Source: Hyaloraphidium curvatum SAG 235-1
Lineage: Eukaryota > Fungi > Monoblepharomycota
Length of the DNA: 64,000 nucleotides
Reading direction: 5' to 3'
Assembly: GCA_025558095.1 (NCBI GenBank)
Contig: JAIVFI010000029.1
Coordinates: 434,001 to 498,000 of the forward strand
A program made the position numbers and the translations under genes. Under the pieces are notes generated by a model. The model did not search any database, was not told the origin of the DNA, and saw only the letters and a program-made list of their open reading frames with translations. Below, piece by piece: positions 1 to 64,000 of the stretch (the first letter of the stretch is position 1; every line of letters begins with the position of its first letter).

Positions 1-1066
1 CAGCTCCTGCGGGCTGACGAACGGATGCTCGGCGATGACGGCTCGACGTGCGCGGTCCATAAAGGCGGCCAGGGCGCGACGCACGAGCCGCCGGCGAACG
101 CGGCCTTCCAGGCGTAGCATCGTGTTTTCCGGCGTCGGGTAGGCGAACGGGTCGAGCGCGAACAGCACAAACAGTATACCTGAAACGCAGCGCGGTGCCC
201 GAAGGTCTCAGCGGCGCCGGCAACTTCGAAGCCCCGGCATCGTCCGTGAACTCACAGAAGCATATCCCGAGGAAGACGCTCCACGCGTGAGTCCAGACCT
301 GCGGGAGGGAGAACAGCGGCGTCCACCCCAGGAAGATCCACAACGCCAGCCCGAGGGTCGCCCACACGGCCAACTCGGCCAAACTGTGGCGCAAAGCGTT
401 GACAAGTAGAGCACCGGAGCACCGTGCTGCGGAACACGTGCACTCGACGTCGCCATCCACGTGTCCGAGGGAGGTTTCGGAGTCCCGCACACAGCGCGTC
501 CAAGCCGGCAAGATGGAATACTCCGACAGCATAATCTCGTGAATGGCATTCCGCCATGGCCAGGGCCAGAAGTTCATCTTCAGAAAGATGCGCGCGGCCG
601 TGGCCGTGGTCGGTAAGATGTGTGGGAAGTTACGCGTGCCGTTCACTATCTGGCCTGCGAACCACGTCGCGGGCCACGCGAAGCAGTACAACGCCACAAG
701 CGCGTAGCCGCCAATGAGTTGGCGCGCCGCGAAAGTGCCGCCGCCGAAGGCGAGCGCGCACGCGCAGAAGGCCGCGAAGATGGCACAGGAAACGGAGCAG
801 CGCACCAAAAGCGTCGCCGTATACCACCACAGGGTCAATCGCCATTTGGCGAGCGTGCGCAGGGCCGGGTACGGCGCCAGGGCAGCCATCAGCGCGTCCT
901 CCTTGCACGGTGCGTCAACGGCTGGGTTCGATGGCCTGCCGCGGTCCCATGGGCCCGTTGGCGGCAGAGGGCGCGGGAACGCCGCAGCGAGGTCCTCGGG
1001 GCGAAAGAAGCCGGCCTTCTTGGTGGCTCCGTCGGCCACAGGGTCGGGCATCGGGACGGAATCCAT
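1..1066 (-). CDS. Multi-pass membrane protein (3' end outside window), paralog of the 58630-60054 gene
   Basis: Manual translation from ATG 1066: MDSVPMPD...LMAALAPYPALRTLAKWRL...GHVDGDVECTCSAARCSG...GWTPLF; intron ~180-255 (GTGAGT...TTTCAG); then CILFVLFALDPF...LRLEGRVRRRLVRRALAAFM. The same motifs occur in the 58630 gene. Missing from the ORF track because it runs off the edge. Confidence 0.75.
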   Translation of the reverse strand, partial: MDSVPMPDPVADGATKKAGFFRPEDLAAAFPRPLPPTGPWDRGRPSNPAVDAPCKEDALMAALAPYPALRTLAKWRLTLWWYTATLLVRCSVSCAIFAAFCACALAFGGGTFAARQLIGGYALVALYCFAWPATWFAGQIVNGTRNFPHILPTTATAARIFLKMNFWPWPWRNAIHEIMLSEYSILPAWTRCVRDSETSLGHVDGDVECTCSAARCSGALLVNALRHSLAELAVWATLGLALWIFLGWTPLFSLPQVWTHAWSVFLGICFCEFTDDAGASKLPAPLRPSGTALRFRYTVCAVRARPVRLPDAGKHDATPGRPRSPAARASRPGRLYGPRTSSRHRRASVRQPAGA

Positions 1067-1347
1067 TCTTGCAAGAACTGGCTGACGACGGCCAGCCGCG
1101 TGGCTCCACCTTCGAGAAATCCGGGACGATCCGCCCTTGGAGTTCCTAGCGACATTGAACGAAGACGAACAAGTCTGACAGTCAATGTGTCGTTGCATCC
1201 ATCCCAATCAACCCCACGTTTTGTCTTCGGTGTGGCGCATCCTCATGGCGAAGAGCACCATCGGCGCGCGGTGCTCGAGGTGCGTTCGATCGAGTTTCTG
1301 GAACTTCACGCTACCGTCCCCCGCGTCCCACCTCCCTCCCTCCAGCG

Positions 1348-2388
1348 ATGGACGCGTTCTCCGCCCCGAAGATCGCGCGCACGCCCTCCGCCGACATCGA
1401 ATACTTCGACGTCGCGCTCCCCGGCGCGCCGACCGCCCCCCCGCTCGTCCTCCTCCACGGCTTCCCCGACCACGCCGCGTGCTGGAAACCGCTCTGCGCG
1501 CTGCTCCCCGCCGCCGGCCTGCCCTTCCCGCGCGCCGTCGTGCCCAATCTGCGCGGCACCGGCGGGTCCGTGCTCCGCGATGGGGTGCCGCGGTCGGGGC
1601 AGCAGGCCGCGCTGGCGTCGGACCTAATCGCCCTTATGGACGCCCTGGGCATCGACAAAGCCTACCTGTGCGGGATGGACTGGGGCGGCCGTGCGGCCTG
1701 TATCGTTGCCGCCGCCCGCCCGGAAAGGGTCGCGGGGCTGCTGACCATGGGCTCGGGGTACAACCTCCAGGCCGGCATCGCCAGATCGCCCGACGTCGGC
1801 GCCAACCCAGCCGCGTTCGACGTGGGGATGGAGAAGCGCTGGTGGTACCAGTACTTCCTGCACTCGGAGCGCGGGCGCAACGCGCTGCGCCATCCGGAGA
1901 CGAGGAGAAAGTTCTGCGGGGAGCTGTGGAGTTCCTGGTCGCCGAAGTGGCGGTTCTCCGCCGCCGATCTGGACGCGGCCAACGCGGCTTGGGGAAACCC
2001 CGATTACGCGGACGTCGCCGTGCAGTCGTACCGGCACCGGCACAACAGCTGCGCGGGGGACCCGGCCTTGCAGCCGCTCGAGGACTTTCTCGCGCCGGGG
2101 CCGCCGATCAAGGTGCCGACGGTGGTGCTGCACGGGGAAGCGGACGGCGTGGACGTGTACAGCAAGGAGAGGGAGCCGCCCGCGGAGGAGGGAGGGGACA
2201 GGGGATACGGCTCGTGGTCCAAGGTGAAGCCGTCGGCCCCGGTGGGGCAAAAGTTCCCGAAGCTGCTCGAAAAGCGCGTGGTGTGGGGCGCGGGGCATTT
2301 TATCCCGCAGGAGGCGCCCCGCGCCGTGCTCGACGGGCTCAGGACGCTCGTCGCGGGGACGACAGGCGGTTCGGTAGGCAAGCTCTGA
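1348..2388 (+). CDS. Alpha/beta hydrolase, epoxide hydrolase-like
   Basis: HGFPD oxyanion motif, NLRGTGGS, nucleophile GMDWGG, C-terminal GAGHFIPQEAP; intronless. Confidence 0.9.
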   Translation: MDAFSAPKIARTPSADIEYFDVALPGAPTAPPLVLLHGFPDHAACWKPLCALLPAAGLPFPRAVVPNLRGTGGSVLRDGVPRSGQQAALASDLIALMDALGIDKAYLCGMDWGGRAACIVAAARPERVAGLLTMGSGYNLQAGIARSPDVGANPAAFDVGMEKRWWYQYFLHSERGRNALRHPETRRKFCGELWSSWSPKWRFSAADLDAANAAWGNPDYADVAVQSYRHRHNSCAGDPALQPLEDFLAPGPPIKVPTVVLHGEADGVDVYSKEREPPAEEGGDRGYGSWSKVKPSAPVGQKFPKLLEKRVVWGAGHFIPQEAPRAVLDGLRTLVAGTTGGSVGKL

Positions 2389-2424
2389 TCGCGGCAGGCA
2401 GCCGGCTGCATGTACAGCCTGGGC

Positions 2425-3418
2425 TCAAAGCAACCCGCCCGCGACCTGCAGCATCTTCACCCCCGTCGCCACGCTGTCCGGCGCGTCCTTCCCCACCCCC
2501 ACCAGCGACGCCTTTTCCCTCTCGTACTGCTGCCCCGGATACCGCTCCTCGGGCGCCAGCACCCGTATCAGCTCGACGATGTTTGCCACCACCGCCGTCG
2601 GAAACTCCGGGTGCCACTGCACCGTGAACGCCTCGGCCTTCCCCGCCTTGTCCCTTTTCAGCGTGCACTGGTGCGGGGTCAACGCGGTGCTCGCCAGCGT
2701 CTCGAACCCCGGCGCGGACTCGAGCACCGAGGCCCCGTGGACCTGCATCACCTTGAGCCCGTCCTCCTCGGCCTCGGCGACCACGAGCTCGTCCGAGGCG
2801 GTGCCGAAGAAGGCGCGGCCGGCGGGGGTGAGCCGCACGTGCACGAGGCCGTTCTCGAAGCCGTGCGGGTTGGGGGCGACGCGGCCGCCCAGGGCGGCGT
2901 TGATGGCCTGGTGGCCGAAGCACGAGCCGAGGACCTGAAGAAGGAAGGTATAAGAACGAAGGAGGAGGGCAGGAACGAATGGCGGAGCCGACCTTGACGG
3001 TCTTCCCCCCCTCGGCGTTACGCCGGAACACATCCCGGATCCAATCCAGCAGCTCCGCGATCCACCGCTTCTCGTTTGCCTCCCACACGTCCGACACGCT
3101 GCCCGTCAGCAGCACCGCGTCGAACCCGTCCGCCAGCCCCGCGGCGGGGGGCAAGGTGCCCTCGTACGCGGGGAAGTTCTCCAGCTCCACGCGGGAAAAC
3201 GGCAGCTCCGGTGCGGACGCGAGCGCCGCGTCGAAGAGGCGGGAGAACATCTGCCCGGATGGGCGTCAGCGGGAGTGGGAAGCGGTGGCGGGGAGGAGGG
3301 AACGAACCGCGTCGTACTGCCCGTAACCGGCGCCATCCTTCTCCGAGACCGTATCGTTGGCGATGACGGCGATGCGGAGGACGCGTTTCTCCGGGCCGGA
3401 AGGTTCGCCCGCGGGCAT
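2425..3418 (-). CDS. Class I glutamine amidotransferase-like protein (spliced, 2 introns)
   Basis: Exons give RIAVIAND..., FDAVLLTGS, VLGSCFGHQ (catalytic Cys) and QWHPEF (His-Pro-Glu); introns near 3254-3308 and 2935-2990. Confidence 0.85.
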
Positions 3419-3493
3419 CGCGGCGTGGGGGATTTGGCGCGGATCCGCGGATCCGCCCGTTCGCACGCGCATCGCCGATCGCGCGCAAGAGAG

Positions 3494-3886
3494 ATGGACC
3501 TCGACGCCGCGCGTGCCGCCGCCTTGGCGCTTCCCGGCACCGTCGAACAGCCGCATCATCATTTGACCTCGTTCCGGGTCCGCGGCAAGATCTTCTCCAC
3601 GGCGGACCCCGGCGGCGCTTTCCTCCGCGTGTTCCTGGAGCCCGCCCGCGCGGCCGAAGCAGCGCAGCAGCCGGGCTGCAGCGAAGTCCTGTGGGGCGGC
3701 AAGCTCCAGGGCGTCGAGATGGCGCTGCCGATCGACGCGGGGACCGCCGAGGGGCTGCTGCGGGAGGCGTGGGAGCGCAGGGCGGGGACGAGGTTGCGGA
3801 GGGAGCTGGAACCGGGGCCGGCGAGGGCGAGGAGGGCACAGGCGACGGGGACGAGGACGTCGAGGACGCGGAGGACGGAGGAATAG
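3494..3886 (+). CDS. MmcQ/YjbR-family small protein
   Basis: MDLDAARAAALALPGTVEQPHHHLTSFRVRGKIF...LLREAWERRA resembles bacterial MmcQ/YjbR proteins; 3' end uncertain. Confidence 0.7.
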   Translation: MDLDAARAAALALPGTVEQPHHHLTSFRVRGKIFSTADPGGAFLRVFLEPARAAEAAQQPGCSEVLWGGKLQGVEMALPIDAGTAEGLLREAWERRAGTRLRRELEPGPARARRAQATGTRTSRTRRTEE

Positions 3887-4124
3887 TCCGAACAACCGAG
3901 GGACAGGTCGGGGGACGGGGGAGCTGTCTCCCGGGCCCCGATCCGGAACGAATGCCGGCCGATAGCGGTCGACGGGTGTCCATTGTTGTAGATTCGCACT
4001 TGAGTCGCATTCATTCAGCTTCGGATGCGAGGGCCGCGCGGCATGGTGCGATCGGTGATCGCGTTTTGTCCCCCAGCGGAGACGGCCCGCGGCGGTGGTT
4101 CCTGTAACTCCCGCACCCGCAACG

Positions 4125-5436
4125 ATGGAGGCCCGCCTCGACGCGCTGCTGAAAGGCGCGGTTGACAGCGGCGACCTGGTCAACATCTATGCCGGGGTGA
4201 CCAAGGGCGGCAAGCCTGTCTACAGCAAGGTGTTCGGCACCGTCCGCCCGGGCGGCGACCCCGCGACCAAGGACCACGGCATCCGCATAATGTCGCAGAC
4301 CAAAGCCGTGACGAGTCTCGCCATTTTGCAACTAATTGAGCGCGGGAAACTCTCGCCCGACGCCAAGCTCTCCGAGCTGCTGCCCGAGCTGGCGGACCTC
4401 GTGCTGGTCAAGGGCTTCGGCGCCGACGGCGAGCCCGAGACAGTGCCGGCGCCGAGGCAGCCCACGGTCTTGGAGCTGGCTTCGCACTCGTCGGGGTTCG
4501 GCTACGATTGGTGGGACGAGAGCATGGCAAAATTCTACAAGGCCAAGGGGCTGCCGACCATCTTCACGCACCTGCGCGAGTGCGTCGTCAAGTCGCCCAT
4601 CGTCTTCGAGCCGGGGAGCGACTGGCTGTATGGACATAATATCGATATGCTCGGTTTCATTGTGGTTGGTGTCCGCGTTGCCATTCTAGATTGGCGCCGC
4701 TGATCGGGATCACATCAGGAAAAGATCTCGGGCCAGACGCTCGGCGAGTACCTCAAAGAGAACGTCTTTGAGCCTCTCGGCATGAAGGACACCTACTTTG
4801 GCGCTCCCGACCCCGACTCCCCGAAGGTGGGTCGCACTGATCGAAGCTCCGAACGGCGCCTCACCTTGCGGGCACGCAGCACCTCCCCGTCCACCTCCGC
4901 ACCCCCGACGACTCGGCCATCACCGAGCTCCCCCTCCCCTGGCCCGGCGGCGGCGACTTCGAGCCCGGCGGGCACGGCCTGACCTCCACCGTGGACGACT
5001 ACCTCAAGTTCGCCTCGGACCTCGCCTCCCCCTCGCCCAAGCTCGTGTCCAAGGCGACGCTGGACAAATACGCCTTTGCCAACGTGCTGAAGGACGGCGT
5101 GCGGGCCAAGGTGCTTCCCAAGGCGTACCCGTACAGCAACGACAACGCCTTCATCCCCGGAAAGGACGTGGGGCACTCGATGGTCGGCGCGGTGAACCTG
5201 GACCACGTCGAGGGACACAGGCCCGCGGGGTCGCTCGCATGGGTGGGTCCTTCTCGTGCAGCATGCTGACGCACGCTGATCTGCGACCTCGAAAGGCCGG
5301 CCTGCTGAACAGCTACTTCTGGGTCGATCGGGAGAACGGGATCGCGGCCATGATCGCCACGCAGCTGCTCCCGTTCACGGACAACAGGACCATGGACCTC
5401 TGGGGCAAGTTCGAGAAGGCCGTGTACGCAAAGTGA
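4125..5436 (+). CDS. Beta-lactamase-family serine hydrolase (spliced)
   Basis: SxxK motif MSQTK, LASHSSGFGY, FEPGSDWLYG, VFEPLGMKDT, WAGLLNSYFWVD; about 3 short introns. Confidence 0.9.
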
Positions 5437-5549
5437 TCCCGGGCAGCGCTCTCGAATGTAAATCGTGCTACACTTATCGTCCCGCACTCCCATCCTTTCT
5501 CTCCAAAACCCTGGCAACAAACGACACCAAGATCCCGTGCATCCTGACG

Positions 5550-6201
5550 CTAGTATCGCGGAAGCCCGTCCATCATGCGGTAGGTTGCCACGTTGGAATC
5601 GAACTCTTCGGGGTCGAAGCTGTTCTTCCCGGCCGAAAACTGAAGCCAGTTCAGCGCGGCCTTGTGATCCCGATGGGCCGGGTCCGTGACCTTCATGACG
5701 AACTCGCGGAAGTTCCACGGCCCCCCACAATCTTCGGGAGGGCAGGCACGTGCGCCTCCGATGCACCCGGGGGTACCGCTTCCCGCGCACACGGGGGAAG
5801 TACCCCTCGAAGATGATGCGGTGCTCCCAGCCATCGCCAAAATCGTACTCGTATTTGAACGAAACTTCGCCGCTCGGTTCATCCGTGTCGTCGGAGCCCG
5901 AAGATCCCGGCTCCGCGTCCGATGAGAGCTCGCTGATGAGTTGGGAAACCCTCGTCCGCCTGGAGCTGACCAATCCGCGCTCCTTGGCATCATACTTGTC
6001 CTCGGCGAGCTGGTTGATGATCCCGTAGGTCGTCCCGGACGCCGTGAACTGGTGCAGGTGGCTGTCCTTCCACCCCATCGCGCACTGGATGTGGCCGTGG
6101 AGCTTGTCCAGCGAGCAGTCCTCGAGCTGGATGCGCCGCCAGATGGGCGGGTTCGTGTCCTCGAGCACGATGCGGAGCTGGATCACCTGCTTCGCGGCCA
6201 T
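5550..6201 (-). pseudogene. Plasmid pRiA4b ORF3-like protein with a 1-nt frameshift
   Basis: PPIWRRI, LDKLHGHIQCAMGWKDSHLHQF, YEYDFGDGWEH, then CIGGARACPPEDCGG and FDPEEFD in another frame. An extra G in CCC CGG G TGC (~5766) separates the frames; could be a sequencing error. Confidence 0.8.
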
Positions 6202-6569
6202 TTCGGGCTGCGAAAGGGGAGGGGGACGGCGGTCGCGCGGGGACGCGGCACGCCGCGCGGGGGTTCTGAGGCCCAGCGGTACCGGCCGATGAATGAATGG
6301 TGAGCATGAAAAACGTATCGCAAGCTTCTGGGGCTCTTACGTGTTGGGCGGAGCGCGGAATCGCGAGTTCGGGTCTGTTTCTTTGGACTGCGGGTCGCCG
6401 CGCTCCCCCGCTCCCCTTCGGGGTGAACGAATGGATCCCTCTTCGAGCAAAGAAGCTGAGCGTTTATATCGGCAAGCAAAGATGCAGAGCATTTCTGATC
6501 GCTCGAGAATTTGAGAGTACATACCAGCTCAATCGACTCAATCAGCAGCGACGGCGAGATCCCCACGAT

Positions 6570-7835
6570 GATGCTAACCCGAATCCTTCGACGAGCTGGC
6601 AACAGCGGAGGAGCGGCCTTGTGCTCGGGCCACGCCTCCGCCTGGCACGTTTTGGAGCAGTACCAGGCTACTCGGCATCGTGTGCACCGCTTCATGACTT
6701 CGCCGTCCTTGGCCGTGGCGCCGCAGCGGTCGCAGAGCCTATGGTCGCCGTCAGACCCGAGTTTTTGTCGCCCCCGCAAGTGAGCCTTCCAACGGGCCTC
6801 GTCCATGCCGACCTCTTGCAGGAACTCTCCCTTGACCTCGTCCTTCAGCAACAGGCCGTAGAGCATGTTGATGGGCAAATTGAACAGTTCCGCGGCCAGA
6901 TCGCCGAAACCGGCACCTTCTTTCGTTCGTTCCGCCATTACTTCGAGCAGCGAAATCGAATTGTGGCCAGCAGCCAAGATTTTCCTGCCAAAGCACGACC
7001 CCCTGAGCTCCGGCCGCGCCTCTTCCAATCGGCCCAACCACGCCGCGCGGGCGGCTCTCTCCTCTGCAACGTCCGCAAGGAAGCCAAGAGGACCGCTGAG
7101 GTACCGAAGCAGCACGTCCTCTGGGGACAAACCGACCCGGAGCCTGAACTCGACCAGCCGCACCGAATCCAGACAGAATGAGGACGTCCCATCCGCAAAC
7201 TCGGTGTCGTGGGCAAGCCGCCGACGCACCGCCCGCGCGCGCGTCATCATGCCGAGGGCAGTGAAGCCCCAGTGCGCCGCTTCCGTCACGAAGCTGAGGA
7301 TATAGTCTGCGAAAAAGTCGTTATGTCGGGCGTCCCCCGTCCTCGGAAAGAAAAGAAGGGCCTTGTCCACGACGGAATGCGACTGGTCGTCCGACAGGGC
7401 CAGAAGAACTGCCCGTTCCCGGTCGGGCAACTGCAGTGACGCCAGGAATGCCGGATTCAGCGGCGCCAAGCAGATGCGGCGCAGGGCTGGAAAACAGGCG
7501 ACGAACATCTCGTTCCACAGTGCGATCGCGCTTTGGGTGTAGCGGCTGCCAAGCCGCGACGGATCCCATTGCGCCAGGGCCGGGAAACGTTTGAACACCG
7601 CGGTTCGGTTGCCCGGCGGGTTGGGCGCCGCGACCGCGACCGCCACAAGGGCCTGGGTGGCGCCAACAAAGGGCGCGAGCCGGTCCTTGTGGAGCTCCTT
7701 CGCGGCGTCGAGCCCGGCGGAGCCGCCGCAGCACGCCGCGAGGAAGGCCGCGCTCGCGTCGTCTAGCGCGGACACCGCGGCGCCAAACTCGCGCTTGAGC
7801 TCCGCAGCCACATCGGCAGGGATATCTTCGCTCAT
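6570..7835 (-). CDS. MYND zinc-finger protein
   Basis: C-terminal CDRC...MKRCTRCRVAWYCSKTCQAEAWPEHK; true 3' end uncertain. Confidence 0.8.
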
Positions 7836-8004
7836 TCTCCGGTCGGGCTAGAACACGGCGGCCAATCCGGAGGCAGGGGCCTCGCCTGATTGTTGAGTTG
7901 TGTACCGTCCAGCGCCGTCGTTCAGGGACTGGGTGTAGGGAAGCAGAAGACAAAGTCCTAAATGGATGTAGCTTCAATCGATTCTTATGGGACTCTACAT
8001 GCTC

Positions 8005-8625
8005 TTATTTGCCGTTCGTCACCAGGAGCCCGTTGCCGGCACCGTTCCCGGCGCCCTTGACGCCGTGCACCTGGGTACCCCTGCGCACGACCAGCGTCTC
8101 GAGCAGCCACGAAAATACCGTCCCCCACTTGGTCCTCGCGGCATGCAGCGCGTCCCGTGCGCCCTCGGGCAGCATCGCCGCGACCGTGTCCGCCAGCGCC
8201 CACTGATCCTCGTGCCTCACGACCAGGAACTCCTCCCCGCCCTTGCCGTTGGCGCAGGGGGCGAACTGGTACACCGTCCAGGCCCGGATCGGGATCTCAG
8301 GCAGCAGCCGGTGCGGCCGGTAGTACTGCGTCGAGTCCACGGCAGCGAACCGCGAGTCCTGAAAGATGTCCTCGGGCAAGTACGAAGGCCAGCGGTACCC
8401 CGGCAGCTCCGCGGCGCCGTGCACCTCCAGCCGGACGTCGGCAAAGGCCCCCTCAAAGGCGTTGAACTGCGAGGCGACCTCGTCCCGCGACGAGACGGCA
8501 ACGAGGGGATCGGCGAACCGCGCGGCGGCGTGGTACCGCGACAGGGCCTTTGCCTGCGCATCGGAGTCGCGAGTGTACATGAGACGGTGGAGGCGGAGCG
8601 CCTCGGCGGCGGCGTCGAATGGCAT
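8005..8625 (-). CDS. NTF2/SnoaL-like hypothetical protein (paralog A)
   Basis: YHAAARFADPLVAV...QF...RHEDQW; clearly similar to the 8952-9524 protein. Confidence 0.7.
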   Translation of the reverse strand: MPFDAAAEALRLHRLMYTRDSDAQAKALSRYHAAARFADPLVAVSSRDEVASQFNAFEGAFADVRLEVHGAAELPGYRWPSYLPEDIFQDSRFAAVDSTQYYRPHRLLPEIPIRAWTVYQFAPCANGKGGEEFLVVRHEDQWALADTVAAMLPEGARDALHAARTKWGTVFSWLLETLVVRRGTQVHGVKGAGNGAGNGLLVTNGK

Positions 8626-8951
8626 GGTGGTTTCGGGGGGAATCGCGGCCGCCGGGTGGAGATTCCGCGGGGTATTTGTGCGGGCGGCGGAGCCGCGGCT
8701 CGCGGCCGGCAGAACCGCGGCCCGACTTGCCGCGTCCCGAATCACGTGCTTGACGGAATTGAACGATTGCGTTGGCACAGTTAGCACGCCAAAGATGTCA
8801 GCAGCATGCCAAGTGACTTGACGAGCAAGCCGAGCAAGCGGCGCTTCTGCCATTGCCGCTTCTCGAGGAGGTTGGATCGCTTGACCGAGGCTTTCGATCG
8901 GAGCGCCAGGTCAGCGTCCAACAACCTCTTCCCAACACCACGAAACCCAAA

Positions 8952-9524
8952 ATGGCCTTCGACCCCACCGCCGAGGCCCTTCGAATCCACTCGCTCATGT
9001 ACACGCTGCCCCGCGCCACCCAGGCCGAGGGCCTGCGCTCCTACCACCCCTCGGCGCGCTTTGCCGACCCTCTCGTCGGCGTCGAGGGCAAGCGAGCCGT
9101 CGCAATTCAGTTTGGCGCCTTTGAAAGTGTCTTTGCCTCGGTCCGATACGAGTTGCACGGCGCGGGGGAGTTGCACCGTCACGCGTGGCCGGTTTACGTC
9201 CCTCCCGATGCCTTTTCGGCAAACAGCAAGGTCGCCGCCGTGGACTCGACTCAATACTACCGCCCGCTGTTCCACTGGATGCCCGAGATCGCGGTGCGGG
9301 TGTGGACGATCTACCAGTTCACCCCGGTGGCCGGAGAAGGGTGGCTCGTCACCAGGCACGAGGACTCGTGGGCAATCGACTCGGCGGGGGCGATGGTGCC
9401 GGCCGGGCTGAGGGTTGCGGTCAACTGGGTCCGCGATGCTTGGAGCAGGGCCTTCACGTGGGGTTTGGAGGTGTTCTTGGTCAGGGGGAGGGCGGGGGAG
9501 CGGACGAAGATCGCGAAAGAGTGA
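8952..9524 (+). CDS. NTF2/SnoaL-like hypothetical protein (paralog B)
   Basis: MAFDPTAEALRIHSLMY...YHPSARFADPLVGV...AVDSTQYYRP...RHEDSW, colinear with paralog A. Confidence 0.7.
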   Translation: MAFDPTAEALRIHSLMYTLPRATQAEGLRSYHPSARFADPLVGVEGKRAVAIQFGAFESVFASVRYELHGAGELHRHAWPVYVPPDAFSANSKVAAVDSTQYYRPLFHWMPEIAVRVWTIYQFTPVAGEGWLVTRHEDSWAIDSAGAMVPAGLRVAVNWVRDAWSRAFTWGLEVFLVRGRAGERTKIAKE

Positions 9525-10446
9525 TCGAAGATGGAAGGAACCCGGGTTTGACACCATAGCTGATTCGTTCGGAGCTTAGTCAAATACTCTTCAACCTGTA
9601 CTTGGTCTCCAAGTGGTTCATTCCATTCGCGACTTTGTCGATTCCGGAGCTCGCTCAGCAGTCGCTTCCCGAGAGCGACGACGGCAAATGTCGGGCGGGT
9701 TGCAAGCGTCCAGACCGCATCTTTTGCGGCCGGCGCGTAATGCCGCCCTTTTCAGCTGTTCCCTGCGAAAAACGACAGCCGGAGGCAGGGAGCGAGAGGC
9801 CGGGCCGGTGTTGCGCCGGGTTCGGTCGGACAAGCTGGGGCTCCCAAGTTGTCTTCGGAGCGCAAACGGAGAGCCGAGGATGAAACCGGGTGATTGCCCT
9901 GACACAAGGGGCGAAGGTCCATTGTAGTGTGCGTTGCGGGACGAGCATCGGCGGTCGACTTCGGCCTCCACGGCCGCAGAGCCCTCCAAGTACCCTGCGA
10001 ACCGTGCGCCAAGGCGCCTGCGTCTCCAAAGGCGACAGGGGTCGGCGACACCTGCGCGCGACGGTGCCGGTGCAACTTTTCCGCAAGGTGGTCGGTTTCT
10101 GAGAGGGCCGAAATGGCGCCGAATATATACAATGGCGCCGAACGGAAACCGCGATGGAGCCGCCATCCGGGCAGCCGCTGGGCAGCTCGGGGCGGCGGCG
10201 ACCGGAAAAACGGCAGGCGGATGCCGTGCGGCGTAGTGGACGGCGCCACGGGATCCCTTGGGGCTTGGGGCCCCGGAGTGTGGAGGTGGGATTCGTCGCG
10301 CTCAGACTCCGCCACGCACCACGCCGCTTCCCGGTTCCGATCTTCCGAACCCCAGCTCCGATATAAGGGCAAGCACCGGCAGGCGGAAGATCATCAGCAA
10401 AGAATCCATCGATCAACCTCTTCGATCGACAGCACTCCAAAACGAC

Positions 10447-11790
10447 ATGAAGTCGCTTCTCGCCCTCGTCGCGGCCGCCGCTGCCCTCCTGCCCGCCGCG
10501 TCGGCCACCAGCCAGAACCAGTACCGGCCCCCGTCGGACATCCTCCCCGAGCGCGGCATGGAATGGCGCTTCCTCGGCTGCCGGCCGACCGACGTCGGCC
10601 TGGCTGACGTTTGCCGCGCGGGCATGCCGGACTCGTTCTACGCCAACGCTGTCTTCTCCGAGCTCAACGGACGCCAGCCCAGCTACGCCACATGCGGCGG
10701 CGACACGCCCTACGCCTCGTGGTGCGGCGCCCGCAACCCCGGCGTCTCCAACCCCACCTGCATCAAGTCGTGCGCCGATGGAGGCGCCTTCGTGATGGTC
10801 GGCAATTTCTACGACACGGTCGCCTGCCTGGGCAGCGACTACCGCACATGCTCCTGGTTCTCGGACTCGGCCTGCACGCAGCTGCAGCCCCTCTCCAAGC
10901 CGATCACCACCGTCGCCATGGACGTCGCCTGCCCCGTCGGAGGCGGCTCCGGAGGGTGGTGCCTCGAGGCCACCAAGGTTGTGCTCCAGGCTCAGGCGCC
11001 CAGCAGCTGCACCGCGCCCCCTCCGCCCCCCCCTCCGCCGGTCTCCTCGTGCGCCGCTCCCAAGGGCGGCCCCGACTACGGCGGCTCCGGATTCGTCTGC
11101 ATCAAGGCCGCCGGCGCTGATTCCTACACGCCCGTCAAGGTGACCATGTGGAACGACGCCGCCTGCATGAGCCTCGACTCCAGGAACTGCGTCTGGGCCG
11201 ACGCCGCCTGCTGCGCCGCCCTGGCCGCCTCGGCCGACAACACGACCCCGTACATGAGCGCCGGCCCGATCCACGCCGCCGTATGGGGCAGCACCGGCTA
11301 CGAAGACCCTCAGGGCTGGGCCGTCCAGGGCCTCGCGGCGCACGGCAGCTCCGTCGTCGCTCCGCCGGCGTCGGGCACCAAGGGCTGCATCAAGCGCGTC
11401 GAGAGCGGCTGCGTCGGCGGGCGCTACAACAATCCCGTCCTGGTGGCCAAGGAAGTGTGCGACTCGGCGAGCTCGGCGAAGCCGGTTGCCTACCTCGGCC
11501 ACGAGCACCTTGGGGAGGACGGATGCGGCGTCTACGGCTACAGGGTCGCCGCCAGCTGCCTTGTCACCGACTCTACTTGCGGCGAGGCCGCCAAGGACGT
11601 CGCCGTCTCCACCGTGCGCGGCCCGGCCGAGTACGACAGCGGAGCCTGCGTCTTTCCCGGGCCCAACTCGCAGATTAACGTCGCCGAGGGCTGCACCAAG
11701 GCCTGCAACGTCTCGGCCGAGGGCAAGGGCTTCGCCGCGTGGGAGTGCCGTGGCCAGGAGATGTTCTGCACCTGCGCCTCGCTCGCTTGA
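10447..11790 (+). CDS. Secreted cysteine-rich protein with poly-Pro linker
   Basis: Signal peptide MKSLLALVAAAAALLPAASA, many Cys, PPPPPPP linker, TATAAG about 85 nt upstream. Confidence 0.8.
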   Translation: MKSLLALVAAAAALLPAASATSQNQYRPPSDILPERGMEWRFLGCRPTDVGLADVCRAGMPDSFYANAVFSELNGRQPSYATCGGDTPYASWCGARNPGVSNPTCIKSCADGGAFVMVGNFYDTVACLGSDYRTCSWFSDSACTQLQPLSKPITTVAMDVACPVGGGSGGWCLEATKVVLQAQAPSSCTAPPPPPPPPVSSCAAPKGGPDYGGSGFVCIKAAGADSYTPVKVTMWNDAACMSLDSRNCVWADAACCAALAASADNTTPYMSAGPIHAAVWGSTGYEDPQGWAVQGLAAHGSSVVAPPASGTKGCIKRVESGCVGGRYNNPVLVAKEVCDSASSAKPVAYLGHEHLGEDGCGVYGYRVAASCLVTDSTCGEAAKDVAVSTVRGPAEYDSGACVFPGPNSQINVAEGCTKACNVSAEGKGFAAWECRGQEMFCTCASLA

Positions 11791-12084
11791 ACAAAGACAG
11801 GCACCACATGCTATGCCTCGATTCCAGATATCAATACCGTGTAGAACTTGCTCTGTCTAAAGCGATACCGATTCACTTCTATCCGCATCTTTCCATCTCC
11901 TTGCATTGTCCTTCGTCACCACGTTTGGCTTGTCTCGGAAGCTGTCCGAGACAACGAGACACGCTAGGTCCCTTACTCAGGGTCCAAGCGCCTGTAAACG
12001 CCACCCGCAAACGAACCCGGCTACAGCTCCAGAAAGCGTCTCTTTCGGAGATCTTGATATTGCATTTCGAACAAAGGCGGATAA

Positions 12085-12564
12085 ATGGCCGACGTGGAGC
12101 ACCAGGAGCCCCCGCGCCAGACGCCGACGTCCAACAGCCTGCAGGAAGTGGAAGACGCCATCATGGTGGCTGTCATGGAGGAATCGCTGCTCGAGTCGCA
12201 GCCGGCGCAGTCGCCGCCGCGGCCGCCCTCGCCGCCGCCGCTCGCCACAGACACGAGCTTGTCGACGGGCGTACCGGTGCCGAATATCATCGAAAAGATG
12301 CCCGAGGAGGTTCGCACAAGGGAGCACAGGCGCGTCTATTGGGACGAGCGCCTGGAGAGATATGAGGCCGTTGTCAACTCTTCCGTGCTACCGGATGAGG
12401 AGAAAAAGGATCTACTCCACAAGCTGGCTGCGGTACGGGAGGAGGTCGAGAGGGTGTGGTCGAAAGCTGTGCAGTACTCACGCGAGGATATCGAGCGCAT
12501 CGTGGGCATGAGAGAGAAGGTGCTCGCAGAGATGGGCGAAAAGAAGCTGGAGATCGAGGTCTGA
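12085..12564 (+). CDS. Hypothetical protein (acidic/Pro N-terminus, helical C-terminus)
   Basis: 159-aa ORF with GC3-biased codons; no recognised domain. Confidence 0.55.
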   Translation: MADVEHQEPPRQTPTSNSLQEVEDAIMVAVMEESLLESQPAQSPPRPPSPPPLATDTSLSTGVPVPNIIEKMPEEVRTREHRRVYWDERLERYEAVVNSSVLPDEEKKDLLHKLAAVREEVERVWSKAVQYSREDIERIVGMREKVLAEMGEKKLEIEV

Positions 12565-12709
12565 GGACAGAGCATCGCGGAGTCGGCCAGAGTATGCACA
12601 TTATGCTTTTGGACTCTTCGCCTACCGCGGTGGTGATCGATTGTTGGTGTTCTCTCGAATGTAGGAACGGAAACTGGGTCAACAGTATCTATGGGCTTCG
12701 AACGACATC

Positions 12710-15700
12710 CTAGTTCCCATCGTCGTGCACCTCCTCCAGCCCTTCAATCACCCTGTCCACCTTTGTCTTGCCGTGCGCCTCGTGGATGATCCCCACCGCC
12801 GAGAACACCGCGTTCTCGTTGATCACCATCCCGCCCGCCGCCTCGGCCAGCATGTGCGCGATGTGCTTCTGCGACGCGTCCGCGGCCTTCCACCGCCTGC
12901 TCAGCGGCCCCATGATCCGCAGGTGCTCCTCCGTGTCCGCGATGGCCTTGCGCACCGCGCCGGCGTGGTCGCCCGCGTGGGTGGTGGCGACCAGCTTGGC
13001 GTAGGTGAAGTTGGCCAGGAGGTACCGGAAGAAGAAGGTCTGCGAGCCGCACCACATGACGAATGGCGGCAGCTGCTGCATCACGCGGTCGCCGCCCTTT
13101 TCCAGCAGCGCCTGGAGGATGTGCGACACCCGCTGCGTGTGGAAGTGGCACTGCGCGGCGGGGGAGGGGCAGTATGCGCCCGGTTTGAGCCGCGCGTCGG
13201 GGCCCTCGGCGAGCCACTGCGGTTCCATGGGGAAAGGGAACTCGGCAGGCCCGCCGCGCTCGGCGGGGGCCGAAGGGCCGCACGGGATGCCGAAGAGGGG
13301 CTGGTGCTTCATCCACATGCGCGTCGAGGGGCTCTCGGGGTCCGGCACCTTGGGCGCGAACAGCAGGGCGTAGGAGGTGTGCAAGTAGATGAGCAAATGG
13401 GCCGCCTCGGCCCTCCTCTCGAAGGGGACCGCGATCCCCGGGGCTGCGGGATCCAGGAACAGCTCCGGCGCCGACTCCAGGAAGGCGTAGTAGCCCGGCA
13501 GCCGGCTGTAGACCGTGTCCGCGAACCCGAGCACCTCGCGGAACATCTCCACCGCCTGCTTCCTCGCGAGCCGGACGTGCAGCTTCTCCTGCTCCGAAGG
13601 CGCCGTGTACGGGTCCACCCTGTGCGCTGCGCAGAACTGCAGCCACCGCACCACCTCGCCCAGCGCGCGGTGGATCATGATCACGAGGCCCCACTCAGAC
13701 CAGCCGCGCCAGTCCGGCTGCGAGAGCAGGTCGTGGTCCGGGAGCGTCATGTAGGCCGCGGGGATGTTGGCCCCGATGGGCTCGAGATATGTGCCGTCGG
13801 GCGCGGGGGGCTGCGCCCAGAGGGCCTCGGGCAGGGGGAGATGCGGGTGCGCGGAGTCGGAGGGTATAAGGGGCGGCCGGTCGGAGAGCACCATGCCTGG
13901 AAGCGAGGGAAGGCAGGAACGATCAACGATGCCCCGAGATCACCGCCCAATGCCAAACCCACCGATCTTGTCCATCATGAAGACCGTCCACCACACCCTC
14001 CTGTCCATCTCCCTCTCGATCCACCCCCTCCCCGCCCCCCTCCCCCCCTCCTCCTCGTCTTCGTGGTTCAGCCCGAGCTGCCTGGCCGTGTTGACCGCCA
14101 TCGTCATCAGCCCGTCCGTCACTGGCCCCGACCCGGCCTTCCAGCTCGTCGCCGTCGCCACCCCGCAAAAGAACAGCGCCATCACCGCCTCCCTCCCCCC
14201 CGACCCGCCGACGAACACGAGCATCCGCCGCGCGCGCTCAAGCAGGCCGGCGCCGACCGCGAACCTCCGCGGGCCGAGGTCCTCGACCATGGGGGCGACC
14301 AGGGCCGCCATGGAGAAGAGAAGCCAGGGCGGCTTGAGGTGGATCTCATCCCAGAATGAGCGGTGGAAGACGGTGGAGAGGGTATCCATGTAGCGCGTGA
14401 AGTTGAGGACGAGCTGGGTGATGACGCCGAAGGGGGGGAGCTCGGGGAGGTCCGAAAAGAGGGAGGGGTTCGACGGGACCTCGCCGGCCGGGGTGCTGCC
14501 GACCTGCATGCGGGGCGTGTGGACCAGCTGCAGCGCCGAGGAGGGTTCGGGGGGTGAGGGCATGCCCGGCGGCGGGTCCCACTGCGGCTGGGCGGGGGTG
14601 AAGTAGTCCGGAACCGAAGCGAGGCCCATGCCCGAAAGGAAGGCGCCCGGGCTGACGATCGTAACCAGGCCGTCCTCGCCGATCATCTCAAATCCGGGCT
14701 GCAGGGGTTGCTGTTGCTGCGGAAGGTACGGAAGGGAGCCCGACGAGGCGGCAAAAACAGCTCCGCCGTCCTGCATGCTGTCCGTCCCCTCCGCCGACGG
14801 CGTGTCATCCTCCGTTTTGACCCGGTCCGAAACGGTCGAGCGGGGTTGTCCCGTGAAGGATGCAGCGACCGACGGGTCCGACATCCTCCTCAGCCCCCTT
14901 AGCTCCCCGCTCCCTTCGATCCCCGCCTCCACCGCGCGCAGCATCTGCTCCCCGATGCCCGCCAACCCGGGCGCCATGTACGGGATCCTCGGCCCCGCGG
15001 CCTCCATCTCCCTCCTGAACCGGTCAAAGTCCGTCTCGGTGCCCGCGCGGGGGGAGGGCGGGATTTCGGCGACCGCGGGCCCGGCAAACGGGATGCGCGG
15101 CGGGCCGGCTTCCATCTCGCGGCGGAAGCGGTCGAACTCCGATTCCTGCGCCGTGCGGGGGGAAGTCCCCGGGGGTACAGCGGCGGGGGTACCGCCCGAA
15201 GCGGAGGAGGCGCTGACAGAGCGTGACGAACTCCAGCTGGCCGAGTGCGACACGGGCTTGGCGAAGTAGTCCTCGTTACCGCCGGTGTCGCCGGCCAGCG
15301 GGGTCGGGGTGAGGCCGGTGTTGGGCAGGCCGTTGGCGATGGAGACGCCCAGGCCGGGGGTGTCGGATTCGTTGTAGATGTAGCGCGAAGGGGTGAGCGG
15401 GGTCGGGGCGCCCGTCGGTGGGGTGAGGATTGCCTGGTGCGCGAAGGAGTCGCCGGTGGGGAGGGCAGGGTAACCACCGGGGGGCGAGAAGGGGGCCGGG
15501 GAGTTGGCGCCGAGGGGAGGGGCGGCCGACGACGCGCCGATGTACTGGAACTGGTCCCGGCCGGCGGGGTAGAGCGGCGGCAGGACGGGCCGGAAGGGGT
15601 CGACAGGTCCGGCACCTGCGACCAGCCCCACGCCGTTGTAGAGGTGCGCAGCCGGCTGCGCGGCGTAGACGAAGGTCTGCGGGAACCCCGGCTGCTGCGT

Positions 15701-16210
15701 CGGGTGCCACTGCAGCGGGTAGCCGGCCGGCAGCCCGGCATACGGGGCCTGCACGTCCTGCGGGAACTGCCCGTAGAGCAGATGGTGGGCGTAGGCGGGG
15801 TCCGGCGCCGCCGCCGCGTCCGAGTTGGCGAGAACGTCTCCCTGCGTTGGGGCGGGCCCCGCCGCTGTCCCCGCCGCCTTGGACACCCTGCGCTTTGCCG
15901 GCGCCGGCTTCTGCTCGTCGCCGCCGGAGCCGCTGCCGCTGTCGTGCGCGCGGCCCGGCCGGAAGCCCTTCGGCGGGCCGCGCTTCTTGACCTCGCGCGA
16001 GAACACGCAGTCCTTCCCGGCGGCGGCGCACAGCGCGCACGGCTGCAGCCCCGAGCAGCGGCGCCGCCGCCGCACGCAGTGGTCGCACGCCTGCGTGATG
16101 CGCTCGCGCGGCTTGCGCTCCTTGGTGTACTGCAGGTCGACGTTGGGGTTGCCGCCGCCGCCGCCGCCGCGCCCGCCGCCGGGGCCCGCGCCGCCGCCCT
16201 CGCCGGCCAT
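12710..16210 (-). CDS. Zn(II)2Cys6 fungal transcription factor with fungal-specific TF domain
   Basis: ACDHCVRRRRRCSGLQPCALCAAAGKDCVF...KKRGP; ARQLGLN...EREMDRRVWWTVFMMDK; intron near 13897-13962. Confidence 0.9.
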
Positions 16211-17160
16211 GGTGGCGGTGTCCGCGCGCGGCACGCGGGCTCGGCCGGTGTCCGCAGGGGGCCGTCCGAGCGGCAGCTGACGAAATTGGTCCAGACTCCG
16301 TCGAGAAACGCCGCCGCCTCCGACCGCACAGCGGCCCGCACAGCTCCGAATCCAGCGGATCGGGGTCCCAATGACCGATGGGGCACTCCTCCAGAACTCC
16401 ATGTACCGATGCGCGGCGTCCGAGCTCTCGGTCTCTGTCCGTGGGAGCTCCAGCGGTGGCCGTCTAACGGCGGTTAAACGACCGCGCCCCGATGCCCTTG
16501 CACTGGATCTTCGTTCCTCGGGTTCGGTGCCGTTGCGATCTGCTCGACGTCGAAAAGGACGAATGCAGCTGAATGCGCCCGGATTCGGCGGTTTGCGTCC
16601 TTGGTCTTGCCCCAAAAGTGCCCCCCGTCGCCGCAGGCAACTTGCTGAGCCGTCCGGTGTCCCGAGTCGATTCATCCAGAAAGCCCAATCGAGGCGGCAA
16701 TAAGGAAGAGCTTCATCGGGGATGGCGGCGCGCCACTCGGAGCAATGGAAAGGAGGCGGCACCGCACAGGAAAGAGATCGCGGGGTTCCGAAAAAGGTTC
16801 CGCACAGTCTTGGCGCGTCCGATGGCACCTTTGGAACTCCCAGAACGCGCAAAAAAAAGCTCCGCACATGAAAGAACGCGAAGGAGATAAACAGGCGCGG
16901 GGAGGTTGACGACTGGAGCTGGTGGGCTTCCAGCCCGGGCGGGGGGCCCTTGCTAGGCGAGCCAAAGCTACCGACCCGCGGCCCGTACGAGCCCGTACAG
17001 AGAGGAAGAGCTTGATGATTTTTTGCCGCTCACAGGTATTCGCTCGTCGCTGCGGATTGCCACTTCGCAGGCTGAGATCATCAAAAAACGCGTTCGAGCA
17101 ACGCGAAACGGGCCCTTCCCCCGATATCCGCGTCTTTACCGTGCTCTTTTCACGTCAGAA

Positions 17161-18738
17161 ATGATCTTCTCGTGGCTCCGGAGCGCCTTCGGGCCCGCGC
17201 GGGCGGAGGAGGTGGGCGGTCGCACCGAAACCGCGGAACCGCCCGCGGCGCCCGAGGAGCCGGTAGCGGCCGCGGAAGTCGCCGTCCCCGAAGAGGAGGC
17301 GCCCGCTGCAACGGTCGTGGAGAGTCCGATTCCGCGCCTGCCGCCTGAAGTGCTCGGGCTCATCGTCAAGTGGGCCAGCTATGTTACTCGGATCCAGCCC
17401 ACTCCTGACCGCATTTCGTACAGGTACGCGCTTCCTGCGTGCGGGCATCCCAACCGGACGGTGTCATGTAGCAGGTTCTGCACGTGTCGTTCTTGCGCCC
17501 TGTCGTGTGGGGCCGACGGGCGGCCGGAGACTGGGGAGGCGCTGCGCTCATCGTGCTGGACGCTCAGGAACCTCGCACGGGGTCCGTCGCTACAGTGCTT
17601 TCCCCCGCACGGATCGAGGAGCTTCTCGCACATCCTGGAAGCCCTGGAGCTGCCCTCGGATCTCCCCGAAGCCGGCGCGGGCACGCTTTTCCGCCGCGCA
17701 ATGTTCAACACCCCGCCACCGGAAGCCGCGCGTTTCCTTTCGATGGCTCCGAACCTGGTATCCCTAGTGATCTTTACGCAGCAGGTCGAGTACATGATTT
17801 CCGACGACGTCATGCTGGCCGCGGCGACGTGCACGTCCCTCCGCTCGCTCGAACTGGGCGGCATCCACTGCCACGCAGACGTGTTGCGGGACTCGCTTTC
17901 GGCCATGGCCAGCCTGGAGAGCCTGACGCTTTACTGGTACGGCAATGCCTCCTCTCTCTTCTTCAACGCCGTCGCGTACGGGGTCCCGCCCGGGCTCAAG
18001 GCGTTCTCGCTCCGCCCCAACACCAAGGCCTGCCACCCTGCGTGCGAGGAAAGCTGGCCCGAGATCCGCAACGCTCACCTTGCCAAGCTCTGCGAGAGGG
18101 TTGCGAGCCTCGAGAGGCTCCAGCTGCGGCACTGCAAGGAGCTGACCGACGCCTCGGTCGGCCCGGCGCTGGCGCGGCACGCGGAACTCAAGTTCCTCGA
18201 TCTCTCGGGCTGCCACGCTATCACGGATGTTTCTCTCGCGCGCCTGGAAGCCTGCGACATGAGCGTGCTCTCCATCACGGGCCTGGACGCCGTCACCGAC
18301 GTCTCCGTTGCACCGATACTCTCGCGTAGCTCGGCGTGGACCGCGATCGATCTCGCAGGGACGGCGGCGACTGATGCCTTGGTCAGCCTGCTCAGGACGA
18401 GGGGTGCCGAACTCCGCTACCTCTCGATCTCGGACACGAACTGCACCACCATCCCCGAGGAGTTCCTGCGGACGGCCAAGCACCTCGAACACCTCGGCCT
18501 CGGCGTCCGCTCCGTCAACGCGCGCCAGGTCGAAGCTCTCCGCTCCGTGCCACTCATCCGGAGCCTGACCATCGGCACCCCCGACGGACCGGAGACCGAG
18601 TGCGCCGTGCTGGGGATCGTGTACGCGCACCGGGCGACGCTAGAGAGGCTGTGCGTGGACGAGGCGGGGGAAGACTTGGTGGATGCGCTGGCGGGGATCC
18701 TGGACGACAGGGACAAGGTGGTCGGGGAGCATTTCTGA
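17161..18738 (+). CDS. F-box/leucine-rich repeat (RNI-like) protein
   Basis: RLPPEVLGLIVKW F-box-like motif; LxxLxLxxCxxLTD repeats; short introns likely near the 5' end. Confidence 0.8.
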   Translation: MIFSWLRSAFGPARAEEVGGRTETAEPPAAPEEPVAAAEVAVPEEEAPAATVVESPIPRLPPEVLGLIVKWASYVTRIQPTPDRISYRYALPACGHPNRTVSCSRFCTCRSCALSCGADGRPETGEALRSSCWTLRNLARGPSLQCFPPHGSRSFSHILEALELPSDLPEAGAGTLFRRAMFNTPPPEAARFLSMAPNLVSLVIFTQQVEYMISDDVMLAAATCTSLRSLELGGIHCHADVLRDSLSAMASLESLTLYWYGNASSLFFNAVAYGVPPGLKAFSLRPNTKACHPACEESWPEIRNAHLAKLCERVASLERLQLRHCKELTDASVGPALARHAELKFLDLSGCHAITDVSLARLEACDMSVLSITGLDAVTDVSVAPILSRSSAWTAIDLAGTAATDALVSLLRTRGAELRYLSISDTNCTTIPEEFLRTAKHLEHLGLGVRSVNARQVEALRSVPLIRSLTIGTPDGPETECAVLGIVYAHRATLERLCVDEAGEDLVDALAGILDDRDKVVGEHF

Positions 18739-18885
18739 TGACTCGATCGGGGCGCGGCAATAGACACGAAGCCGCGTGACACTGGTTATCTTCCGGTCAA
18801 CGCAACGCGCGGCGAACAGCAAGCCAAGACACGATTGGTGCGATTAGAGTATAATGATCAGACACAGAAGGGGCTAGATTGCCAT

Positions 18886-21800
18886 TCAGTTTTTCTGGAA
18901 GAGCGACAGGGCCCGGCTCGACATGGTCGAGCACTGCCCCGAGCACCCCGTGGCCGTCGCCTGCCCCGGCCCCGCACGGACGGCGTAGCCCCAGAGCTCC
19001 ACCTGCAGCCCCCAGACCCCCGACCAGTCCCACGTCGCGACCATGTTGGGATCGCCCGAGATGCGGAAGTTTCCATAGACCGTCGGCACGTAGAATTTCG
19101 CCGCGGCGTCGGGGCTCAGCGAGCCGGGCATGGTGACCGCCCATCCGTTGGTGGGCTCAACCTCCATGGAGTATGTGTAGGGGGTGGCCAGGAACTGCTC
19201 CTTCCACCGGTTGCCAGAGGCGTCGGTGAAGGTGTTCCAAAACTCGCCGGTCGGCGCGATGTCCAACTGGAGCTGCGGGGTGATGCCGGGGATCTGCGTG
19301 CCGTTGGCCTTAATGCCATACGGCTTCAGATTGATTTGGAGCAGGTGAACATTGTCGTTGCCGCCGAAGAAGTTGCGGAGGGCGTACTTGGACGGGTCGC
19401 GGAAGTCGAGGAAGCCGACGCCGGAGGTCGACAGGTTGGCGATCAGCACGGGGTCGGTCTCGATCCAGCTGACGTTGCAGAAGCACTGGCTGAGGGTGAT
19501 GGCGCTCTCGAGGCCGTTGATGGCGTCGTTGATGGCCGTCGCGAAGCCGAGCGCGGGGGTCGAGGGGTCGGGCAGCCCTTGGGGCTGGGTGAAGGTCTCG
19601 GTGTTGGCGTAGGCAAAAGCCCGGGACACCTGGTACGTGAGGTCCAGGGCCCGCATCTTGCGGTCCAGCAGGTTCAGCGCGAGCTCGGCGGTCGCGGTGC
19701 CGATGTAGTTGAACGACTGCTGCGCCTGCGCAACGAGCTTGCCGATGTTGGCCGACTGCTGCTGCGCGGCCTGCAGCTTGGACCCGCTCTGGATGGCCTT
19801 AATCTGGGCATTGAGCAGCTGCACTTGCAGCCCGACGAGGTCGATGCCGGCGTTGCCAATGCCCTGCAGGGCGAGGGCGTAGTCGTCGGCGCCGTCGATC
19901 CCCTGGGCGATGGCCGGGCCCATGTACACAGTCGCCTCGTCCTTGAGGTCCTGGAAGTTGAGCAGGGCGCTGGTGAGGGAGGCCAGGGTGGTGTTGGAGT
20001 TGATCGCGGCGCTGATGTCGACGGTGATGTCCGGGGCCGAGGGAAGGTTCTCGATCTGATTCACGATCGCCATGATCTCGAAGACCAGCTGCTGGGTGTT
20101 GTAGAAGATGGTGCCGAGGTTGGTCAGGAGCGGGATGAGCTTGTCGAGCTTGCCGCAGACGTTGAGCAGCTTGGCGATCGAGCCGGAGTCCGTTGCGAGC
20201 TGCTCGATCCCGGCGGCGCCGGCGCCGTCCGTTGCCACTGCCACCGCGATGTCAAGGAGGAATTCAATCACGATCTCGGCGATCTCGGCAGCCTCGGCCT
20301 TCTTGACCCCGGCCACGAACGCCTGGCGCTTGTTGTCCAGATCCGCCGTGCGGTCCGCGTAGGTCGCGTTGATAGCATCGAAGGCCGCCTGCAGCATCTT
20401 GACGTGGGCAAGATCGCCCTGGAGCTCGATCACAGCCGAGTCCACGGCGTTCTGCAGCGTCGCGTTGGCCGCCAGCAGCAGCTGCACCGCGCCGGCGCCC
20501 GTGGTCGCCTGCCCCGCGATGGCGGTCAGGTTGCCCTCGAGCTGGGGCAGGGCGGCGAGCTCCGACGCGACGGCGGTCTCGAGGGTGCTGGCGGACAGGA
20601 AGGGCACGGGGTGCACGGGGATCGCCTTGCGGGAGGAGCGCAGGTCCGCGAGGAGAGTGAAGGCGCGGACGACCGACGGGTCGTCGCCGACGGAGAGGGC
20701 GCCGGCGAGGTCGGCGAGGAAGGCCTCGGCGTCGGCGAAGCGGCGGGCGGAGACCATGTCGTCGGCGCAGCCCGCGACCATGCGGGCGAGGAGGGGGTCG
20801 GGGGTACCGTACGCAGCGGGGGAGGCGGCGGCGGGGGTGTAGCTGATAGTGCCGTCGCCGGCCCAGGCCTGGTTGCTGGCCCCGTAGGGGGCGTTGTCGT
20901 TGGAGCACACCGCCGCCATGACGAGGTCGTCGATGTTCGAGCCGTCCGCGTAGCCGGGCATGAGGTCCAGAACGCCGTGGTAGGGCGTCTGCGGGTAGGG
21001 CTTGCCTTGCTGGTCGTGGGTGGACTGGAATGACGCGACCGGGTGGCGGTTCAGGTTGATGATGACTGGCGGGAAAGGGGTGAGCGAAGCGGGTGGGAGA
21101 GCCGCCTCTGCCACTCACAATCAGCAGTGCTGAGCATCCCCGACGACGAAACGTTCCAGGCCGACTGGGAGGAAGCCGAGGTACCGTCGCGGGTGTAGAA
21201 AGCAGCGATATGGGCCTTGCTGGTTCCGTACGCATTGCTCTTGCCGAGGAGCTCGTTGTAGCCGGGGTACACGAACCGGTCCGTCAGGATACCTTCGAAC
21301 CCGAGGCTGTCATTCTGGCCATTCCTCCACAGAGGCGATCCGTAGTAATCGGTGCGCATCCACGTGACGCTCGCCCCGTCGCACCATTGGCCTTCACCGT
21401 CGCCAGTGTCGCCTCCGTCGTAGCATCTCGGGGCCCCCGAAACGCACAGGGGCTGGAAGGAAGTTCCGTCCCCGTTTCGGTGCCCCGTAGGGTTGCACAT
21501 GAAGGTTGCCAGCGCGCCGGTGATAATGTTGAGCCCCTTGCAGCTCGAGCCTTGGAAGTCTCCGTACGAGCTCCCGCACGGCATTCCGTCGGTGAACTCG
21601 GGTCCAGGGTTGCAGACTGGGAAGTGAGGTGAGCTGCGTTTCATCAGCGTTCCGCACGGCACTCACAGCTACCGCTCTGGACGGCCGAAGCGACCTCGGG
21701 GTGGCCGGCGGTGAGCCCGTTCTGCATGATCCGGAGCTGCCCAAAGACGTTCTGCGCGCTGACAAACACGTCGGGTCCGAAACGACCGCTGGCGTCGGGG

Positions 21801-22693
21801 CCGTTGGAGCGCACGTCGAGCGCCCCGCCGTCCGAGGCCATGACGTTGAGCGCGACGATCCTGACCCTGGTGAATCCGGTATTTGACTTGCCGATGACGG
21901 TGACGTTGGAGCCGACGTCGAAGTTGAGCGCGGTCACGTTAAGCTCCGCAACGGTGTCGAGCATGTAGAGGTTGTTGGTCGCGGCGCGCACCGCGGCGTC
22001 GAGGTCCGAGGCCTTGATGTCGACAAAGGCCAGCGCGAGGCGGGCGAACTGCGGCGCGTTCTGCGCCTTGATCTGCCAGGGCAAGCCCGAGTTGGCGGCG
22101 GCGGCGAACGCCTTGGCGTACGCGGGACACTTTGGCGACGCCAGGGTGCCGGGCCTGAGGATGCGCAGGGTGTCGTTGGCTGGCAGCTGGGTGGGCACGG
22201 CGGGGGGGTCGAGGGCGGCGTTGCGGCAGGCGTAGGTCACGCGCACGATCTTGTTCGAGCTGGGGCAGGGGTCGCCGAAGACCGTGCGCACGGCCCAGCC
22301 TCCGGGGAGCGGGGCGCACGCCTGCCTGCCGTCGCAGAGGCCGGCGACCCACGCGGTGAGGGCGGCCGAGTCGCGGGCGTCGAGCGAGCACGGCGCCGTG
22401 TTTACGACCGAGCCGGGGCACGTGGCCGGGTCCGACGCGTTCGCGGCCACGTCGCGGCCGTAGAATGCGGCCTGTACCTGGACGAGCTGGCCGGCAGGGC
22501 ACTGCGGCGCCGGCGCCGGCGTGTTGTCGCAGCCGACGGCAACGAGTCCGGGCGTCGAGAGCGCGATCGGCAGCGCGCCGAGCTGCTGAGCTGCGGCCCG
22601 GACCGGCGGCACGCGGCCCGTGTAGACGGGCACGCCCGACGCGAGAGAGGAGAGTGCGAGCACGAGCGCGGAGATGGCGGCGGCGGAGCGCAT
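18886..22693 (-). CDS. Large secreted protein: SUEL/galactose-binding lectin domain plus PtIP-83-like toxin body (3 exons)
   Basis: Signal peptide; CPAGQLVQVQAAFYGR...CDGRQAC...VFGDPCPSSNKIVRVTYAC is a SUEL lectin pattern; introns ~21621-21666 and ~21066-21117; long amphipathic helical region with a hydrophobic hairpin and a C-terminal beta domain. Confidence 0.75.
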
Positions 22694-23502
22694 CGCGATT
22701 GAAAAGACGTTGGGGGTATGCGGTATTCAGGTATCGATTGCCAAATGCGGTAGCCGGGCCGTAGGTGGCCATATTTGTTATATCGGCCGTGGGGACCGAT
22801 TTCTGGAGTGGGGCTTGGGGGGTTGTTCGGCTCGGTGGCCGAGGCGCACAGCCGCTGTGCCCACGGCCTTCCAAGCTTCCAACGGAACCCGCTCCGATGC
22901 TGGTGCCGAAAACGCGTTGCAGTTGCACTTATTCTGCAGCTGGAGCTACGGCCCTGCCAGGTCCGAGGCTTGCGAATCCTCCCGTCGCACCCATGCTGCG
23001 CCCGGCGGGCGGGCATCGTATTGGTCCAGGCTCCGACGTCGAAGAGAATGCTCGCCGGTGGCACCCCCGAGATGCCGCTGTGGCTCCAAGCCGTTGAGCC
23101 TCACGTCCAGAATCTCCAGGACTGCCATGCAATGAAAGACAACCAAACAAGGACCAGCTTTGGACACCGATACGCTTCATGCGATGTAGTATAGTTTGGT
23201 AAAGGGTGCAAGTCACGTTAGGCCGTCCTGCCCGCCGTCTCGCCCGGAAGTTCAAAAGAAGACCGGCTGTTAACTCGCGACGAGGCAGAGGCCGGAGGCT
23301 TCCTGAGTCTTTGACGGCCCGCTCATCGGCCCGCGGCACCGCCGCTAGCACACGGGCTCGGACGCACGAGTGGTTCGCAACATCTGCCAAAGTTCTGTCT
23401 ATAGCTCGGCCATTGCCGTTTACGAAGGGTCGATCTAGGTCGCACTCTCTAACTCTCCAGACGAAGTCCAATCACATCCAAGCCCAAGTGTTGCCCACTC
23501 AA

Positions 23503-24246
23503 TCAAGCAGAGTCATCCTCCTTCGCATCCGCCTCGGCCGCAGGCCCGAACTCGGCCACGAACGGTTCCGGCAAGTCCTCGTCCGCCCTGCGCCTGTTGC
23601 GGCGCCATCCGCCGCACGAGGGAGCGGGGCAGTAGACCCCTCCGCCGAACTCTGTGGGAAGAAGGATACAAGATCAGCCGGGATCATCGCCGCTGAATCC
23701 CGCCCCGCTCCCACCCTGAGCCCACTTGTCCCCGACGTTGGCCGATCCGAAGCACGTGAACCCGGGGTCGAGCATAGACGCGCGGTGCCCGGGCGAGTTG
23801 AAGAACGAGTCTGCGTCGCACGTCCGAGATCAGCATGCGTGGATCCGGCGATCGGTCAAGGCGTGCCCACCGACAGCCCATGCGGCGGTCGTCTGCCCGC
23901 CCGCAACGTTCTCCCCCATCTTGCTGAAGCCGAGGCCCTGCAGCCGCGAAATCGGGTCCGAGCCGTCGCTGCGAAATGCAATGAGCGGCATCAGCATACG
24001 AGTCTGCCCGGAGCTTCGATCGAGCACGGCGCCCGCTACCCACCCGCCCGAGTGCGTCGTCGCGCCCATCCGCGCCATGTCGGCCGCCTGCTTGTACGCG
24101 ACGGCCTGCAGCGCCGAAGAGACGCCGAGCGGGGGCACGCCGTATCGCGCCCGGAGGTTGTTGACGAGGCACACCATGACGTCGGCCGAGGCGGCCGGGA
24201 GGAGGGCGAGGAGGGCGAGGGCGAGCGGGAGGGCGCGGAGGAGCAT
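23503..24246 (-). CDS. Secreted CAP/SCP (PR-1-like) protein (spliced)
   Basis: Signal peptide, LVNNLRARYGVPPL, HSGSDGSDP, GENVAGG, FFNSPGHRASML. Confidence 0.85.
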
Positions 24247-24539
24247 GGCGGCGGCGTCCGAGCGAGTGATGGGCGGAATGCAGTGATGGAACGGCGTCCT
24301 CTGATGATTTCGGGGCTGAAATAGCCGCCCTTGGCTCGAGATTTGTTTGTTTGTGGGGCGATCGGACGGATCGGGATGATGCGAGGGCTTCCGCTGGCGT
24401 CGGTTTGTTTTGGTGCTGACGTGGGTCCGTGCTGACCCGCGACTTCTCCCGAGCCGCGGCCACACCTGCGACGTCGCCTCTCCGAACTCACCACGGCGCG
24501 CTCTGCTTCCACTCCACCGCCAGCCCGTGAATCGCCGAG

Positions 24540-25631
24540 ATGCGATCCGCCGCGGCCGTCGCGCTCGCCGTCTTGGCCACCGCCGCCCTCGCAGATGCCG
24601 CCGCCGTCCACACCGGCCGTGGGTTCCGGTGCCTCACCCGAAGCCACAGCTACTCATCGATCGCCTTTCTCGCTCGCAGACGCCGACGTCGTGGACTCCT
24701 TCGGCGCCTCGGGCATCGAGAAGCGCGTGTCGGGCTCCGGCACCTGGTTCGTTTCCTGCCCCTTGCCATTCCGTTTCTCACCTCCCTGCCCCTCAGGTAC
24801 AATAGCAACGGCGGTCTCGGAGCTTGCGGCACACCCGTCTACGATTCGCAGGCCATCTGCGCCATCTCCGGTAAGTCTGCCCACCCACCGCCTCGGGGCT
24901 TCTCGCTGACTCTCCCCATCCGCAGGCGCCGACTTTGACCCTTACACGCCCGGCGGCAACCCGAACCGCAACTCGTTGTGCGGGTCGTGCATCACCATCT
25001 CGTACCAAGGCCGCTCGGCGAGCTGCAGGCTGCAGGACCGGTGCGTTTGCCCACCGACGGGGCGTCGATACCGAGTGATCAACCCTCCCTTTTCAGCTGC
25101 GAAGGCTGCGCTTCGGGCGACATCGACATGACTCCTTCCGTCTTCTCGCAGCTGGCCAACCTCGGCGTCGGCAGGATGCCCGTCACCTGGTCGTGGGTGT
25201 CTCCCGGTGCTTTCGATTGCACCTGCTAATCTTGCAACCTCCCTCGCAGCTTCTGCGGCTCAGCACCTGCTCCGCAGCAGACCACCCCGGCGCCGCCGCA
25301 GCCTGCCCCCCCCGAGCAGCCCCGCCCGGCCCCGCAGCCGCAGCCCCAGCCCGATCCCGCCCCGGCCCCCAGCAACCCCGAGCCGTCGAACCCCGATCCG
25401 CAGCCTACCGACAAACCTTCCCGCCGCCCGCCGACGTACGTCCCCAAGAAGCCGTCGTACAAGTATAAGAACAAGCAGGGCTACGGCAAGCACCACGACG
25501 GCCGCCCCGCCGCTGAGTGCCCCACGGGGTGCGGGGAGGGCATCTACTGGGCCACGGGCAAGTGCGTCGGCGGCAAGTGCGTGTGTACCGTCGGGTGGAA
25601 GGGCGAGCGGTGCACCGAGCCCGGCCTGTGA
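24540..25631 (+). CDS. Secreted RlpA-like double-psi beta-barrel (expansin/loosenin-like) protein with Pro/Gln linker and C-terminal EGF-like domain
   Basis: Signal peptide; GSGTW-Y...GGLGACG, NPNRNSLCG, DRCEGC...DIDMTPSVF; C-terminal CGGGIYWATGKCVGGKCVCTVGWKGERC; about 5 introns. Confidence 0.8.
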
Positions 25632-25927
25632 GCTCCGGCGTGCTTCCTGGATGCTGGCACGATCCGATGGTTGGATCTTCTTCGCGCGCCTCCCGGGTAG
25701 GCGACCGTTGCCTAATTCCACCCGAAACTTGTAGCCGTGAGCGGCTCGTAATGCCCTGAAGGGCAAGTAAGGGATGCTCTCTTCATCGAATATAAGCTGC
25801 GAATGCCCCTAATCTGGCTGTACAGGGCGGGGGCTGTGCTAGGTCCGCAACAATTCGGGGCGACCTCCGCCGGCCGCCCGACACCAAATACCGCTCCTCC
25901 CTGCCTGCCTCGCGGCCGGGCGACAGC

Positions 25928-27638
25928 ATGGCTGCTGCGCAAGCTCCAAACGCGACGGCGTATGGTGCGGCCGCCCGCCGCGCCGGCCTGCGGGTCGCCA
26001 TCGTCGGCGGAGGCGTCGCGGGCATCGGCATGGCGTACCGGCTGCGCGAGGCAGGATTCGCAAGCACGACCATCTTCGAGCAATCCGCTGGCCTCGGTGG
26101 CACGTGGCTCGACGCGCGCTACCCGAACTGTGGCCTCGATAACGAGGCGCACGCCTACACCTTCCGCTGGGCGCCGAACCCGCACTGGAAGTCGACTTAC
26201 GCGGACCGCGACGAGGTGCTGGACTACCTGAACAACATGGCACAGAAGCATGGGGTCCACGGCGCGGCAAAGTTCGGGCGGAAGCTCAAGACGGCCGAGT
26301 GGGATTCTGAGCGCGTTCTGTGGAAGCTCGAGTTCGACGTCGTGCGGACCGAGTTCCGGGACGTCCGCGGCAGAGCGCTCGACGGGGCGGCCCAGAAGGG
26401 CGTGCCGACGCTGGTGCCCACGGGGGTGACTGAGGAGGTCGAGGCCGAGTGGCTCATCAGCTGTAGCGGGAGCACCAACAGGCCGGTGATCCCCAAGATT
26501 GAAGGGGCGGAAGAGTTCCAGGGGATATCGATGCACACCGCAAGGGTGAGTGTTATGTGCCTCAGCCCTCTCCGTCGTTCGGGCTGACTTCCTCGTTCAG
26601 TGGGACACTTCGTTCGACCACACCAAGCCCCTCGATTCCGAAACCGGCACTACGCGGATCGTCGTCATCGGCACCGGCTCCTCTGGCGCTCAGCTTGTCC
26701 CCGAGCTCGCGCGGTACCCTCACAACCACATCACTGTGGTGCAGCGGACCACGGGATCGATCGTCCCCAAGTTCGCCAACAGGCCCTACACCGAGGCCCA
26801 GCGGGCAGCTTGGGCCGCCGATCCGGCGTCGCTGGAGGCTTGCAGGCAGAGTTTCCTCGCCCCGCTCGAGAACTTTGAGTCTGCATTCAAGGTTGGCAGT
26901 TGGGCTCAATGGATCCTTCGCACAGCGACAGACTGGTACACTTGGTGGCAAGTGAAGGACCGCGAAACGTACCTGAAGCTGCGGAACAAGTACGCGTTTG
27001 CTTGCGGGCGCCCGGTGTTCGACGAGAACTACCTCGCCTCGTTCAACCTCTCGAACGTCAAGCTCGCCAGCGGCTCCCCCGCCAGGACCAACGCCCGGAG
27101 CATCGTACTCGACTCTGGTGCCGAGATCCCCTGCGACCTTCTGGTGTGGGCCACCGGGTACGTCAGCAACTACACCAACGACTGGACGCAGGCCGCCTTT
27201 GGCCGCACCCACGCCGAGCTCTGGGAGTCCGGCCTCAGGGTTGCGCATCTCCACTCGGTCATGACCTGCGGGATGCCGAACTTTGCCTTCCTCAATGGCC
27301 CCAACCTCCCTACCGTGCCCTTTGCATACGGATGCGACGCCCACGCGAGGTACATCGTGCGCCTCGTCTCGCGGTGCGCGGATTTGGCCGAGGGAGGGAA
27401 GGGCTACCCCGCGCTGCAGCCCACCGCGGCGGCTCAGGAGGCGCACATGGCGTTCCTGAGGAAGGTGCTCGAGGGGACGACGTTCATGAGCGGATGCGGG
27501 TCGAGGTTCAACCAGGAGAAGCCTGGGAGCTTCCCGACAGCGGTGCATCCGCTGAGCTACAAGAAGGTCGAGGCGGAGCTGGAGGCGCCGTCGGATTGGG
27601 AGAGGGAGTACGAGGTCGCGTGGCCGGGAGCGAAGTGA
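25928..27638 (+). CDS. Flavin-containing (Baeyer-Villiger-type) monooxygenase
   Basis: GGGVAG, GGTW, FQGISMHTARWD fingerprint across an intron, second Rossmann motif VIGTGSSG, ATGY. Confidence 0.9.
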
Positions 27639-27820
27639 CGGCGTCTCTTCCGGCTTCCGGAGCATCGATCGACGAATATCATTGACATCGTATCTGGAGC
27701 AGTTTCTGATAACATTCTCGCTTCGATATGCCTTCGCAGTTTTCAAGCTGAACTCTTTCCTGACGTTCGTGCGGGTGCCCTTGCTACGCGCCTGACCTCA
27801 GTCACCTCCTGTCCAGAGCC

Positions 27821-30078
27821 ATGACGACGCTGGAGGACGCGTCCTCCCTCACGCCCGGCGAGGCCGCGGTGCTCCGGCGGCGGGCCGGGCAGCAGCTCGT
27901 CTCGGTCGTCGAGCCCGCGGTCCCCGGACGGAGCGCCGTGTTCGCGTCCCCTAAGACGCCGCTCGGGTCGAAGCAATGGGCGAGGGACAAGGCCGGCAAA
28001 CCGGACACTATGTGGAAGCTGTTTCAGCAGGGAAAGCACCTCGCCGGCGCGGGAGCACGGTGTTTCGGGACGCTGAAGGGTGACGCGTACCAGTGGGAGA
28101 CGTTCGGTCTGTGGACTGCCCCCACGCGGCGTTTGGATTCTGACGCGTTGCTATCGCCTTGGTGCTCCAGCTCAAGTTGAAGGCCGCGCCATCGCCTTCG
28201 GAACGTCCCTCTTAGGCCTCGTATCTCGGGGCAAGGACATGGTCGGGATCATGCTCACCAACTCGAGCGAGTGTGGGTTCTTCTGGGCGTCGCACGTCCC
28301 TCGGCCCGAGTCTCACGACCTCGTTCGTAGGGTATACGGGCGATCTGGCCTGCACCGCGTTCAACTTGGTCTCCGTGCCGCTCTACGTGACCGGGGACGA
28401 CCCCTTCACAACCCACACCGTCAACCTGACCGACCTGCCCCTGGTCATCTGCACCGCGCTGAACCTGCCCCGGATGATCCGCCTCAAGGCGGAGGGCAAG
28501 ATCCCCACCCTCAAGCACCTCGTTGCCGTGTGGCACTCGCCGACGCCCGAGGAGCAGAAGGCAGCGGCCGCCGCGGGAATCGCCCTCCACGAGTTCGAGG
28601 CCCTCGTCACGGCGGGCGCCCGGAATCCCGCCGCGCCGTCGCCAGCAACCAAGCCGGAAGAACACTGGTCGATCATCTGCACGAGCGGGACCACGGGCAA
28701 CCCAAAAGGTTCCATCATGACCAACGGCTCGTTTTCGTTCGGTTGCTGGAGCTTCACCAGCGATTTCCCCGGATGGAACCTGACCCCCGAAGACATTGAG
28801 TTTTCCTACCTGCCCGCCGCCCACGCCGCGGACAGGGTCCTCACCTGGGCCTTCAACTCGCGCGGCTGTGGGGTCGCCTTCGGCTCGGGCAACCCGGCTG
28901 ACCTGTTCCGGGACATGCAGCTCGCCAAACCAACCATCTTCCTGATGGTGCCCCGGATCCTGAACCGCGTGGTGTCGGCGATGAACAATCTGGTGGACCA
29001 GCAGGGGCCCGCGGCGAGGAAGGCGTTCGACGAGGCCTACAGACAGAAGAGGAGGATCCTGATCGAGGAAGGCAGGGTCACGCGGGACACGGAGTGGGAT
29101 CGGACTATGTTCAAGAAGATGCAGGACGTCTTGGGCGGGGCAGTGAAGTACGCCGGTTGCGGTGCGGCGGCAGTGGACGTCAAGGCTTTGGAGTTCACGA
29201 GGGTGGGTCGCCTGGCCTGGCTGCTCCAGAGCCAGCGCGCTGATTTCCGCCCAACAGGTGGTCTTTGGGGTAAACTCCGTGGAGGTGTTTGGCCAGACCG
29301 AGAGCGCCGCCGTCGCGACCCACACCGACAACTTCCTGACGCCGTTCGGCTCCAACCTCGGGATCCCCTACTCGTACATCGACATCGCGATCCGCGACGT
29401 CCCCGAGCTGGGCTACAGCGCCAACGGCACCCCCGCGCGGGGCGAGGTCCTCGTGCGCGGCCCGGCCGTGTGCGCCGGGTACTACCGCGAGCCAAAGAAG
29501 ACAGCCGAGACGATCGACGCCGACGGGTGGCTGGCGATGGGCGACGTCGCCGAGATCCTGCCGGACGGGACGCTGCGGATCATCGACCGCGCAAAGAACG
29601 TGTTCAAGATGGCGCAGGGCGAATTCGTCGCCCCCGAAAAGGTTCGTCCGCCGGGCGTTTGAGACTTCCCATGTTGATGGCCGATCACCCCCAGATCGAA
29701 GCCGTCCTGGGCCGCTGCCCCTGGGTAGGCCAGGTCTACGTTCACGGCGAACTGCGCCGGAGCTTCCTCGTCGCCATCGTCGTCCCCGACCCTGAGCGGG
29801 TCAAGACCTGGGCGGCCGCCAACAACCGCGCTGGCTCCTTCGAGGAGCTGTGCCACGACCCCGGTCTCCGCGAAACCATCTTTGCCGATGTCTCGGCGGT
29901 CGGCCGCGCCAACGGGCTGCTGGGGTACGAGGTGCCCAAGGCGATCAGGCTGCATCCGGCGCCCTTTTCTGTGGAGGAGGGGCTCATTACGGCGTCCCTC
30001 AAGAACCGGCGGAGCGGGCTGTCGGACAAGTTTGCCAAGGACATCCTCGAGATGTATGATTCGATCAAAGAGTATTAG
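27821..30078 (+). CDS. Long-chain acyl-CoA synthetase (AMP-binding, spliced)
   Basis: CTSGTTGNPKG, SYLPAAH, FGQTES, GEVLVRGP, IIDRAKNVFKMAQGEFVAPEKIE. Confidence 0.92.
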
Positions 30079-30221
30079 ATAGGCGGCTCGCGGGAAGGCG
30101 CCGATCGTGGACTCAGCGAGAACCAAGCGTCCGAACGAAGAAACCTTCCGTTTGCTTCACGACGACCTACATCATATGCTCTAGGGCTCTACATCGAGCC
30201 GGCACTCCCCATCGCGCCTTC

Positions 30222-33200
30222 CTACCCATCCACGGCCTGCAGCACCCCCGCCGCCTCGGCCACCACGTCCCCCACCGCCCTACCCGCACCCTCGGCCCGC
30301 TCCAGCAGCTCCCTGCTGATCCGCGCCCCGTGCGCCTTGTACGGCGCGTGCGCCAGCGTCAGCCGCATCAGCCGCGCGCAGGTGGCCGCCAGCCCCGCCG
30401 AGAGGGCGGCGGCGGCGGGGTCCGAGGCTTCCAAGGCGCGCTGCGAGAGCAGCAGCACGCTGCCCAGCCTGAGCATCGCGACGGCAGAGTGCGGCCCGAG
30501 GAAGGTGGGGCTGGGGTTGGCCTCGAACATGGCCTTGGCGAGCTGCACCCCCGCCACGGCGTGCGCGGCGGCCTCCGGGAACGAGGGCGAGGCGAGGAAC
30601 GCGCGCTCGTCCTCGGCCTCCTCCTGCGGGTCGCAACCAGGTTCGCGGCCGACGGCCATGTGGCTCCGCGCGGCGCACTGCGCGCCAAGGAGGACGAGCA
30701 TCTGGTGCGCGAACTTTTCCCCCGACGGCGCGCCCCACGCCCGGGAAAAGATGCGCTCCAGCCCCGCGGCGTCGCCCGTCTCGAGCGCCGAAGCCACGTG
30801 CGCGGGCAGGCCTGCGAGCAGCGCGTCCATTCCCCCGATCAGCGCGCGCATCGCGTCCCCGGCCCTCGATGCGGGATCCGTGTCCCACGGCGGCCCGGCG
30901 TCCGCGCGCGCTTTCGCGGCGCGCCATGTGACCCCCTCCCGCGCCGTCATCGCCCGCAGGTCCGTCAGCATCGCCACGCAGGTCGCCACGGCCGAATTAC
31001 CGGCGATCGATCCCCTGGCGAGCAGCAGCGGGACCTGCTCCGCCGCCAGCGCGCGCTGCCCGTGCGGTTCCCCCAAAAGGAGGAACCCGAACGCCTCCCC
31101 CGCCGTCACGGGCGGCGGCAGCCCCGCCGGATCCATCCCCTCGTGCACCGCCTCGAAGTCGGGATCCGCGCACGGCAGCCACGCCCCGGGCGGCGCCGCC
31201 GGCCCCGCCCCCACGCCCCACACGGGCTCCTCGACGTCCCCCAGCAAGGCGACAAAGTTCCTCGCGATCCACCACGTCCTGCTCGCTTCCTCCGCCAGCA
31301 CCCACGCCCCCGCCACCCCCGCCCCCGGCCACGGGAGCCCCTCCGCGACGCCGACCGACCCGGGGCCGTACATGAGCGCCTCCAGCGCCGCCCGCAGGGC
31401 GTGCAGCGCCCTGCCGTTCCGCACCGAGGCCGCGAGCGCGGCCTGGAGGAGCAGCGCCTGCGCCGCGCGCACACGCGCGGGCCTGTCGGCCTCGGTCCGG
31501 GGAACGGAGAGCAAAGGGCGCGCCCGGGCGACGACTTCCCATGCTGCGCGGGAGACGGCGGCGCGCTTGGCGTCCGGGGTCGAGCACGAGGGGCAGTGCG
31601 CGCAGGTGAGACTGGAAAACGCGACGAGGGTCCAGTACAATGCGGGATCGGCGTGCCCCGTGGAAGCGAGGCGGAGGAAGGTGCGCGGGTGCACGGCGTT
31701 GAACACCCTGTGGGTGTTTTCGAAGAAGTGGAGGAGGTGCGCCGCAATGCAGGCGGCGGGCATCGGGGGGCGGAGCTGCGATGGGGAGAAGGGGAGGGGG
31801 ACAGGCACGGCGGTGGGAGGGTCGGCGTCGGCCGGGGGGGATGGGAGGGGGGTGGGGTGCAGGGCGAGGGAGAGGAGCATGCTCAGCGAGGGGGCGCGGT
31901 CGAGCGGAGGGTCGGGGGTGAGCGGGTGCCACGGCTGCAGGGTGGTCCCGGGGGCCTGCAGGTCGGCCGGGGGAGCCAGGTGCGCGAAGGGCGCGGCCAT
32001 CTGCAGGTCCGTCTGCGCGGCGAGCAGGTCCAGCCCCGAGAACCCGGGGGATGGGTATCCGGCCGCGTAGCCGGGCCGCTGCACGGCGAAGTGCCCGTAC
32101 CCGGGCGCCGTGCCGACCTCCTCGTCTTCGACCACCTCGGCCGTCCCGGCATCCGATTCCACGTCGAGAGAAGGCGCCGCAGGGCGGGGAACGCGCTTGC
32201 CCGGTGCACGCGCCGGCTTGGGCTTGGACCGGGCAGTATGCGAAGCGGCCGCCGCGCCGCCCTTCTTCCTGGTCCCCTCGGTCGGAAGCTCGCATGGGAT
32301 GCCCCTGCGCGGAACGTATGAGGGGTCCGCCGGTGCAGGGTATCGGACAGTGGACACCAACCTGCCGACGCACCGCGTGCACGGCTCGCTCGCCACCTCG
32401 GCGCCCTCGGGGAACACCGCCCCCACGCACGTCTTCTTGTTCCTGCGAATCCCGTCAGCCCCCGAACACGCACCCGCGCCGCATGCAGACCCACCTGTGG
32501 CATTCCGCGCACGCCGTCTTGCGGGTCGGCACCTCGACCTCGCCCTCCTCGTACGCGCACCGCAGGCCCATCTTGGCGCACCGCTGGCACGGGTCGCCGC
32601 CGTCGCACTGGCGTTTTCTCTTGCGGCACAGCAGGCAGGCGGTGGGGCGGCGGCCGGCGTCGGGCGGCGGGGGGCGGGGTTTCTTGGCGGGGAGCGGGGA
32701 GGTCGGCGGAGCGGGGCGCTTCTTGGGTGCCGGGGCCGGGGGCGGGGAGGCAACTTGGGGAGGGGGGGAGATGGGAGGCAGTCGGGCTTGGGAGGCGTAG
32801 GAGGGCGGGTCGCGGTAGACGGCGGGGGACGGCTCGGGCCGTGCGTCGGGCCGGGGCTCGGCGTATGCGGGCTCGGCGTGCGGGTAGTCGGCGTGGTACG
32901 ACGGCGTGCGGTACGGCACGGCCGGCAGCGCGTGCCAGCTCGGCGACGGGAACCCCGGCGAGGCGTAGTACGGCTGCTGGGAGTAGGCGGCCGCCGGAGC
33001 ATAGGGCGACAGGGGCGAGGGCGGCCCCATGCCGGCCAGCGGGGGCAGGGCGTATCCGGCCCACGGCAGCCCGCCGTACTGCTGGCCCGGCATGGCGGGC
33101 ATCGGCTGGGCGTGCGGCGGCGGCGGCATCGGCGAGGCGGGCAGGGTCGCGGGCAGGCGGAGGTGCGGCGGCGTGCCCCACGAAGGCGTGCGCTCCCCCG

Positions 33201-33291
33201 GCACGCCGCCCCCGCCAAAGAACTGCGGCGACGGCGGCGAGTAGCGCGGCGGCTGCGCGTGCGGCCCGCCGCCCGGGAACGGGTTCGCCAT
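30222..33291 (-). CDS. Fungal transcription factor with two tandem Zn2Cys6 clusters
   Basis: ACLLCRKRKRQCDGGDPCQRCAKMGLRC, then ACAECHR|NKKTC...PCTRC|..IPC split by introns; middle region VHPRTFL, EEASRTWW. Confidence 0.85.
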
Positions 33292-33539
33292 GCCTGCGGC
33301 GGGGCGGAGTTCGGGCCGGGTGCGGGCGGCTGCGCGTCCGATCACCGACTCGCCGACGGATGATCTGCCGGCCCCCAAACACGTCGGCGGCCCCTCGGTC
33401 CGAAAACTCGAGTCCGGAAGCGCATCGGAGGGCCCGTTCCGTGCCGCCGGCACAGTCATCCCCCCGCCCGGCCCTCCAGCGAGGTGGCCGACCCGACGCG
33501 CGCGACCCTGCCACCGGGGACCGGCCACAGGCAGGATCT

Positions 33540-33950
33540 CCCGCCCCCGCGTCCCTCGCATCTTCCGCCTCGGCATCGCATCCTGCCACCCGTCCGCCTC
33601 CGTCTGCCGCATCTCCCGCCCCTCCGGCCGCCCCTCGCGCATCCCTTCGCGCGGGTGGGCAAGGGGTCTCGGGCGGCTTCCGCCGCCCTTGCGCGCGACG
33701 GGGATGCTCTGCCGTTGCGGTCCGGATCCTGCGGGCGCCGACGACGGTCCGATGGTGATGGATTGGTTGCACGGGTGGAGGTGGGGATGGGGAGGGGGAT
33801 CGGGGGAGGGGATCGAGCGGCGGGGCGGGCGCCGCAGGGGCTGGAACGGTGGGACAGTGCGGGCGGCTATCGGACGCCGCGGCGCGTTTGCCGCCGATTC
33901 CGTGCTCGGATACAGCCCGTCCCGGTCCGTCGATGCCTTGGCCGGAGCGA
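33540..33950. repeat. Conserved non-coding block, copy 1 (homologous to 54560-54960)
   Basis: Colinear shared motifs: ggggtct(g)cgggcggcttc, ctgccgttgc, ggtccgat..tgatgga, ggggatgggagg..gggatcg, gggctggaacggt(g/a)ggacagt. Confidence 0.7.
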
Positions 33951-33957
33951 AAGCCTG

Positions 33958-35325
33958 CTGTGGGTCCCGCGCTACAGCTCAGCGCGCACCACCGGGCAGG
34001 CGGACCCGGCGCGGACCCACTTTCCTGCGCACCGCACCGGGTGCCAGCAGGAACCTGTGGGGGCCAAGCCGCATCAGCATCATATGATACGGAAGGTCCC
34101 GGATCGCGTCCGCGCGTGCTCCCGCCTCCTGTAATCCGTCCGTCCGTCCCGTCCGGCGATCGGCACTGGCGCAAGAGCTGTGGGCAGGACAAGCTAGTTG
34201 AGCTGCGATCCACGGGACGCGGATCGCGAGCCTGAATGTGTCCACCTCCATCCGTCCGCCCTTCATCCGGCGAGGAGCGTGACCGCTGTGGGCGGATCAT
34301 CATTCTTCGATCCAAAGGTCGTGCGGATCGCAGGCAAGAATGCGCCCACCTCCCGTCCGTCCGGTCCCCATCCAGCAATCTGCATCGGCGGCGCGCAAGA
34401 GCTGTGGGCCCCAATCGTTGATCGGCGCTTCATGATCCAAATGGCGCGGATCGCGGGCAGGAAGGGGCCCACCTCCCCGTCCGGATCCACCTCCGTGTGC
34501 CGCAGTCCGCGCCGAAATGCCGATCCGCGGAGCTGTGGGCCAACGACGAGTACGTGGACGTCAGGCTTCGGATTGCCGTCGAACGTCCGTGCGCTGTGGG
34601 ATCAGGTTCCAGTGCGTGGTCCGTGAATGCGGCGGCGCCGTTCCCGGACGACACTGCCCCACCTCGAAGTACATCCGCGGTCCGGAGTCCGTGCGCAGTT
34701 GTGCTCAATCGCGAAGCGCCTGCGTGGTTCCAAGGTCGCCGTCCATCCCGTCCAGGGCGGTGCAAGTGCGCTGCCGATGGTATGTGCGCAGCATGCTGTG
34801 GGACGGCAAGACAAGATCACACCGCATCGGGATGCAATCAACGGCCGGGATGGTCCGACCTCCCTCCGTTGCCAAGTGTTTGCTGTGGGAAGCATTTCAA
34901 GCCAACGGTGAGGAGGACCGTTGTCCAGAGCGTGGATCGCCACCGTCCCACCTAGTCGATCGCGGCGGATCCGATTCCCCCCTCTCGATCTCCTCTCCAC
35001 GCCGAACCTGCCGTGAGCTCGTCCACCGAAGGGTCAGCCTGCTGTGGGAGCAAAGAGACGTGCTATAGATCAGGAGCAAGTCCGGATCGTTGCCGTCCGC
35101 GCGACCCACCACCCTGCTCCGTCCGGGATGTCCGATGTCCAATCTGGATCTCGATACGCCTGCATGTCTGTGGAACACACGGACATCACACACGATCACG
35201 ACTCGCAGTCCGATCGGGGCGGTGCAGGTCCCCCCGTGTCGTTGGTCCGCCCGTCAAAGCTGTGGGTCGAGACGGGATGCTGGCGCTCAGCGCAAGTGTG
35301 CCGATCGGAGCTCCGCCCGTCCCAC
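33958..35325 (-). repeat. Array 1 of about 10 hairpin intron-like units (GTGGG...CCCACAG on minus strand)
   Basis: Units start on + at 33958, 34055, 34178, 34286, 34402, 34594, 34796, 34883, 35042 and 35260 (CTGTGGG); each ends about 60-72 nt later at CCCAC or a close variant, usually followed by CT. Confidence 0.75.
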
Positions 35326-35986
35326 CTCGCAATCCGTCCCAGGTCCGGCACGGTCCCGGCGCAGCAAGGCCCTCGTCCGCAGCCGTGCTACGTCGATGTC
35401 CCGACTGGTGCCGATCCAGCTCTGCGATCCGGATTCCGTGGAGATTCGGCTTCCTGTGGCACAAAGCTTCATGGACAGGTGCAACCTGGCGGCGGACCAT
35501 GCCCGAGCCTTTTCCGCGGTCGAATCACTCGGGACTTCGTCCTGATCCTGATCCCAGATCCCGTCCATCCGACCTCCACACGTCCCAGTCCGGCTCCTCG
35601 GATTCTTCCCCGGCATCCGATGAGCTCGGCAAGTTTCCGCGTTGTCCGCGGTGCCGGCCGCCGACTCGGTCCCGCGCGTTGAGGGACGGCCACGGACAGC
35701 CGCCGGGGTCTGCAGTTGGCACAGAGATTCCGGAGCGCCACTGCGCTCGCTTTCAGCGGCCGGAAGATGAACGGAGGGGAGAGCATGCGGCGCCAGAGCG
35801 GGCTTGTGGGAGACATCTGCGGGGCAACGACTGGGAGGCAGCCGCTCCGTCGGGGCAGGCACAGGCGGCGACGTGAGCGTGACGGCCACACAGCAGTAGC
35901 TGAGTGCAGCCAATGGGGAGACGGGACGGCATGTGCGGGCGTCAAACAGACGGGTTGTTGGTGAGTCATCGGTCCGACCAGGCGAA

Positions 35987-36634
35987 NNNNNNNNNNNNNN
36001 NNNNNNNNNNNNNNNNNNNNNNNNNNNNNNNNNNNNNNNNNNNNNNNNNNNNNNNNNNNNNNNNNNNNNNNNNNNNNNNNNNNNNNNNNNNNNNNNNNNN
36101 NNNNNNNNNNNNNNNNNNNNNNNNNNNNNNNNNNNNNNNNNNNNNNNNNNNNNNNNNNNNNNNNNNNNNNNNNNNNNNNNNNNNNNNNNNNNNNNNNNNN
36201 NNNNNNNNNNNNNNNNNNNNNNNNNNNNNNNNNNNNNNNNNNNNNNNNNNNNNNNNNNNNNNNNNNNNNNNNNNNNNNNNNNNNNNNNNNNNNNNNNNNN
36301 NNNNNNNNNNNNNNNNNNNNNNNNNNNNNNNNNNNNNNNNNNNNNNNNNNNNNNNNNNNNNNNNNNNNNNNNNNNNNNNNNNNNNNNNNNNNNNNNNNNN
36401 NNNNNNNNNNNNNNNNNNNNNNNNNNNNNNNNNNNNNNNNNNNNNNNNNNNNNNNNNNNNNNNNNNNNNNNNNNNNNNNNNNNNNNNNNNNNNNNNNNNN
36501 NNNNNNNNNNNNNNNNNNNNNNNNNNNNNNNNNNNNNNNNNNNNNNNNNNNNNNNNNNNNNNNNNNNNNNNNNNNNNNNNNNNNNNNNNNNNNNNNNNNN
36601 NNNNNNNNNNNNNNNNNNNNNNNNNNNNNNNNNN
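35987..36634. other. Assembly gap (N run)
   Basis: 648 N bases. Confidence 1.
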
Positions 36635-36804
36635 AGTCGCCGGCGGCGGCGCCGTGGCCACATGCGGCCGGCGGGGCCGCAGGTTGTGGCCGGCAGTCGT
36701 GGGGGTCGCCATGGGAGACGGTAGCGGCGAGGTCGACGTTGGGTGCGTAGTCCGCGGCCGCGGCCTCCTGTGGTCCGCCGCTTATATGGTGCGAAGCGCA
36801 GGCA

Positions 36805-36942
36805 ACTCGCGAGTGCATCGCAAGTCGCTCGCGAGTGACTTGCGAGCGACTCGCGAGTGACTCGCGAGTCACTTGCGAGTCAACCGCGAGCCAACCGCGA
36901 GTCAACCGCGAGTCAACTGCGAGTCGAGTCGACCGCGAGTTC
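36805..36942. repeat. Tandem ~11-bp near-palindromic repeat (ACTCGCGAGTC-type), followed on minus strand by TATAAG
   Basis: About 12 degenerate copies; TATAAG on minus strand near 36785; an ATG at 36712 reads into the gap. Confidence 0.85.
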
Positions 36943-36950
36943 GCCCGCAC

Positions 36951-39911
36951 TTCTCGCAGACGGTCGACGAGCACCTCGTGCACCTGGAGCTCCTCTTTGA
37001 CCGACTGCGCGAGGCCGGGATGACTCTGAAGCTGGCCAAATGCAAGTTCTTCCGCCGCGAGGTCAAATACCTCGGGCATTACGTCACCGCCGACGGCCTC
37101 AAGGTCGACCCCGAGAAGACCCGCGCGGTGGACCAGTTCCCCCGCCCAACGACCAAGAAGGAGCTCCAATCGTTTCTCGGCCTCTCCAACTACTATCGCC
37201 CCTTCATTGCCGGCTACGCCAACATTGCCAGCCCGCTCACCCGCCTGACGCAGGACGGCGTCTCGGTCTCTCGGGCCTGGGACGACGCATGCGAGGCCGC
37301 CTTCCGTATGCTAAAGGAACGGCTTACGTCGGCGCCCGTGCTCCGTCGCCCCGACTTTTCCAAGCGCTTCGTCTTGTTCACGGATGCCAGCGATATCGGC
37401 CTCGGCGCGGTGCTCAGCCAGCGGGACTCCGATGGCAAGGAGTACGTCATCGCCTACGCCAGCCGCGCTCTGCAGCCGAACGAGCGCAAGTGGGACACTC
37501 GGGAGCGCGAAGCCCTGGCCGTTGTTTGGGCATGCGAGCATTTCCGGGCGTGTTTGATCGGGGACGAGTTTGAGGTGGTCACCGACCATAGCGCCCTCAA
37601 ATGGCTCTTGGAGACCTCCAAGCCGGGCCGCCTACAGCGCTGGATCCTCCGGCTCTCGGACTTCAGGTTCCAGATCATCCATCGCTCGGGCAAAGCGAAC
37701 TCCAACGCCGACTTCCTGTCTCGTCAGCTCGTGGCGCCGTCGCCCGACGAGGACGTGCCTATGGGCGACCCCGAGGAAATCTTGGACATCCCTGCCTTTT
37801 GGCCCCCAAACCCTCCCGACCCCTTGCCTTTTTCTTCTTTTTCTGGGGGGGGACGGGCGCCCGGATTCCTCTCCGGGAGTGATCTCGGTCAGACTTCCCG
37901 TTCTTCGTCAACCCCAGTCACCGAGTCAGACTCGGGACGAGCTACTGCGGGTTCCTCAGTCAATTGTGAATCAATGGAGCGAGTGCTGTCTGGCACGGAG
38001 TTCCCGGCCACGGTTGCCGCAGTGGAGGGAACCCTGTGGAGCGATCCGGGGACCCTGCCCGAGGCTGCGGCACCGGAGACGCAGATCCTCCTGCCGATCC
38101 CAACGACGAACGCACAGGTCGACCCGGCAGACGTGCCTGAGCGAGACCTGGCGTTCCTTCATCCGGCACTGCTTGAGGTGCTACCCGATGTCGGGGGCAT
38201 CAGTGCTATTGACCTTGCCGACGTCAGATCCCGGGATGCCCTGCGCAAAGTGCAAGAAGCCGACGTCGAGACCAGCGCGCTGATCCGCTTCGTACGAGAC
38301 GGGGAGCTCCCTCCCAACGTGAATCTGGCCAAATTCTGCAAGAAGTACGGCGAGCAGTACTTCCTCGCTACGGACGGCGTGCTCTGCCGGCGCGATGTAC
38401 TCGCGACTGGTACCCGTCGTATCCCGGTCACCCAGCTCGTGATACCGCACGAGCTGAGGGAGGCCTACCTGCAACGTGCGCACGACGATCCCCTGAGCGG
38501 GCACGTCGGGCGACACCGGGCGTACAGCAATCTGCGGCGCCGCGTATATTGGGTCGGCATGGCGCACGACGTTCGCCGCTGGACGCGAGCCTGCCTTACA
38601 TGCATGACCCGGAAGATGCCTTCGGTATCGAACCAGGGCTTACTGAAATCGGTTCCTCTCACAGGTCCCAACGAGGACATCTACATCGACTACATCGGCG
38701 AGATCAATCCGGCCACGCCCCGCGGCAACAAGTACCTTCTCGTCGTCTACGATCCGTTCACTAAATGGGTCGCGGCGTATCCGACTCCGGACCTCTCTGG
38801 GCCGACGACGGCGAAGCTGCTCTATACGCGATGGATTCTCGAGCACGGTCTTCCGAAGCGGATTCACCACGACAACGCCTCGAACCTGGACAACCATTAC
38901 ATGGAGTACCTGCTCAAGCTACTCGGCATCAACCGGGGCCTGGTCACGGTTGGGCATCCCAGGGCTTCCCTCGCGGAGCGCCCGAACCGGTGGATCATCG
39001 ACGCCCTGAGCGCAGCGGTCTCCAAGAACTACCAGACATGGGACGAGGACATCGTGGGGGTCATCTTTGCCTTCCGGACCTCCATCCACGCGACGACCGG
39101 CGAAACTCCGTTCTTTCTGATGCATGGTCGGGATGCTCGTATTCCGCTCGACCTACTTTACGACGAGACCGAGATTCGCGAGCCAGTGCACCTGCGGGCC
39201 AGCGACGAGGAGGACAAGAAGACAGAGGATGAGCGCCGGCGGACCTACGTCGTGGAGCTCGTGGCGCAGCTTCGTGCGGCCTACGACCTGGTGGCCGAGA
39301 AGATGGCCGCAGCGGCGGAGACTCGGAACGCCAAGGCCAACGCTACCCGGCTTCCGATTACCTTCCGCCCCGGCGACCTCGTGCTCATCTGGGGACCAGA
39401 ACGACCGCGCAAGGGCGAGCCGGGCAAGTTCGTCTCTCGTTATCTTGGGCCCTACCGCATCGAGGAGTCAGGCCACACCGAGCTCACCTGGAAGTGTAGA
39501 CACGTCTACGAGACCGACCACGTCACCACTGTGCATGTGGACCGGCTGGCGCGCTACAAGCCTTGGGAGTCGGCCACCTTCAACGCGCGCTCGTGGAACG
39601 CACGCGCCCCGGAGCTCGCCGCCGGTGAAGAGCTCGATCTCTCGGAACCGGTGAACGAGTTCGAAGAGGAAATCGAGGTCGAGAACGCGCTTGGGAACGA
39701 GCAGGAGTACACCGTCGAGGACATCGTCGGCCACGAGGGCCAGGGTCACGGACTCAAGTTCGAGGTCAAGTGGCGGGGCTTCGCTCGCACGACCAAGCTC
39801 CCTCTGGACATGTTGCACGGCGCCATAGGGATCGTCCGCGCCTATGCCGATCGCGTTGGTCTCCAGCTCCCGACGGGTCTCCCCAGGCGCATGCGGACTC
39901 GGCGTCGCTAG
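36951..39911 (+). CDS. pol: pol 3' half: RT C-terminal part, RNase H, integrase, chromodomain
   Basis: FSQTVDEHLVHL...KCKF...YLGH; TDASDIGLGAVL; HHCC zinc motif; IDYI/HDNA/AERPN (DDE); GPYRI; EYTVEDIVGH...FEVKWRGF. Confidence 0.92.
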   Translation, partial: FSQTVDEHLVHLELLFDRLREAGMTLKLAKCKFFRREVKYLGHYVTADGLKVDPEKTRAVDQFPRPTTKKELQSFLGLSNYYRPFIAGYANIASPLTRLTQDGVSVSRAWDDACEAAFRMLKERLTSAPVLRRPDFSKRFVLFTDASDIGLGAVLSQRDSDGKEYVIAYASRALQPNERKWDTREREALAVVWACEHFRACLIGDEFEVVTDHSALKWLLETSKPGRLQRWILRLSDFRFQIIHRSGKANSNADFLSRQLVAPSPDEDVPMGDPEEILDIPAFWPPNPPDPLPFSSFSGGGRAPGFLSGSDLGQTSRSSSTPVTESDSGRATAGSSVNCESMERVLSGTEFPATVAAVEGTLWSDPGTLPEAAAPETQILLPIPTTNAQVDPADVPERDLAFLHPALLEVLPDVGGISAIDLADVRSRDALRKVQEADVETSALIRFVRDGELPPNVNLAKFCKKYGEQYFLATDGVLCRRDVLATGTRRIPVTQLVIPHELREAYLQRAHDDPLSGHVGRHRAYSNLRRRVYWVGMAHDVRRWTRACLTCMTRKMPSVSNQGLLKSVPLTGPNEDIYIDYIGEINPATPRGNKYLLVVYDPFTKWVAAYPTPDLSGPTTAKLLYTRWILEHGLPKRIHHDNASNLDNHYMEYLLKLLGINRGLVTVGHPRASLAERPNRWIIDALSAAVSKNYQTWDEDIVGVIFAFRTSIHATTGETPFFLMHGRDARIPLDLLYDETEIREPVHLRASDEEDKKTEDERRRTYVVELVAQLRAAYDLVAEKMAAAAETRNAKANATRLPITFRPGDLVLIWGPERPRKGEPGKFVSRYLGPYRIEESGHTELTWKCRHVYETDHVTTVHVDRLARYKPWESATFNARSWNARAPELAAGEELDLSEPVNEFEEEIEVENALGNEQEYTVEDIVGHEGQGHGLKFEVKWRGFARTTKLPLDMLHGAIGIVRAYADRVGLQLPTGLPRRMRTRRR

Positions 39912-39981
39912 TAACACCAACGACGTCTATCCGGTCACAGCACTACCATCTCTGTGCTCCGATCCCCGGCTTTTCACTGAC

Positions 39982-41090
39982 TCAAACCCGACGTACTACC
40001 TCGAGCCTATCCTCGACCCCCTCGAACGCCAACTTGTGATACCCGGACTGAAAATGCGTGTTCAGATTGCCCAGGAGGCCCTTAGCCTTGTGCTTTACCA
40101 GATGGCACCACGGGAACGAGCATACCGCCACTTCGCCCTTGGTGGGGCTCCGGTACAGTTCGCCGGCGTACGTTCCGGCAATCTTCCATCGGAGGAAGGA
40201 GCCTGCCGGCACGGCATCAGGGACCTTCTTCGTCACCCGTTCCGCCTTCAAGCCCCAGACCGGCGACGACTTCTTCATCTGGCACATTCAGTGACGATCA
40301 GCGCTTGTGGGGCGTACTCCCGTCGAGCCGTTCACCTGCGCAATCTGCTCCCGGGCCTCCCCGCGCTGCACCACATGCCCCTCGTCTTTACCTGAAGTTG
40401 CCGTTTGGGCCGTCTGGAAGGCGCTCCCTTGTTCAGTGGCGGCCTCGAAGTCGCCTAAGTGGTCCAGCTCCCAAGAGGGCGCATGAAGCGTGACTGACAG
40501 CACGGGGACTTCGTCGGCCGCCTCGAGCTCCTCCCTCGAGTCCGCCGCCGACTCGCCCTCGCCGACGGAAGGCGCACCCTTCGACGACATCGCCGGCAGG
40601 AAGACGCCGGAGGTCCGGGTTGCGGCCGCGGCCGCGATCGGGTCGTTGCCTCTGGCCCCGCCAGCCTCGCGCAGCTTGGCGGTCCCGCCGGCCTCGCGCA
40701 GCTCGGCGACGAGCCGACGGAGCACTCGGACCTCGACAACGACGTTCCCAGCCTCTTCGGCCAGCGGCAACATCCCGCGCATGGCGGCCAGACGCACCAG
40801 TTGCAGGAAGCAGTCGACCACGTCGTCCTCCTGGCGCGGCGCTGAGCTCCCGTTCGAGGACCACGCCGCTACGCTCTTACCTTGGTGCACAGCAGGACGT
40901 CGAAGGTCGGCAACCGAACCTCGAACCACGAACTCGGCGGGACGACGTTCGGCAGCTCCGCACTCATGACAGGCGCGGAGATCCCCCCAGCTCTTCTGGA
41001 CCCTACGTCGCGATCCCCCGCGAGCGCTTTCGTCGACGCAATGGCGTACGGCCCTCGCTCGCGCCCCGTCCCCCGTGGCGGGGACTGGTG
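39982..41090 (-). CDS. Accessory ORF of the retroelement with C-terminal BED/C2H2-like zinc finger (one in-frame TGA at 40288)
   Basis: The frame continues ...SADRH*MCQMKK...VCSFPWC...GNLNTHFQSGYH; antisense to the integrase half. Confidence 0.45.
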
Positions 41091-41094
41091 ACCC

Positions 41095-43191
41095 GGTGTA
41101 AATGTCGTCGATGAAGACCACCAAGCAGTACCACTGGAGGCCGGCGAGGAGCTCGTCCATGATCCGAGCAAAGGTTGCAGGAGCGTTGGTAAAGCCCATG
41201 GCCATCCGCTCCCACTGGTAGAGACCGCGGTGCGTCGTGAAGGCCGTCTTTTCCTTGTCCTCGTCGGCCACCTCCACGTGCCAAAAGCCGGAGCGGATGT
41301 CGCAAACGCTCCACACCTTGGCCGCGCTGAGGAGAGCGAGAGTGTCGCTTGGGTTCTTCATCGGGTAGACGTCGCGCTTGGTGGCGGCGTTGAGCTTCCG
41401 GTAATCGATCACCAGGCGCCATTCGCCCGAGCCGTGCCCTTTTGGCACCATGATGCAGGGCGTGGCCCAGGGGCTTCGCGAGGGGACGACTACGCCCTGC
41501 ACGAGCAGGTCGTCGATGATCTTGTCCATTTCCCCGCGAAGCCGGAACGGGGTCCGGTACGGCATCTGGTGGATCGGCTTGAGGTCGCCCGTGTCGATCC
41601 GGAAGCGATGGTTGCGCAGCTTGCCGATCCAAGGACCAAACACGTCCCGGTAGCGGTCGCAGAGCTTATGGAAACGAGGTTTGTCCCCCTCGCTCAGGAT
41701 CGTTTGGTCCATCTTGAGCTCGATAGCCTCGACCGGAGGAGGCTCCACGCCGGGAGGCTGAGGTGGTCCAATCGATCCCGGCGAGGGCACCGCGAACAGA
41801 TCGATGGTCTCCTCGACCGTGAGCGTGGATTCGGCCGGTTCGGTGTGGGGCAGCTCGGGCTCCAGCATCGAGATCTGCGCGGGAGCCAGATACGTGGGCG
41901 GTTCCGGAGCGAGAAATCCAGGAATCCGCACGCGGAAGCGGCCGAGGTGGGTGCCCGGGCCGATCGTGACCGGTGTCGTCCCGTAGTTGCGGATGAGAAT
42001 CGGCAGCCGACCGTCTCTGTCGGGCGTCGCCGACGGGATGATGAAGAGGCGATCGAACGGCGAAGTGTTCGGCGTCTCGATGACCCCTGTCAAGTCCATC
42101 TCCACGACGGTCGCCAAGGGAGTCGTCGGGGCCAGCTCAGCGGTGATCGAGACGTCCTCGTTGGGGTAGACCGTGATGGAGGTGGTTGAATGGAGCGGGG
42201 CGACCAGGTGTGATCCGAAGAGCGGTCGCGCAACAATGTGCATTGGCACGACGACCCCCTCCGGATCGTCCTTGAAATAGAGGACCGGCGTCTCCCAGTC
42301 CATCTGAACGCGTAGGGCGGAGAGCCAAGGGGTGCCGAGGATCACGTCGTCCATGAGACCGTCCATGATGGCGACGTCCATGACGCAGTGTTGATTCCCG
42401 ACCAGGATGTCCATCTTAGCAACTCCGCGGACCCACATGGTTCCGCCGGCCGCGGCCGTGCTGAGGGTGCCGAGTGTCCATGGTTTGATCGGTGGCGACG
42501 GGTGGATCCGGCAGAAGAAGGACGACCGAACCGCCACCACTGAGGCACCGGAGTCGACGAGGGCCGCGGGGGTATTCACGCCGTTGACCCATGCGGAAAC
42601 GCGTGCCGCCTGATAGTGGAACTGCACTTGCGAAGTCCACGTCCAGCGATCCGGCGGAGGGGCGACCGGAGCAGGTGGCCGCGGGCGAGGCCGAGGGCCA
42701 GGCAGCGGTGGTCGTGCGTAGGCGGAAGGAGGAGGGGGCCTTTCGAAAGGTCCGGGAACGGCGCGGACGGTCGGGCCCTCGTGCATAGGTGCATCCGCTG
42801 ATCCCGCGTCCGCATCCTGTGCCGCCGGTTCACCGTTTCCCACGACCTCGACCGAGCCGGGCGACGCCGAATCCGCTGCCGGCGGCGGGGCCAGGGTCTC
42901 GTCGATCGGCATGAGCGCCTCCCGCTGCTGACGAACGGCGGCCTGTCGAGCTGCCTCCGCCTCGAGGAAGAGGATGTACTCCGTGCCCCCGAAGGGCCAA
43001 TGATGAACGTGGTCCTCCGCCGTCGGTTCATCGGTCGCGGAATCCGACAACTCCGGCGATCCGCCAGGAGATGAAGGGTCCGTGCCGTCCGGCAGCGGGG
43101 AAGTTCCAGGAAGAGGTTCCACATGTGGTTCAAGAGCTTGGATCTCTGCCCCCCTATGGCCGTGCGGCACTGAGGGCAAAGCTAGTTTTTT
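41095..43191 (-). CDS. pol: pol 5' half: aspartic protease, dUTPase-like spacer, RT N-terminal part ending at FIDDIYT
   Basis: ALVDSGAS; SPWATP, WRLVIDYRKLN, DIRSGFWHV, KTAF, MAMGFTNAPATF, FIDD. Confidence 0.92.
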
Positions 43192-44837
43192 GGCATCGAA
43201 GGGGTGTTGCCGAGGCGAGACTTCCAGTTGAGTGGGCGGCGGTTGGCATTCTTCTCCAACTCCCAGCACTCGTCCTGAGCATGCCCATCCATGCCACAGA
43301 GATGGCAGTGGCGAGGCTGGAAGCGCTTCTGGTCGCGGTACTCCGAGGTGAAGGGCCGGCGATCCTGGCGCTCCTGCTGCTGGCGGGGCCGATCGATCGG
43401 AGGAGGCCTCGCGGGGGGGTTCGGCCTGGTCTCCGCGGCCTGAACCTGATGGCGAGGCGACGGCAGCAGCTTGGTGATGAGCTCCTTGATCTCGACGAGG
43501 TCGCTGTTCGGCCCCGAAGGCGGCAACGGCTGGCTCCGACGAGACTGGAAGGGGACGAAACGGCGCGGAGGCCGGAACGCAGACTCCCCCGGCGGTCCAC
43601 CGGTGGGCCTGCGCTCTCCCTTAGGCTCCAGCAGCTTTGTGAGAGCCTGCGTATGAGCCAGCAGCACTTCCGTCGTCGCCTTGTCGGTCGCCTTGGAGGA
43701 GCCCGAAGACGAGTGCTGGCCGACCAGAGCCGGAATCTCCGAAATCGAGTTCTGGCCCAGGAAACGGATGTCGCGCGGCTGCGCAGGGCCCGATGCTTGC
43801 ATGACGGTGCGCATCTTCTCGATGACCTTGGTGACGGAAGTGCGGTTGATGAGGTGATCCCCGAGGAGCTCCAGCGCCTTCCCGCGTAGCTCCGGGCGCA
43901 GTCCGTAGAGCAGGTTCTGGCCGTACACGCTGTCTTGCACTTCCCTGGTAGGAAGCTGATCGCCGCAGTGCGAGAGGAAACGCGTCTCGGCCAGGGATAC
44001 GCGGGCAACGAAGGCGTCGAGGGTCTCATCGTTGGTCATCTGAATCGTGTTGTAGTGCCGGCGATAATGCATCGATGCGTCGCGGGGCTCGAAGTGGTAG
44101 CGTAGCCAGGCAAGCACATCGTTCTGGGTCACCGGAGGATAGGTGGCCGTCGCGGGATAGTCCGGAGGGCGGTTCTGCGGCGTGATGTTGTGCCACATTG
44201 CGCGCGGCAGAGGCCCAAGGAAGACCGGGAAGACCTTGACGAGGTTGTTGATGGAGCCGAACGCCGTGAGAACCGTAGTGAGGTCGCGGAAGAAGTCTTC
44301 CGGGTCCTGCGTAGCGGGATCGAAGGGCTGAACAGAAGCAGGCAGCAGCTGAGCCGGGAGCTTGGCGGCTCCGCCCTGGCGATCCGCCTGGGGGAGGCCG
44401 GTGCTTCCATCGTTCGGCGGCTGAGCGCCAACGATGGCCCGTACGGCGTCGACGAACTGCTGCGGCTGGAGACCAGCGGCGGCAGCGTTGACAGCCGGGG
44501 CTTGCTCGCTCCGCTGACCCTGCTGCTGTGCGGCGAGCTGCTGGAGCTGCTGCGCTGCAAGCTGCTCGGCGGCGGCTTGCTGTTGAACTTGGGCAGCTGG
44601 CAACTGCTGAGCGGTCTGTTGCGCCACGAGCTGAGCGGCAAGCTGATCGGCGACGGCTTGCTGGGCGGCTTGCTGGGCGGCGAGTTGGGCGACGTCGTTG
44701 GCGGCGGCGCCGACTTGCTGGATCGCGGCCTGCGCAGCTTGGATAATCGCCTGGGCCTGCGGGTTGTTCTGCAAATCGTTAGCTTCCTGAGGCTGCTGAA
44801 CCTCCTGCTGAGGGGCGGCTTCTTGAACGGGGTCCAT
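43182..44837 (-). CDS. gag: Gag with Gln/Ala-rich N-terminus and CCHC zinc knuckle
   Basis: QMTNDETLDAFVARV, GLRPELR, CHLCGMDGHAQDEC. Confidence 0.88.
   Translation of the reverse strand: MDPVQEAAPQQEVQQPQEANDLQNNPQAQAIIQAAQAAIQQVGAAANDVAQLAAQQAAQQAVADQLAAQLVAQQTAQQLPAAQVQQQAAAEQLAAQQLQQLAAQQQGQRSEQAPAVNAAAAGLQPQQFVDAVRAIVGAQPPNDGSTGLPQADRQGGAAKLPAQLLPASVQPFDPATQDPEDFFRDLTTVLTAFGSINNLVKVFPVFLGPLPRAMWHNITPQNRPPDYPATATYPPVTQNDVLAWLRYHFEPRDASMHYRRHYNTIQMTNDETLDAFVARVSLAETRFLSHCGDQLPTREVQDSVYGQNLLYGLRPELRGKALELLGDHLINRTSVTKVIEKMRTVMQASGPAQPRDIRFLGQNSISEIPALVGQHSSSGSSKATDKATTEVLLAHTQALTKLLEPKGERRPTGGPPGESAFRPPRRFVPFQSRRSQPLPPSGPNSDLVEIKELITKLLPSPRHQVQAAETRPNPPARPPPIDRPRQQQERQDRRPFTSEYRDQKRFQPRHCHLCGMDGHAQDECWELEKNANRRPLNWKSRLGNTPSMPKN
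43185..43191 (-). promoter_or_regulatory. -1 ribosomal frameshift slippery heptamer A AAA AAC (gag-pol)
   Basis: CCA AAA AAC TAG ends gag; pol lies in the -1 frame (..DAKKLA..). Confidence 0.8.
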
Positions 44838-44992
44838 GTTTGGCGAAGGGGAATGAACTTGGTTGACGGAATACGGTTGACAGAAAAGAGTGGCAGTCGA
44901 CAAGCGCCGGTGCCAGGCGAAGTTGTTTTTGGATTATCGAAGTCGAAACTGAAGTCGAACGAGGTGTCGAAGACCCGAGAGCAGGATCACGG

Positions 44993-45003
44993 AGGTCGGA
45001 CCA
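44993..45003 (-). promoter_or_regulatory. Primer-binding site TGGTCCGACCT (likely tRNA-Tyr 3' end)
   Basis: Begins 1 nt after the LTR terminal CA; complementary to ...AGGUCGGACCA. The tRNA identity is from recall of tRNA-Tyr acceptor stems. Confidence 0.7.
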
Positions 45004-45004
45004 G

Positions 45005-45480
45005 TGCGACGGTCCGGGTCGGAACCGGGCCTGAAGCTCTAACCCGGCGCGCGAATCCCGCTCGGCTCTTCGGGTCGGATAGGCCCTGAATATGAATAAG
45101 CGAACAGCGCTGAAGATACTTGACTGTAGCCGGGGGAAAGAGGTTACGGGATGTCTCCCGGGGTGCGTCCCAAGGGCTCTCAGAACGAGGATCCGGCCGG
45201 GCGGGGTTCCGCACGGTGGTCGAACGACACGGAGAGCACGTAGAGTCAACTGGCGATCAAGATTGTACTGTTACATGTCCCGCTCTTTATATATCCCAGG
45301 AGGGTGGCTGTGCCGAGTCACTTGCGAGTCGCTCGCGAGTCGCTCGCGAGTGACTCGCGAGTCACTCGCGAGTCGATCGCGAGTCGATCACGAGTCGATC
45401 GCGAGGACCGACGCCTCCACGCCTCCGAACCGAAAATGAAAATACCCTTGTCCGAATGTCAGACGTCCTGTACCTTCGCA
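45005..45480 (-). repeat. 5' LTR (476 bp)
   Basis: Starts TGCGAAGGT and ends ACCGTCGCA (8/9 inverted match, TG...CA); contains a CTCGCGAG tandem array (45314-45405) and TATATAAAG (~45285-45293). Confidence 0.8.
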
Positions 45481-45582
45481 GGACGGCCGCGTGACTGCCG
45501 GCCGAGACCCACGCGGCGCCGGCAAAAACGCGATCAGCGCGAGGAGCGCGAACAGGAGGACGGTGAGGCGGCGGGGAGCCAT
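45481..45582 (-). pseudogene. Truncated secreted peptide gene copy (exon 1 only), cut by the LTR
   Basis: Matches 46897-46998; homology stops exactly at the LTR TG. Confidence 0.8.
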
Positions 45583-46025
45583 CGCGGTTTAGGTGTCGTT
45601 TGCGGGGGTGTGCAGGTTCGGTCCGAGCGGCGAGGCCTTGTCGGGCCGAATGCTGCGGGCTGGAGATGACGGACGTAGTAGTCACCAGTCCCTGAACTAG
45701 AGAGGTTCTACCGACGCTCGAAACTGTTTATCGGTTACACAAAGTGTGTCAGGGTAGACTGCCGGCTCCGATCGGAGCGTGATTGGAGCCATTTGGTGTT
45801 CCCCGACGTCGCCAGGTGGCCTGCCAAGGGACCTTAATTGCCGCTTCCCGTTTCAGTCAGGGCACGGCGTCGGGACGGTCCATCAAGCATCTGACGCGGC
45901 GACAGCACGTAACAAAACAAGCAGGCGTCCTTTCGTCGGTCGACGCTGCGCTTCTGTATGGAAGCCCGCAGAAACACCGGTCGCGAAAACTCTCGGGCTC
46001 CCCGTCCACCTTTGCAACATCCCGT

Positions 46026-46371
46026 TTACACCGGCACACGGCGCTCCAGCCCCTTGTCTGCCTCGTAGATGCAGCTGACCATGCCGTCGACCGCGCCGAC
46101 GCCTGCGGTGGCGCGAGTGAGTGACTCGCCGGAGTCGGTGCGGGCGCCGGAACGAACAGCGCTCGCCCTCGACGCACTCGGCGCACGAGGATCTCTTGAC
46201 GATCCGGGCGTCCCCGGTGGGGGCGGCGTTGCTGTGGGAGGGGGCCGGGCGAGTCAGGGGACGTTGAGGGATCGCTGTGGCGCGCCACGGCGGGACCCAC
46301 GCGGCGCCGGCGAAGAGCGCGATCAGCGCGAAGAGCGCGAAAAGGAGGACGGTGAAGCGGCGGGGGGCCAT
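46026..46371 (-). CDS. Secreted 4-Cys prepropeptide, copy A1 (3 exons, 73 aa)
   Basis: Spliced: MAPRRFTVLLFALFALIALFAGAANAAPTGDARIVKR-SSCAECVEGERCVGAVDGMVSCIYEADKGLERRVPV; GT-AG introns of 69 and 55 nt; 222+124=346 nt. Confidence 0.85.
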
Positions 46372-46648
46372 GGCGGCGCTTGGCTGCGGAAGGCAATTTG
46401 GAGTCTCTGGGGGATGGGGAGGCTGGTGTCGAAGGGTCACAGGTCCCTGACCGAACAAGTGCCCCGACCCTCCAATCTTCTTCCGCGTCAGTCAAGAGAT
46501 GGTGTGGGCGACAAAGTTAAGGAAAGGCGACATGTTGGACCCCGGCTTTACATTGGAACCCTCTGTAAGCACTCTTTGAGATAACTGTTGAAAGCCAACG
46601 CTTGGGAAACAGCGCTTGAAGCTCCGCATAACCTCTGCACCCTCTTGT

Positions 46649-46998
46649 TTATACCGGCGTGCGGCGCTCCAGCCCCGTGTCGGCCTCGTAGATACAGCTG
46701 ACCATACCGTCGACCGCGGCGACGCCTGCGGGCGGGTTACCGCGTGAGGGGCCCGCGAGAACCGGTGCGGGTCAAGGAACCCACAGCGCTCGCCCTCGAC
46801 GCACTCGGCGCACGAAGACCTTTTGACGATGCGGACGTCCGGGGCGGGGGCGGCGGTGCTGTGGTTGGGCAGGGTGTGTGGCGTCAGGAGCATGAGGGAC
46901 GGCCGCGTGACTGCCGGCCGAGACCCACGCGGCGCCGGCAAAAACGCGATCAGCGCGAGGAGCGCGAACAGGAGGACGGTGAGGCGGCGGGGAGCCAT
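46649..46998 (-). CDS. Secreted 4-Cys prepropeptide, copy B (1-nt deletion in exon 1)
   Basis: Core SSCAECVEGERCVAAVDGMVSCIYEADTGLERRTPV; the frame is restored only if the 70-nt intron 1 is retained. Confidence 0.7.
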
Positions 46999-47441
46999 CG
47001 CGGTTTAGGTGTCGTTTGCGGGGGTGTGCAGGTTCGGTCCGAGCGGCGAGGCCTTGTCGGGCCGAATGCTGCGGGCTGGAGATGACGGACGTAGTAGTCA
47101 CCAGTCCCTGAACTAGAGAGGTTCTACCGACGCTCGAAACTGTTTATCGGTTACACAAAGTGTGTCAGGGTAGACTGCCGGCTCCGATCGGAGCGTGATT
47201 GGAGCCATTTGGTGTTCCCCGACGTCGCCAGGTGGCCTGCCAAGGGACCTTAATTGCCGCTTCCCGTTTCAGTCAGGGCACGGCGTCGGGACGGTCCATC
47301 AAGCATCTGACGCGGCGACAGCACGTAACAAAACAAGCAGGCGTCCTTTCGTCGGTCGACGCTGCGCTTCTGTATGGAAGCCCGCAGAAACACCGGTCGC
47401 GAAAACTCTCGGGCTCCCCGTCCACCTTTGCAACATCCCGT

Positions 47442-47787
47442 TTACACCGGCACACGGCGCTCCAGCCCCTTGTCTGCCTCGTAGATGCAGCTGACCATGC
47501 CGTCGACCGCGCCGACGCCTGCGGTGGCGCGAGTGAGTGACTCGCCGGAGTCGGTGCGGGCGCCGGAACGAACAGCGCTCGCCCTCGACGCACTCGGCGC
47601 ACGAGGATCTCTTGACGATCCGGGCGTCCCCGGTGGGGGCGGCGTTGCTGTGGGAGGGGGCCGGGCGAGTCAGGGGACGTTGAGGGATCGCTGTGGCGCG
47701 CCACGGCGGGACCCACGCGGCGCCGGCGAAGAGCGCGATCAGCGCGAAGAGCGCGAAAAGGAGGACGGTGAAGCGGCGGGGGGCCAT
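47442..47787 (-). CDS. Secreted 4-Cys prepropeptide, copy A2 (same as A1)
   Basis: Duplicate of A1 at +1416. Confidence 0.85.
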
Positions 47788-48063
47788 GGCGGCGCTTGGC
47801 TGCGGAAGGCAATTTGGAGTCTCTGGGGGATGGGGAGGCTGGTGTCGAAGGGTCACAGGTCCCTGACCGAACAAGTGCCCCGACCCTCCAATCTTCTTCC
47901 GCGTCAGTCAAGAGATGGTGTGGGCGACAAAGTTAAGGAAAGGCGACATTTGGACCCCGGCTTTACATTGGAACCCTCTGTAAGCACTCTTTGAGATAAC
48001 TGTTGAAAGCCAACGCTTGGGAAACAGCGCTTGAAGCTCCGCATAACCTCTGCACCCTCTTGT

Positions 48064-48409
48064 TTATACCGGCGTGCGGCGCTCCAGCCCCGTGTCGGCC
48101 TCGTAGATACAGCTGACCATGCCGTCGACCGCGCCGACGCCTGCGGTGGCGCGGGTCAGTGACTCGCCAGAGTCGGTGCGGGCGCCGGAACGAACAGCGC
48201 TCGCCCTCGACGCACTCGGCGCACGAGGATCTCTTGACGATCCCGGCGTCCCCGGTGGGGGCGGCGTTGCTGTGGGATGGGGCCAGGCGAGTCAGGGGAC
48301 GTTGAGGGATCACTGTGGCGCGCCACCGCGGGACCCACGCAGCGCCGGCGAAGAGCGCAATGAGCGCGAAGAGCGCGAAGAGCAGGATAGTAAGGCGGCG
48401 GGGGGGCAT
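48064..48409 (-). CDS. Secreted 4-Cys prepropeptide, copy C
   Basis: MPPRRLTILLFALFALIALFAGAANAAPTGDAGIVKR-SSCAECVEGERCVGAVDGMVSCIYEADTGLERRTPV. Confidence 0.85.
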
Positions 48410-48953
48410 GGCGGTGATTGGGTGTCTTTTGCGGCGGAGTGGGGGTTCGACCGATAGTAAGTGTGTCTTCGGGCCGAAACTGTGGGCTGGACAAAGGGAC
48501 GGCCGGCCCACAAGCGAATATTACGTCGACACAAACTGGACGATGATTGTCAGGTTCGGGCTGCCAGCTCCAATCGGAGGGAGATGACTGGTGTCTCCGA
48601 GCGCTGGATAGTCGCTGTGGGGTCGTGGCTGGCCTAGGGACGCATCCTGACGGAGTCGGTCAAGCACCGAAGTGGGCGATTGAAAGCACATTTCCACGAG
48701 TCTACACTGCTTCCTGAAACATTCGTGGCAACAAGGCTTGAGACCAGCGCTTGAAGCATCCTCCCCGTTCGCAGCATCCCGTTCCAGGTCGGGGCACGGC
48801 AGCAGAACTGTCCATCAAGGCGCTGATGCGGGCGACATCATGGAGTTAAACAGAGCAGGCGTCCTTTTCGGTCGACGCCGCGCTGCTGTATTGATGTGAA
48901 AACCCCACAGTCGGAGCAATTGACCTCTCCGTCCACCCTTCCCAACCCGTTGT

Positions 48954-49317
48954 TTACACCGGCGGCGCACGGCGGTCCAGCTTGTTTTCGGCCTCGTAGA
49001 TGCAGCTGACCATGCCGTCGACCGCGCCCACGCCTACGGGGGGGTGGCCGTGTGAGCCGCCCGGAAGCCCGGTCCGGCCATCTCGCAACTTACAGCGCTC
49101 GCCCTCGACACACTCGGCGCAAGACGACCTCTTCACGACGTGGACCTTGTCGGTGGGGGCGGCGGTGCTGCGGCGGCGGACGGGGCGGCGTGGCGCGTGA
49201 GCGGCGGCGGGGCAACTAGGCGGACCGCCCGCCTGGCGGGACCCACGCGGCGCCGGCGAAGACCGCGACGAGCGCAAAGAGCGCGAGGAGGAGGAGCGCG
49301 AGGCGGCGGGTGGCCAT
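48954..49317 (-). CDS. Secreted 4-Cys prepropeptide, copy D
   Basis: MATRRLALLLLALFALVAVFAGAATAAPTDKVHVVKR-SSCAECVEGERCVGAVDGMVSCIYEAENKLDRRAPPV; intron 2 donor is a canonical GTAAGT. Confidence 0.85.
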
Positions 49318-49557
49318 GGCGTGAGTGTTCTCGGCGGTGCGGGTGAGTGATTGGACGGTGTCAATAGTCGGCGTGGCTGGGGAGGGACTTCCGAACGTCG
49401 ATGGGATAGTGGGGGCGGACGGAGTCACCGGCCGGCCACACAGAAAGGGCCGATTCGGTTACTGCAGCTGGGCGGGCAGATCATTGATTCTCATAGATCA
49501 AGTCATGGCCAGCTCCGACCCTCGTCATCGCCGTTGCGACGTCGGCCCCGGGGGCAG

Positions 49558-52500
49558 TCACCCCTCCTGGGAAGCCTCCCCCGCCCATCCGGCCATCCAA
49601 CCCCCCATCTCGTCCCAGTGTTCCCCCTTGGTGTACTCGTGCAGCCCTAGCATCCCCTTGAGCCTCAGCATCACGTACTGCCGCGCCATGTACCACGTGT
49701 CGAGCGCGAACGCACATTCCTCCTTCCCCTTGGACCCCTTTTCCCGCAGCCGTCCCGAGAGGTCCGCGTCCGAGGGTACCTGGCAATCCGGCAGCCCGCG
49801 GTGAGGACGGAGCACCCTCGCCGTCGCACCGGCCGGGAACTCCGGGTCCCCCGCCGCGGCGTAGAACAGCGGCCCCCGGGTCGGCAGGGGATGCGGGAAC
49901 GAGAGCGCGCTCATCATCTGCCCCGTGGCCGACTCGAGCGGCCCGGCGATCTCGCCGTTGTTGTCCCACGCGAGGTCGTGCCGCGGGTGCAGTAGCGCGG
50001 AGCCTTCCGGGCACGCGGCCAAGGGCGGGGCGCCAGCGCGGCCGGTCCCGTTCGCGCAGGCCGGCTGGTAATCCCGCAGCGCGAGGTCAGCACCGGGGTG
50101 CTCCACCAGCAGCCCCACGGACCGCAGCGCCTCGACCACCATCCCCCCAGCCGCCCGCGAAAAAACCCACGGCGCCTCCTCCGCGAACGTGCCCCCGCAC
50201 ACTCCACTTGGCATCCACGCGTCCGTCACGATCCGCTTCTCCGGCACCCCGGCGCGGAGCAAGGCCGTCCGCAGACCGGCGATGTTGTACCCGTCCATCC
50301 CGTTGGCCACCGACCCCGTCAGCCACAGGGGGGGCACCGCCTGCTTCCCGCGGAGCTCCGGCATCCCCAGCCGCCCCCGCTCCGGTCCGAGCGCCGCGAC
50401 GACCTCCTCTTCCAGCCGCGCCGCGCACGCCCTGTCCTCCCTCAGGCTCGCCCCGCCCTCTTGCACAAGCGTGGCGTTCAGATCGGGCACGGCCATCTGG
50501 AGCACCGCCGCGTCCACCCGCATCCTGCGCACCACCACCCCCGAGAACCTCGACCCGCTCGACAGGCCGAACGAGAGCACCGGCACGCGCTGCCCGGCCG
50601 CCAGCCCGCGCGCGCGCCGCACGTGGGCCAGCGCCGCGGCGGCCGAGACCGCGGTGACGCGCAGGTCGAAGTTGCCGCAGCTGTCCTCCAGGTCCTGGTG
50701 CGCGCACTTGCTGTCGTCCAGCAGCCCCAGCGGCACCGCGACCGGCATCAACCCCCTCCTCTCTAGCGCGCGGATCAGCCCGCGGAGCAGGGGCATCCGC
50801 GAGGCGAACGCGGGCCCGTTGCACGCCGTGCCGAAAACCAGCGCAACCCCGACCGCGCGCTCGGGGGGCAGCGCGATCGAGACCCAGGGTGCGATCCCCG
50901 ACACGTTGCGGCCGTCCCGCGAGGTCAAGTTGAACCCCGGCTCCAGCGCCCGCAGCGCGTGCACGGGCTCCCCCGGCGTCGGGGTCCACGCGTCCCCGCC
51001 GGCTTCGGGGGGCAGGCACTCGTCGATCCCCTTGACCACCTTCGGCAGCCCCATCCTGTCGTGCGGCGGAACCGGCGCCGTAGCATTGCACCCCGCCACC
51101 CTCCCCGCATGCTCCCCGCACGCGGCCCAGAGCATCCACGCCGTCCCGCCCCGCGCCTCGGTCCCCCTGTCCCCCGGCACGGGCAACCGCCTGTAATGCA
51201 GCCCCGCGTAGTGCGCCAGCTGGAGGTAGTACCACCCCGCGGCCTCGTGCCCCGCCGGCACCGTTTCCGCGAGCGCCGAGCCCGCGCGCATGGCCAGCGC
51301 GTTGAGGAGGCCGGAGCCGTGCGGGGCGAGGACGGCGGAGGAGGAGGCGAAGAGGGCGAGGGAGGCGCGGACGCTCAGGTTGCCCGGGAACGGGATCGGA
51401 TCGAGGGCGTAGGACCGGAGGAGGAGGGAGAGGGCGGCGAGTTCGGAGGGGGGTTGGCCCCGCGAGGAGGCGGCGGAGCGGTCGACGAGGATCACCCTGT
51501 TTGCGCGGCCGGGGTGTTCGACGTCGATCTCGGGGGCGAGGGAGCGCATGGCGTCGCGGAGGGCGAGCAGGTGCACGGGGTGCGTGCGCGCGCCCACGAG
51601 CGGCTTGTCCAGCAAATGGGCAGTGCGCGCGGCGACGCGGCCCGAGACGAGGCGGTCCGCGAGGCCGAGGTGCGCGAGCCATTCCACGGCGTAGGGCAGG
51701 GTGTCGTTGTTGCCGGGCGCCCAGCGGCGGGCAAAGTGGCGCGGGACGTGCACCAGAACGCCGGGGTTGGCTTTGAGGTACGGCACGAGAGGGTATATGC
51801 GGCCGACGAAATCGGCCGAGAACCAGTAGTAGTTGTCGGCCGGGGGCACGACCACCACGACCTCGTCCAGCACGTGCAGCCTCACCGGCCCAGTGCCTGA
51901 GGCATTCAGGGCCTCCCTGTCCCAGGCCATCACCGCCTCATGCGGTTCCGGCGTGTCGTCGTCGTGGGGCATCACCAGCTGCGAGACGAAGGTGCAACCG
52001 CCGCCGGGAGGGGGGTACGGGACCTCGGCGAGGTCGGGGCCGGCGTAGGGAGGCCAGAAGTGGACGAAGCGGCCGTCGGGGGCGCGCCGGCGGAGGTCAC
52101 GCAGCGGCTCGGGGCCGCCCATGGCTGATTCCAGGTGGCGTTCTGTCCGATCCGGCGACACGTTGCGGGCGGCCTCGGGTTCCGGGTCGAACAGCTCGAC
52201 AAGCACCCCCTCGTACCCCTCGGCTGTCCCGCGCCGGGCCCGGTTGGGCCTCACGGCCTGCAGCATGCCGTTGGGGTTCACCACCACGCCGTGCGCTGTG
52301 AGCACGCCCGGCAGCGCGTGGGCAAACGCGGGGGCGTTGAGCGCCGCGCGCACGGCGGCGGGGTCGTTGCGCCCCGCGGCGTCCGCCACCTCCTTCGTGC
52401 GCACGTTCATGACCATCAACGCGGGGTCGATTGGCGGCACGGGCACCTGGCGCAGCACGGCCTGGCGGGTGACGCCGGGCAGGGAGAGGTCGGCGGTAGC

Positions 52501-53079
52501 TCCGTGCAGGCTCGGTGCGGCGGCGAGGGCCCGCACGTTATTGGACATGCGGTCGGCGACCTCGGAGCGGCGCAGCGGCACGTCGCAGGGCACATTTTGG
52601 AGGAGCGTCTCCCACAGTTCGCCCGGCGGCGTGCGGTCGCAGCGGCGGACGACCGACAGCGATTGCAAAGGCGGCGGCGTCCAGGGGCCGCCCGACGCGT
52701 CCAGATTGAGGGCGTCCGCGATCGCCGCCACCGACACCGCGGCCACGTCTGCCGGCAGCGGCCCCCGCCCCGCCTCGGCCGCTGTCCGCAGTGCGTCCCA
52801 TTCGGCGCTCTCCGCGACAACGTCGAACGCGTCCGCCCAGTCCAGCGGCGCCAGCGTGACGAGAGATCCTTTAAAATTCGCGGCATCGGAGAGCGCGAAC
52901 GGCCTCAACGCCTCGCGCACGGCAAACAGAGCAGGGGAACGGGATCCCGCCTTGGCGGCCGCAGATGTCCACGCCGACAGCGGCACGCGAACCTCGTCGT
53001 GCCGCCGCGCCGCTGCAATGGCGAGCACTAAAAGCGCAACGGCCGCCGCCGTCCACCGCACAGCGAACCGGGGGCGCAT
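49558..53079 (-). CDS. Type II membrane protein: GT61 (DUF563) glycosyltransferase fused to an alpha/beta-hydrolase-like domain
   Basis: N-terminal TM anchor; NYYWF..DF...I, VILVDRS, ALFASSSAVLAPHGSGLLNALAM...AETVP...YYLQLAHYAGLHY (GT61 pattern); C-terminal SFGLSSGS nucleophile elbow, DAW, LHEY; single open frame. Confidence 0.8.
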   Translation of the reverse strand: MRPRFAVRWTAAAVALLVLAIAAARRHDEVRVPLSAWTSAAAKAGSRSPALFAVREALRPFALSDAANFKGSLVTLAPLDWADAFDVVAESAEWDALRTAAEAGRGPLPADVAAVSVAAIADALNLDASGGPWTPPPLQSLSVVRRCDRTPPGELWETLLQNVPCDVPLRRSEVADRMSNNVRALAAAPSLHGATADLSLPGVTRQAVLRQVPVPPIDPALMVMNVRTKEVADAAGRNDPAAVRAALNAPAFAHALPGVLTAHGVVVNPNGMLQAVRPNRARRGTAEGYEGVLVELFDPEPEAARNVSPDRTERHLESAMGGPEPLRDLRRRAPDGRFVHFWPPYAGPDLAEVPYPPPGGGCTFVSQLVMPHDDDTPEPHEAVMAWDREALNASGTGPVRLHVLDEVVVVVPPADNYYWFSADFVGRIYPLVPYLKANPGVLVHVPRHFARRWAPGNNDTLPYAVEWLAHLGLADRLVSGRVAARTAHLLDKPLVGARTHPVHLLALRDAMRSLAPEIDVEHPGRANRVILVDRSAASSRGQPPSELAALSLLLRSYALDPIPFPGNLSVRASLALFASSSAVLAPHGSGLLNALAMRAGSALAETVPAGHEAAGWYYLQLAHYAGLHYRRLPVPGDRGTEARGGTAWMLWAACGEHAGRVAGCNATAPVPPHDRMGLPKVVKGIDECLPPEAGGDAWTPTPGEPVHALRALEPGFNLTSRDGRNVSGIAPWVSIALPPERAVGVALVFGTACNGPAFASRMPLLRGLIRALERRGLMPVAVPLGLLDDSKCAHQDLEDSCGNFDLRVTAVSAAAALAHVRRARGLAAGQRVPVLSFGLSSGSRFSGVVVRRMRVDAAVLQMAVPDLNATLVQEGGASLREDRACAARLEEEVVAALGPERGRLGMPELRGKQAVPPLWLTGSVANGMDGYNIAGLRTALLRAGVPEKRIVTDAWMPSGVCGGTFAEEAPWVFSRAAGGMVVEALRSVGLLVEHPGADLALRDYQPACANGTGRAGAPPLAACPEGSALLHPRHDLAWDNNGEIAGPLESATGQMMSALSFPHPLPTRGPLFYAAAGDPEFPAGATARVLRPHRGLPDCQVPSDADLSGRLREKGSKGKEECAFALDTWYMARQYVMLRLKGMLGLHEYTKGEHWDEMGGWMAGWAGEASQEG

Positions 53080-53305
53080 GGCCCGTGCGGGGCACCGGCC
53101 GTGCACGAGTCACGCGTCGCCCGTTGCCACAAGACACAAGACACCCTTCTCCGAACGGGTCAGTGAGGTGGTCACACGCAAGCGAACGTAAGTCATTCCT
53201 CCACATGTCCTACAACTTCTTCCAAAATAGATACATGGAACAGTGGGCTGGCGTCGCCCGCATCCGGTCGCCGAGCACACGCCTTTGGCACCCCTCCTTG
53301 ACCCC

Positions 53306-53681
53306 TCAAACGGCCCTCCTCTCCAGCGCCACCCTGTCCTCGTAGATGCAACTGACCATCCCGTCGACCGCGGCCACGCCTGTTCGGGTTCCGGGTAGCG
53401 TGTGAGTGGGTGTCCACTGAGTGGGTGTCCACCGTGCGCGGGGAAGGAAGGGGGACCCACAGCGTTCGCCCTCGACGCACTCGGCGCACGAGGACCGCTT
53501 GACGATCTGGACTTCGCCCGTGGGGGCGGCGGTGCTGTGGGCGTGGGGCGACGGTGGAGAGGGAGGGGTGAGTGGCGTTGGGGATAGCGTTGACCCGGGC
53601 GGGGGGAACGCACGCGGCGCCGGCGAACAGCGCAAACAGCGCGAGCAGCGCGAACAGGAGGACGGCGAGGCGGGGGGCCAT
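53306..53681 (-). CDS. Secreted 4-Cys prepropeptide, copy E
   Basis: MAPRLAVLLFALLALFALFAGAATAAPTGEVQIVKR-SSCAECVEGERCVAAVDGMVSCIYEDRVALERRAV. Confidence 0.85.
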
Positions 53682-54100
53682 CTTCGGTGGTGATTCGCGC
53701 GGGGTGCAGGTGGGTGGGGGATGTCTTGGGGACCGAAGGGGGACGGCTGACGTAAAAGCCGTCGGTCCGAGGAGGGGCGTTTTGGCGACGGCCAAGGGAG
53801 GAGATGGCGGCATCGGGTGGCGGAGCATCCTGGATTGCCTGAACTGGATGGAGGTCCCTGGGCGGGGCGCGGGCCTCGTTTTTCCCCGGCGGCCGCGGAT
53901 CCCCGAGCCGGCCCAGCACCCGTCTGGAGATCGACCTCGCGGGCCATCGTCGATCCGTTCATGGCCGTGCAATCCCTCCAATAGCCCGTGTAGTTCCCCC
54001 CACCGGCTCGCCCTCCAAAAGATATGGCGCCAACCCACTCTTTCCACCCCGGGACTTCCCCGTCCCTTGCCGACGCCGCGGCGTCCCGCCCCGCCATCCC

Positions 54101-54432
54101 TCACACCGCGTTCCCCCTCCTCTCCAGCGCCCTCTCGTAAACGCAGCTGACCATCCCGTCCACGGCTGCCTCGCCTGCACGTTCCCCGCGGGGATCAGCC
54201 GACCGGTGCTCCAGGGGCGAGAAGAGCGACCCACATCGCTCGCCCTCGAGGCACTCGGCGCACGACGACCGCTTGACGATGCTGCCTTCCGCGGTGGGGG
54301 CGGCGGTGCTAGCGAGCGGGGTGAGCGGCGCCGGGACCGCGACCGCCCAGCAGAGGGAGGGACCCACGCGGCGCCGGCGAGCAGGGCCAACAGCGCGAGC
54401 AGCGCGACGAGGAGGAGGGTAACGCGTGCCAT
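54101..54432 (-). CDS. Secreted 4-Cys prepropeptide, copy F
   Basis: MARVTLLLVALLALLALLAGAATAAPTAEGSIVKR-SSCAECLEGERCEAAVDGMVSCVYERALERRGNAV. Confidence 0.85.
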
Positions 54433-54559
54433 TGCGGTTGTTGGGCGGCGGATGGGTGGTGTGTGAGGGTGGGACGTGGGATGGGGGGTGAGGGACGGGC
54501 GGTGTTGTGTCCCTGCTGATGGGTTTTCGCGATCGGGGACGGGGACGCGGGGTGATGCG

Positions 54560-54960
54560 CATGCCGCGCATCCCCGGGCTCGCATCACGTCCGCTGCAGC
54601 TCATTGAATGCGGGACGGGCGTCGGATCGCGGAGGCAGCGCGTTTCCGGCGCGGGCCGAGGACAGAGGCAGGGGTCTGCGGGCGGCTTCGAGGGCGAGGA
54701 TGGGACGCTGCCGTTGCTGCGGATGCTGCGGGCGGCGAGGGTCCGATCGATGATGGACACAACCGAGGGCGGATGTGAAAAACCGGGGGAAGCGAGTGGA
54801 TGGGGATGGGAGGAGGGGATCGACACGGCGGAGGTGGGGAGGACGGGGACGGGGGCTGGAACGGTAGGACAGTTAGGCGGGCGGGAATCGTAGACCGCGT
54901 GGTTTACGCTGTGATCGCACCGGTGAGAAGCAATTGGACTCGGTTCCCCGTCCTGCGGCG
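54560..54960. repeat. Conserved non-coding block, copy 2 (homologous to 33540-33950)
   Basis: Same ordered motifs and same position relative to the adjacent array as copy 1. Confidence 0.7.
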
Positions 54961-54963
54961 CGG

Positions 54964-56471
54964 CTGTGGATGCACGCCAGCCGAGTCAGCCGGTCCCGCA
55001 GGCAACGATGACCGAGGGGAGACCCACCTCCGCCGCGAAGGGCGCGCGGGAAGGTCCCTGTGGGAGCGCCGAGACACCAACTTGGTCCGGAGGACCGATC
55101 CGAACCGCGGCCGCGCGCACCCACCTCCCCAATCCGTCCCCGTCTGGCCATCGTCGTCACTTGCACCGGCGCCGTGGCGCGAACGGCTGTGGGTCGAAGT
55201 CGTGTCGCGTGATCCGAAGGGCGCGGATCGCGAGACGGAATCGGCCCACCTCCCCGTCCGTTCATTCGTCGTCCCGATCCGGTACCATCGAAAGAGCTGT
55301 GGACGATGAACCATGGTCACCAGCGATCGGAAGGGCGCGATCGCGGGCTTGACGGGCCCACCTCTACGGCGACCAAAGGGCCGGATCGCGGGTTGGAACG
55401 AGCTCTTCCCCGTCCGGTCCACATTCCGTGGGGAGCAGTCCGCGCCAGCAAAGTGCCGCATCCGCCTCAAAGCTATGGGCCAGGAAATCATCAGTCGCTG
55501 TCAGGATCCCGGACGGCCTGGCGGCGCCTGCGTCCTGCCCACCGCGTCTGGGTAGTCCTTTGCTTGCTGCAGGTACGCTACCACTTAATGCCGAGGCGTG
55601 CGCTGGCATCAACGGATGCGAACCCACCTTTGCGTTCGATCCTGGCCCTTCCAATCCCCAGGATCCCAAGTCAGCAAGACGATCCCTGTGAGGACCCGAC
55701 GGGACGAACAAAGCGACCAGGATTAACCAGGTCGCAGGCGCGTTCGCAAAGTCCCCACCTTCCTGTCCGTCCAGGTCCAGCGGGAGAGCCGCGGTGAGCG
55801 TCACCGCGCCGCCGTTGGAGACCTGTGGGATTTCCGTGCCTTCGTGGATCACAGCGTCGCGGTGATGTCGAAAGTCAGCCGGTCCCACCTGCCTTCGTCG
55901 GCCCGCTGTGGGATCATCAAACAGGGGCTGGACGATCAGTACAAGGTTCCCGATCGCCGCATGCTGGTGCGTCCCATTTCTTCCCGTTGCACCATCGAGT
56001 CCAGTCAAGGCTCATTCCGGGGTCGTGAGTCGAGTCCTCCTGTCCGTTTGTGTGCCTGTGGGATTGGAAGACATATTGCGCTGATCGACGCTCTCGTGCA
56101 CCGATCGCAGACGTCCACCACGTCCCACCTGAGGCTTCGACTCTAGCCCATCCGGTCGACGAAGCGATGTCCCACGTCAGGTGAACCTTGCTGTGGGACC
56201 CATGTCAACCATTTGATCGGGCTCTGGGCCGGATCGGTGCCGTCCATCCGTCCCACCTCCCCATCGCCCGCGAAATGTCCAGGAATCCAGGTCCGGCATC
56301 ACGTCGCCAAGGTGAGGAAGGGCTGTGGGGTGCAAGAGGGACACCAAAGAGTCAGAGTTTGCAATCTGGGCGGTGGCCGGAGCGATCCCACAGAGCCGAC
56401 CCCCCATCTGCCGTGAGATGCACAGGAGGCTGATCAAAAACTCAGCCACATCGCAGACCTTGCCCTCCCAC
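54964..56471 (-). repeat. Array 2 of about 13 hairpin intron-like units
   Basis: Units start on + at 54964, 55058, 55187, 55297, 55473, 55567, 55686, 55823, 55906, 56056, 56191, 56323 and 56408; 61-73 nt each. Confidence 0.75.
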
Positions 56472-57090
56472 CTCTTCGAGCCTGACCCGAATCGTCGACG
56501 CCTTCCTTCCCGGTCGACAGGCATGCCCGCCGCGGTTCCAGTCCCACGGCGAGAAGAGAGAAGAGAAGAGGGAACGCTGGTGCGGCGGTAGGGAGAGCTC
56601 CAGAAGGTATTCAAAGTCGCGATGAGGGTCCGGAACGCGAGGGAAACAGAGCGTCCGGCTGGCCGCAGCGGGACTCGTGGGAGAAAGCCGCGGCGTTCAG
56701 GGTGGGGAGACACGAGCTCCGGCAAAGGGGCATAGCCAGCGCAGGCGCACATGAAGCGGAGCAGTCGCATACGTCGGAAACAGGGCCCATGGAGGCCTCC
56801 AGCGGGGCGAAACTGCTCGGGATGTTAGAGGTTAGTCATCGGTCGCCGAGCGCCCGAAAGCCGCCTCGCGTCGCATGCCCATGCACCGGGGATGCGGAGC
56901 TAGCAAAACAGAGGACTAAATCCGTCCTTTCTCCGTGCGGCAAAGGAAGAAGGAAAGACGCTTCGAGTTTGTTTATTTCGATCTCCTGGAACCGGATTGA
57001 TTGAAGGCACGGGCTGCCGTCCCGAGCGTCGACGGAAGTGTAGAGCTTCACACCACGCACCTCCGACCTTCGCACCGCGATACCAGCAAA

Positions 57091-58582
57091 ATGATCTCAA
57101 GCAAGAAGCGGCTGAAGCGCAGCTCGGGCGACCGCACCAGCCCCGCCGTCGGCGCCGGCGCCCCCGCGCCGGGCGGCTTCGTGCCCGCGCTCGACCTCTC
57201 CGCCCTCGGCGCGTCGCTGCCGGGCCACACCACCCCCGCCGTCCGCCGCCCGCTCGCCGCCTCGATCATCGCCGGTCTCTCTCCGGACAGCCGTTTCGAC
57301 GTCCGCCGCTGGCGCGTGCTGTTCGCCCTCACGCGGGACGACCCCGCCGGCCTCGCCAAGGAGCTGGAAGAGGACCGTGTAGGGTGCGCCCTTTGGTTCA
57401 CAACGGAGCTTTACGGAGACAAGGACTATCACTCCGGGCGGTACTACCTGGCTCCCGTCACCGTTGCGGCTGGGCTGGACGCCGTCCGCTGCTTGCGGTG
57501 GTGCGTCGAGAAGGACATCGGCATGACGTGGGGGTCGTCGGCGCGGACGCGGGTGGATTCAGGGCTGCTGCTCGAAATCGTAATCACGTACCAAGCTCCG
57601 AATGCTTTGGCGTGGATCCTGGCCAACCGGGAGTGGAAGGAGCCGATCGCGGCGCGCCTGGCGGACGCGGCGAACCGCAGGCAGCTGCTGCTGCTCGCAA
57701 TGCGGGGCGAGGAGAGGATGCGCATGCACTGGAAGACGCTGCCTGCTGACGCCGTCGCGTGGATCGACAGGACATACGGGTTGCCTTGGGTGAGTGTGGC
57801 AAAGGTCGCCGATCGGGTTCGCGCCGACCCCTCTTCCCACGGGACAGAACGAGATCCTCAGCGCCGATCCGAGCTACCCGACGGACGACGACCTCTTCAT
57901 GTCCACCGGCGGCGGCATGGCCTTGATCTCCCGCCCCTTCTCCTTCCATCTCGAGCACTCCCTCCGCAACCTCCGCCTCCTTGGCCACGGCCCCACCGAA
58001 GACACCCTCAGGCGCTACCTCGAGCCCCTGATCGCGCACATGGGTCATCCCAAGGGCGCCCCCATGGCCGTGCACCTCCTCTCCACGTTCCCGAAACCCG
58101 ATCTCCCGCGCCTCGTCGCACCGCTCCTCGCCAAGATCCTCCGCCACGCGCTGCATCCCCCCATCATTCGGCTGCTTGCCAGCGCAGGATGCTTCCCCTC
58201 GGATCCTGTTCCCTGCTTCCTCCGCGGCACGCTCTCCCGCCTCCGCTCCCCGCCCCACCCCTCCGAGCTCCGCTGCCTCGACCTTCTCCTCCGCTGCGCC
58301 AAGCGCATCCCCTCCTCCTCCTCCGCCGACGCCGCCCTGGGCCCTCTCGCCCGCGCGATCTCCTCCCTCCCCCCTTCGCACCCCTCCCTGGGGCACGCCC
58401 GCGCCGTGGCCAGGCTGATCATCTACCACCGCCCGCTCTGCACCCCCGCGTTCTCGTACGAGGGGATGTGGAACGACGCGGCGCTGGTCGGGGAGTGGAA
58501 GGGGAGGTGGGCGAGGGGGATGGGGGGGAGGGGGTGGCCGGAGGAGGTGGGGGAGGAGATCATGCTGCTGAGCTGGTCGTGA
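57091..58582 (+). CDS. Hypothetical protein (spliced; helical, possibly ankyrin-like)
   Basis: Exon 1 to a GTGAGT at ~57790, acceptor GACAG ~57847, continuing NEILSADP...; no firm domain. Confidence 0.55.
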
Positions 58583-58629
58583 GCCCCACCACCCCGCCCG
58601 CCGGGTCCAATACAACACCCACCTGCCCG

Positions 58630-60054
58630 CTAGCCCAAGCATATCGCCCCCATGCTCACGCCCACCCCCAACCCCCTCAGTATCCCCCACAGCCCCACCG
58701 CGACCGTCGCCACGGCCACCAGCAGCCCCCTTGCCGCGCCGTAGCTCACCACGAACCCGAACATCCGCGCCCTGTACCGATCCGCTTCCAAATACGCCCC
58801 CAAGACGCGGTCGTGCTCTTCGATCGCGCGGACGGCGGAACGGGGGGCGCAAGGGTGCAGCACGACCGCCTCGCGGATCTCGCGGCGGGCGTCGTGGTAC
58901 GCTTCCAGCACCCCCGCGATGCCGTCGTTGCTCGCCGCCAGGTTGAGCAGGTCCGTCAGCGCGAGCAAAGCAAGGTAGAGTAGGCTCGAGAGGTGCGAGA
59001 GGGGGATGCATCCCGCGATCGCGGCGGCGAGGAGCAGGCCCAGAGTGGCGTTGACGGTGGTGATCAGCACGGCGCGGGAGAAGTTGTAGTGGTCGATGCG
59101 GGTGGACCAGACGCCGGTAAGGGCCGCGTGCAGGTCGATGTATGCTTCGCGGACCGATGCAGGCTTTCCCGCGTCGGGATCTGGATGGGTGAATGAGGGC
59201 GAGGAGAGGGCGCGGCGATGCCGGACGAGCATGTCTGCGAGCGCGAGGGTGACGGCGCGGCGCTCCAGCCGCTGCGAGAGCTGAAACAGGGCGATGTTGC
59301 CGTTGAAGCGCCCGAAGGTCGGTATGAAGAGGTAGGGGATCAGCAGGAGGGCTGCGGGACGGTTGAGCACTCGGGAGGGATCGAGAGGGAGCAACCCACC
59401 GAGCGCCGCAAACAGGATGGGTCCATAGATGGAGGTCCAGAAGGAAGATGCGAATGTGATGACGGGCGTCCAGACTATGTTTAGGAGGTAGAACAGCAGA
59501 ATGGCGGCCTTGAAGACGATCTCCAAGACGCGAAGCGCGGCGGCCCGGCCAGGCAGGCCGCCGGCGCAAGACGGCCGCGGGCAAGGGCACCGCGGGTCAT
59601 CTGCCACGTGCTCCAGCAGCGTGCAGAGGCCGAGGCTGCTGCCCTGCAGCGAGCGCACCAGTCCGGCTATTGCTAGGTGCGACAGCTCGGGGGTGCCCGC
59701 GGGCCGGCGCGCAGCGGCGAATAGCTGGGCGCGGTAGGACGCTAGATACACCTGCCCGAGCGAGGCCCATGCCAAAATGGCAAGCTCCAGTGCTAGGCAC
59801 GCTGCCAGGCTACGTGTTGAGATGAGGCCGTCGTTGAGCGCGATTGTGGTCAATAAAATCGCCGACCAGACGAAGAAGAGGGCGCCGTTGACGGCCGGGT
59901 AGAAGCGCGCCAGCCGTGACGCGCGGAGCTGAAGCGCCGTCAGTCCGCGCAGAGCCGGGAAGGAACGGAGGGCGTCGTCGACGTCGGCCGGCGAAAGCGG
60001 GGAAGCGGCCCGCAGCTCCGCGGCCGCGTCCACCGGCGCCGGCGCGCCCGACAT
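58630..60054 (-). CDS. Multi-pass membrane protein with GRL/DUF3537-like C-terminal motif
   Basis: About 6-7 hydrophobic segments, HVADDPRCPCPRPSC loop, terminal ARMFGFVVSYGAARGLLVAVATVAVGLWGIL; start could be upstream near 60146. Confidence 0.7.
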   Translation of the reverse strand: MSGAPAPVDAAAELRAASPLSPADVDDALRSFPALRGLTALQLRASRLARFYPAVNGALFFVWSAILLTTIALNDGLISTRSLAACLALELAILAWASLGQVYLASYRAQLFAAARRPAGTPELSHLAIAGLVRSLQGSSLGLCTLLEHVADDPRCPCPRPSCAGGLPGRAAALRVLEIVFKAAILLFYLLNIVWTPVITFASSFWTSIYGPILFAALGGLLPLDPSRVLNRPAALLLIPYLFIPTFGRFNGNIALFQLSQRLERRAVTLALADMLVRHRRALSSPSFTHPDPDAGKPASVREAYIDLHAALTGVWSTRIDHYNFSRAVLITTVNATLGLLLAAAIAGCIPLSHLSSLLYLALLALTDLLNLAASNDGIAGVLEAYHDARREIREAVVLHPCAPRSAVRAIEEHDRVLGAYLEADRYRARMFGFVVSYGAARGLLVAVATVAVGLWGILRGLGVGVSMGAICLG

Positions 60055-60212
60055 GCTCGGCGGCAGCGTCGGAAACGACGGAAACAGCAGCAAATAATCC
60101 GCAGCCGTGAACTGGATCCGCGTTTCCGGCGACCCGTCGTCCGACATCTTTGTTTGGGAGACGAAAGTTGCGGCGCGGCGTCGATCACTCCAAGATCGAG
60201 TGGCATCCCGCG

Positions 60213-61214
60213 ATGGCACCAAGAGAGGCGTTGTCCATCGGCGGAGCATTCCTCCTCGGCGCCGCGATCGCGTGGACCGCGTGCTCCGGCGGGCCCGGGC
60301 CTCCACGGGCAGGCACCGGGCTGACGTTCGTGCGCTACGTGCCTTCGGCCTGGGAGCGCGAATGGACCTCTCGCGTGCGCAACGCGTCGTTTTCCCCCGA
60401 CGTGTGCCTTGTCATGAAGCTGCCTGCCGAGCAGGAACGGTCGGACGCGTACCTCGCGCGCGCGGCCGCGTTCGCGTCGGGGAGCGAGCCCCTTCGGGCC
60501 CCGGACGACGGCGAGGACCCCGTGCTGTCCAAGATGGTGTACCGCCGCGGCAACGCCCACATCGCGCACTACCTCGAACCTCTCGTCGGCGGCCTCCGCC
60601 ACCCCCACATGTGCCGCCCCGGCGCCCCCGACGTGGTCCTCAACCGCTCCTTCCTGATCCCCGAGCGCGCCGACCCCGCCCTTGCCGCCCCTCCCCGGAC
60701 GCTGCTGTTCGACCTCGGCGCGGCCTCGTGGTCCGAAGGCCCCGGCGGCGCCTCGCCGGCGTGGTTCGACGCCGAGTACGCCCGCGGGGGGCTGCCATTT
60801 TCCCGCATGTTCATGTGGGAGGCGGCGCCGGTGGACCAGGGTGCGCTGTTCCGCGGCATCCCGGAACGGATGCGGGCGCACGTGCGGTACTTCAACGTGC
60901 CCGTGGAGCAGGAACCCGGGGGGCTGTTTAACGCGTTTAATGTGCTCCTCGCCGAGGCCGCGGAGGACGACCACGTGGTGGTCAAGCTGGACATCGACAG
61001 CCCCTACGTCGAGAACGAGGTCGTGCAGCAGCTCATGAGGAACCCGCGGATCCTAGGCTTGGTCGACGAGTTCTATTTTGAGCACCACGCTTACTGGTTG
61101 CCCATGGCGAGGATGTGGGCGTGCAATCCTCAGCGTTGCCAGTCCCTGCGGACCTCGTACGGGATCTTTGATTCGCTGCGGCGGATGGGGGTCAGGGCCC
61201 ACAGCTGGACGTGA
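60213..61214 (+). CDS. Type II membrane FkbM-like SAM-dependent methyltransferase
   Basis: N-terminal anchor, LFDLGA, VVVKLDID..VE, LVDEFYFEHH. Confidence 0.7.
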   Translation: MAPREALSIGGAFLLGAAIAWTACSGGPGPPRAGTGLTFVRYVPSAWEREWTSRVRNASFSPDVCLVMKLPAEQERSDAYLARAAAFASGSEPLRAPDDGEDPVLSKMVYRRGNAHIAHYLEPLVGGLRHPHMCRPGAPDVVLNRSFLIPERADPALAAPPRTLLFDLGAASWSEGPGGASPAWFDAEYARGGLPFSRMFMWEAAPVDQGALFRGIPERMRAHVRYFNVPVEQEPGGLFNAFNVLLAEAAEDDHVVVKLDIDSPYVENEVVQQLMRNPRILGLVDEFYFEHHAYWLPMARMWACNPQRCQSLRTSYGIFDSLRRMGVRAHSWT

Positions 61215-61575
61215 GGCTTCGTGGATGGAGGTGCTGATGGGCCGGCCGGCGGGATGGGGATTTCCGAAGAAGCTGGACGCGATCATGGTTCTGCTGCGCG
61301 GGTCAAGGACGGATGTAATCGTTGCACTTGGGGTGCGGAACTTCGGGAATGGGCATTAGTCATTGGTCGTTGTTTGCGCACAGCGGCCGAACTGGCCTGC
61401 GAGGAAGCACCGCCGACGGAGTTCAAATCCGACTGGCAAAGCATGTTGCATCCATGTGAGCACGGCCAGCTCGGGAGACGGATCCGGGTCGGGGTCGCGG
61501 CCCTGAATCAGCGTCTCCCAGCTTCACATGCCAGCGCCACCCACTCCAACTCTTCCCGACTCACCACACTCCACG

Positions 61576-63578
61576 ATGGCTCCCGCCGGCGATTCGGCCG
61601 CATCGCGGCTCCTCGACATCGTGTACGTCTCACCACGTGCCAGTTGGCCCCCGCCGCGCCCCTGACGCCCCGGCAGCACGCTTCCCTTCCGCGCCGCCGC
61701 CTCGGCGCTCGTCTTCGTCGCCTACGCGGTGGAGCACGCGCTGCACCGCCCGTCGCCCAAGATGAACGCCGCGTCGCGCCGCACGCGGAGGCTGTCGGTC
61801 ATGTCGGAGAACTGGGCCCGCGGCCTATGGCCCGCGTCGCAGCGCGTGCCGAACCCAATCATCCAGAGCGTCCTGTGGTTCAAGCCCGAGGACACGCCGA
61901 CGCCCGAGGAGGTTGCCGCGGCATTCTACCACGGGACCGTCGTGCACCACTCGCGGATGCGGAGCCTGCTCGTCGAGCACACGCAGGATTTGCCCGAGGG
62001 CGTCATGTGGAAGCTGCTCAAGGCCGTCGGGCTGGCAGGTGACAAGAAGATCCAGGTTGGCGAAGCGAGGCCGCTAGGACATCTCGAAACACGACTGATC
62101 CTCCCTCCAGCGAATGGCATTCGAGGAGCAGCCGCAGTACCTCCTCCCCGAGGACGTCCCCGAAGCCCTCCGCGACGACCAGGACGTCGGCACCGTCCCC
62201 CCCCCCCCCCGCCAAGCTCTCCGGCCCCCGCGGCCCGGCGTACCTCCTCGCGCACCACATCAAGGCGGTCGACGTGTCCTCCGAGGCCGAGATCTGGGAC
62301 CGCGTGGGCGGGGTGATGTCCTCGGACCCGTTCGACCCCGAGCTCGCGCTGTGGAGCATCAGGATATACCGCGGCGAGGGCGGGCACAGGAACGCGGTGG
62401 TGTTTGGGATCAGCCACATCGTGGGGGACGGCATCTCGCTGATGAAGCTGGCCACGTCGTTCTTTGCCGAGGCGGGCACGGGGAAGCAGCTCAAGTTCAC
62501 GCCCCCGCCGAGGTGGAACCCGACCTTCAAGTCGTGGGCCGAAAGAATTGGGTTCTTCCTCGCCGACGCGTGGTACATGGTCAGGGCCTTCACGCGCGTC
62601 GCGGGGTTCCTCTTTGGGGCGGACACCAAGACCGAGATCAAGTGCGGAGTGGGTCGCTCCCTGCCCCCCCTGGGATGAAATCTCACGCTCTTCCGGTGCC
62701 AGTACTACCCGGACTACAAATACGTCCCCACGCGGCGCTGCGTGCAGTTCCGTCCCATCCCCTTCGACGTCCTCAACAAGGTGCGCGAGCTCGCCCAGGG
62801 CAAGCTCGGCTCGACGCGCAAGCCCACGATCCACGACGTGCTGCACTCGCTGTTTGCCGGGGCCATCGCGGCGTACCTGGAGGAGAGGAAAGACGAGGGG
62901 TTCAGGAAGGCCGGGAAGGGAGCGCTGGTGCGGATTTGGACGCCTTTCATGGTGGGTTCCTGCGCGCCGTGGCCACCCCCAGCGCCGGCTGATCGGTACC
63001 CGCAGTTCCCCCACCCCGACTTTTCCCAAGACCCTTCGGACGACCTCCACAACATGTGGTCCATGTCCTCCACCGCGCTTCCCGTCACGGAGCCCGACCC
63101 GCTGCGCCGCCTCGCGAACTCGCAGCGGGTCAACTCGAACCTGCTCCGCTCGGGGCACGACGCTCGTGCCGTGATGATGACGCAGCGGTGGTTCTCGACG
63201 CTGTTCGGGTGGGAGATCCAGGGGATCATCAACCTGAGGTTCGCGCGGTCGCTGCTTCCCGCACCGACATCGTCTCACCTCCGCGTTTCCCGCAGGGCCA
63301 CCACCGCCCACACCCTCACCTGGTCCAACGTCCCCGGCTTCTCCCGCACCCCCATTGCCGTGTATGCCCCCAATGGCGGCCCCCTTCGCACCGTCGACGA
63401 CGCCGTCTTTGTCCTGTCGGCGCCCACCCCCTACGTGACGAGCCATTCCTACGCGGGCAGGCTGAACACGGTGATGATCGCGGATCCGGGGCTGGTCAAG
63501 GACATGGAGAGGTTCGGGGAGCTGTTCTACGAGGGGTTCAGGGAGCTCGCCGGGTGCGTCGGCGTGGAGGTGGAGTGA
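61576..63578 (+). CDS. Wax ester synthase/diacylglycerol acyltransferase (WS/DGAT)-like (spliced)
   Basis: SHIVGDG (HxxxDG), TIHDVL, SNVPG, SYAGRL; several introns; frame break at a poly-C run near 62197-62210. Confidence 0.8.
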
Positions 63579-64000
63579 GCGGGCAGGCGCAACGAGAAAG
63601 GAGGGGTGCTGGGCCACGGGAAGGAAGCTGTCGTGCGCTTCGCAACAAGGAACAAGGGCATGTAGGACTATCAAACAATCGTGGAAGTTCGCCTCTACTC
63701 TAATGATGCTTTTCGATCCGACAACTTATCGATACATCATCTCTTTCCGACAAAGCCAAGATCTGCTGCGGGCCGGCGATCACCACCCGGGCTCGGTGCA
63801 CGCATCCCCCTTCCAACCGACGATGCAGACGCAGGTGCCGCCGACGCACCGGCCGGTGGCCCAGTGCACGCCCTCGCCGCACCCGGCGGGGCATCCCGTG
63901 CCCGAGTCGGACTCGAAGGTGGGGGCGGGGGCGGAGGTGGGGCGGCGGTAGCGCGTGCGGGTGTTGGCGGGAGCCGGGGCGGGGGCGTCGGGTTGCGGGG

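Follow-up and report, generated by a model that had tools for sequence, protein, structure and literature searches.

What is known of mirtrons comes chiefly from animal coding genes, in which they are single and mostly fortuitous introns. GAS5-type genes are an example of non-coding snoRNA host genes, and fungi are not known to have Drosha-type miRNA processing. Our search of the literature on mirtrons in fungi and chytrids found no paper. Here we analysed a 64,000-nt stretch (the window) of the genome of the fungus Hyaloraphidium curvatum SAG 235-1 (contig JAIVFI010000029.1, positions 434,001–498,000), which carries two arrays of short, intron-shaped hairpin units resembling several described systems. 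With conventional animal mirtrons (Wen et al. 2015, PMC4556696) the units share predicted hairpin ends at splice sites, a predicted short 3′ overhang, an intron length below 100 nt and an intron-rich host. With agotrons (Hansen et al. 2016, PMC4869172) they share short length, high GC content, structure and the placing of information in the 5′ part, and with introners (Gozashti et al. 2022, 10.1101/2022.06.06.494994) shortness, inverted ends and an AG repeat on the flanks. Non-coding snoRNA and miRNA host genes (PMC7719101) likewise have poorly conserved non-coding exons, many introns and a structured intronic payload. Our best explanation, to which we assign a probability of roughly 0.45, is that both loci are non-coding host genes with many introns, and that these introns, mirtron- or agotron-like, are their useful products.

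Two colinear loci of intron-shaped hairpin units

Both arrays read on the minus strand and form two colinear paralogous loci of about 2.3 kb each. Together they hold 25 units of 61–73 nt and one truncated unit; a previous sequence-only reading had placed about 23 units here, and its positions, strand and lengths stand. The acceptor variants it had listed, CCCATAG at 55473 and CTGCAG at 55567, are present, as is its GCGACC/GGTCGC variant, in the unit ending at 55686. Spacers between units measure 16–133 nt, except one of zero length, and the donor is lost in 4 of 26 units, the truncated one counted in. The features are as follows (window positions).

33576–33881, minus strand: downstream part of locus 1, a conserved non-coding block
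33958–35325, minus strand: array 1, 12 intron-shaped hairpin units
Array 1 units, first four, minus strand: 35325–35260; ~35236–35168 (donor lost); 35109–35042; 34951–34883
Array 1 units, middle four, minus strand: 34859–34796; 34662–34594; ~34593–34533 (donor and preceding exon lost); 34472–34402
Array 1 units, last four, minus strand: 34349–34286; 34245–34178; 34125–34055 (GC donor); 34020–33958
35326–35986, minus strand: locus 1 5′ region, with homology to locus 2 that reaches the gap edge
35987–36634, no strand: assembly gap between the locus 1 5′ region (left) and LTR-retrotransposon sequence (right); hides the start of locus 1
54566–54899, minus strand: downstream part of locus 2, a conserved non-coding block comprising the last-intron end and a putative last exon (z 20.4)
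54856–54920, minus strand: predicted last intron of locus 2, of the ordinary kind (GTGCG donor, CTAAC at 54876, TTCCAG)
54964–56471, minus strand: array 2, 13 intron-shaped hairpin units
Array 2 units, first five, minus strand: 56471–56408; 56391–56323; 56256–56191; 56128–56056; 55977–55906 (donor AT)
Array 2 units, middle four, minus strand: 55888–55823; 55758–55686; 55627–55567; 55542–55473
Array 2 units, last four, minus strand: 55361–55297; 55249–55187; 55124–55058; 55027–54964
55362–55404, minus strand: truncated unit of array 2, homologue of array 1 unit 34472–34402; donor and 3′ half lost
56472–56812, minus strand: long 5′ exon (locus 2) that scores as non-coding by codon use; homologous to locus 1 35986–35634 (z 11.4)
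56813–56886, minus strand: ordinary first intron of locus 2, predicted from sequence (GTGCAT donor, GACTAAC branch site at 56837, CAG); not end-paired

Locus 1 has, at 33841, an acceptor homologous to the predicted last-intron acceptor of locus 2. The 5′ region of locus 1 keeps a branch-like GACTCAC at 35967, and at the matching acceptor CAG is replaced by CTG. The assembly gap lies 660 nt outside array 1, and its two sides lack continuous homologous sequence. The surrounding region is full of tandem duplications.

The spacers look non-coding. Their codon score (−0.12) equals that of intergenic DNA (−0.12; coding DNA, 0.29), and the lengths of six orthologous spacers differ between the loci by 8, 7, 10, 4, 8 and 28, none a multiple of 3. 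Joined exons contain stops in all three frames in array 2, as had been reported from hand-splicing, and likewise in array 1. ORFs over the arrays had no Pfam match, and those spanning the N gap are artefacts. Together, these stops, non-frame indels, codon scores and Pfam results argue against a protein-coding micro-exon gene or pseudogene. The earlier proposal of a non-coding host is supported as regards the spacers. An Rfam search of the unspliced regions, at gathering and E-value thresholds, gave no match, no tRNA was found, and the downstream block showed no significant antisense pairing to the arrays (z 1.7 and 2.4).

Unit ends and folds compared with ordinary introns

Units start with GTGGG in 19 of 25 cases and with GTGGA, GTCGG, GCGGG or ATGGG once each, two having lost the donor; all 25 end in YAG, 18 of them in CCCACAG. 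Judged by sequence, a GT or GC donor and YAG fit intron boundaries in 22. Acceptor positions −7 to −3 pair fully with GUGGG in 24/25 units, compared with 17/80 ordinary GTGGG intron calls and 10/45 calls from loci not selected for such introns; about a third of these ab initio control calls are false positives, and Fisher P values for such counts overstate independence because the units are related to one another. An exonic AG directly precedes the donor in 18/25 units versus 10/80 ordinary GTGGG calls, as expected if U1 pairing is under selection. The predicted terminal stem leaves a 2-nt AG 3′ overhang in 24 of the 25, with at least 4.6 of its 5 pairs formed in ensemble predictions for 18, and nearly all departures from CCCAC retain a G–U pair. 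The earlier claim of paired, co-varying ends holds for the predicted pairing and the AG overhang; co-variation fell away, the 5-bp stem being nearly invariant and its changes being G–U wobbles only. Among ordinary introns, donor and acceptor showed no covariation beyond shuffles. Selection on ends of intron form, and with them on the 2-nt AG overhang, is supported.

Other properties did not distinguish the units. The terminal stem extends by 4.9 pairs in units and 5.0 in ordinary introns with the same ends, and strict branch sites occur in 9/25 units versus 10/20 control introns. Folding energies were likewise similar to those of end-matched introns (MFE −27.0 versus −25.6; z −1.13 versus −1.0), as was the share forming a single stem-loop with at least 16 of the first 22 nt paired (14/25 units, 11/20 controls), and we dropped folding stability as a hallmark of the arrays. 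Around 370 ordinary introns share the GTGGG...CCCACAG ends and fold equally stably, which weakens the mirtron or agotron reading. The units also have large internal loops and a folding energy of about 0.63 per nt per GC%, making them a poor fit for a Dicer duplex.

What sets the arrays apart is density and constraint, not the GTGGG...CCCACAG ends themselves. GTGGG is the commonest donor of this genome. Exact GTGGG..CCCACAG units number 13 in 2.9 kb of arrays versus about 373 above background in 31.9 Mb (422 matches, 49 in the control), a roughly 400-fold higher density, and 10 of 20 back-to-back pairs genome-wide fall in these two arrays.

That end-paired introns are a normal class here, found back to back in a coding gene on contig C25 as well, and that they fold as stably as the array hairpins, would also suit a spliced long non-coding RNA gene in which end pairing aids or tunes the splicing of close short introns, the spliced RNA or the act of transcription and splicing is functional and the introns are waste. 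The retained exonic AG and YAG, a spacer that is 75% identical and the conserved downstream block fit this alternative too. We nevertheless judge it unlikely: about 80% of ordinary GTGGG introns manage without end pairing, most spacers are conserved no better than intron 5′ arms, no exon, searched as part of the unspliced regions, matches Rfam and the asymmetry between 5′ and 3′ arms described below is left unexplained.

Divergence between the paralogous loci

Orthologous units are about 93% identical at their ends and 50–65% in their cores, and orthologous spacers are 47–75% identical. Between paralogues, conservation extends to the 5′ arm and the inner stem but not to the 3′ arm: identity is 0.53–0.76 (z 1.8–5.4) for the 5′ arm versus 0.24–0.53 (z −1.0 to 2.1) for the 3′ arm. 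A conserved scaffold with two variable arms had been proposed; the inner stem is real but, with GATC, confined to about 13 of 25 units, and the arms are not equivalent. Its motif begins at position 20–23 in 11 units, and three of its pairs show double changes among units picked for having it. Units outside the covariance model score 10–23 bits, comparable to ordinary introns. The free 3′ arm implies no fixed guide/star duplex, and a further point against a guide is that every 5′ seed would begin UGGG.

A neutral or decaying relic, in which one exon–intron module or an old pseudogene was amplified in tandem and the ends are alike by descent and local gene conversion, would account for the lost donors, the truncated unit, the lost exon and the retrotransposon that abuts locus 1 on its 5′ side. 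Tandem duplications are frequent in the region, and a related subfamily exists among the units. No expression was seen over array 2 in one run taken to be RNA, which gave no contig for 54467–58000 with neighbours covered and spliced; such contigs show presence, not absence. Yet core similarity exceeds z 3 in just 10% of array unit pairs and is mostly near random while ends remain about 93% intact, and this argues against a relic, as drift or conversion would not spare the ends alone. With no reading-frame trace in the spacers and similar arrays recurring at other loci, we regard a relic as quite improbable. The lack of a contig over array 2 and the lost donors, together with the missing first acceptor of locus 1 and its retrotransposon neighbour, also count against the host-gene reading.

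Small-RNA machinery and genome-wide context

The genome encodes a Dicer with a dimerisation domain and two RNase III domains (contig C6), three Argonaute-like (Piwi-domain) loci, DBR1 and several RNase III genes. These genes, the non-coding spacers and the constrained ends favour the earlier proposal of a non-coding transcript releasing structured small RNAs, which the similar folding of ordinary introns weakens. A scan of 264 kb for targets of the units gave no near-perfect site and 40 weak matches versus 27 for shuffled sequences.

The RNase III genes could instead serve a polycistronic RNA that is not spliced and from which the hairpins are cut or trimmed, as single-hairpin H/ACA-like guides or primary miRNA-like RNAs, with an inherited splice-site look. 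Consistent with this, the terminal stem is predicted with high probability in most units, ACA or AUA lies just before the unit end in 23/25 and branch sites are weak in the inner-stem subfamily. Splicing alone, however, explains the kept exonic AG, GT and YAG and the flanking predicted ordinary introns, and there is no Rfam match, leaving unspliced processing with a slender chance. A single-hairpin H/ACA guide, which needs an unpaired ACA about 14–16 nt from a guide pocket, fits poorly: the ACA sits within the terminal stem, about 14–28 nt from the inner stem, and in several units the arms pair with each other and form no pocket.

An introner hotspot, in which a small transposon with GTGGG/CCCAC inverted ends and an AG target duplication inserted repeatedly, is very improbable and appears largely refuted, as AG-[GTGGG..CCCAC]-AG mimics such a structure in 18/25 units but is explained equally by splice signals, similarity runs into the flanking exons (excluded by the introner definition; 10.1101/2022.06.06.494994), the loci are colinear paralogues, covariance-model and DNA searches of the genome found no dispersed copies (best covariance-model match outside the arrays 32 bits, in an ordinary coding intron) and end-paired introns elsewhere have unrelated cores (z > 3 in 2.5% of pairs). 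We thus discard the introner option of the sequence-only reading and uphold its suggestion of tandem amplification of an exon–intron module.

Genome DNA searches with each locus found the other alone. Clusters of same-design units lie, by pattern-match positions, at C29:71.0–71.9 kb, C29:79.9–80.6 kb, C7:134.8–135.2 kb and C7:139.1–139.5 kb. It is possible, and we propose it tentatively, that H. curvatum has a family of six or more non-coding genes dedicated to this purpose, seemingly arranged as paralogous pairs, with 10–14 short introns apiece that are spliced out as distinct Dicer/Argonaute small RNAs; these would be polycistronic mirtron genes. A metagenome scan for back-to-back units returned 20 loci, and those inspected were unrelated (bacterial repeats, WD40-like genes). 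CpG is very low in two of these metagenome loci (L032 and L049), which may come from human or another vertebrate; their use was confined to one composition tally.

A model and its relation to known systems

Under the host-gene reading, a Pol II transcript with ordinary first and last introns and 12–14 hairpin introns between them would be spliced, and DBR1 would open the excised lariats. Each 61–73-nt intron would then close a stem of at least 5 pairs with a 2-nt AG 3′ overhang, to be cut by Dicer about 21–23 nt from the 5′ end, beside the conserved inner stem, or bound whole by Argonaute. The guide would be the 5′ arm (GUGGG..., conserved between paralogues), leaving the 3′ arm free except for its branch and acceptor role. 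The arrays may have arisen by tandem duplication of an exon–intron module drawn from the common end-paired intron class of this genome, followed by duplication of the whole locus and by birth and loss of single units.

If correct, a non-coding gene made almost entirely of consecutive hairpin introns under selection would mean that fungi can make many small RNAs by way of splicing. It would also illustrate how ordinary introns can become precursors of small RNAs in a genome where the commonest donor, GTGGG, happens to pair with a C-rich acceptor. The loci yield exact, cheap predictions for a single small-RNA library.

Each likeness to a described system has its limits. Introners are dispersed, whereas these units are tandem, with deeply diverged cores and similarity that reaches the exons. 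Relative to snoRNA and miRNA hosts, the payload would be the whole intron, with neither C/D or H/ACA architecture nor an Rfam match. Agotrons are coding-gene introns of 80–100 nt with more structure than other introns have (PMC4869172), whereas the array units are 61–73 nt and not stabler than end-matched introns, departing from agotrons in length and structure. Compared with animal mirtrons, the arrays have large predicted internal loops and a free 3′ arm, and they set 12–14 consecutive units in an apparently non-coding host of an early-diverging fungus.

Two paralogous arrays of intron-shaped hairpins

Each of two loci of ~2.3 kb carries an array of intron-shaped hairpin units, 61–73 nt long in both arrays and separated by spacers (putative exons) of 16–133 nt. 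The arrays, and the ordinary-looking introns predicted from sequence beside the second, are as follows.

35325-33958, minus strand: array 1, 12 units
56471-54964, minus strand: array 2, 13 units and one truncated unit
56886-56813, minus strand: predicted ordinary-looking intron upstream of array 2, branch GACTAAC
54920-54856, minus strand: predicted ordinary-looking intron downstream of array 2, branch CTAAC

Unit 3' ends read YAG in 25/25 cases and CCCACAG in 18/25, 5' ends read GT or GC in 22/25, and the variants named in the sequence-only reading are present in the arrays. The 2.9 kb of arrays hold 13 exact GTGGG..CCCACAG units versus ~373 above background genome-wide (422 matches, 49 in a reversed control; 31.9 Mb, 55 contigs), a density ~400-fold above that of the genome, and 10 of the 20 back-to-back unit pairs found genome-wide fall within them. 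One stretch, 56323-56393, has GTGGG..CCCACAG on both strands and resembles 11343-11416 of contig C9, which also reads this way on either strand.

Colinear alignment of the two loci extends from 35986/56858 to 33576/54566, with ~60% identity and numerous indels; the truncated unit of array 2 is the counterpart of one array 1 unit, and array 1 is without one exon relative to array 2. Units toward the 3' end form a mutually similar subfamily (z 3–7), showing that an exon–intron module was duplicated in tandem, as proposed earlier, and the remaining core pairs mostly show near-random similarity. Genome DNA searches found no further DNA-level copies of the loci.

Upstream of array 1, 660 nt from its first unit, is an N run (35987-36634). 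Its left flank is homologous to the locus 2 upstream region right to the gap edge (z 11.4) and its right flank is not, carrying instead a retrotransposon's 11-bp repeats and neighbourhood; the flanks therefore do not form one continuous homologous stretch. The run leaves both arrays unaffected but conceals the start of locus 1. The element bordering the gap at the locus 1 5' end is Gypsy-type (36635-45405); its pol pieces are split between the two strands, and each end carries 11-bp CTCGCGAG repeats.

The window also encodes fungal transcription factors, this Gypsy element, a GT61 gene and a small secreted-peptide gene cluster. Eight tandem small secreted Cys-peptide genes surround the GT61 gene (45481-54432, minus strand); the two compared with RNA contigs are both expressed and spliced. 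Downstream of array 1, and sharing its strand, a Zn2Cys6 transcription factor gene (30222-33290, minus strand) starts after ~670 nt. Between the last array unit and the ATG of this gene one reading frame stays open, its first half having a low codon score.

Both loci are non-coding

Local translation of the joined exons gave stops in all frames, confirming what hand-splicing had indicated. The spacer codon score (−0.12) equals that of intergenic DNA, against 0.29 for held-out coding DNA. Across six pairs of orthologous spacers the length differences are 8, 7, 10, 4, 8 and 28 nt; the pair that aligns best, 75% identical, contains several single-base indels. Pfam, searched with ORFs over the arrays, and Rfam, searched with the unspliced regions, gave no match.

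Paired ends occur in ordinary introns and are concentrated in the arrays

Among ab initio intron calls the most frequent donor is GTGGG (80 versus 28 in the control), and ~370 genome introns of 60–74 nt carry complementary GTGGG..CCCACAG ends; enrichment is weaker for the CCCGCAG variant (363 versus 218 in the control). Array units and end-matched introns are alike in folding energy (−27.0 versus −25.6; z −1.13 versus −1.0), in terminal pairs (4.9 versus 5.0) and in passing a simple mirtron shape test (14/25 versus 11/20), so that such a hairpin alone does not count as evidence. CGATC..GATC follows GGTGGG at 94 genome sites, the second GATC often lying in a CTGATC branch-like site. The conserved scaffold proposed earlier is present in about half of the units. 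Scored with a covariance model of 13 units, the others reach 10–23 bits, like ordinary introns. Nothing outside the arrays exceeded 33 bits in that search; the best outside match (32 bits) comes from one of two coding-looking genes that form an inverted pair and have back-to-back end-paired introns (contig C25, 467149-468053 and 480774-481690). End pairing might simply serve splicing of a long non-coding RNA, the foremost alternative, though an unlikely one.

The arrays are set apart by how consistently their ends pair, which most GTGGG introns do not do. Full pairing of positions −7 to −3 with GUGGG occurs in 24/25 units versus 17/80 GTGGG intron calls (10/45 at loci not selected for such introns); nearly all departures from CCCAC retain a G–U pair. 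AG directly precedes the donor in 18/25 units versus 10/80 calls. P values for these contrasts (1e-8 to 1e-11) overstate certainty, because units are interdependent and about one-third of the control set are false calls, but the contrast is large.

Unit ends are ~93% intact, whereas orthologous cores and spacers are 47–75% identical, so descent alone is no sufficient explanation. That the arrays are a decaying relic is improbable; locus 1, where the last ordinary acceptor is retained and the first lost, may be decaying even if locus 2 is active. Between related units the 5' arm (positions 6–22) and middle are conserved (identity 0.53–0.80) and the 3' arm is not (0.24–0.53). The motif of the inner GATC-type stem starts at position 20–23 in 11 units. 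Double changes stand at three inner-stem pairs (1/500 shuffles reach the score), in units that were hand-chosen and are related. The splice-type ends and their pairing are under constraint, with asymmetric arms, and we regard the arrays as a real, unusual architecture under selection, with a putative function.

Similar clusters elsewhere

Pattern searches found units with the same ends at 71009-71894 (minus) and 79906-80603 (plus) of the window's contig, and five at 134771-135153 and 139105-139506 (both plus) of contig C7. Two of these five look paralogous, and two units near 71 kb have longer terminal stems by eye. From these matches, the clusters on both contigs are apparently in paralogous pairs. 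A metagenome scan found no relative; two of its hits, set aside, may be human or vertebrate DNA, and one locus matching the search pattern (L044:1419-1871) is an unrelated bacterial intergenic repeat array of ~123-nt period.

Possible processing and known systems

The genome encodes a Dicer with a dimerisation domain and two RNase III domains (contig C6), further RNase III genes, three Piwi-domain loci and DBR1. We give a probability of roughly 0.45 to a pathway in which the loci would be transcribed, the transcript spliced at unit ends, and the excised introns debranched and used by Dicer or Argonaute, the 5' arm acting as guide. One RNA run yielded spliced contigs across the peptide genes; the stretch 54467-58000, which includes array 2 and a divergent ORF at ~57100, had no contig, although assembled contigs cannot prove absence. 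In neighbouring genes, a GTGGG-donor intron (54367-54309) and a CCCACAG acceptor (53535) are consistent with RNA contig ends. Release of the array hairpins from an unspliced polycistron seems quite improbable. An introner hotspot, suggested earlier, is very improbable, the units lacking two introner features, similarity confined to the intron and dispersed copies in unrelated genes.

In literature searches of incomplete coverage, no paper turned up that deals with such loci in H. curvatum or with mirtrons in chytrids. Tested for length and stability, the units had neither feature of agotrons. If processed as proposed, the arrays would work like conventional mirtrons (PMC4556696) or agotrons (PMC4869172) carried in a non-coding host.

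Follow-up and report, generated by a model that had tools for sequence, protein, structure and literature searches.

Does a glycosyltransferase-hydrolase gene that lies within a tandem array of small secreted peptide genes in Hyaloraphidium curvatum serve to modify these peptides, and what do the peptides themselves represent? An earlier note on this DNA described the locus as a candidate glycopeptide/RiPP-like system in which the embedded enzyme might glycosylate a mature peptide of approximately 30 amino acids (aa). Here, we analyzed the array and its neighbor in a 64,000-nucleotide (nt) stretch of the H. curvatum genome, referred to as the window, together with their relatives elsewhere.

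Results

The array extends over positions 45481-54432 of the window and comprises eight copies, A to H, all of which lie on the negative strand; as described before, seven of them are complete three-exon genes and one is truncated. The truncated copy A (45481..45582) consists of exon 1 (45513-45582) and the first 32 nt of intron 1. It is identical to copy C up to position 45481, beyond which lies unrelated, repeat-bearing sequence (repeat family D6, 100% identity to 46897-47196). The complete genes are copy B (46026..46371; exons 46301-46371, 46158-46231, and 46026-46102), copy C (46649..46998; exons 46929-46998, 46785-46858, and 46649-46725), copy D (47442..47787), copy E (48064..48409), copy F (48954..49317; exons 49247-49317, 49094-49167, and 48954-49033), copy G (53306..53681; exons 53614-53681, 53461-53534, and 53306-53379), and copy H (54101..54432; exons 54368-54432, 54235-54308, and 54101-54174). 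Exon 1 of the array genes measures 65 to 71 nt and ends in GC directly before GTGGGT, and it is followed by intron 1 of 59 to 79 nt, exon 2 of 74 nt, intron 2 of 55 to 81 nt, and exon 3 of 74 to 80 nt. In every copy, the codon for the third cysteine is split into T and GC, and each gene encodes a signal peptide, the motif IVKR, a four-cysteine core, and L-x-R-R, all as previously noted; after the RR pair, the window copies contain 2 to 4 residues and no more. The reading frames are intact in six copies. Public annotation already includes B/D (product P0003 of copy B, 73 aa), C (model P0004), F, and H (product P0001, 70 aa) under the name “hypothetical protein.”

Transcripts were analyzed as contigs of one RNA data set (run X1), with contig depth serving as a rough measure. 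The spliced contigs exactly reproduced the predicted junctions of copies G and H and of intron 1 of copy F: intron 2 of G (53380-53460) and of H (54175-54234) was spanned as a joint, and at intron 1 of F, G, and H, loose ends of contigs matched the neighboring exon. The contig covering exon 1 and the 5′-untranslated region (UTR) of copy F reached a k-mer depth of approximately 10,000. The depths of H and G were 180 to 231, compared with 7 to 49 for the GT61-hydrolase gene; by this rough measure, the peptide genes and the enzyme gene lay one to two orders of magnitude apart. One contig links copy G to the 5′ start of the GT61 coding sequence, and since it spans both, some transcriptional coupling is possible.

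Copies B and D are nearly identical and arose from a 1416-bp tandem duplication in which D is the duplicate of B, which corrects the earlier note. Copy E is chimeric: its 5′ part is B-like, with introns that are 94 to 95% identical, and its tail and 3′ UTR are 100% identical to those of copy C. Exon 1 of copy C carries a 1-nt deletion that breaks the frame under canonical splicing, and the frame stays open only if intron 1 is retained, as in the public model P0004, or if another donor is used. The sequence that cuts copy A short had no matching second LTR in the window, where a run of N residues (35987-36634) may hide one.

The previously reported pattern of a core conserved with synonymous changes, next to diverging introns, tails, and stretches before KR, was confirmed by pairwise comparison of the copies. 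Among the divergent copies (the duplicate pair B/E aside), introns were 49 to 67% identical versus 78 to 98% for exon 2 plus the exon-3 core. Over the 13 core codons of exon 2, copy pairs showed up to 5 synonymous and 0 to 1 nonsynonymous differences; over the 11 codons before KR, they showed 3 to 8 nonsynonymous and 0 to 2 synonymous differences, and the near-identical pair B/E differed there by one nonsynonymous change only. This pattern indicates that the core of the array peptide is under purifying selection, which makes an extracellular role of its own probable.

A search with a module profile against 1.84 billion representatives retrieved 77 proteins, approximately 73 of which were true members carrying the module directly after the signal peptide, with the pattern SC..C....FCEF.YPGAP...VACV....LYRR followed by Y. 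In every family member, a short segment of variable sequence precedes the module. The window core is a shortened form of an approximately 50-aa, two-disulfide N-terminal module and not an orphan peptide. The earlier proposal of an approximately 30-aa two-disulfide peptide was right about a core of two-disulfide size with convertase-type brackets, and missed that this core is a truncated shared module; as the full module belongs to some 70 larger secreted proteins, the likely “mature peptide” changes as well. Among 62 aligned modules, the residues C16, C19, and C35 are invariant, C25, L43, R45, and R46 are conserved in at least 90%, and a pro-region ending in L-x-(R/K)-R follows the signal peptide in at least 90%. 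Exon-wise profiles located further loci on contigs C36, C45, C5, C2, C34, C12, C4, C13, C16, and C15.

All 20 of the approximately 73 clusters that were sampled turned out to be “hypothetical proteins” of H. curvatum, and when 5.8 billion proteins were searched by a word-based method with the read-through reference of copy H, only four were returned, all from H. curvatum; the family has so far been seen in this species alone. The queries were the spliced public products P0001, P0003, and P0004 and otherwise single exons or uninterrupted read-through references. The earlier note did not recognize the peptide family, which indeed lacked Pfam and fold matches: no significant hit was obtained when the peptides and three cargo regions were scanned against Pfam, and our literature search found no paper on secreted peptides of Hyaloraphidium. 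The cargo that follows the module spans 2 to 486 aa and comprises unrelated domains, some with Pfam matches (NHL, Stig1, PAN, and EGF) and most with none. One cargo-bearing relative starts with the window-type IVKR-SSCAEC and continues with LYRR and then two knottin-like modules. A blastx comparison with the family proteins revealed no cargo remnant 3′ of the window copies (all E values above 0.09), so that we infer a loss of cargo from the family distribution only.

For the module, AlphaFold2, supplied with the 62-sequence alignment, predicted a small sheet with three strands and two disulfides (core pLDDT of 80 to 85) and a floppy tail around LERR. No significant match to this model was found in the PDB by Foldseek (best E value of 2.2), and the ESM Atlas fold search gave no match. 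With VIA-align wide, the best Z score was 2.6, and defensins reached 2.0 to 2.2, which fell short of a defensin/knottin match.

Consistent with the earlier view that the core is bracketed by Kex2-type sites, H. curvatum encodes kexin-type convertases (Peptidase_S8 plus P-domain). Both IVKR and L-x-R-R fit the extended Kex2 motif, which consists of an aliphatic P4, any P3, a P2 tolerant of K/R, and Arg at P1 (PMC8528282). Asp at P3 is unfavorable for Kex2 (PMC8528282), and its presence in copy F (LDRR) counts against cleavage there. The motifs alone suggest that the module would be processed at these sites. The first site may nevertheless not be cut, as RIVKR falls within a strand of the predicted model and P2 of the first basic site is K/R in only approximately 55% of the wider family. 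At LYRRY, the tyrosines at P1′ and P3 are conserved to a higher degree than a protease site would require, and the motif could instead be structural or a binding site.

The large same-strand gene reported to lie inside the array was located between copies F and G as labeled here (49558..53079, negative strand); in the direction of transcription, copy G precedes it by 227 nt, and copy F follows after 240 nt. Its single exon contains one open frame of 1173 aa encoding an N-terminal membrane anchor, a GT61 domain at residues ~458-602, and a C-terminal alpha/beta-hydrolase-like half. Assignment to GT61 (PF04577) was borne out by Pfam matches in all four homologues (best E value of 7.6 × 10−14); the window protein itself scored 27 bits, exactly the gathering cutoff of 27. 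The proposed serine-hydrolase character of the other half also held, as GLSSG at 838-842, which fits the nucleophile-elbow motif G-x-S-x-G, is invariant in the four homologues, and the ten best ESM-feature neighbors were all alpha/beta-hydrolase clusters (scores of 0.95 to 0.96). This half had no Pfam match, the fusion profile had zero matches among PDB sequences, and the AlphaFold2 model of the hydrolase-like half (pLDDT of 43) was too low for use. The GT61 domain alone as a query returned nothing at an E value of ≤0.001 and no named close relatives, and the search with the whole fusion protein returned two paralogues and one metagenomic protein only. The homologues of the fusion found in all are three full-length H. 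curvatum paralogues on contig C2 and the metagenomic protein. Like other GT61 enzymes (including EOGT and plant xylan arabinosyl/xylosyltransferases), the window protein matches PF04577 and has a membrane anchor, as is typical for glycosyltransferases of the Golgi/ER; unlike them, it is fused to an alpha/beta-hydrolase-like half of ~480 aa.

A linkage check within the H. curvatum genome, which covered at least 23 GT61 loci and 17 mapped module loci, yielded one co-localization. Each of the remaining 16 module loci that were mapped lacks a GT61 gene within 100 kb, and no module gene was found near the three C2 paralogues or the approximately 19 other GT61 loci. The C2 paralogues sit in a glycan-gene cluster, among pyruvyl-transferase and GT14 genes, with no small tandem gene arrays around them; apart from the paralogues themselves, the only repeated sequences in this region measure ~0.3-1.2 kb, and two of these overlap genes of pyruvyl-transferase-like and GT14-like type. 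On the contig of the metagenomic homologue, the flanks of which are short, no module gene was seen. From ~60-75 module genes and the GT61 counts, we calculated that approximately 0.4 adjacencies within 5 kb would be expected by chance. Most likely, the GT61-hydrolase gene is an unrelated glycan-synthesis gene and a chance neighbor in the array. UstYa/DUF3328 (PF11807) had no match in the genome, and the control genomes of the tool were equally silent.

Discussion

We consider it reasonably probable that this locus represents a tandem array that is young and still being rearranged, that its genes are “cargo-less” members of a large secreted family found so far only in H. curvatum, and that the GT61 gene is unrelated to the array. 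The precursor would enter the ER, and the module would fold and become oxidized. A kexin-type convertase would then cut after L-x-R-R, which would free the cargo in the large relatives and merely trim the tail in the window copies; a second cut, after IVKR, may occur but is less certain. The array would in this way export large amounts of free module of about 31 to 50 aa.

It is possible, if somewhat unlikely, that the four-cysteine module constitutes a new structured, convertase-released leader of approximately 70 proteins and that the array supplies an abundant free peptide with an extracellular activity of its own. Cell-cell signaling, antimicrobial action, and cell-surface binding are examples of what a free leader peptide might do.

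A role of the module as a docking or binding domain that stays attached at the N terminus is unlikely in our view. In that case, it would work in the manner of small cysteine-containing dockerin-type modules and anchor diverse secreted proteins to one shared partner, for instance the cell wall or a receptor, and the window peptides would act as unattached modules that regulate this partner or compete for it. Such a role would be in keeping with a folded, conserved domain whose motifs (F-x-R-SC, EF.YPGAP, VACV, and LYRRY) go beyond the basic pair, with the joining of this domain to unrelated cargos, and with the conservation of LYRRY beyond the needs of a protease site. However, the boundary between module and cargo coincides exactly with a near-invariant dibasic pair that has an aliphatic P4, the modeled tail is flexible, the fold searches gave no dockerin-like or lectin-like match, and no partner is known.

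The glycopeptide/RiPP-like pathway, in which the embedded GT61-hydrolase would tailor the released four-cysteine peptide in the secretory pathway, appears very unlikely. The enzyme gene does lie within the array on the same strand, a transcript contig spans copy G and its 5′ end, the core contains Ser residues, and the type-II-like membrane anchor implies that the catalytic part would face the lumen. Yet this is the sole co-localization, with approximately 0.4 adjacencies within 5 kb expected by chance; three full-length paralogues reside in a glycan-gene cluster devoid of module genes, and the metagenomic contig, short as its flanks are, has none either. The core also appears to lack the context for EGF O-GlcNAc. 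With no recurrent GT61 co-localization, the pathway link is unsupported, and the description as a RiPP-like precursor fails on the single core per precursor and on the lack of recurrent linkage to a tailoring enzyme, UstYa being unmatched here as in the control genomes. Least credible of all is that the array consists of functionless, decaying fragments of larger family members, as the truncated copy A, the frameshifted copy C, the recent duplications with a chimeric copy beside a retroelement, and the missing cargo might suggest, since the core has diverged by synonymous changes only across the old copies F, G, and H and an unlinked copy on C36, six copies have intact frames, and the transcripts are correctly spliced and very deep.

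The family resembles the Kex2-processed pro-domain (K2PP) secreted proteins of fungi, in which a signal peptide is followed by an N-terminal pro-region with KR, RR, or LxxR at its end and then by the mature protein, and which are encoded in genomes with a kexin-type convertase; a role in folding has been proposed for their pro-domains (PMC8528282). Unlike the module, which is conserved, disulfide bonded, predicted to fold, and common to approximately 70 proteins, K2PP pro-domains are short, disordered, and not conserved between effectors (PMC8528282). Moreover, the window copies keep the module alone, and H. curvatum lives as a free-living saprotroph in water rather than as a plant pathogen. 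With Kex2-processed repeat proteins (KEPs) and fungal RiPP precursors such as that of ustiloxin, the array shares secreted peptides bounded by Kex2-type sites and an amplified peptide-coding unit (PMC7329392, PMC6339444). However, KEPs carry at least three dibasic-flanked repeats per protein, whereas here there is one core per gene, amplified by tandem gene duplication, and unlike in dikaritin/ustiloxin-type RiPPs, no UstYa-type or other recognized tailoring enzyme recurs with the module family.

Hardly any work has addressed secreted peptides, or how they are processed, in early-diverging fungi, zoosporic ones included. Our analysis removes a tempting “glycosylated RiPP cluster” annotation as unsupported and defines an unannotated family of approximately 70 or more genes in one species, in which a conserved disulfide module, joined to many different cargo domains, separates the signal peptide from a convertase-type site and one highly expressed branch consists of the module alone. 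If cleaved, the module would be a folded, shared pro-domain, unlike the disordered pro-domains of fungal effectors, and could aid the expression of cysteine-rich fungal proteins. Conotoxin precursors likewise combine a conserved signal and pro-region, a basic processing site, hypervariable cysteine-rich C-terminal products, and large lineage-specific expansion, but, as far as is known, their pro-region has no conserved disulfide fold and their C-terminal part is always the product, whereas in the module family it is the conserved part that forms a disulfide domain, and this part can occur by itself. A bioactive free module would represent a new peptide class, resembling toxin-precursor superfamilies with the conserved part as the product.

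Structure of the peptide gene array

The window spans C29:434001-498000 in an assembly of 31.9 Mb, whose source, by the public names of the encoded proteins, is Hyaloraphidium curvatum. Eight related small genes described in an earlier note on this DNA were confirmed on the minus strand at window positions 45481-54432, and exon models were derived for them from conserved splice signals. Exon 1 (65-71 nt) encodes Met and a hydrophobic signal peptide, ends in phase 2 at ..GC/GTGGGT (GTGCGT in copy G) and is followed by an intron of 59-79 nt. Exon 2, which is 74 nt long in every copy, encodes (N/T)AAP..., then I/V-V-K-R and SSCAEC(V/L)EGER, and its last base is the T of a Cys codon interrupted by the second intron (55-81 nt). 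Exon 3 supplies the remaining GC, then (V/E)(G/A)AVDGMVSC(I/V)YE, a brief segment of variable sequence and, 2-4 residues before the end, L-(E/D)-R-R; the products are 70-74 aa long.

The copies differ in their integrity. Copy A (45481-45582, minus strand) is cut off 32 nt into intron 1, so that exon 1 is its only exon, and a 1416-bp tandem duplication relates copies A+B to copies C+D (B, 46026-46371; D, 47442-47787). Copy E (48064-48409) is chimeric, with one part resembling B and the other C. Exon 1 of copy C (46649-46998) carries a 1-nt deletion, so that canonical splicing breaks the frame; with the canonical donor, the frame is kept only by retention of intron 1, and an alternative GT four bases further on would likewise restore it. 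Among public proteins, P0001 corresponds to copy H (54101-54432) and P0003 to B/D, while P0004 represents copy C with intron 1 retained (96 aa) and P0002 represents copy F (48954-49317) with intron 2 retained (94 aa). The annotation's own proteins served as our spliced search queries; everything else was searched as a single exon or as a read-through reference without interruption, no exons being joined. Units of 11 bp with the palindrome CTCGCGAG form an array (45300-45420) that adjoins the truncation point of copy A and neighbors a gag-like open reading frame at 43182-44903; no second LTR matching the sequence that truncates copy A was found in the window.

Selection was gauged from copies B, C, E, F, G and H together with a ninth copy, which is unlinked and lies on contig C36. 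Any two of them show at most five synonymous changes and no more than one nonsynonymous change in the 13 core codons of exon 2 (KRSSCAECVEGER). The 11 codons preceding KR differ by 3-8 nonsynonymous and 0-2 synonymous changes, except in the near-identical pair B/E, which shows a single nonsynonymous change there. Among the divergent copies (B/E aside), identity is 78-98% in exon 2 and the core part of exon 3 and 45-68%, near background, in introns and flanks. The pairwise codon counts and identities thus bear out the original description of a near-invariant core with synonymous changes amid diverging surroundings.

Transcription and splicing

The locus is covered by a single public run, stored as contigs and listed as 'RNA?'. 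We took it to be RNA on the grounds that introns with CT..AC ends (GT..AG on the minus strand) are missing from its contigs. The contig joints 53378>53460 and 54173>54234 correspond to intron 2 of copies G (53306-53681) and H, respectively. Loose contig ends at 49247 (F), 53534/53614 (G) and 54308 (H) carry sequence of the neighboring exon, which proves intron 1 of these three copies. All of these contig-supported junctions coincide exactly with the predicted ones. A further joint, 49024>49093, in which eight letters are replaced, reads as a spliced transcript of another paralogue (..ERC-EATVDGM...) rather than of F, which leaves intron 2 of F as a prediction. The contig carrying this joint is 90-95% alike to the window and matches no assembled copy exactly, which suggests a further unassembled paralogue or allele.

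Contig depth reached ~10,000 for the exon 1/5′-UTR contig of copy F, 231 for G and 180 for H, and ranged from 7 to 49 along a large gene located between F and G. As contig depth is a poor measure, the conclusion is limited to strong transcription of the peptide genes and some transcription of the large gene.

A wider family of four-cysteine modules

An exon-wise profile search of the H. curvatum genome returned matches beyond the array, and the widened profile located further loci on contigs C36 (three), C45, C5 (two), C2 (three), C34, C12 (two), C4, C13, C16 and C15. The loci that were read share a common plan: a signal peptide, a short variable stretch, F/Y-x-R and SC(A/S)(E/D)C....(F/Y)C, followed by EF.YPGAP...VACV, L-Y-(R/K)-R-Y and a long C-terminal domain, here called the cargo, that varies between genes. 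The N-terminal unit of about 50 aa with two predicted disulfides is referred to as the module. When the module profile was run against 1.84 billion representative proteins, 77 matches were obtained at E ≤ 0.001, of which about 73 are true and have the module within residues ~20-100, and four were rejected as unrelated repeat proteins. All 20 matches that were looked up are 'hypothetical proteins' of H. curvatum. In an alignment of 62 sequences, three Cys are invariant, and conservation reaches 90% or more at the fourth Cys, at the Glu that follows and at L, R, R and Y of the closing motif. Cargos range from 2 to 486 residues with a mostly even number of Cys, and Pfam identifies only a few of them (NHL repeats, Stig1, PAN and EGF).

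Within this family, the window genes are a branch that has diverged: the EF.YP insertion is missing, LERR replaces LYRRY and the protein ends 2-4 residues past RR. The relative on C45 (L019:4400-4800; G000:C45:~82.4-82.8 kb) starts like the window genes (IVKR-SSCAEC) but continues after LYRR with two knottin-like six-Cys units; judged by its sequence, it is the link between the window branch and the cargo-bearing majority. No signal-peptide exon was found upstream of it, and it is flanked by two copies of a ~100-nt repeat about 1.1 kb apart. Module-only proteins, such as P0038, also exist outside the window branch. No traces of a former cargo were found downstream of the window copies, so we infer a loss of cargo from the distribution within the family.

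The third Cys codon is usually split by an intron in the loci that were read. Comparison of L010:1495-1560, L012:1495-1566, L031:1366-1575 and L034:1462-1617 with the exon 2/3 junctions of the window placed this intron at T/GC in the window branch and the C45 gene and at TG/C in most others; it lies one base past the codon in the C13 gene and is absent from the C15 gene. In these sequences, the variation looks like sliding or loss at one site. A 9-kb stretch of C36 contains three members, two in head-to-head orientation (L008:1999-2250, i.e., G000:C36:~516.6 kb, and G000:C36:515.9 and 524.7 kb), showing that small family clusters exist elsewhere in the genome.

Predicted structure and processing

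Residues 25-73 of P0003 were modeled with AlphaFold2 using the 62-sequence alignment, which yielded a mean pLDDT of 71 (80-85 in the core) and three short strands (R-I-V-K-R, E-R-C-V and M-V-S-C-I); confidence is low in the tail around LERR. Fold searches with this model gave no significant match in Foldseek against the PDB, in VIA-align against 48,161 chains (best Z of 2.6; defensins at a Z of about 2) or in the ESM Atlas.

The genome encodes kexin-type convertases, with eleven P-domain matches, the best of them in an open frame that also contains Peptidase_S8. Both motifs flanking the core, IVKR and L-x-R-R, agree with the extended Kex2 motif of an aliphatic P4, a free P3, a preferred K/R at P2 and Arg at P1 (PMC8528282), and kexin-type cleavage of the precursors would follow from these motifs. 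The second site appears to be the likelier cut, since L-x-R-R is nearly invariant, marks the boundary between module and cargo and falls where the model is flexible. Cleavage at IVKR is less certain because K/R occupies P2 in only about 55% of the family and because the model places this site in a strand.

The GT61-hydrolase gene and its proposed link to the array

The large gene (49558-53079) encodes, in a single open frame, 1173 aa that include a hydrophobic anchor at the N terminus. Its assignment to GT61 is supported by Pfam, in which the window protein scores 27 bits, exactly the cut-off, and each of the four homologues matches (best E value of 7.6 × 10−14). The C-terminal half is likely serine-hydrolase-like: the GLSSG motif is invariant, and all ten of the best ESM-feature neighbors are alpha/beta-hydrolase clusters (scores of 0.95-0.96), although Pfam and PDB sequence searches gave no match and a structure model of this half was unusable.

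From the position of this gene within the array, the earlier note had proposed a glycopeptide or RiPP-like pathway. Recurrent linkage between GT61 and module genes was not found in the genome. At least 23 GT61 loci are present, including four full-length GT61-hydrolase fusions. Of these fusions, the three outside the array are found at C2:302-333 kb, surrounded by duplicated genes of the polysaccharide pyruvyl-transferase-like and core-2/I-branching (GT14) types, with no module genes nearby, and none of the 16 other mapped module loci has a GT61 locus within 100 kb. Chance alone would be expected to give about 0.4 adjacencies at a distance of up to 5 kb (23 GT61 genes, 31.9 Mb and some 60-75 module genes), which makes the single one observed unremarkable. 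The sole fusion homologue outside Hyaloraphidium is on a 5.6-kb metagenomic contig, which has no module gene on its short flanks. No other candidate tailoring genes were found near the array, where the nearest recognizable genes are a retroelement, an AMP-binding enzyme ~15 kb off and a Zn-cluster factor ~30 kb off; a search for UstYa gave no match, its control being likewise silent. The three C2 paralogues share 82-87% DNA identity (G000:C2:292000-343000; L014-L016 and L036-L039), and their neighborhood is a candidate glycan-synthesis gene cluster.

The single hint of coupling is a contig running from copy G into the GT61 coding sequence. This 681-nt contig (52787-53460, depth of 231) passes from the spliced exons of G through its 3′ region and a spacer of 227 nt, ends ~290 nt into the coding sequence, and may reflect either a 3′-UTR of G overlapping the start of the GT61 gene or read-through transcription.

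Of the original interpretation, the enzyme domains stand, and so do the secreted disulfide peptides with convertase-type sites; the glycopeptide or RiPP pathway is not supported. More interesting than that pathway is what the array belongs to, namely, a family restricted to this species, with about 70 members that share a predicted folded four-Cys leader module, of which the array is a cargo-less, highly expressed branch.
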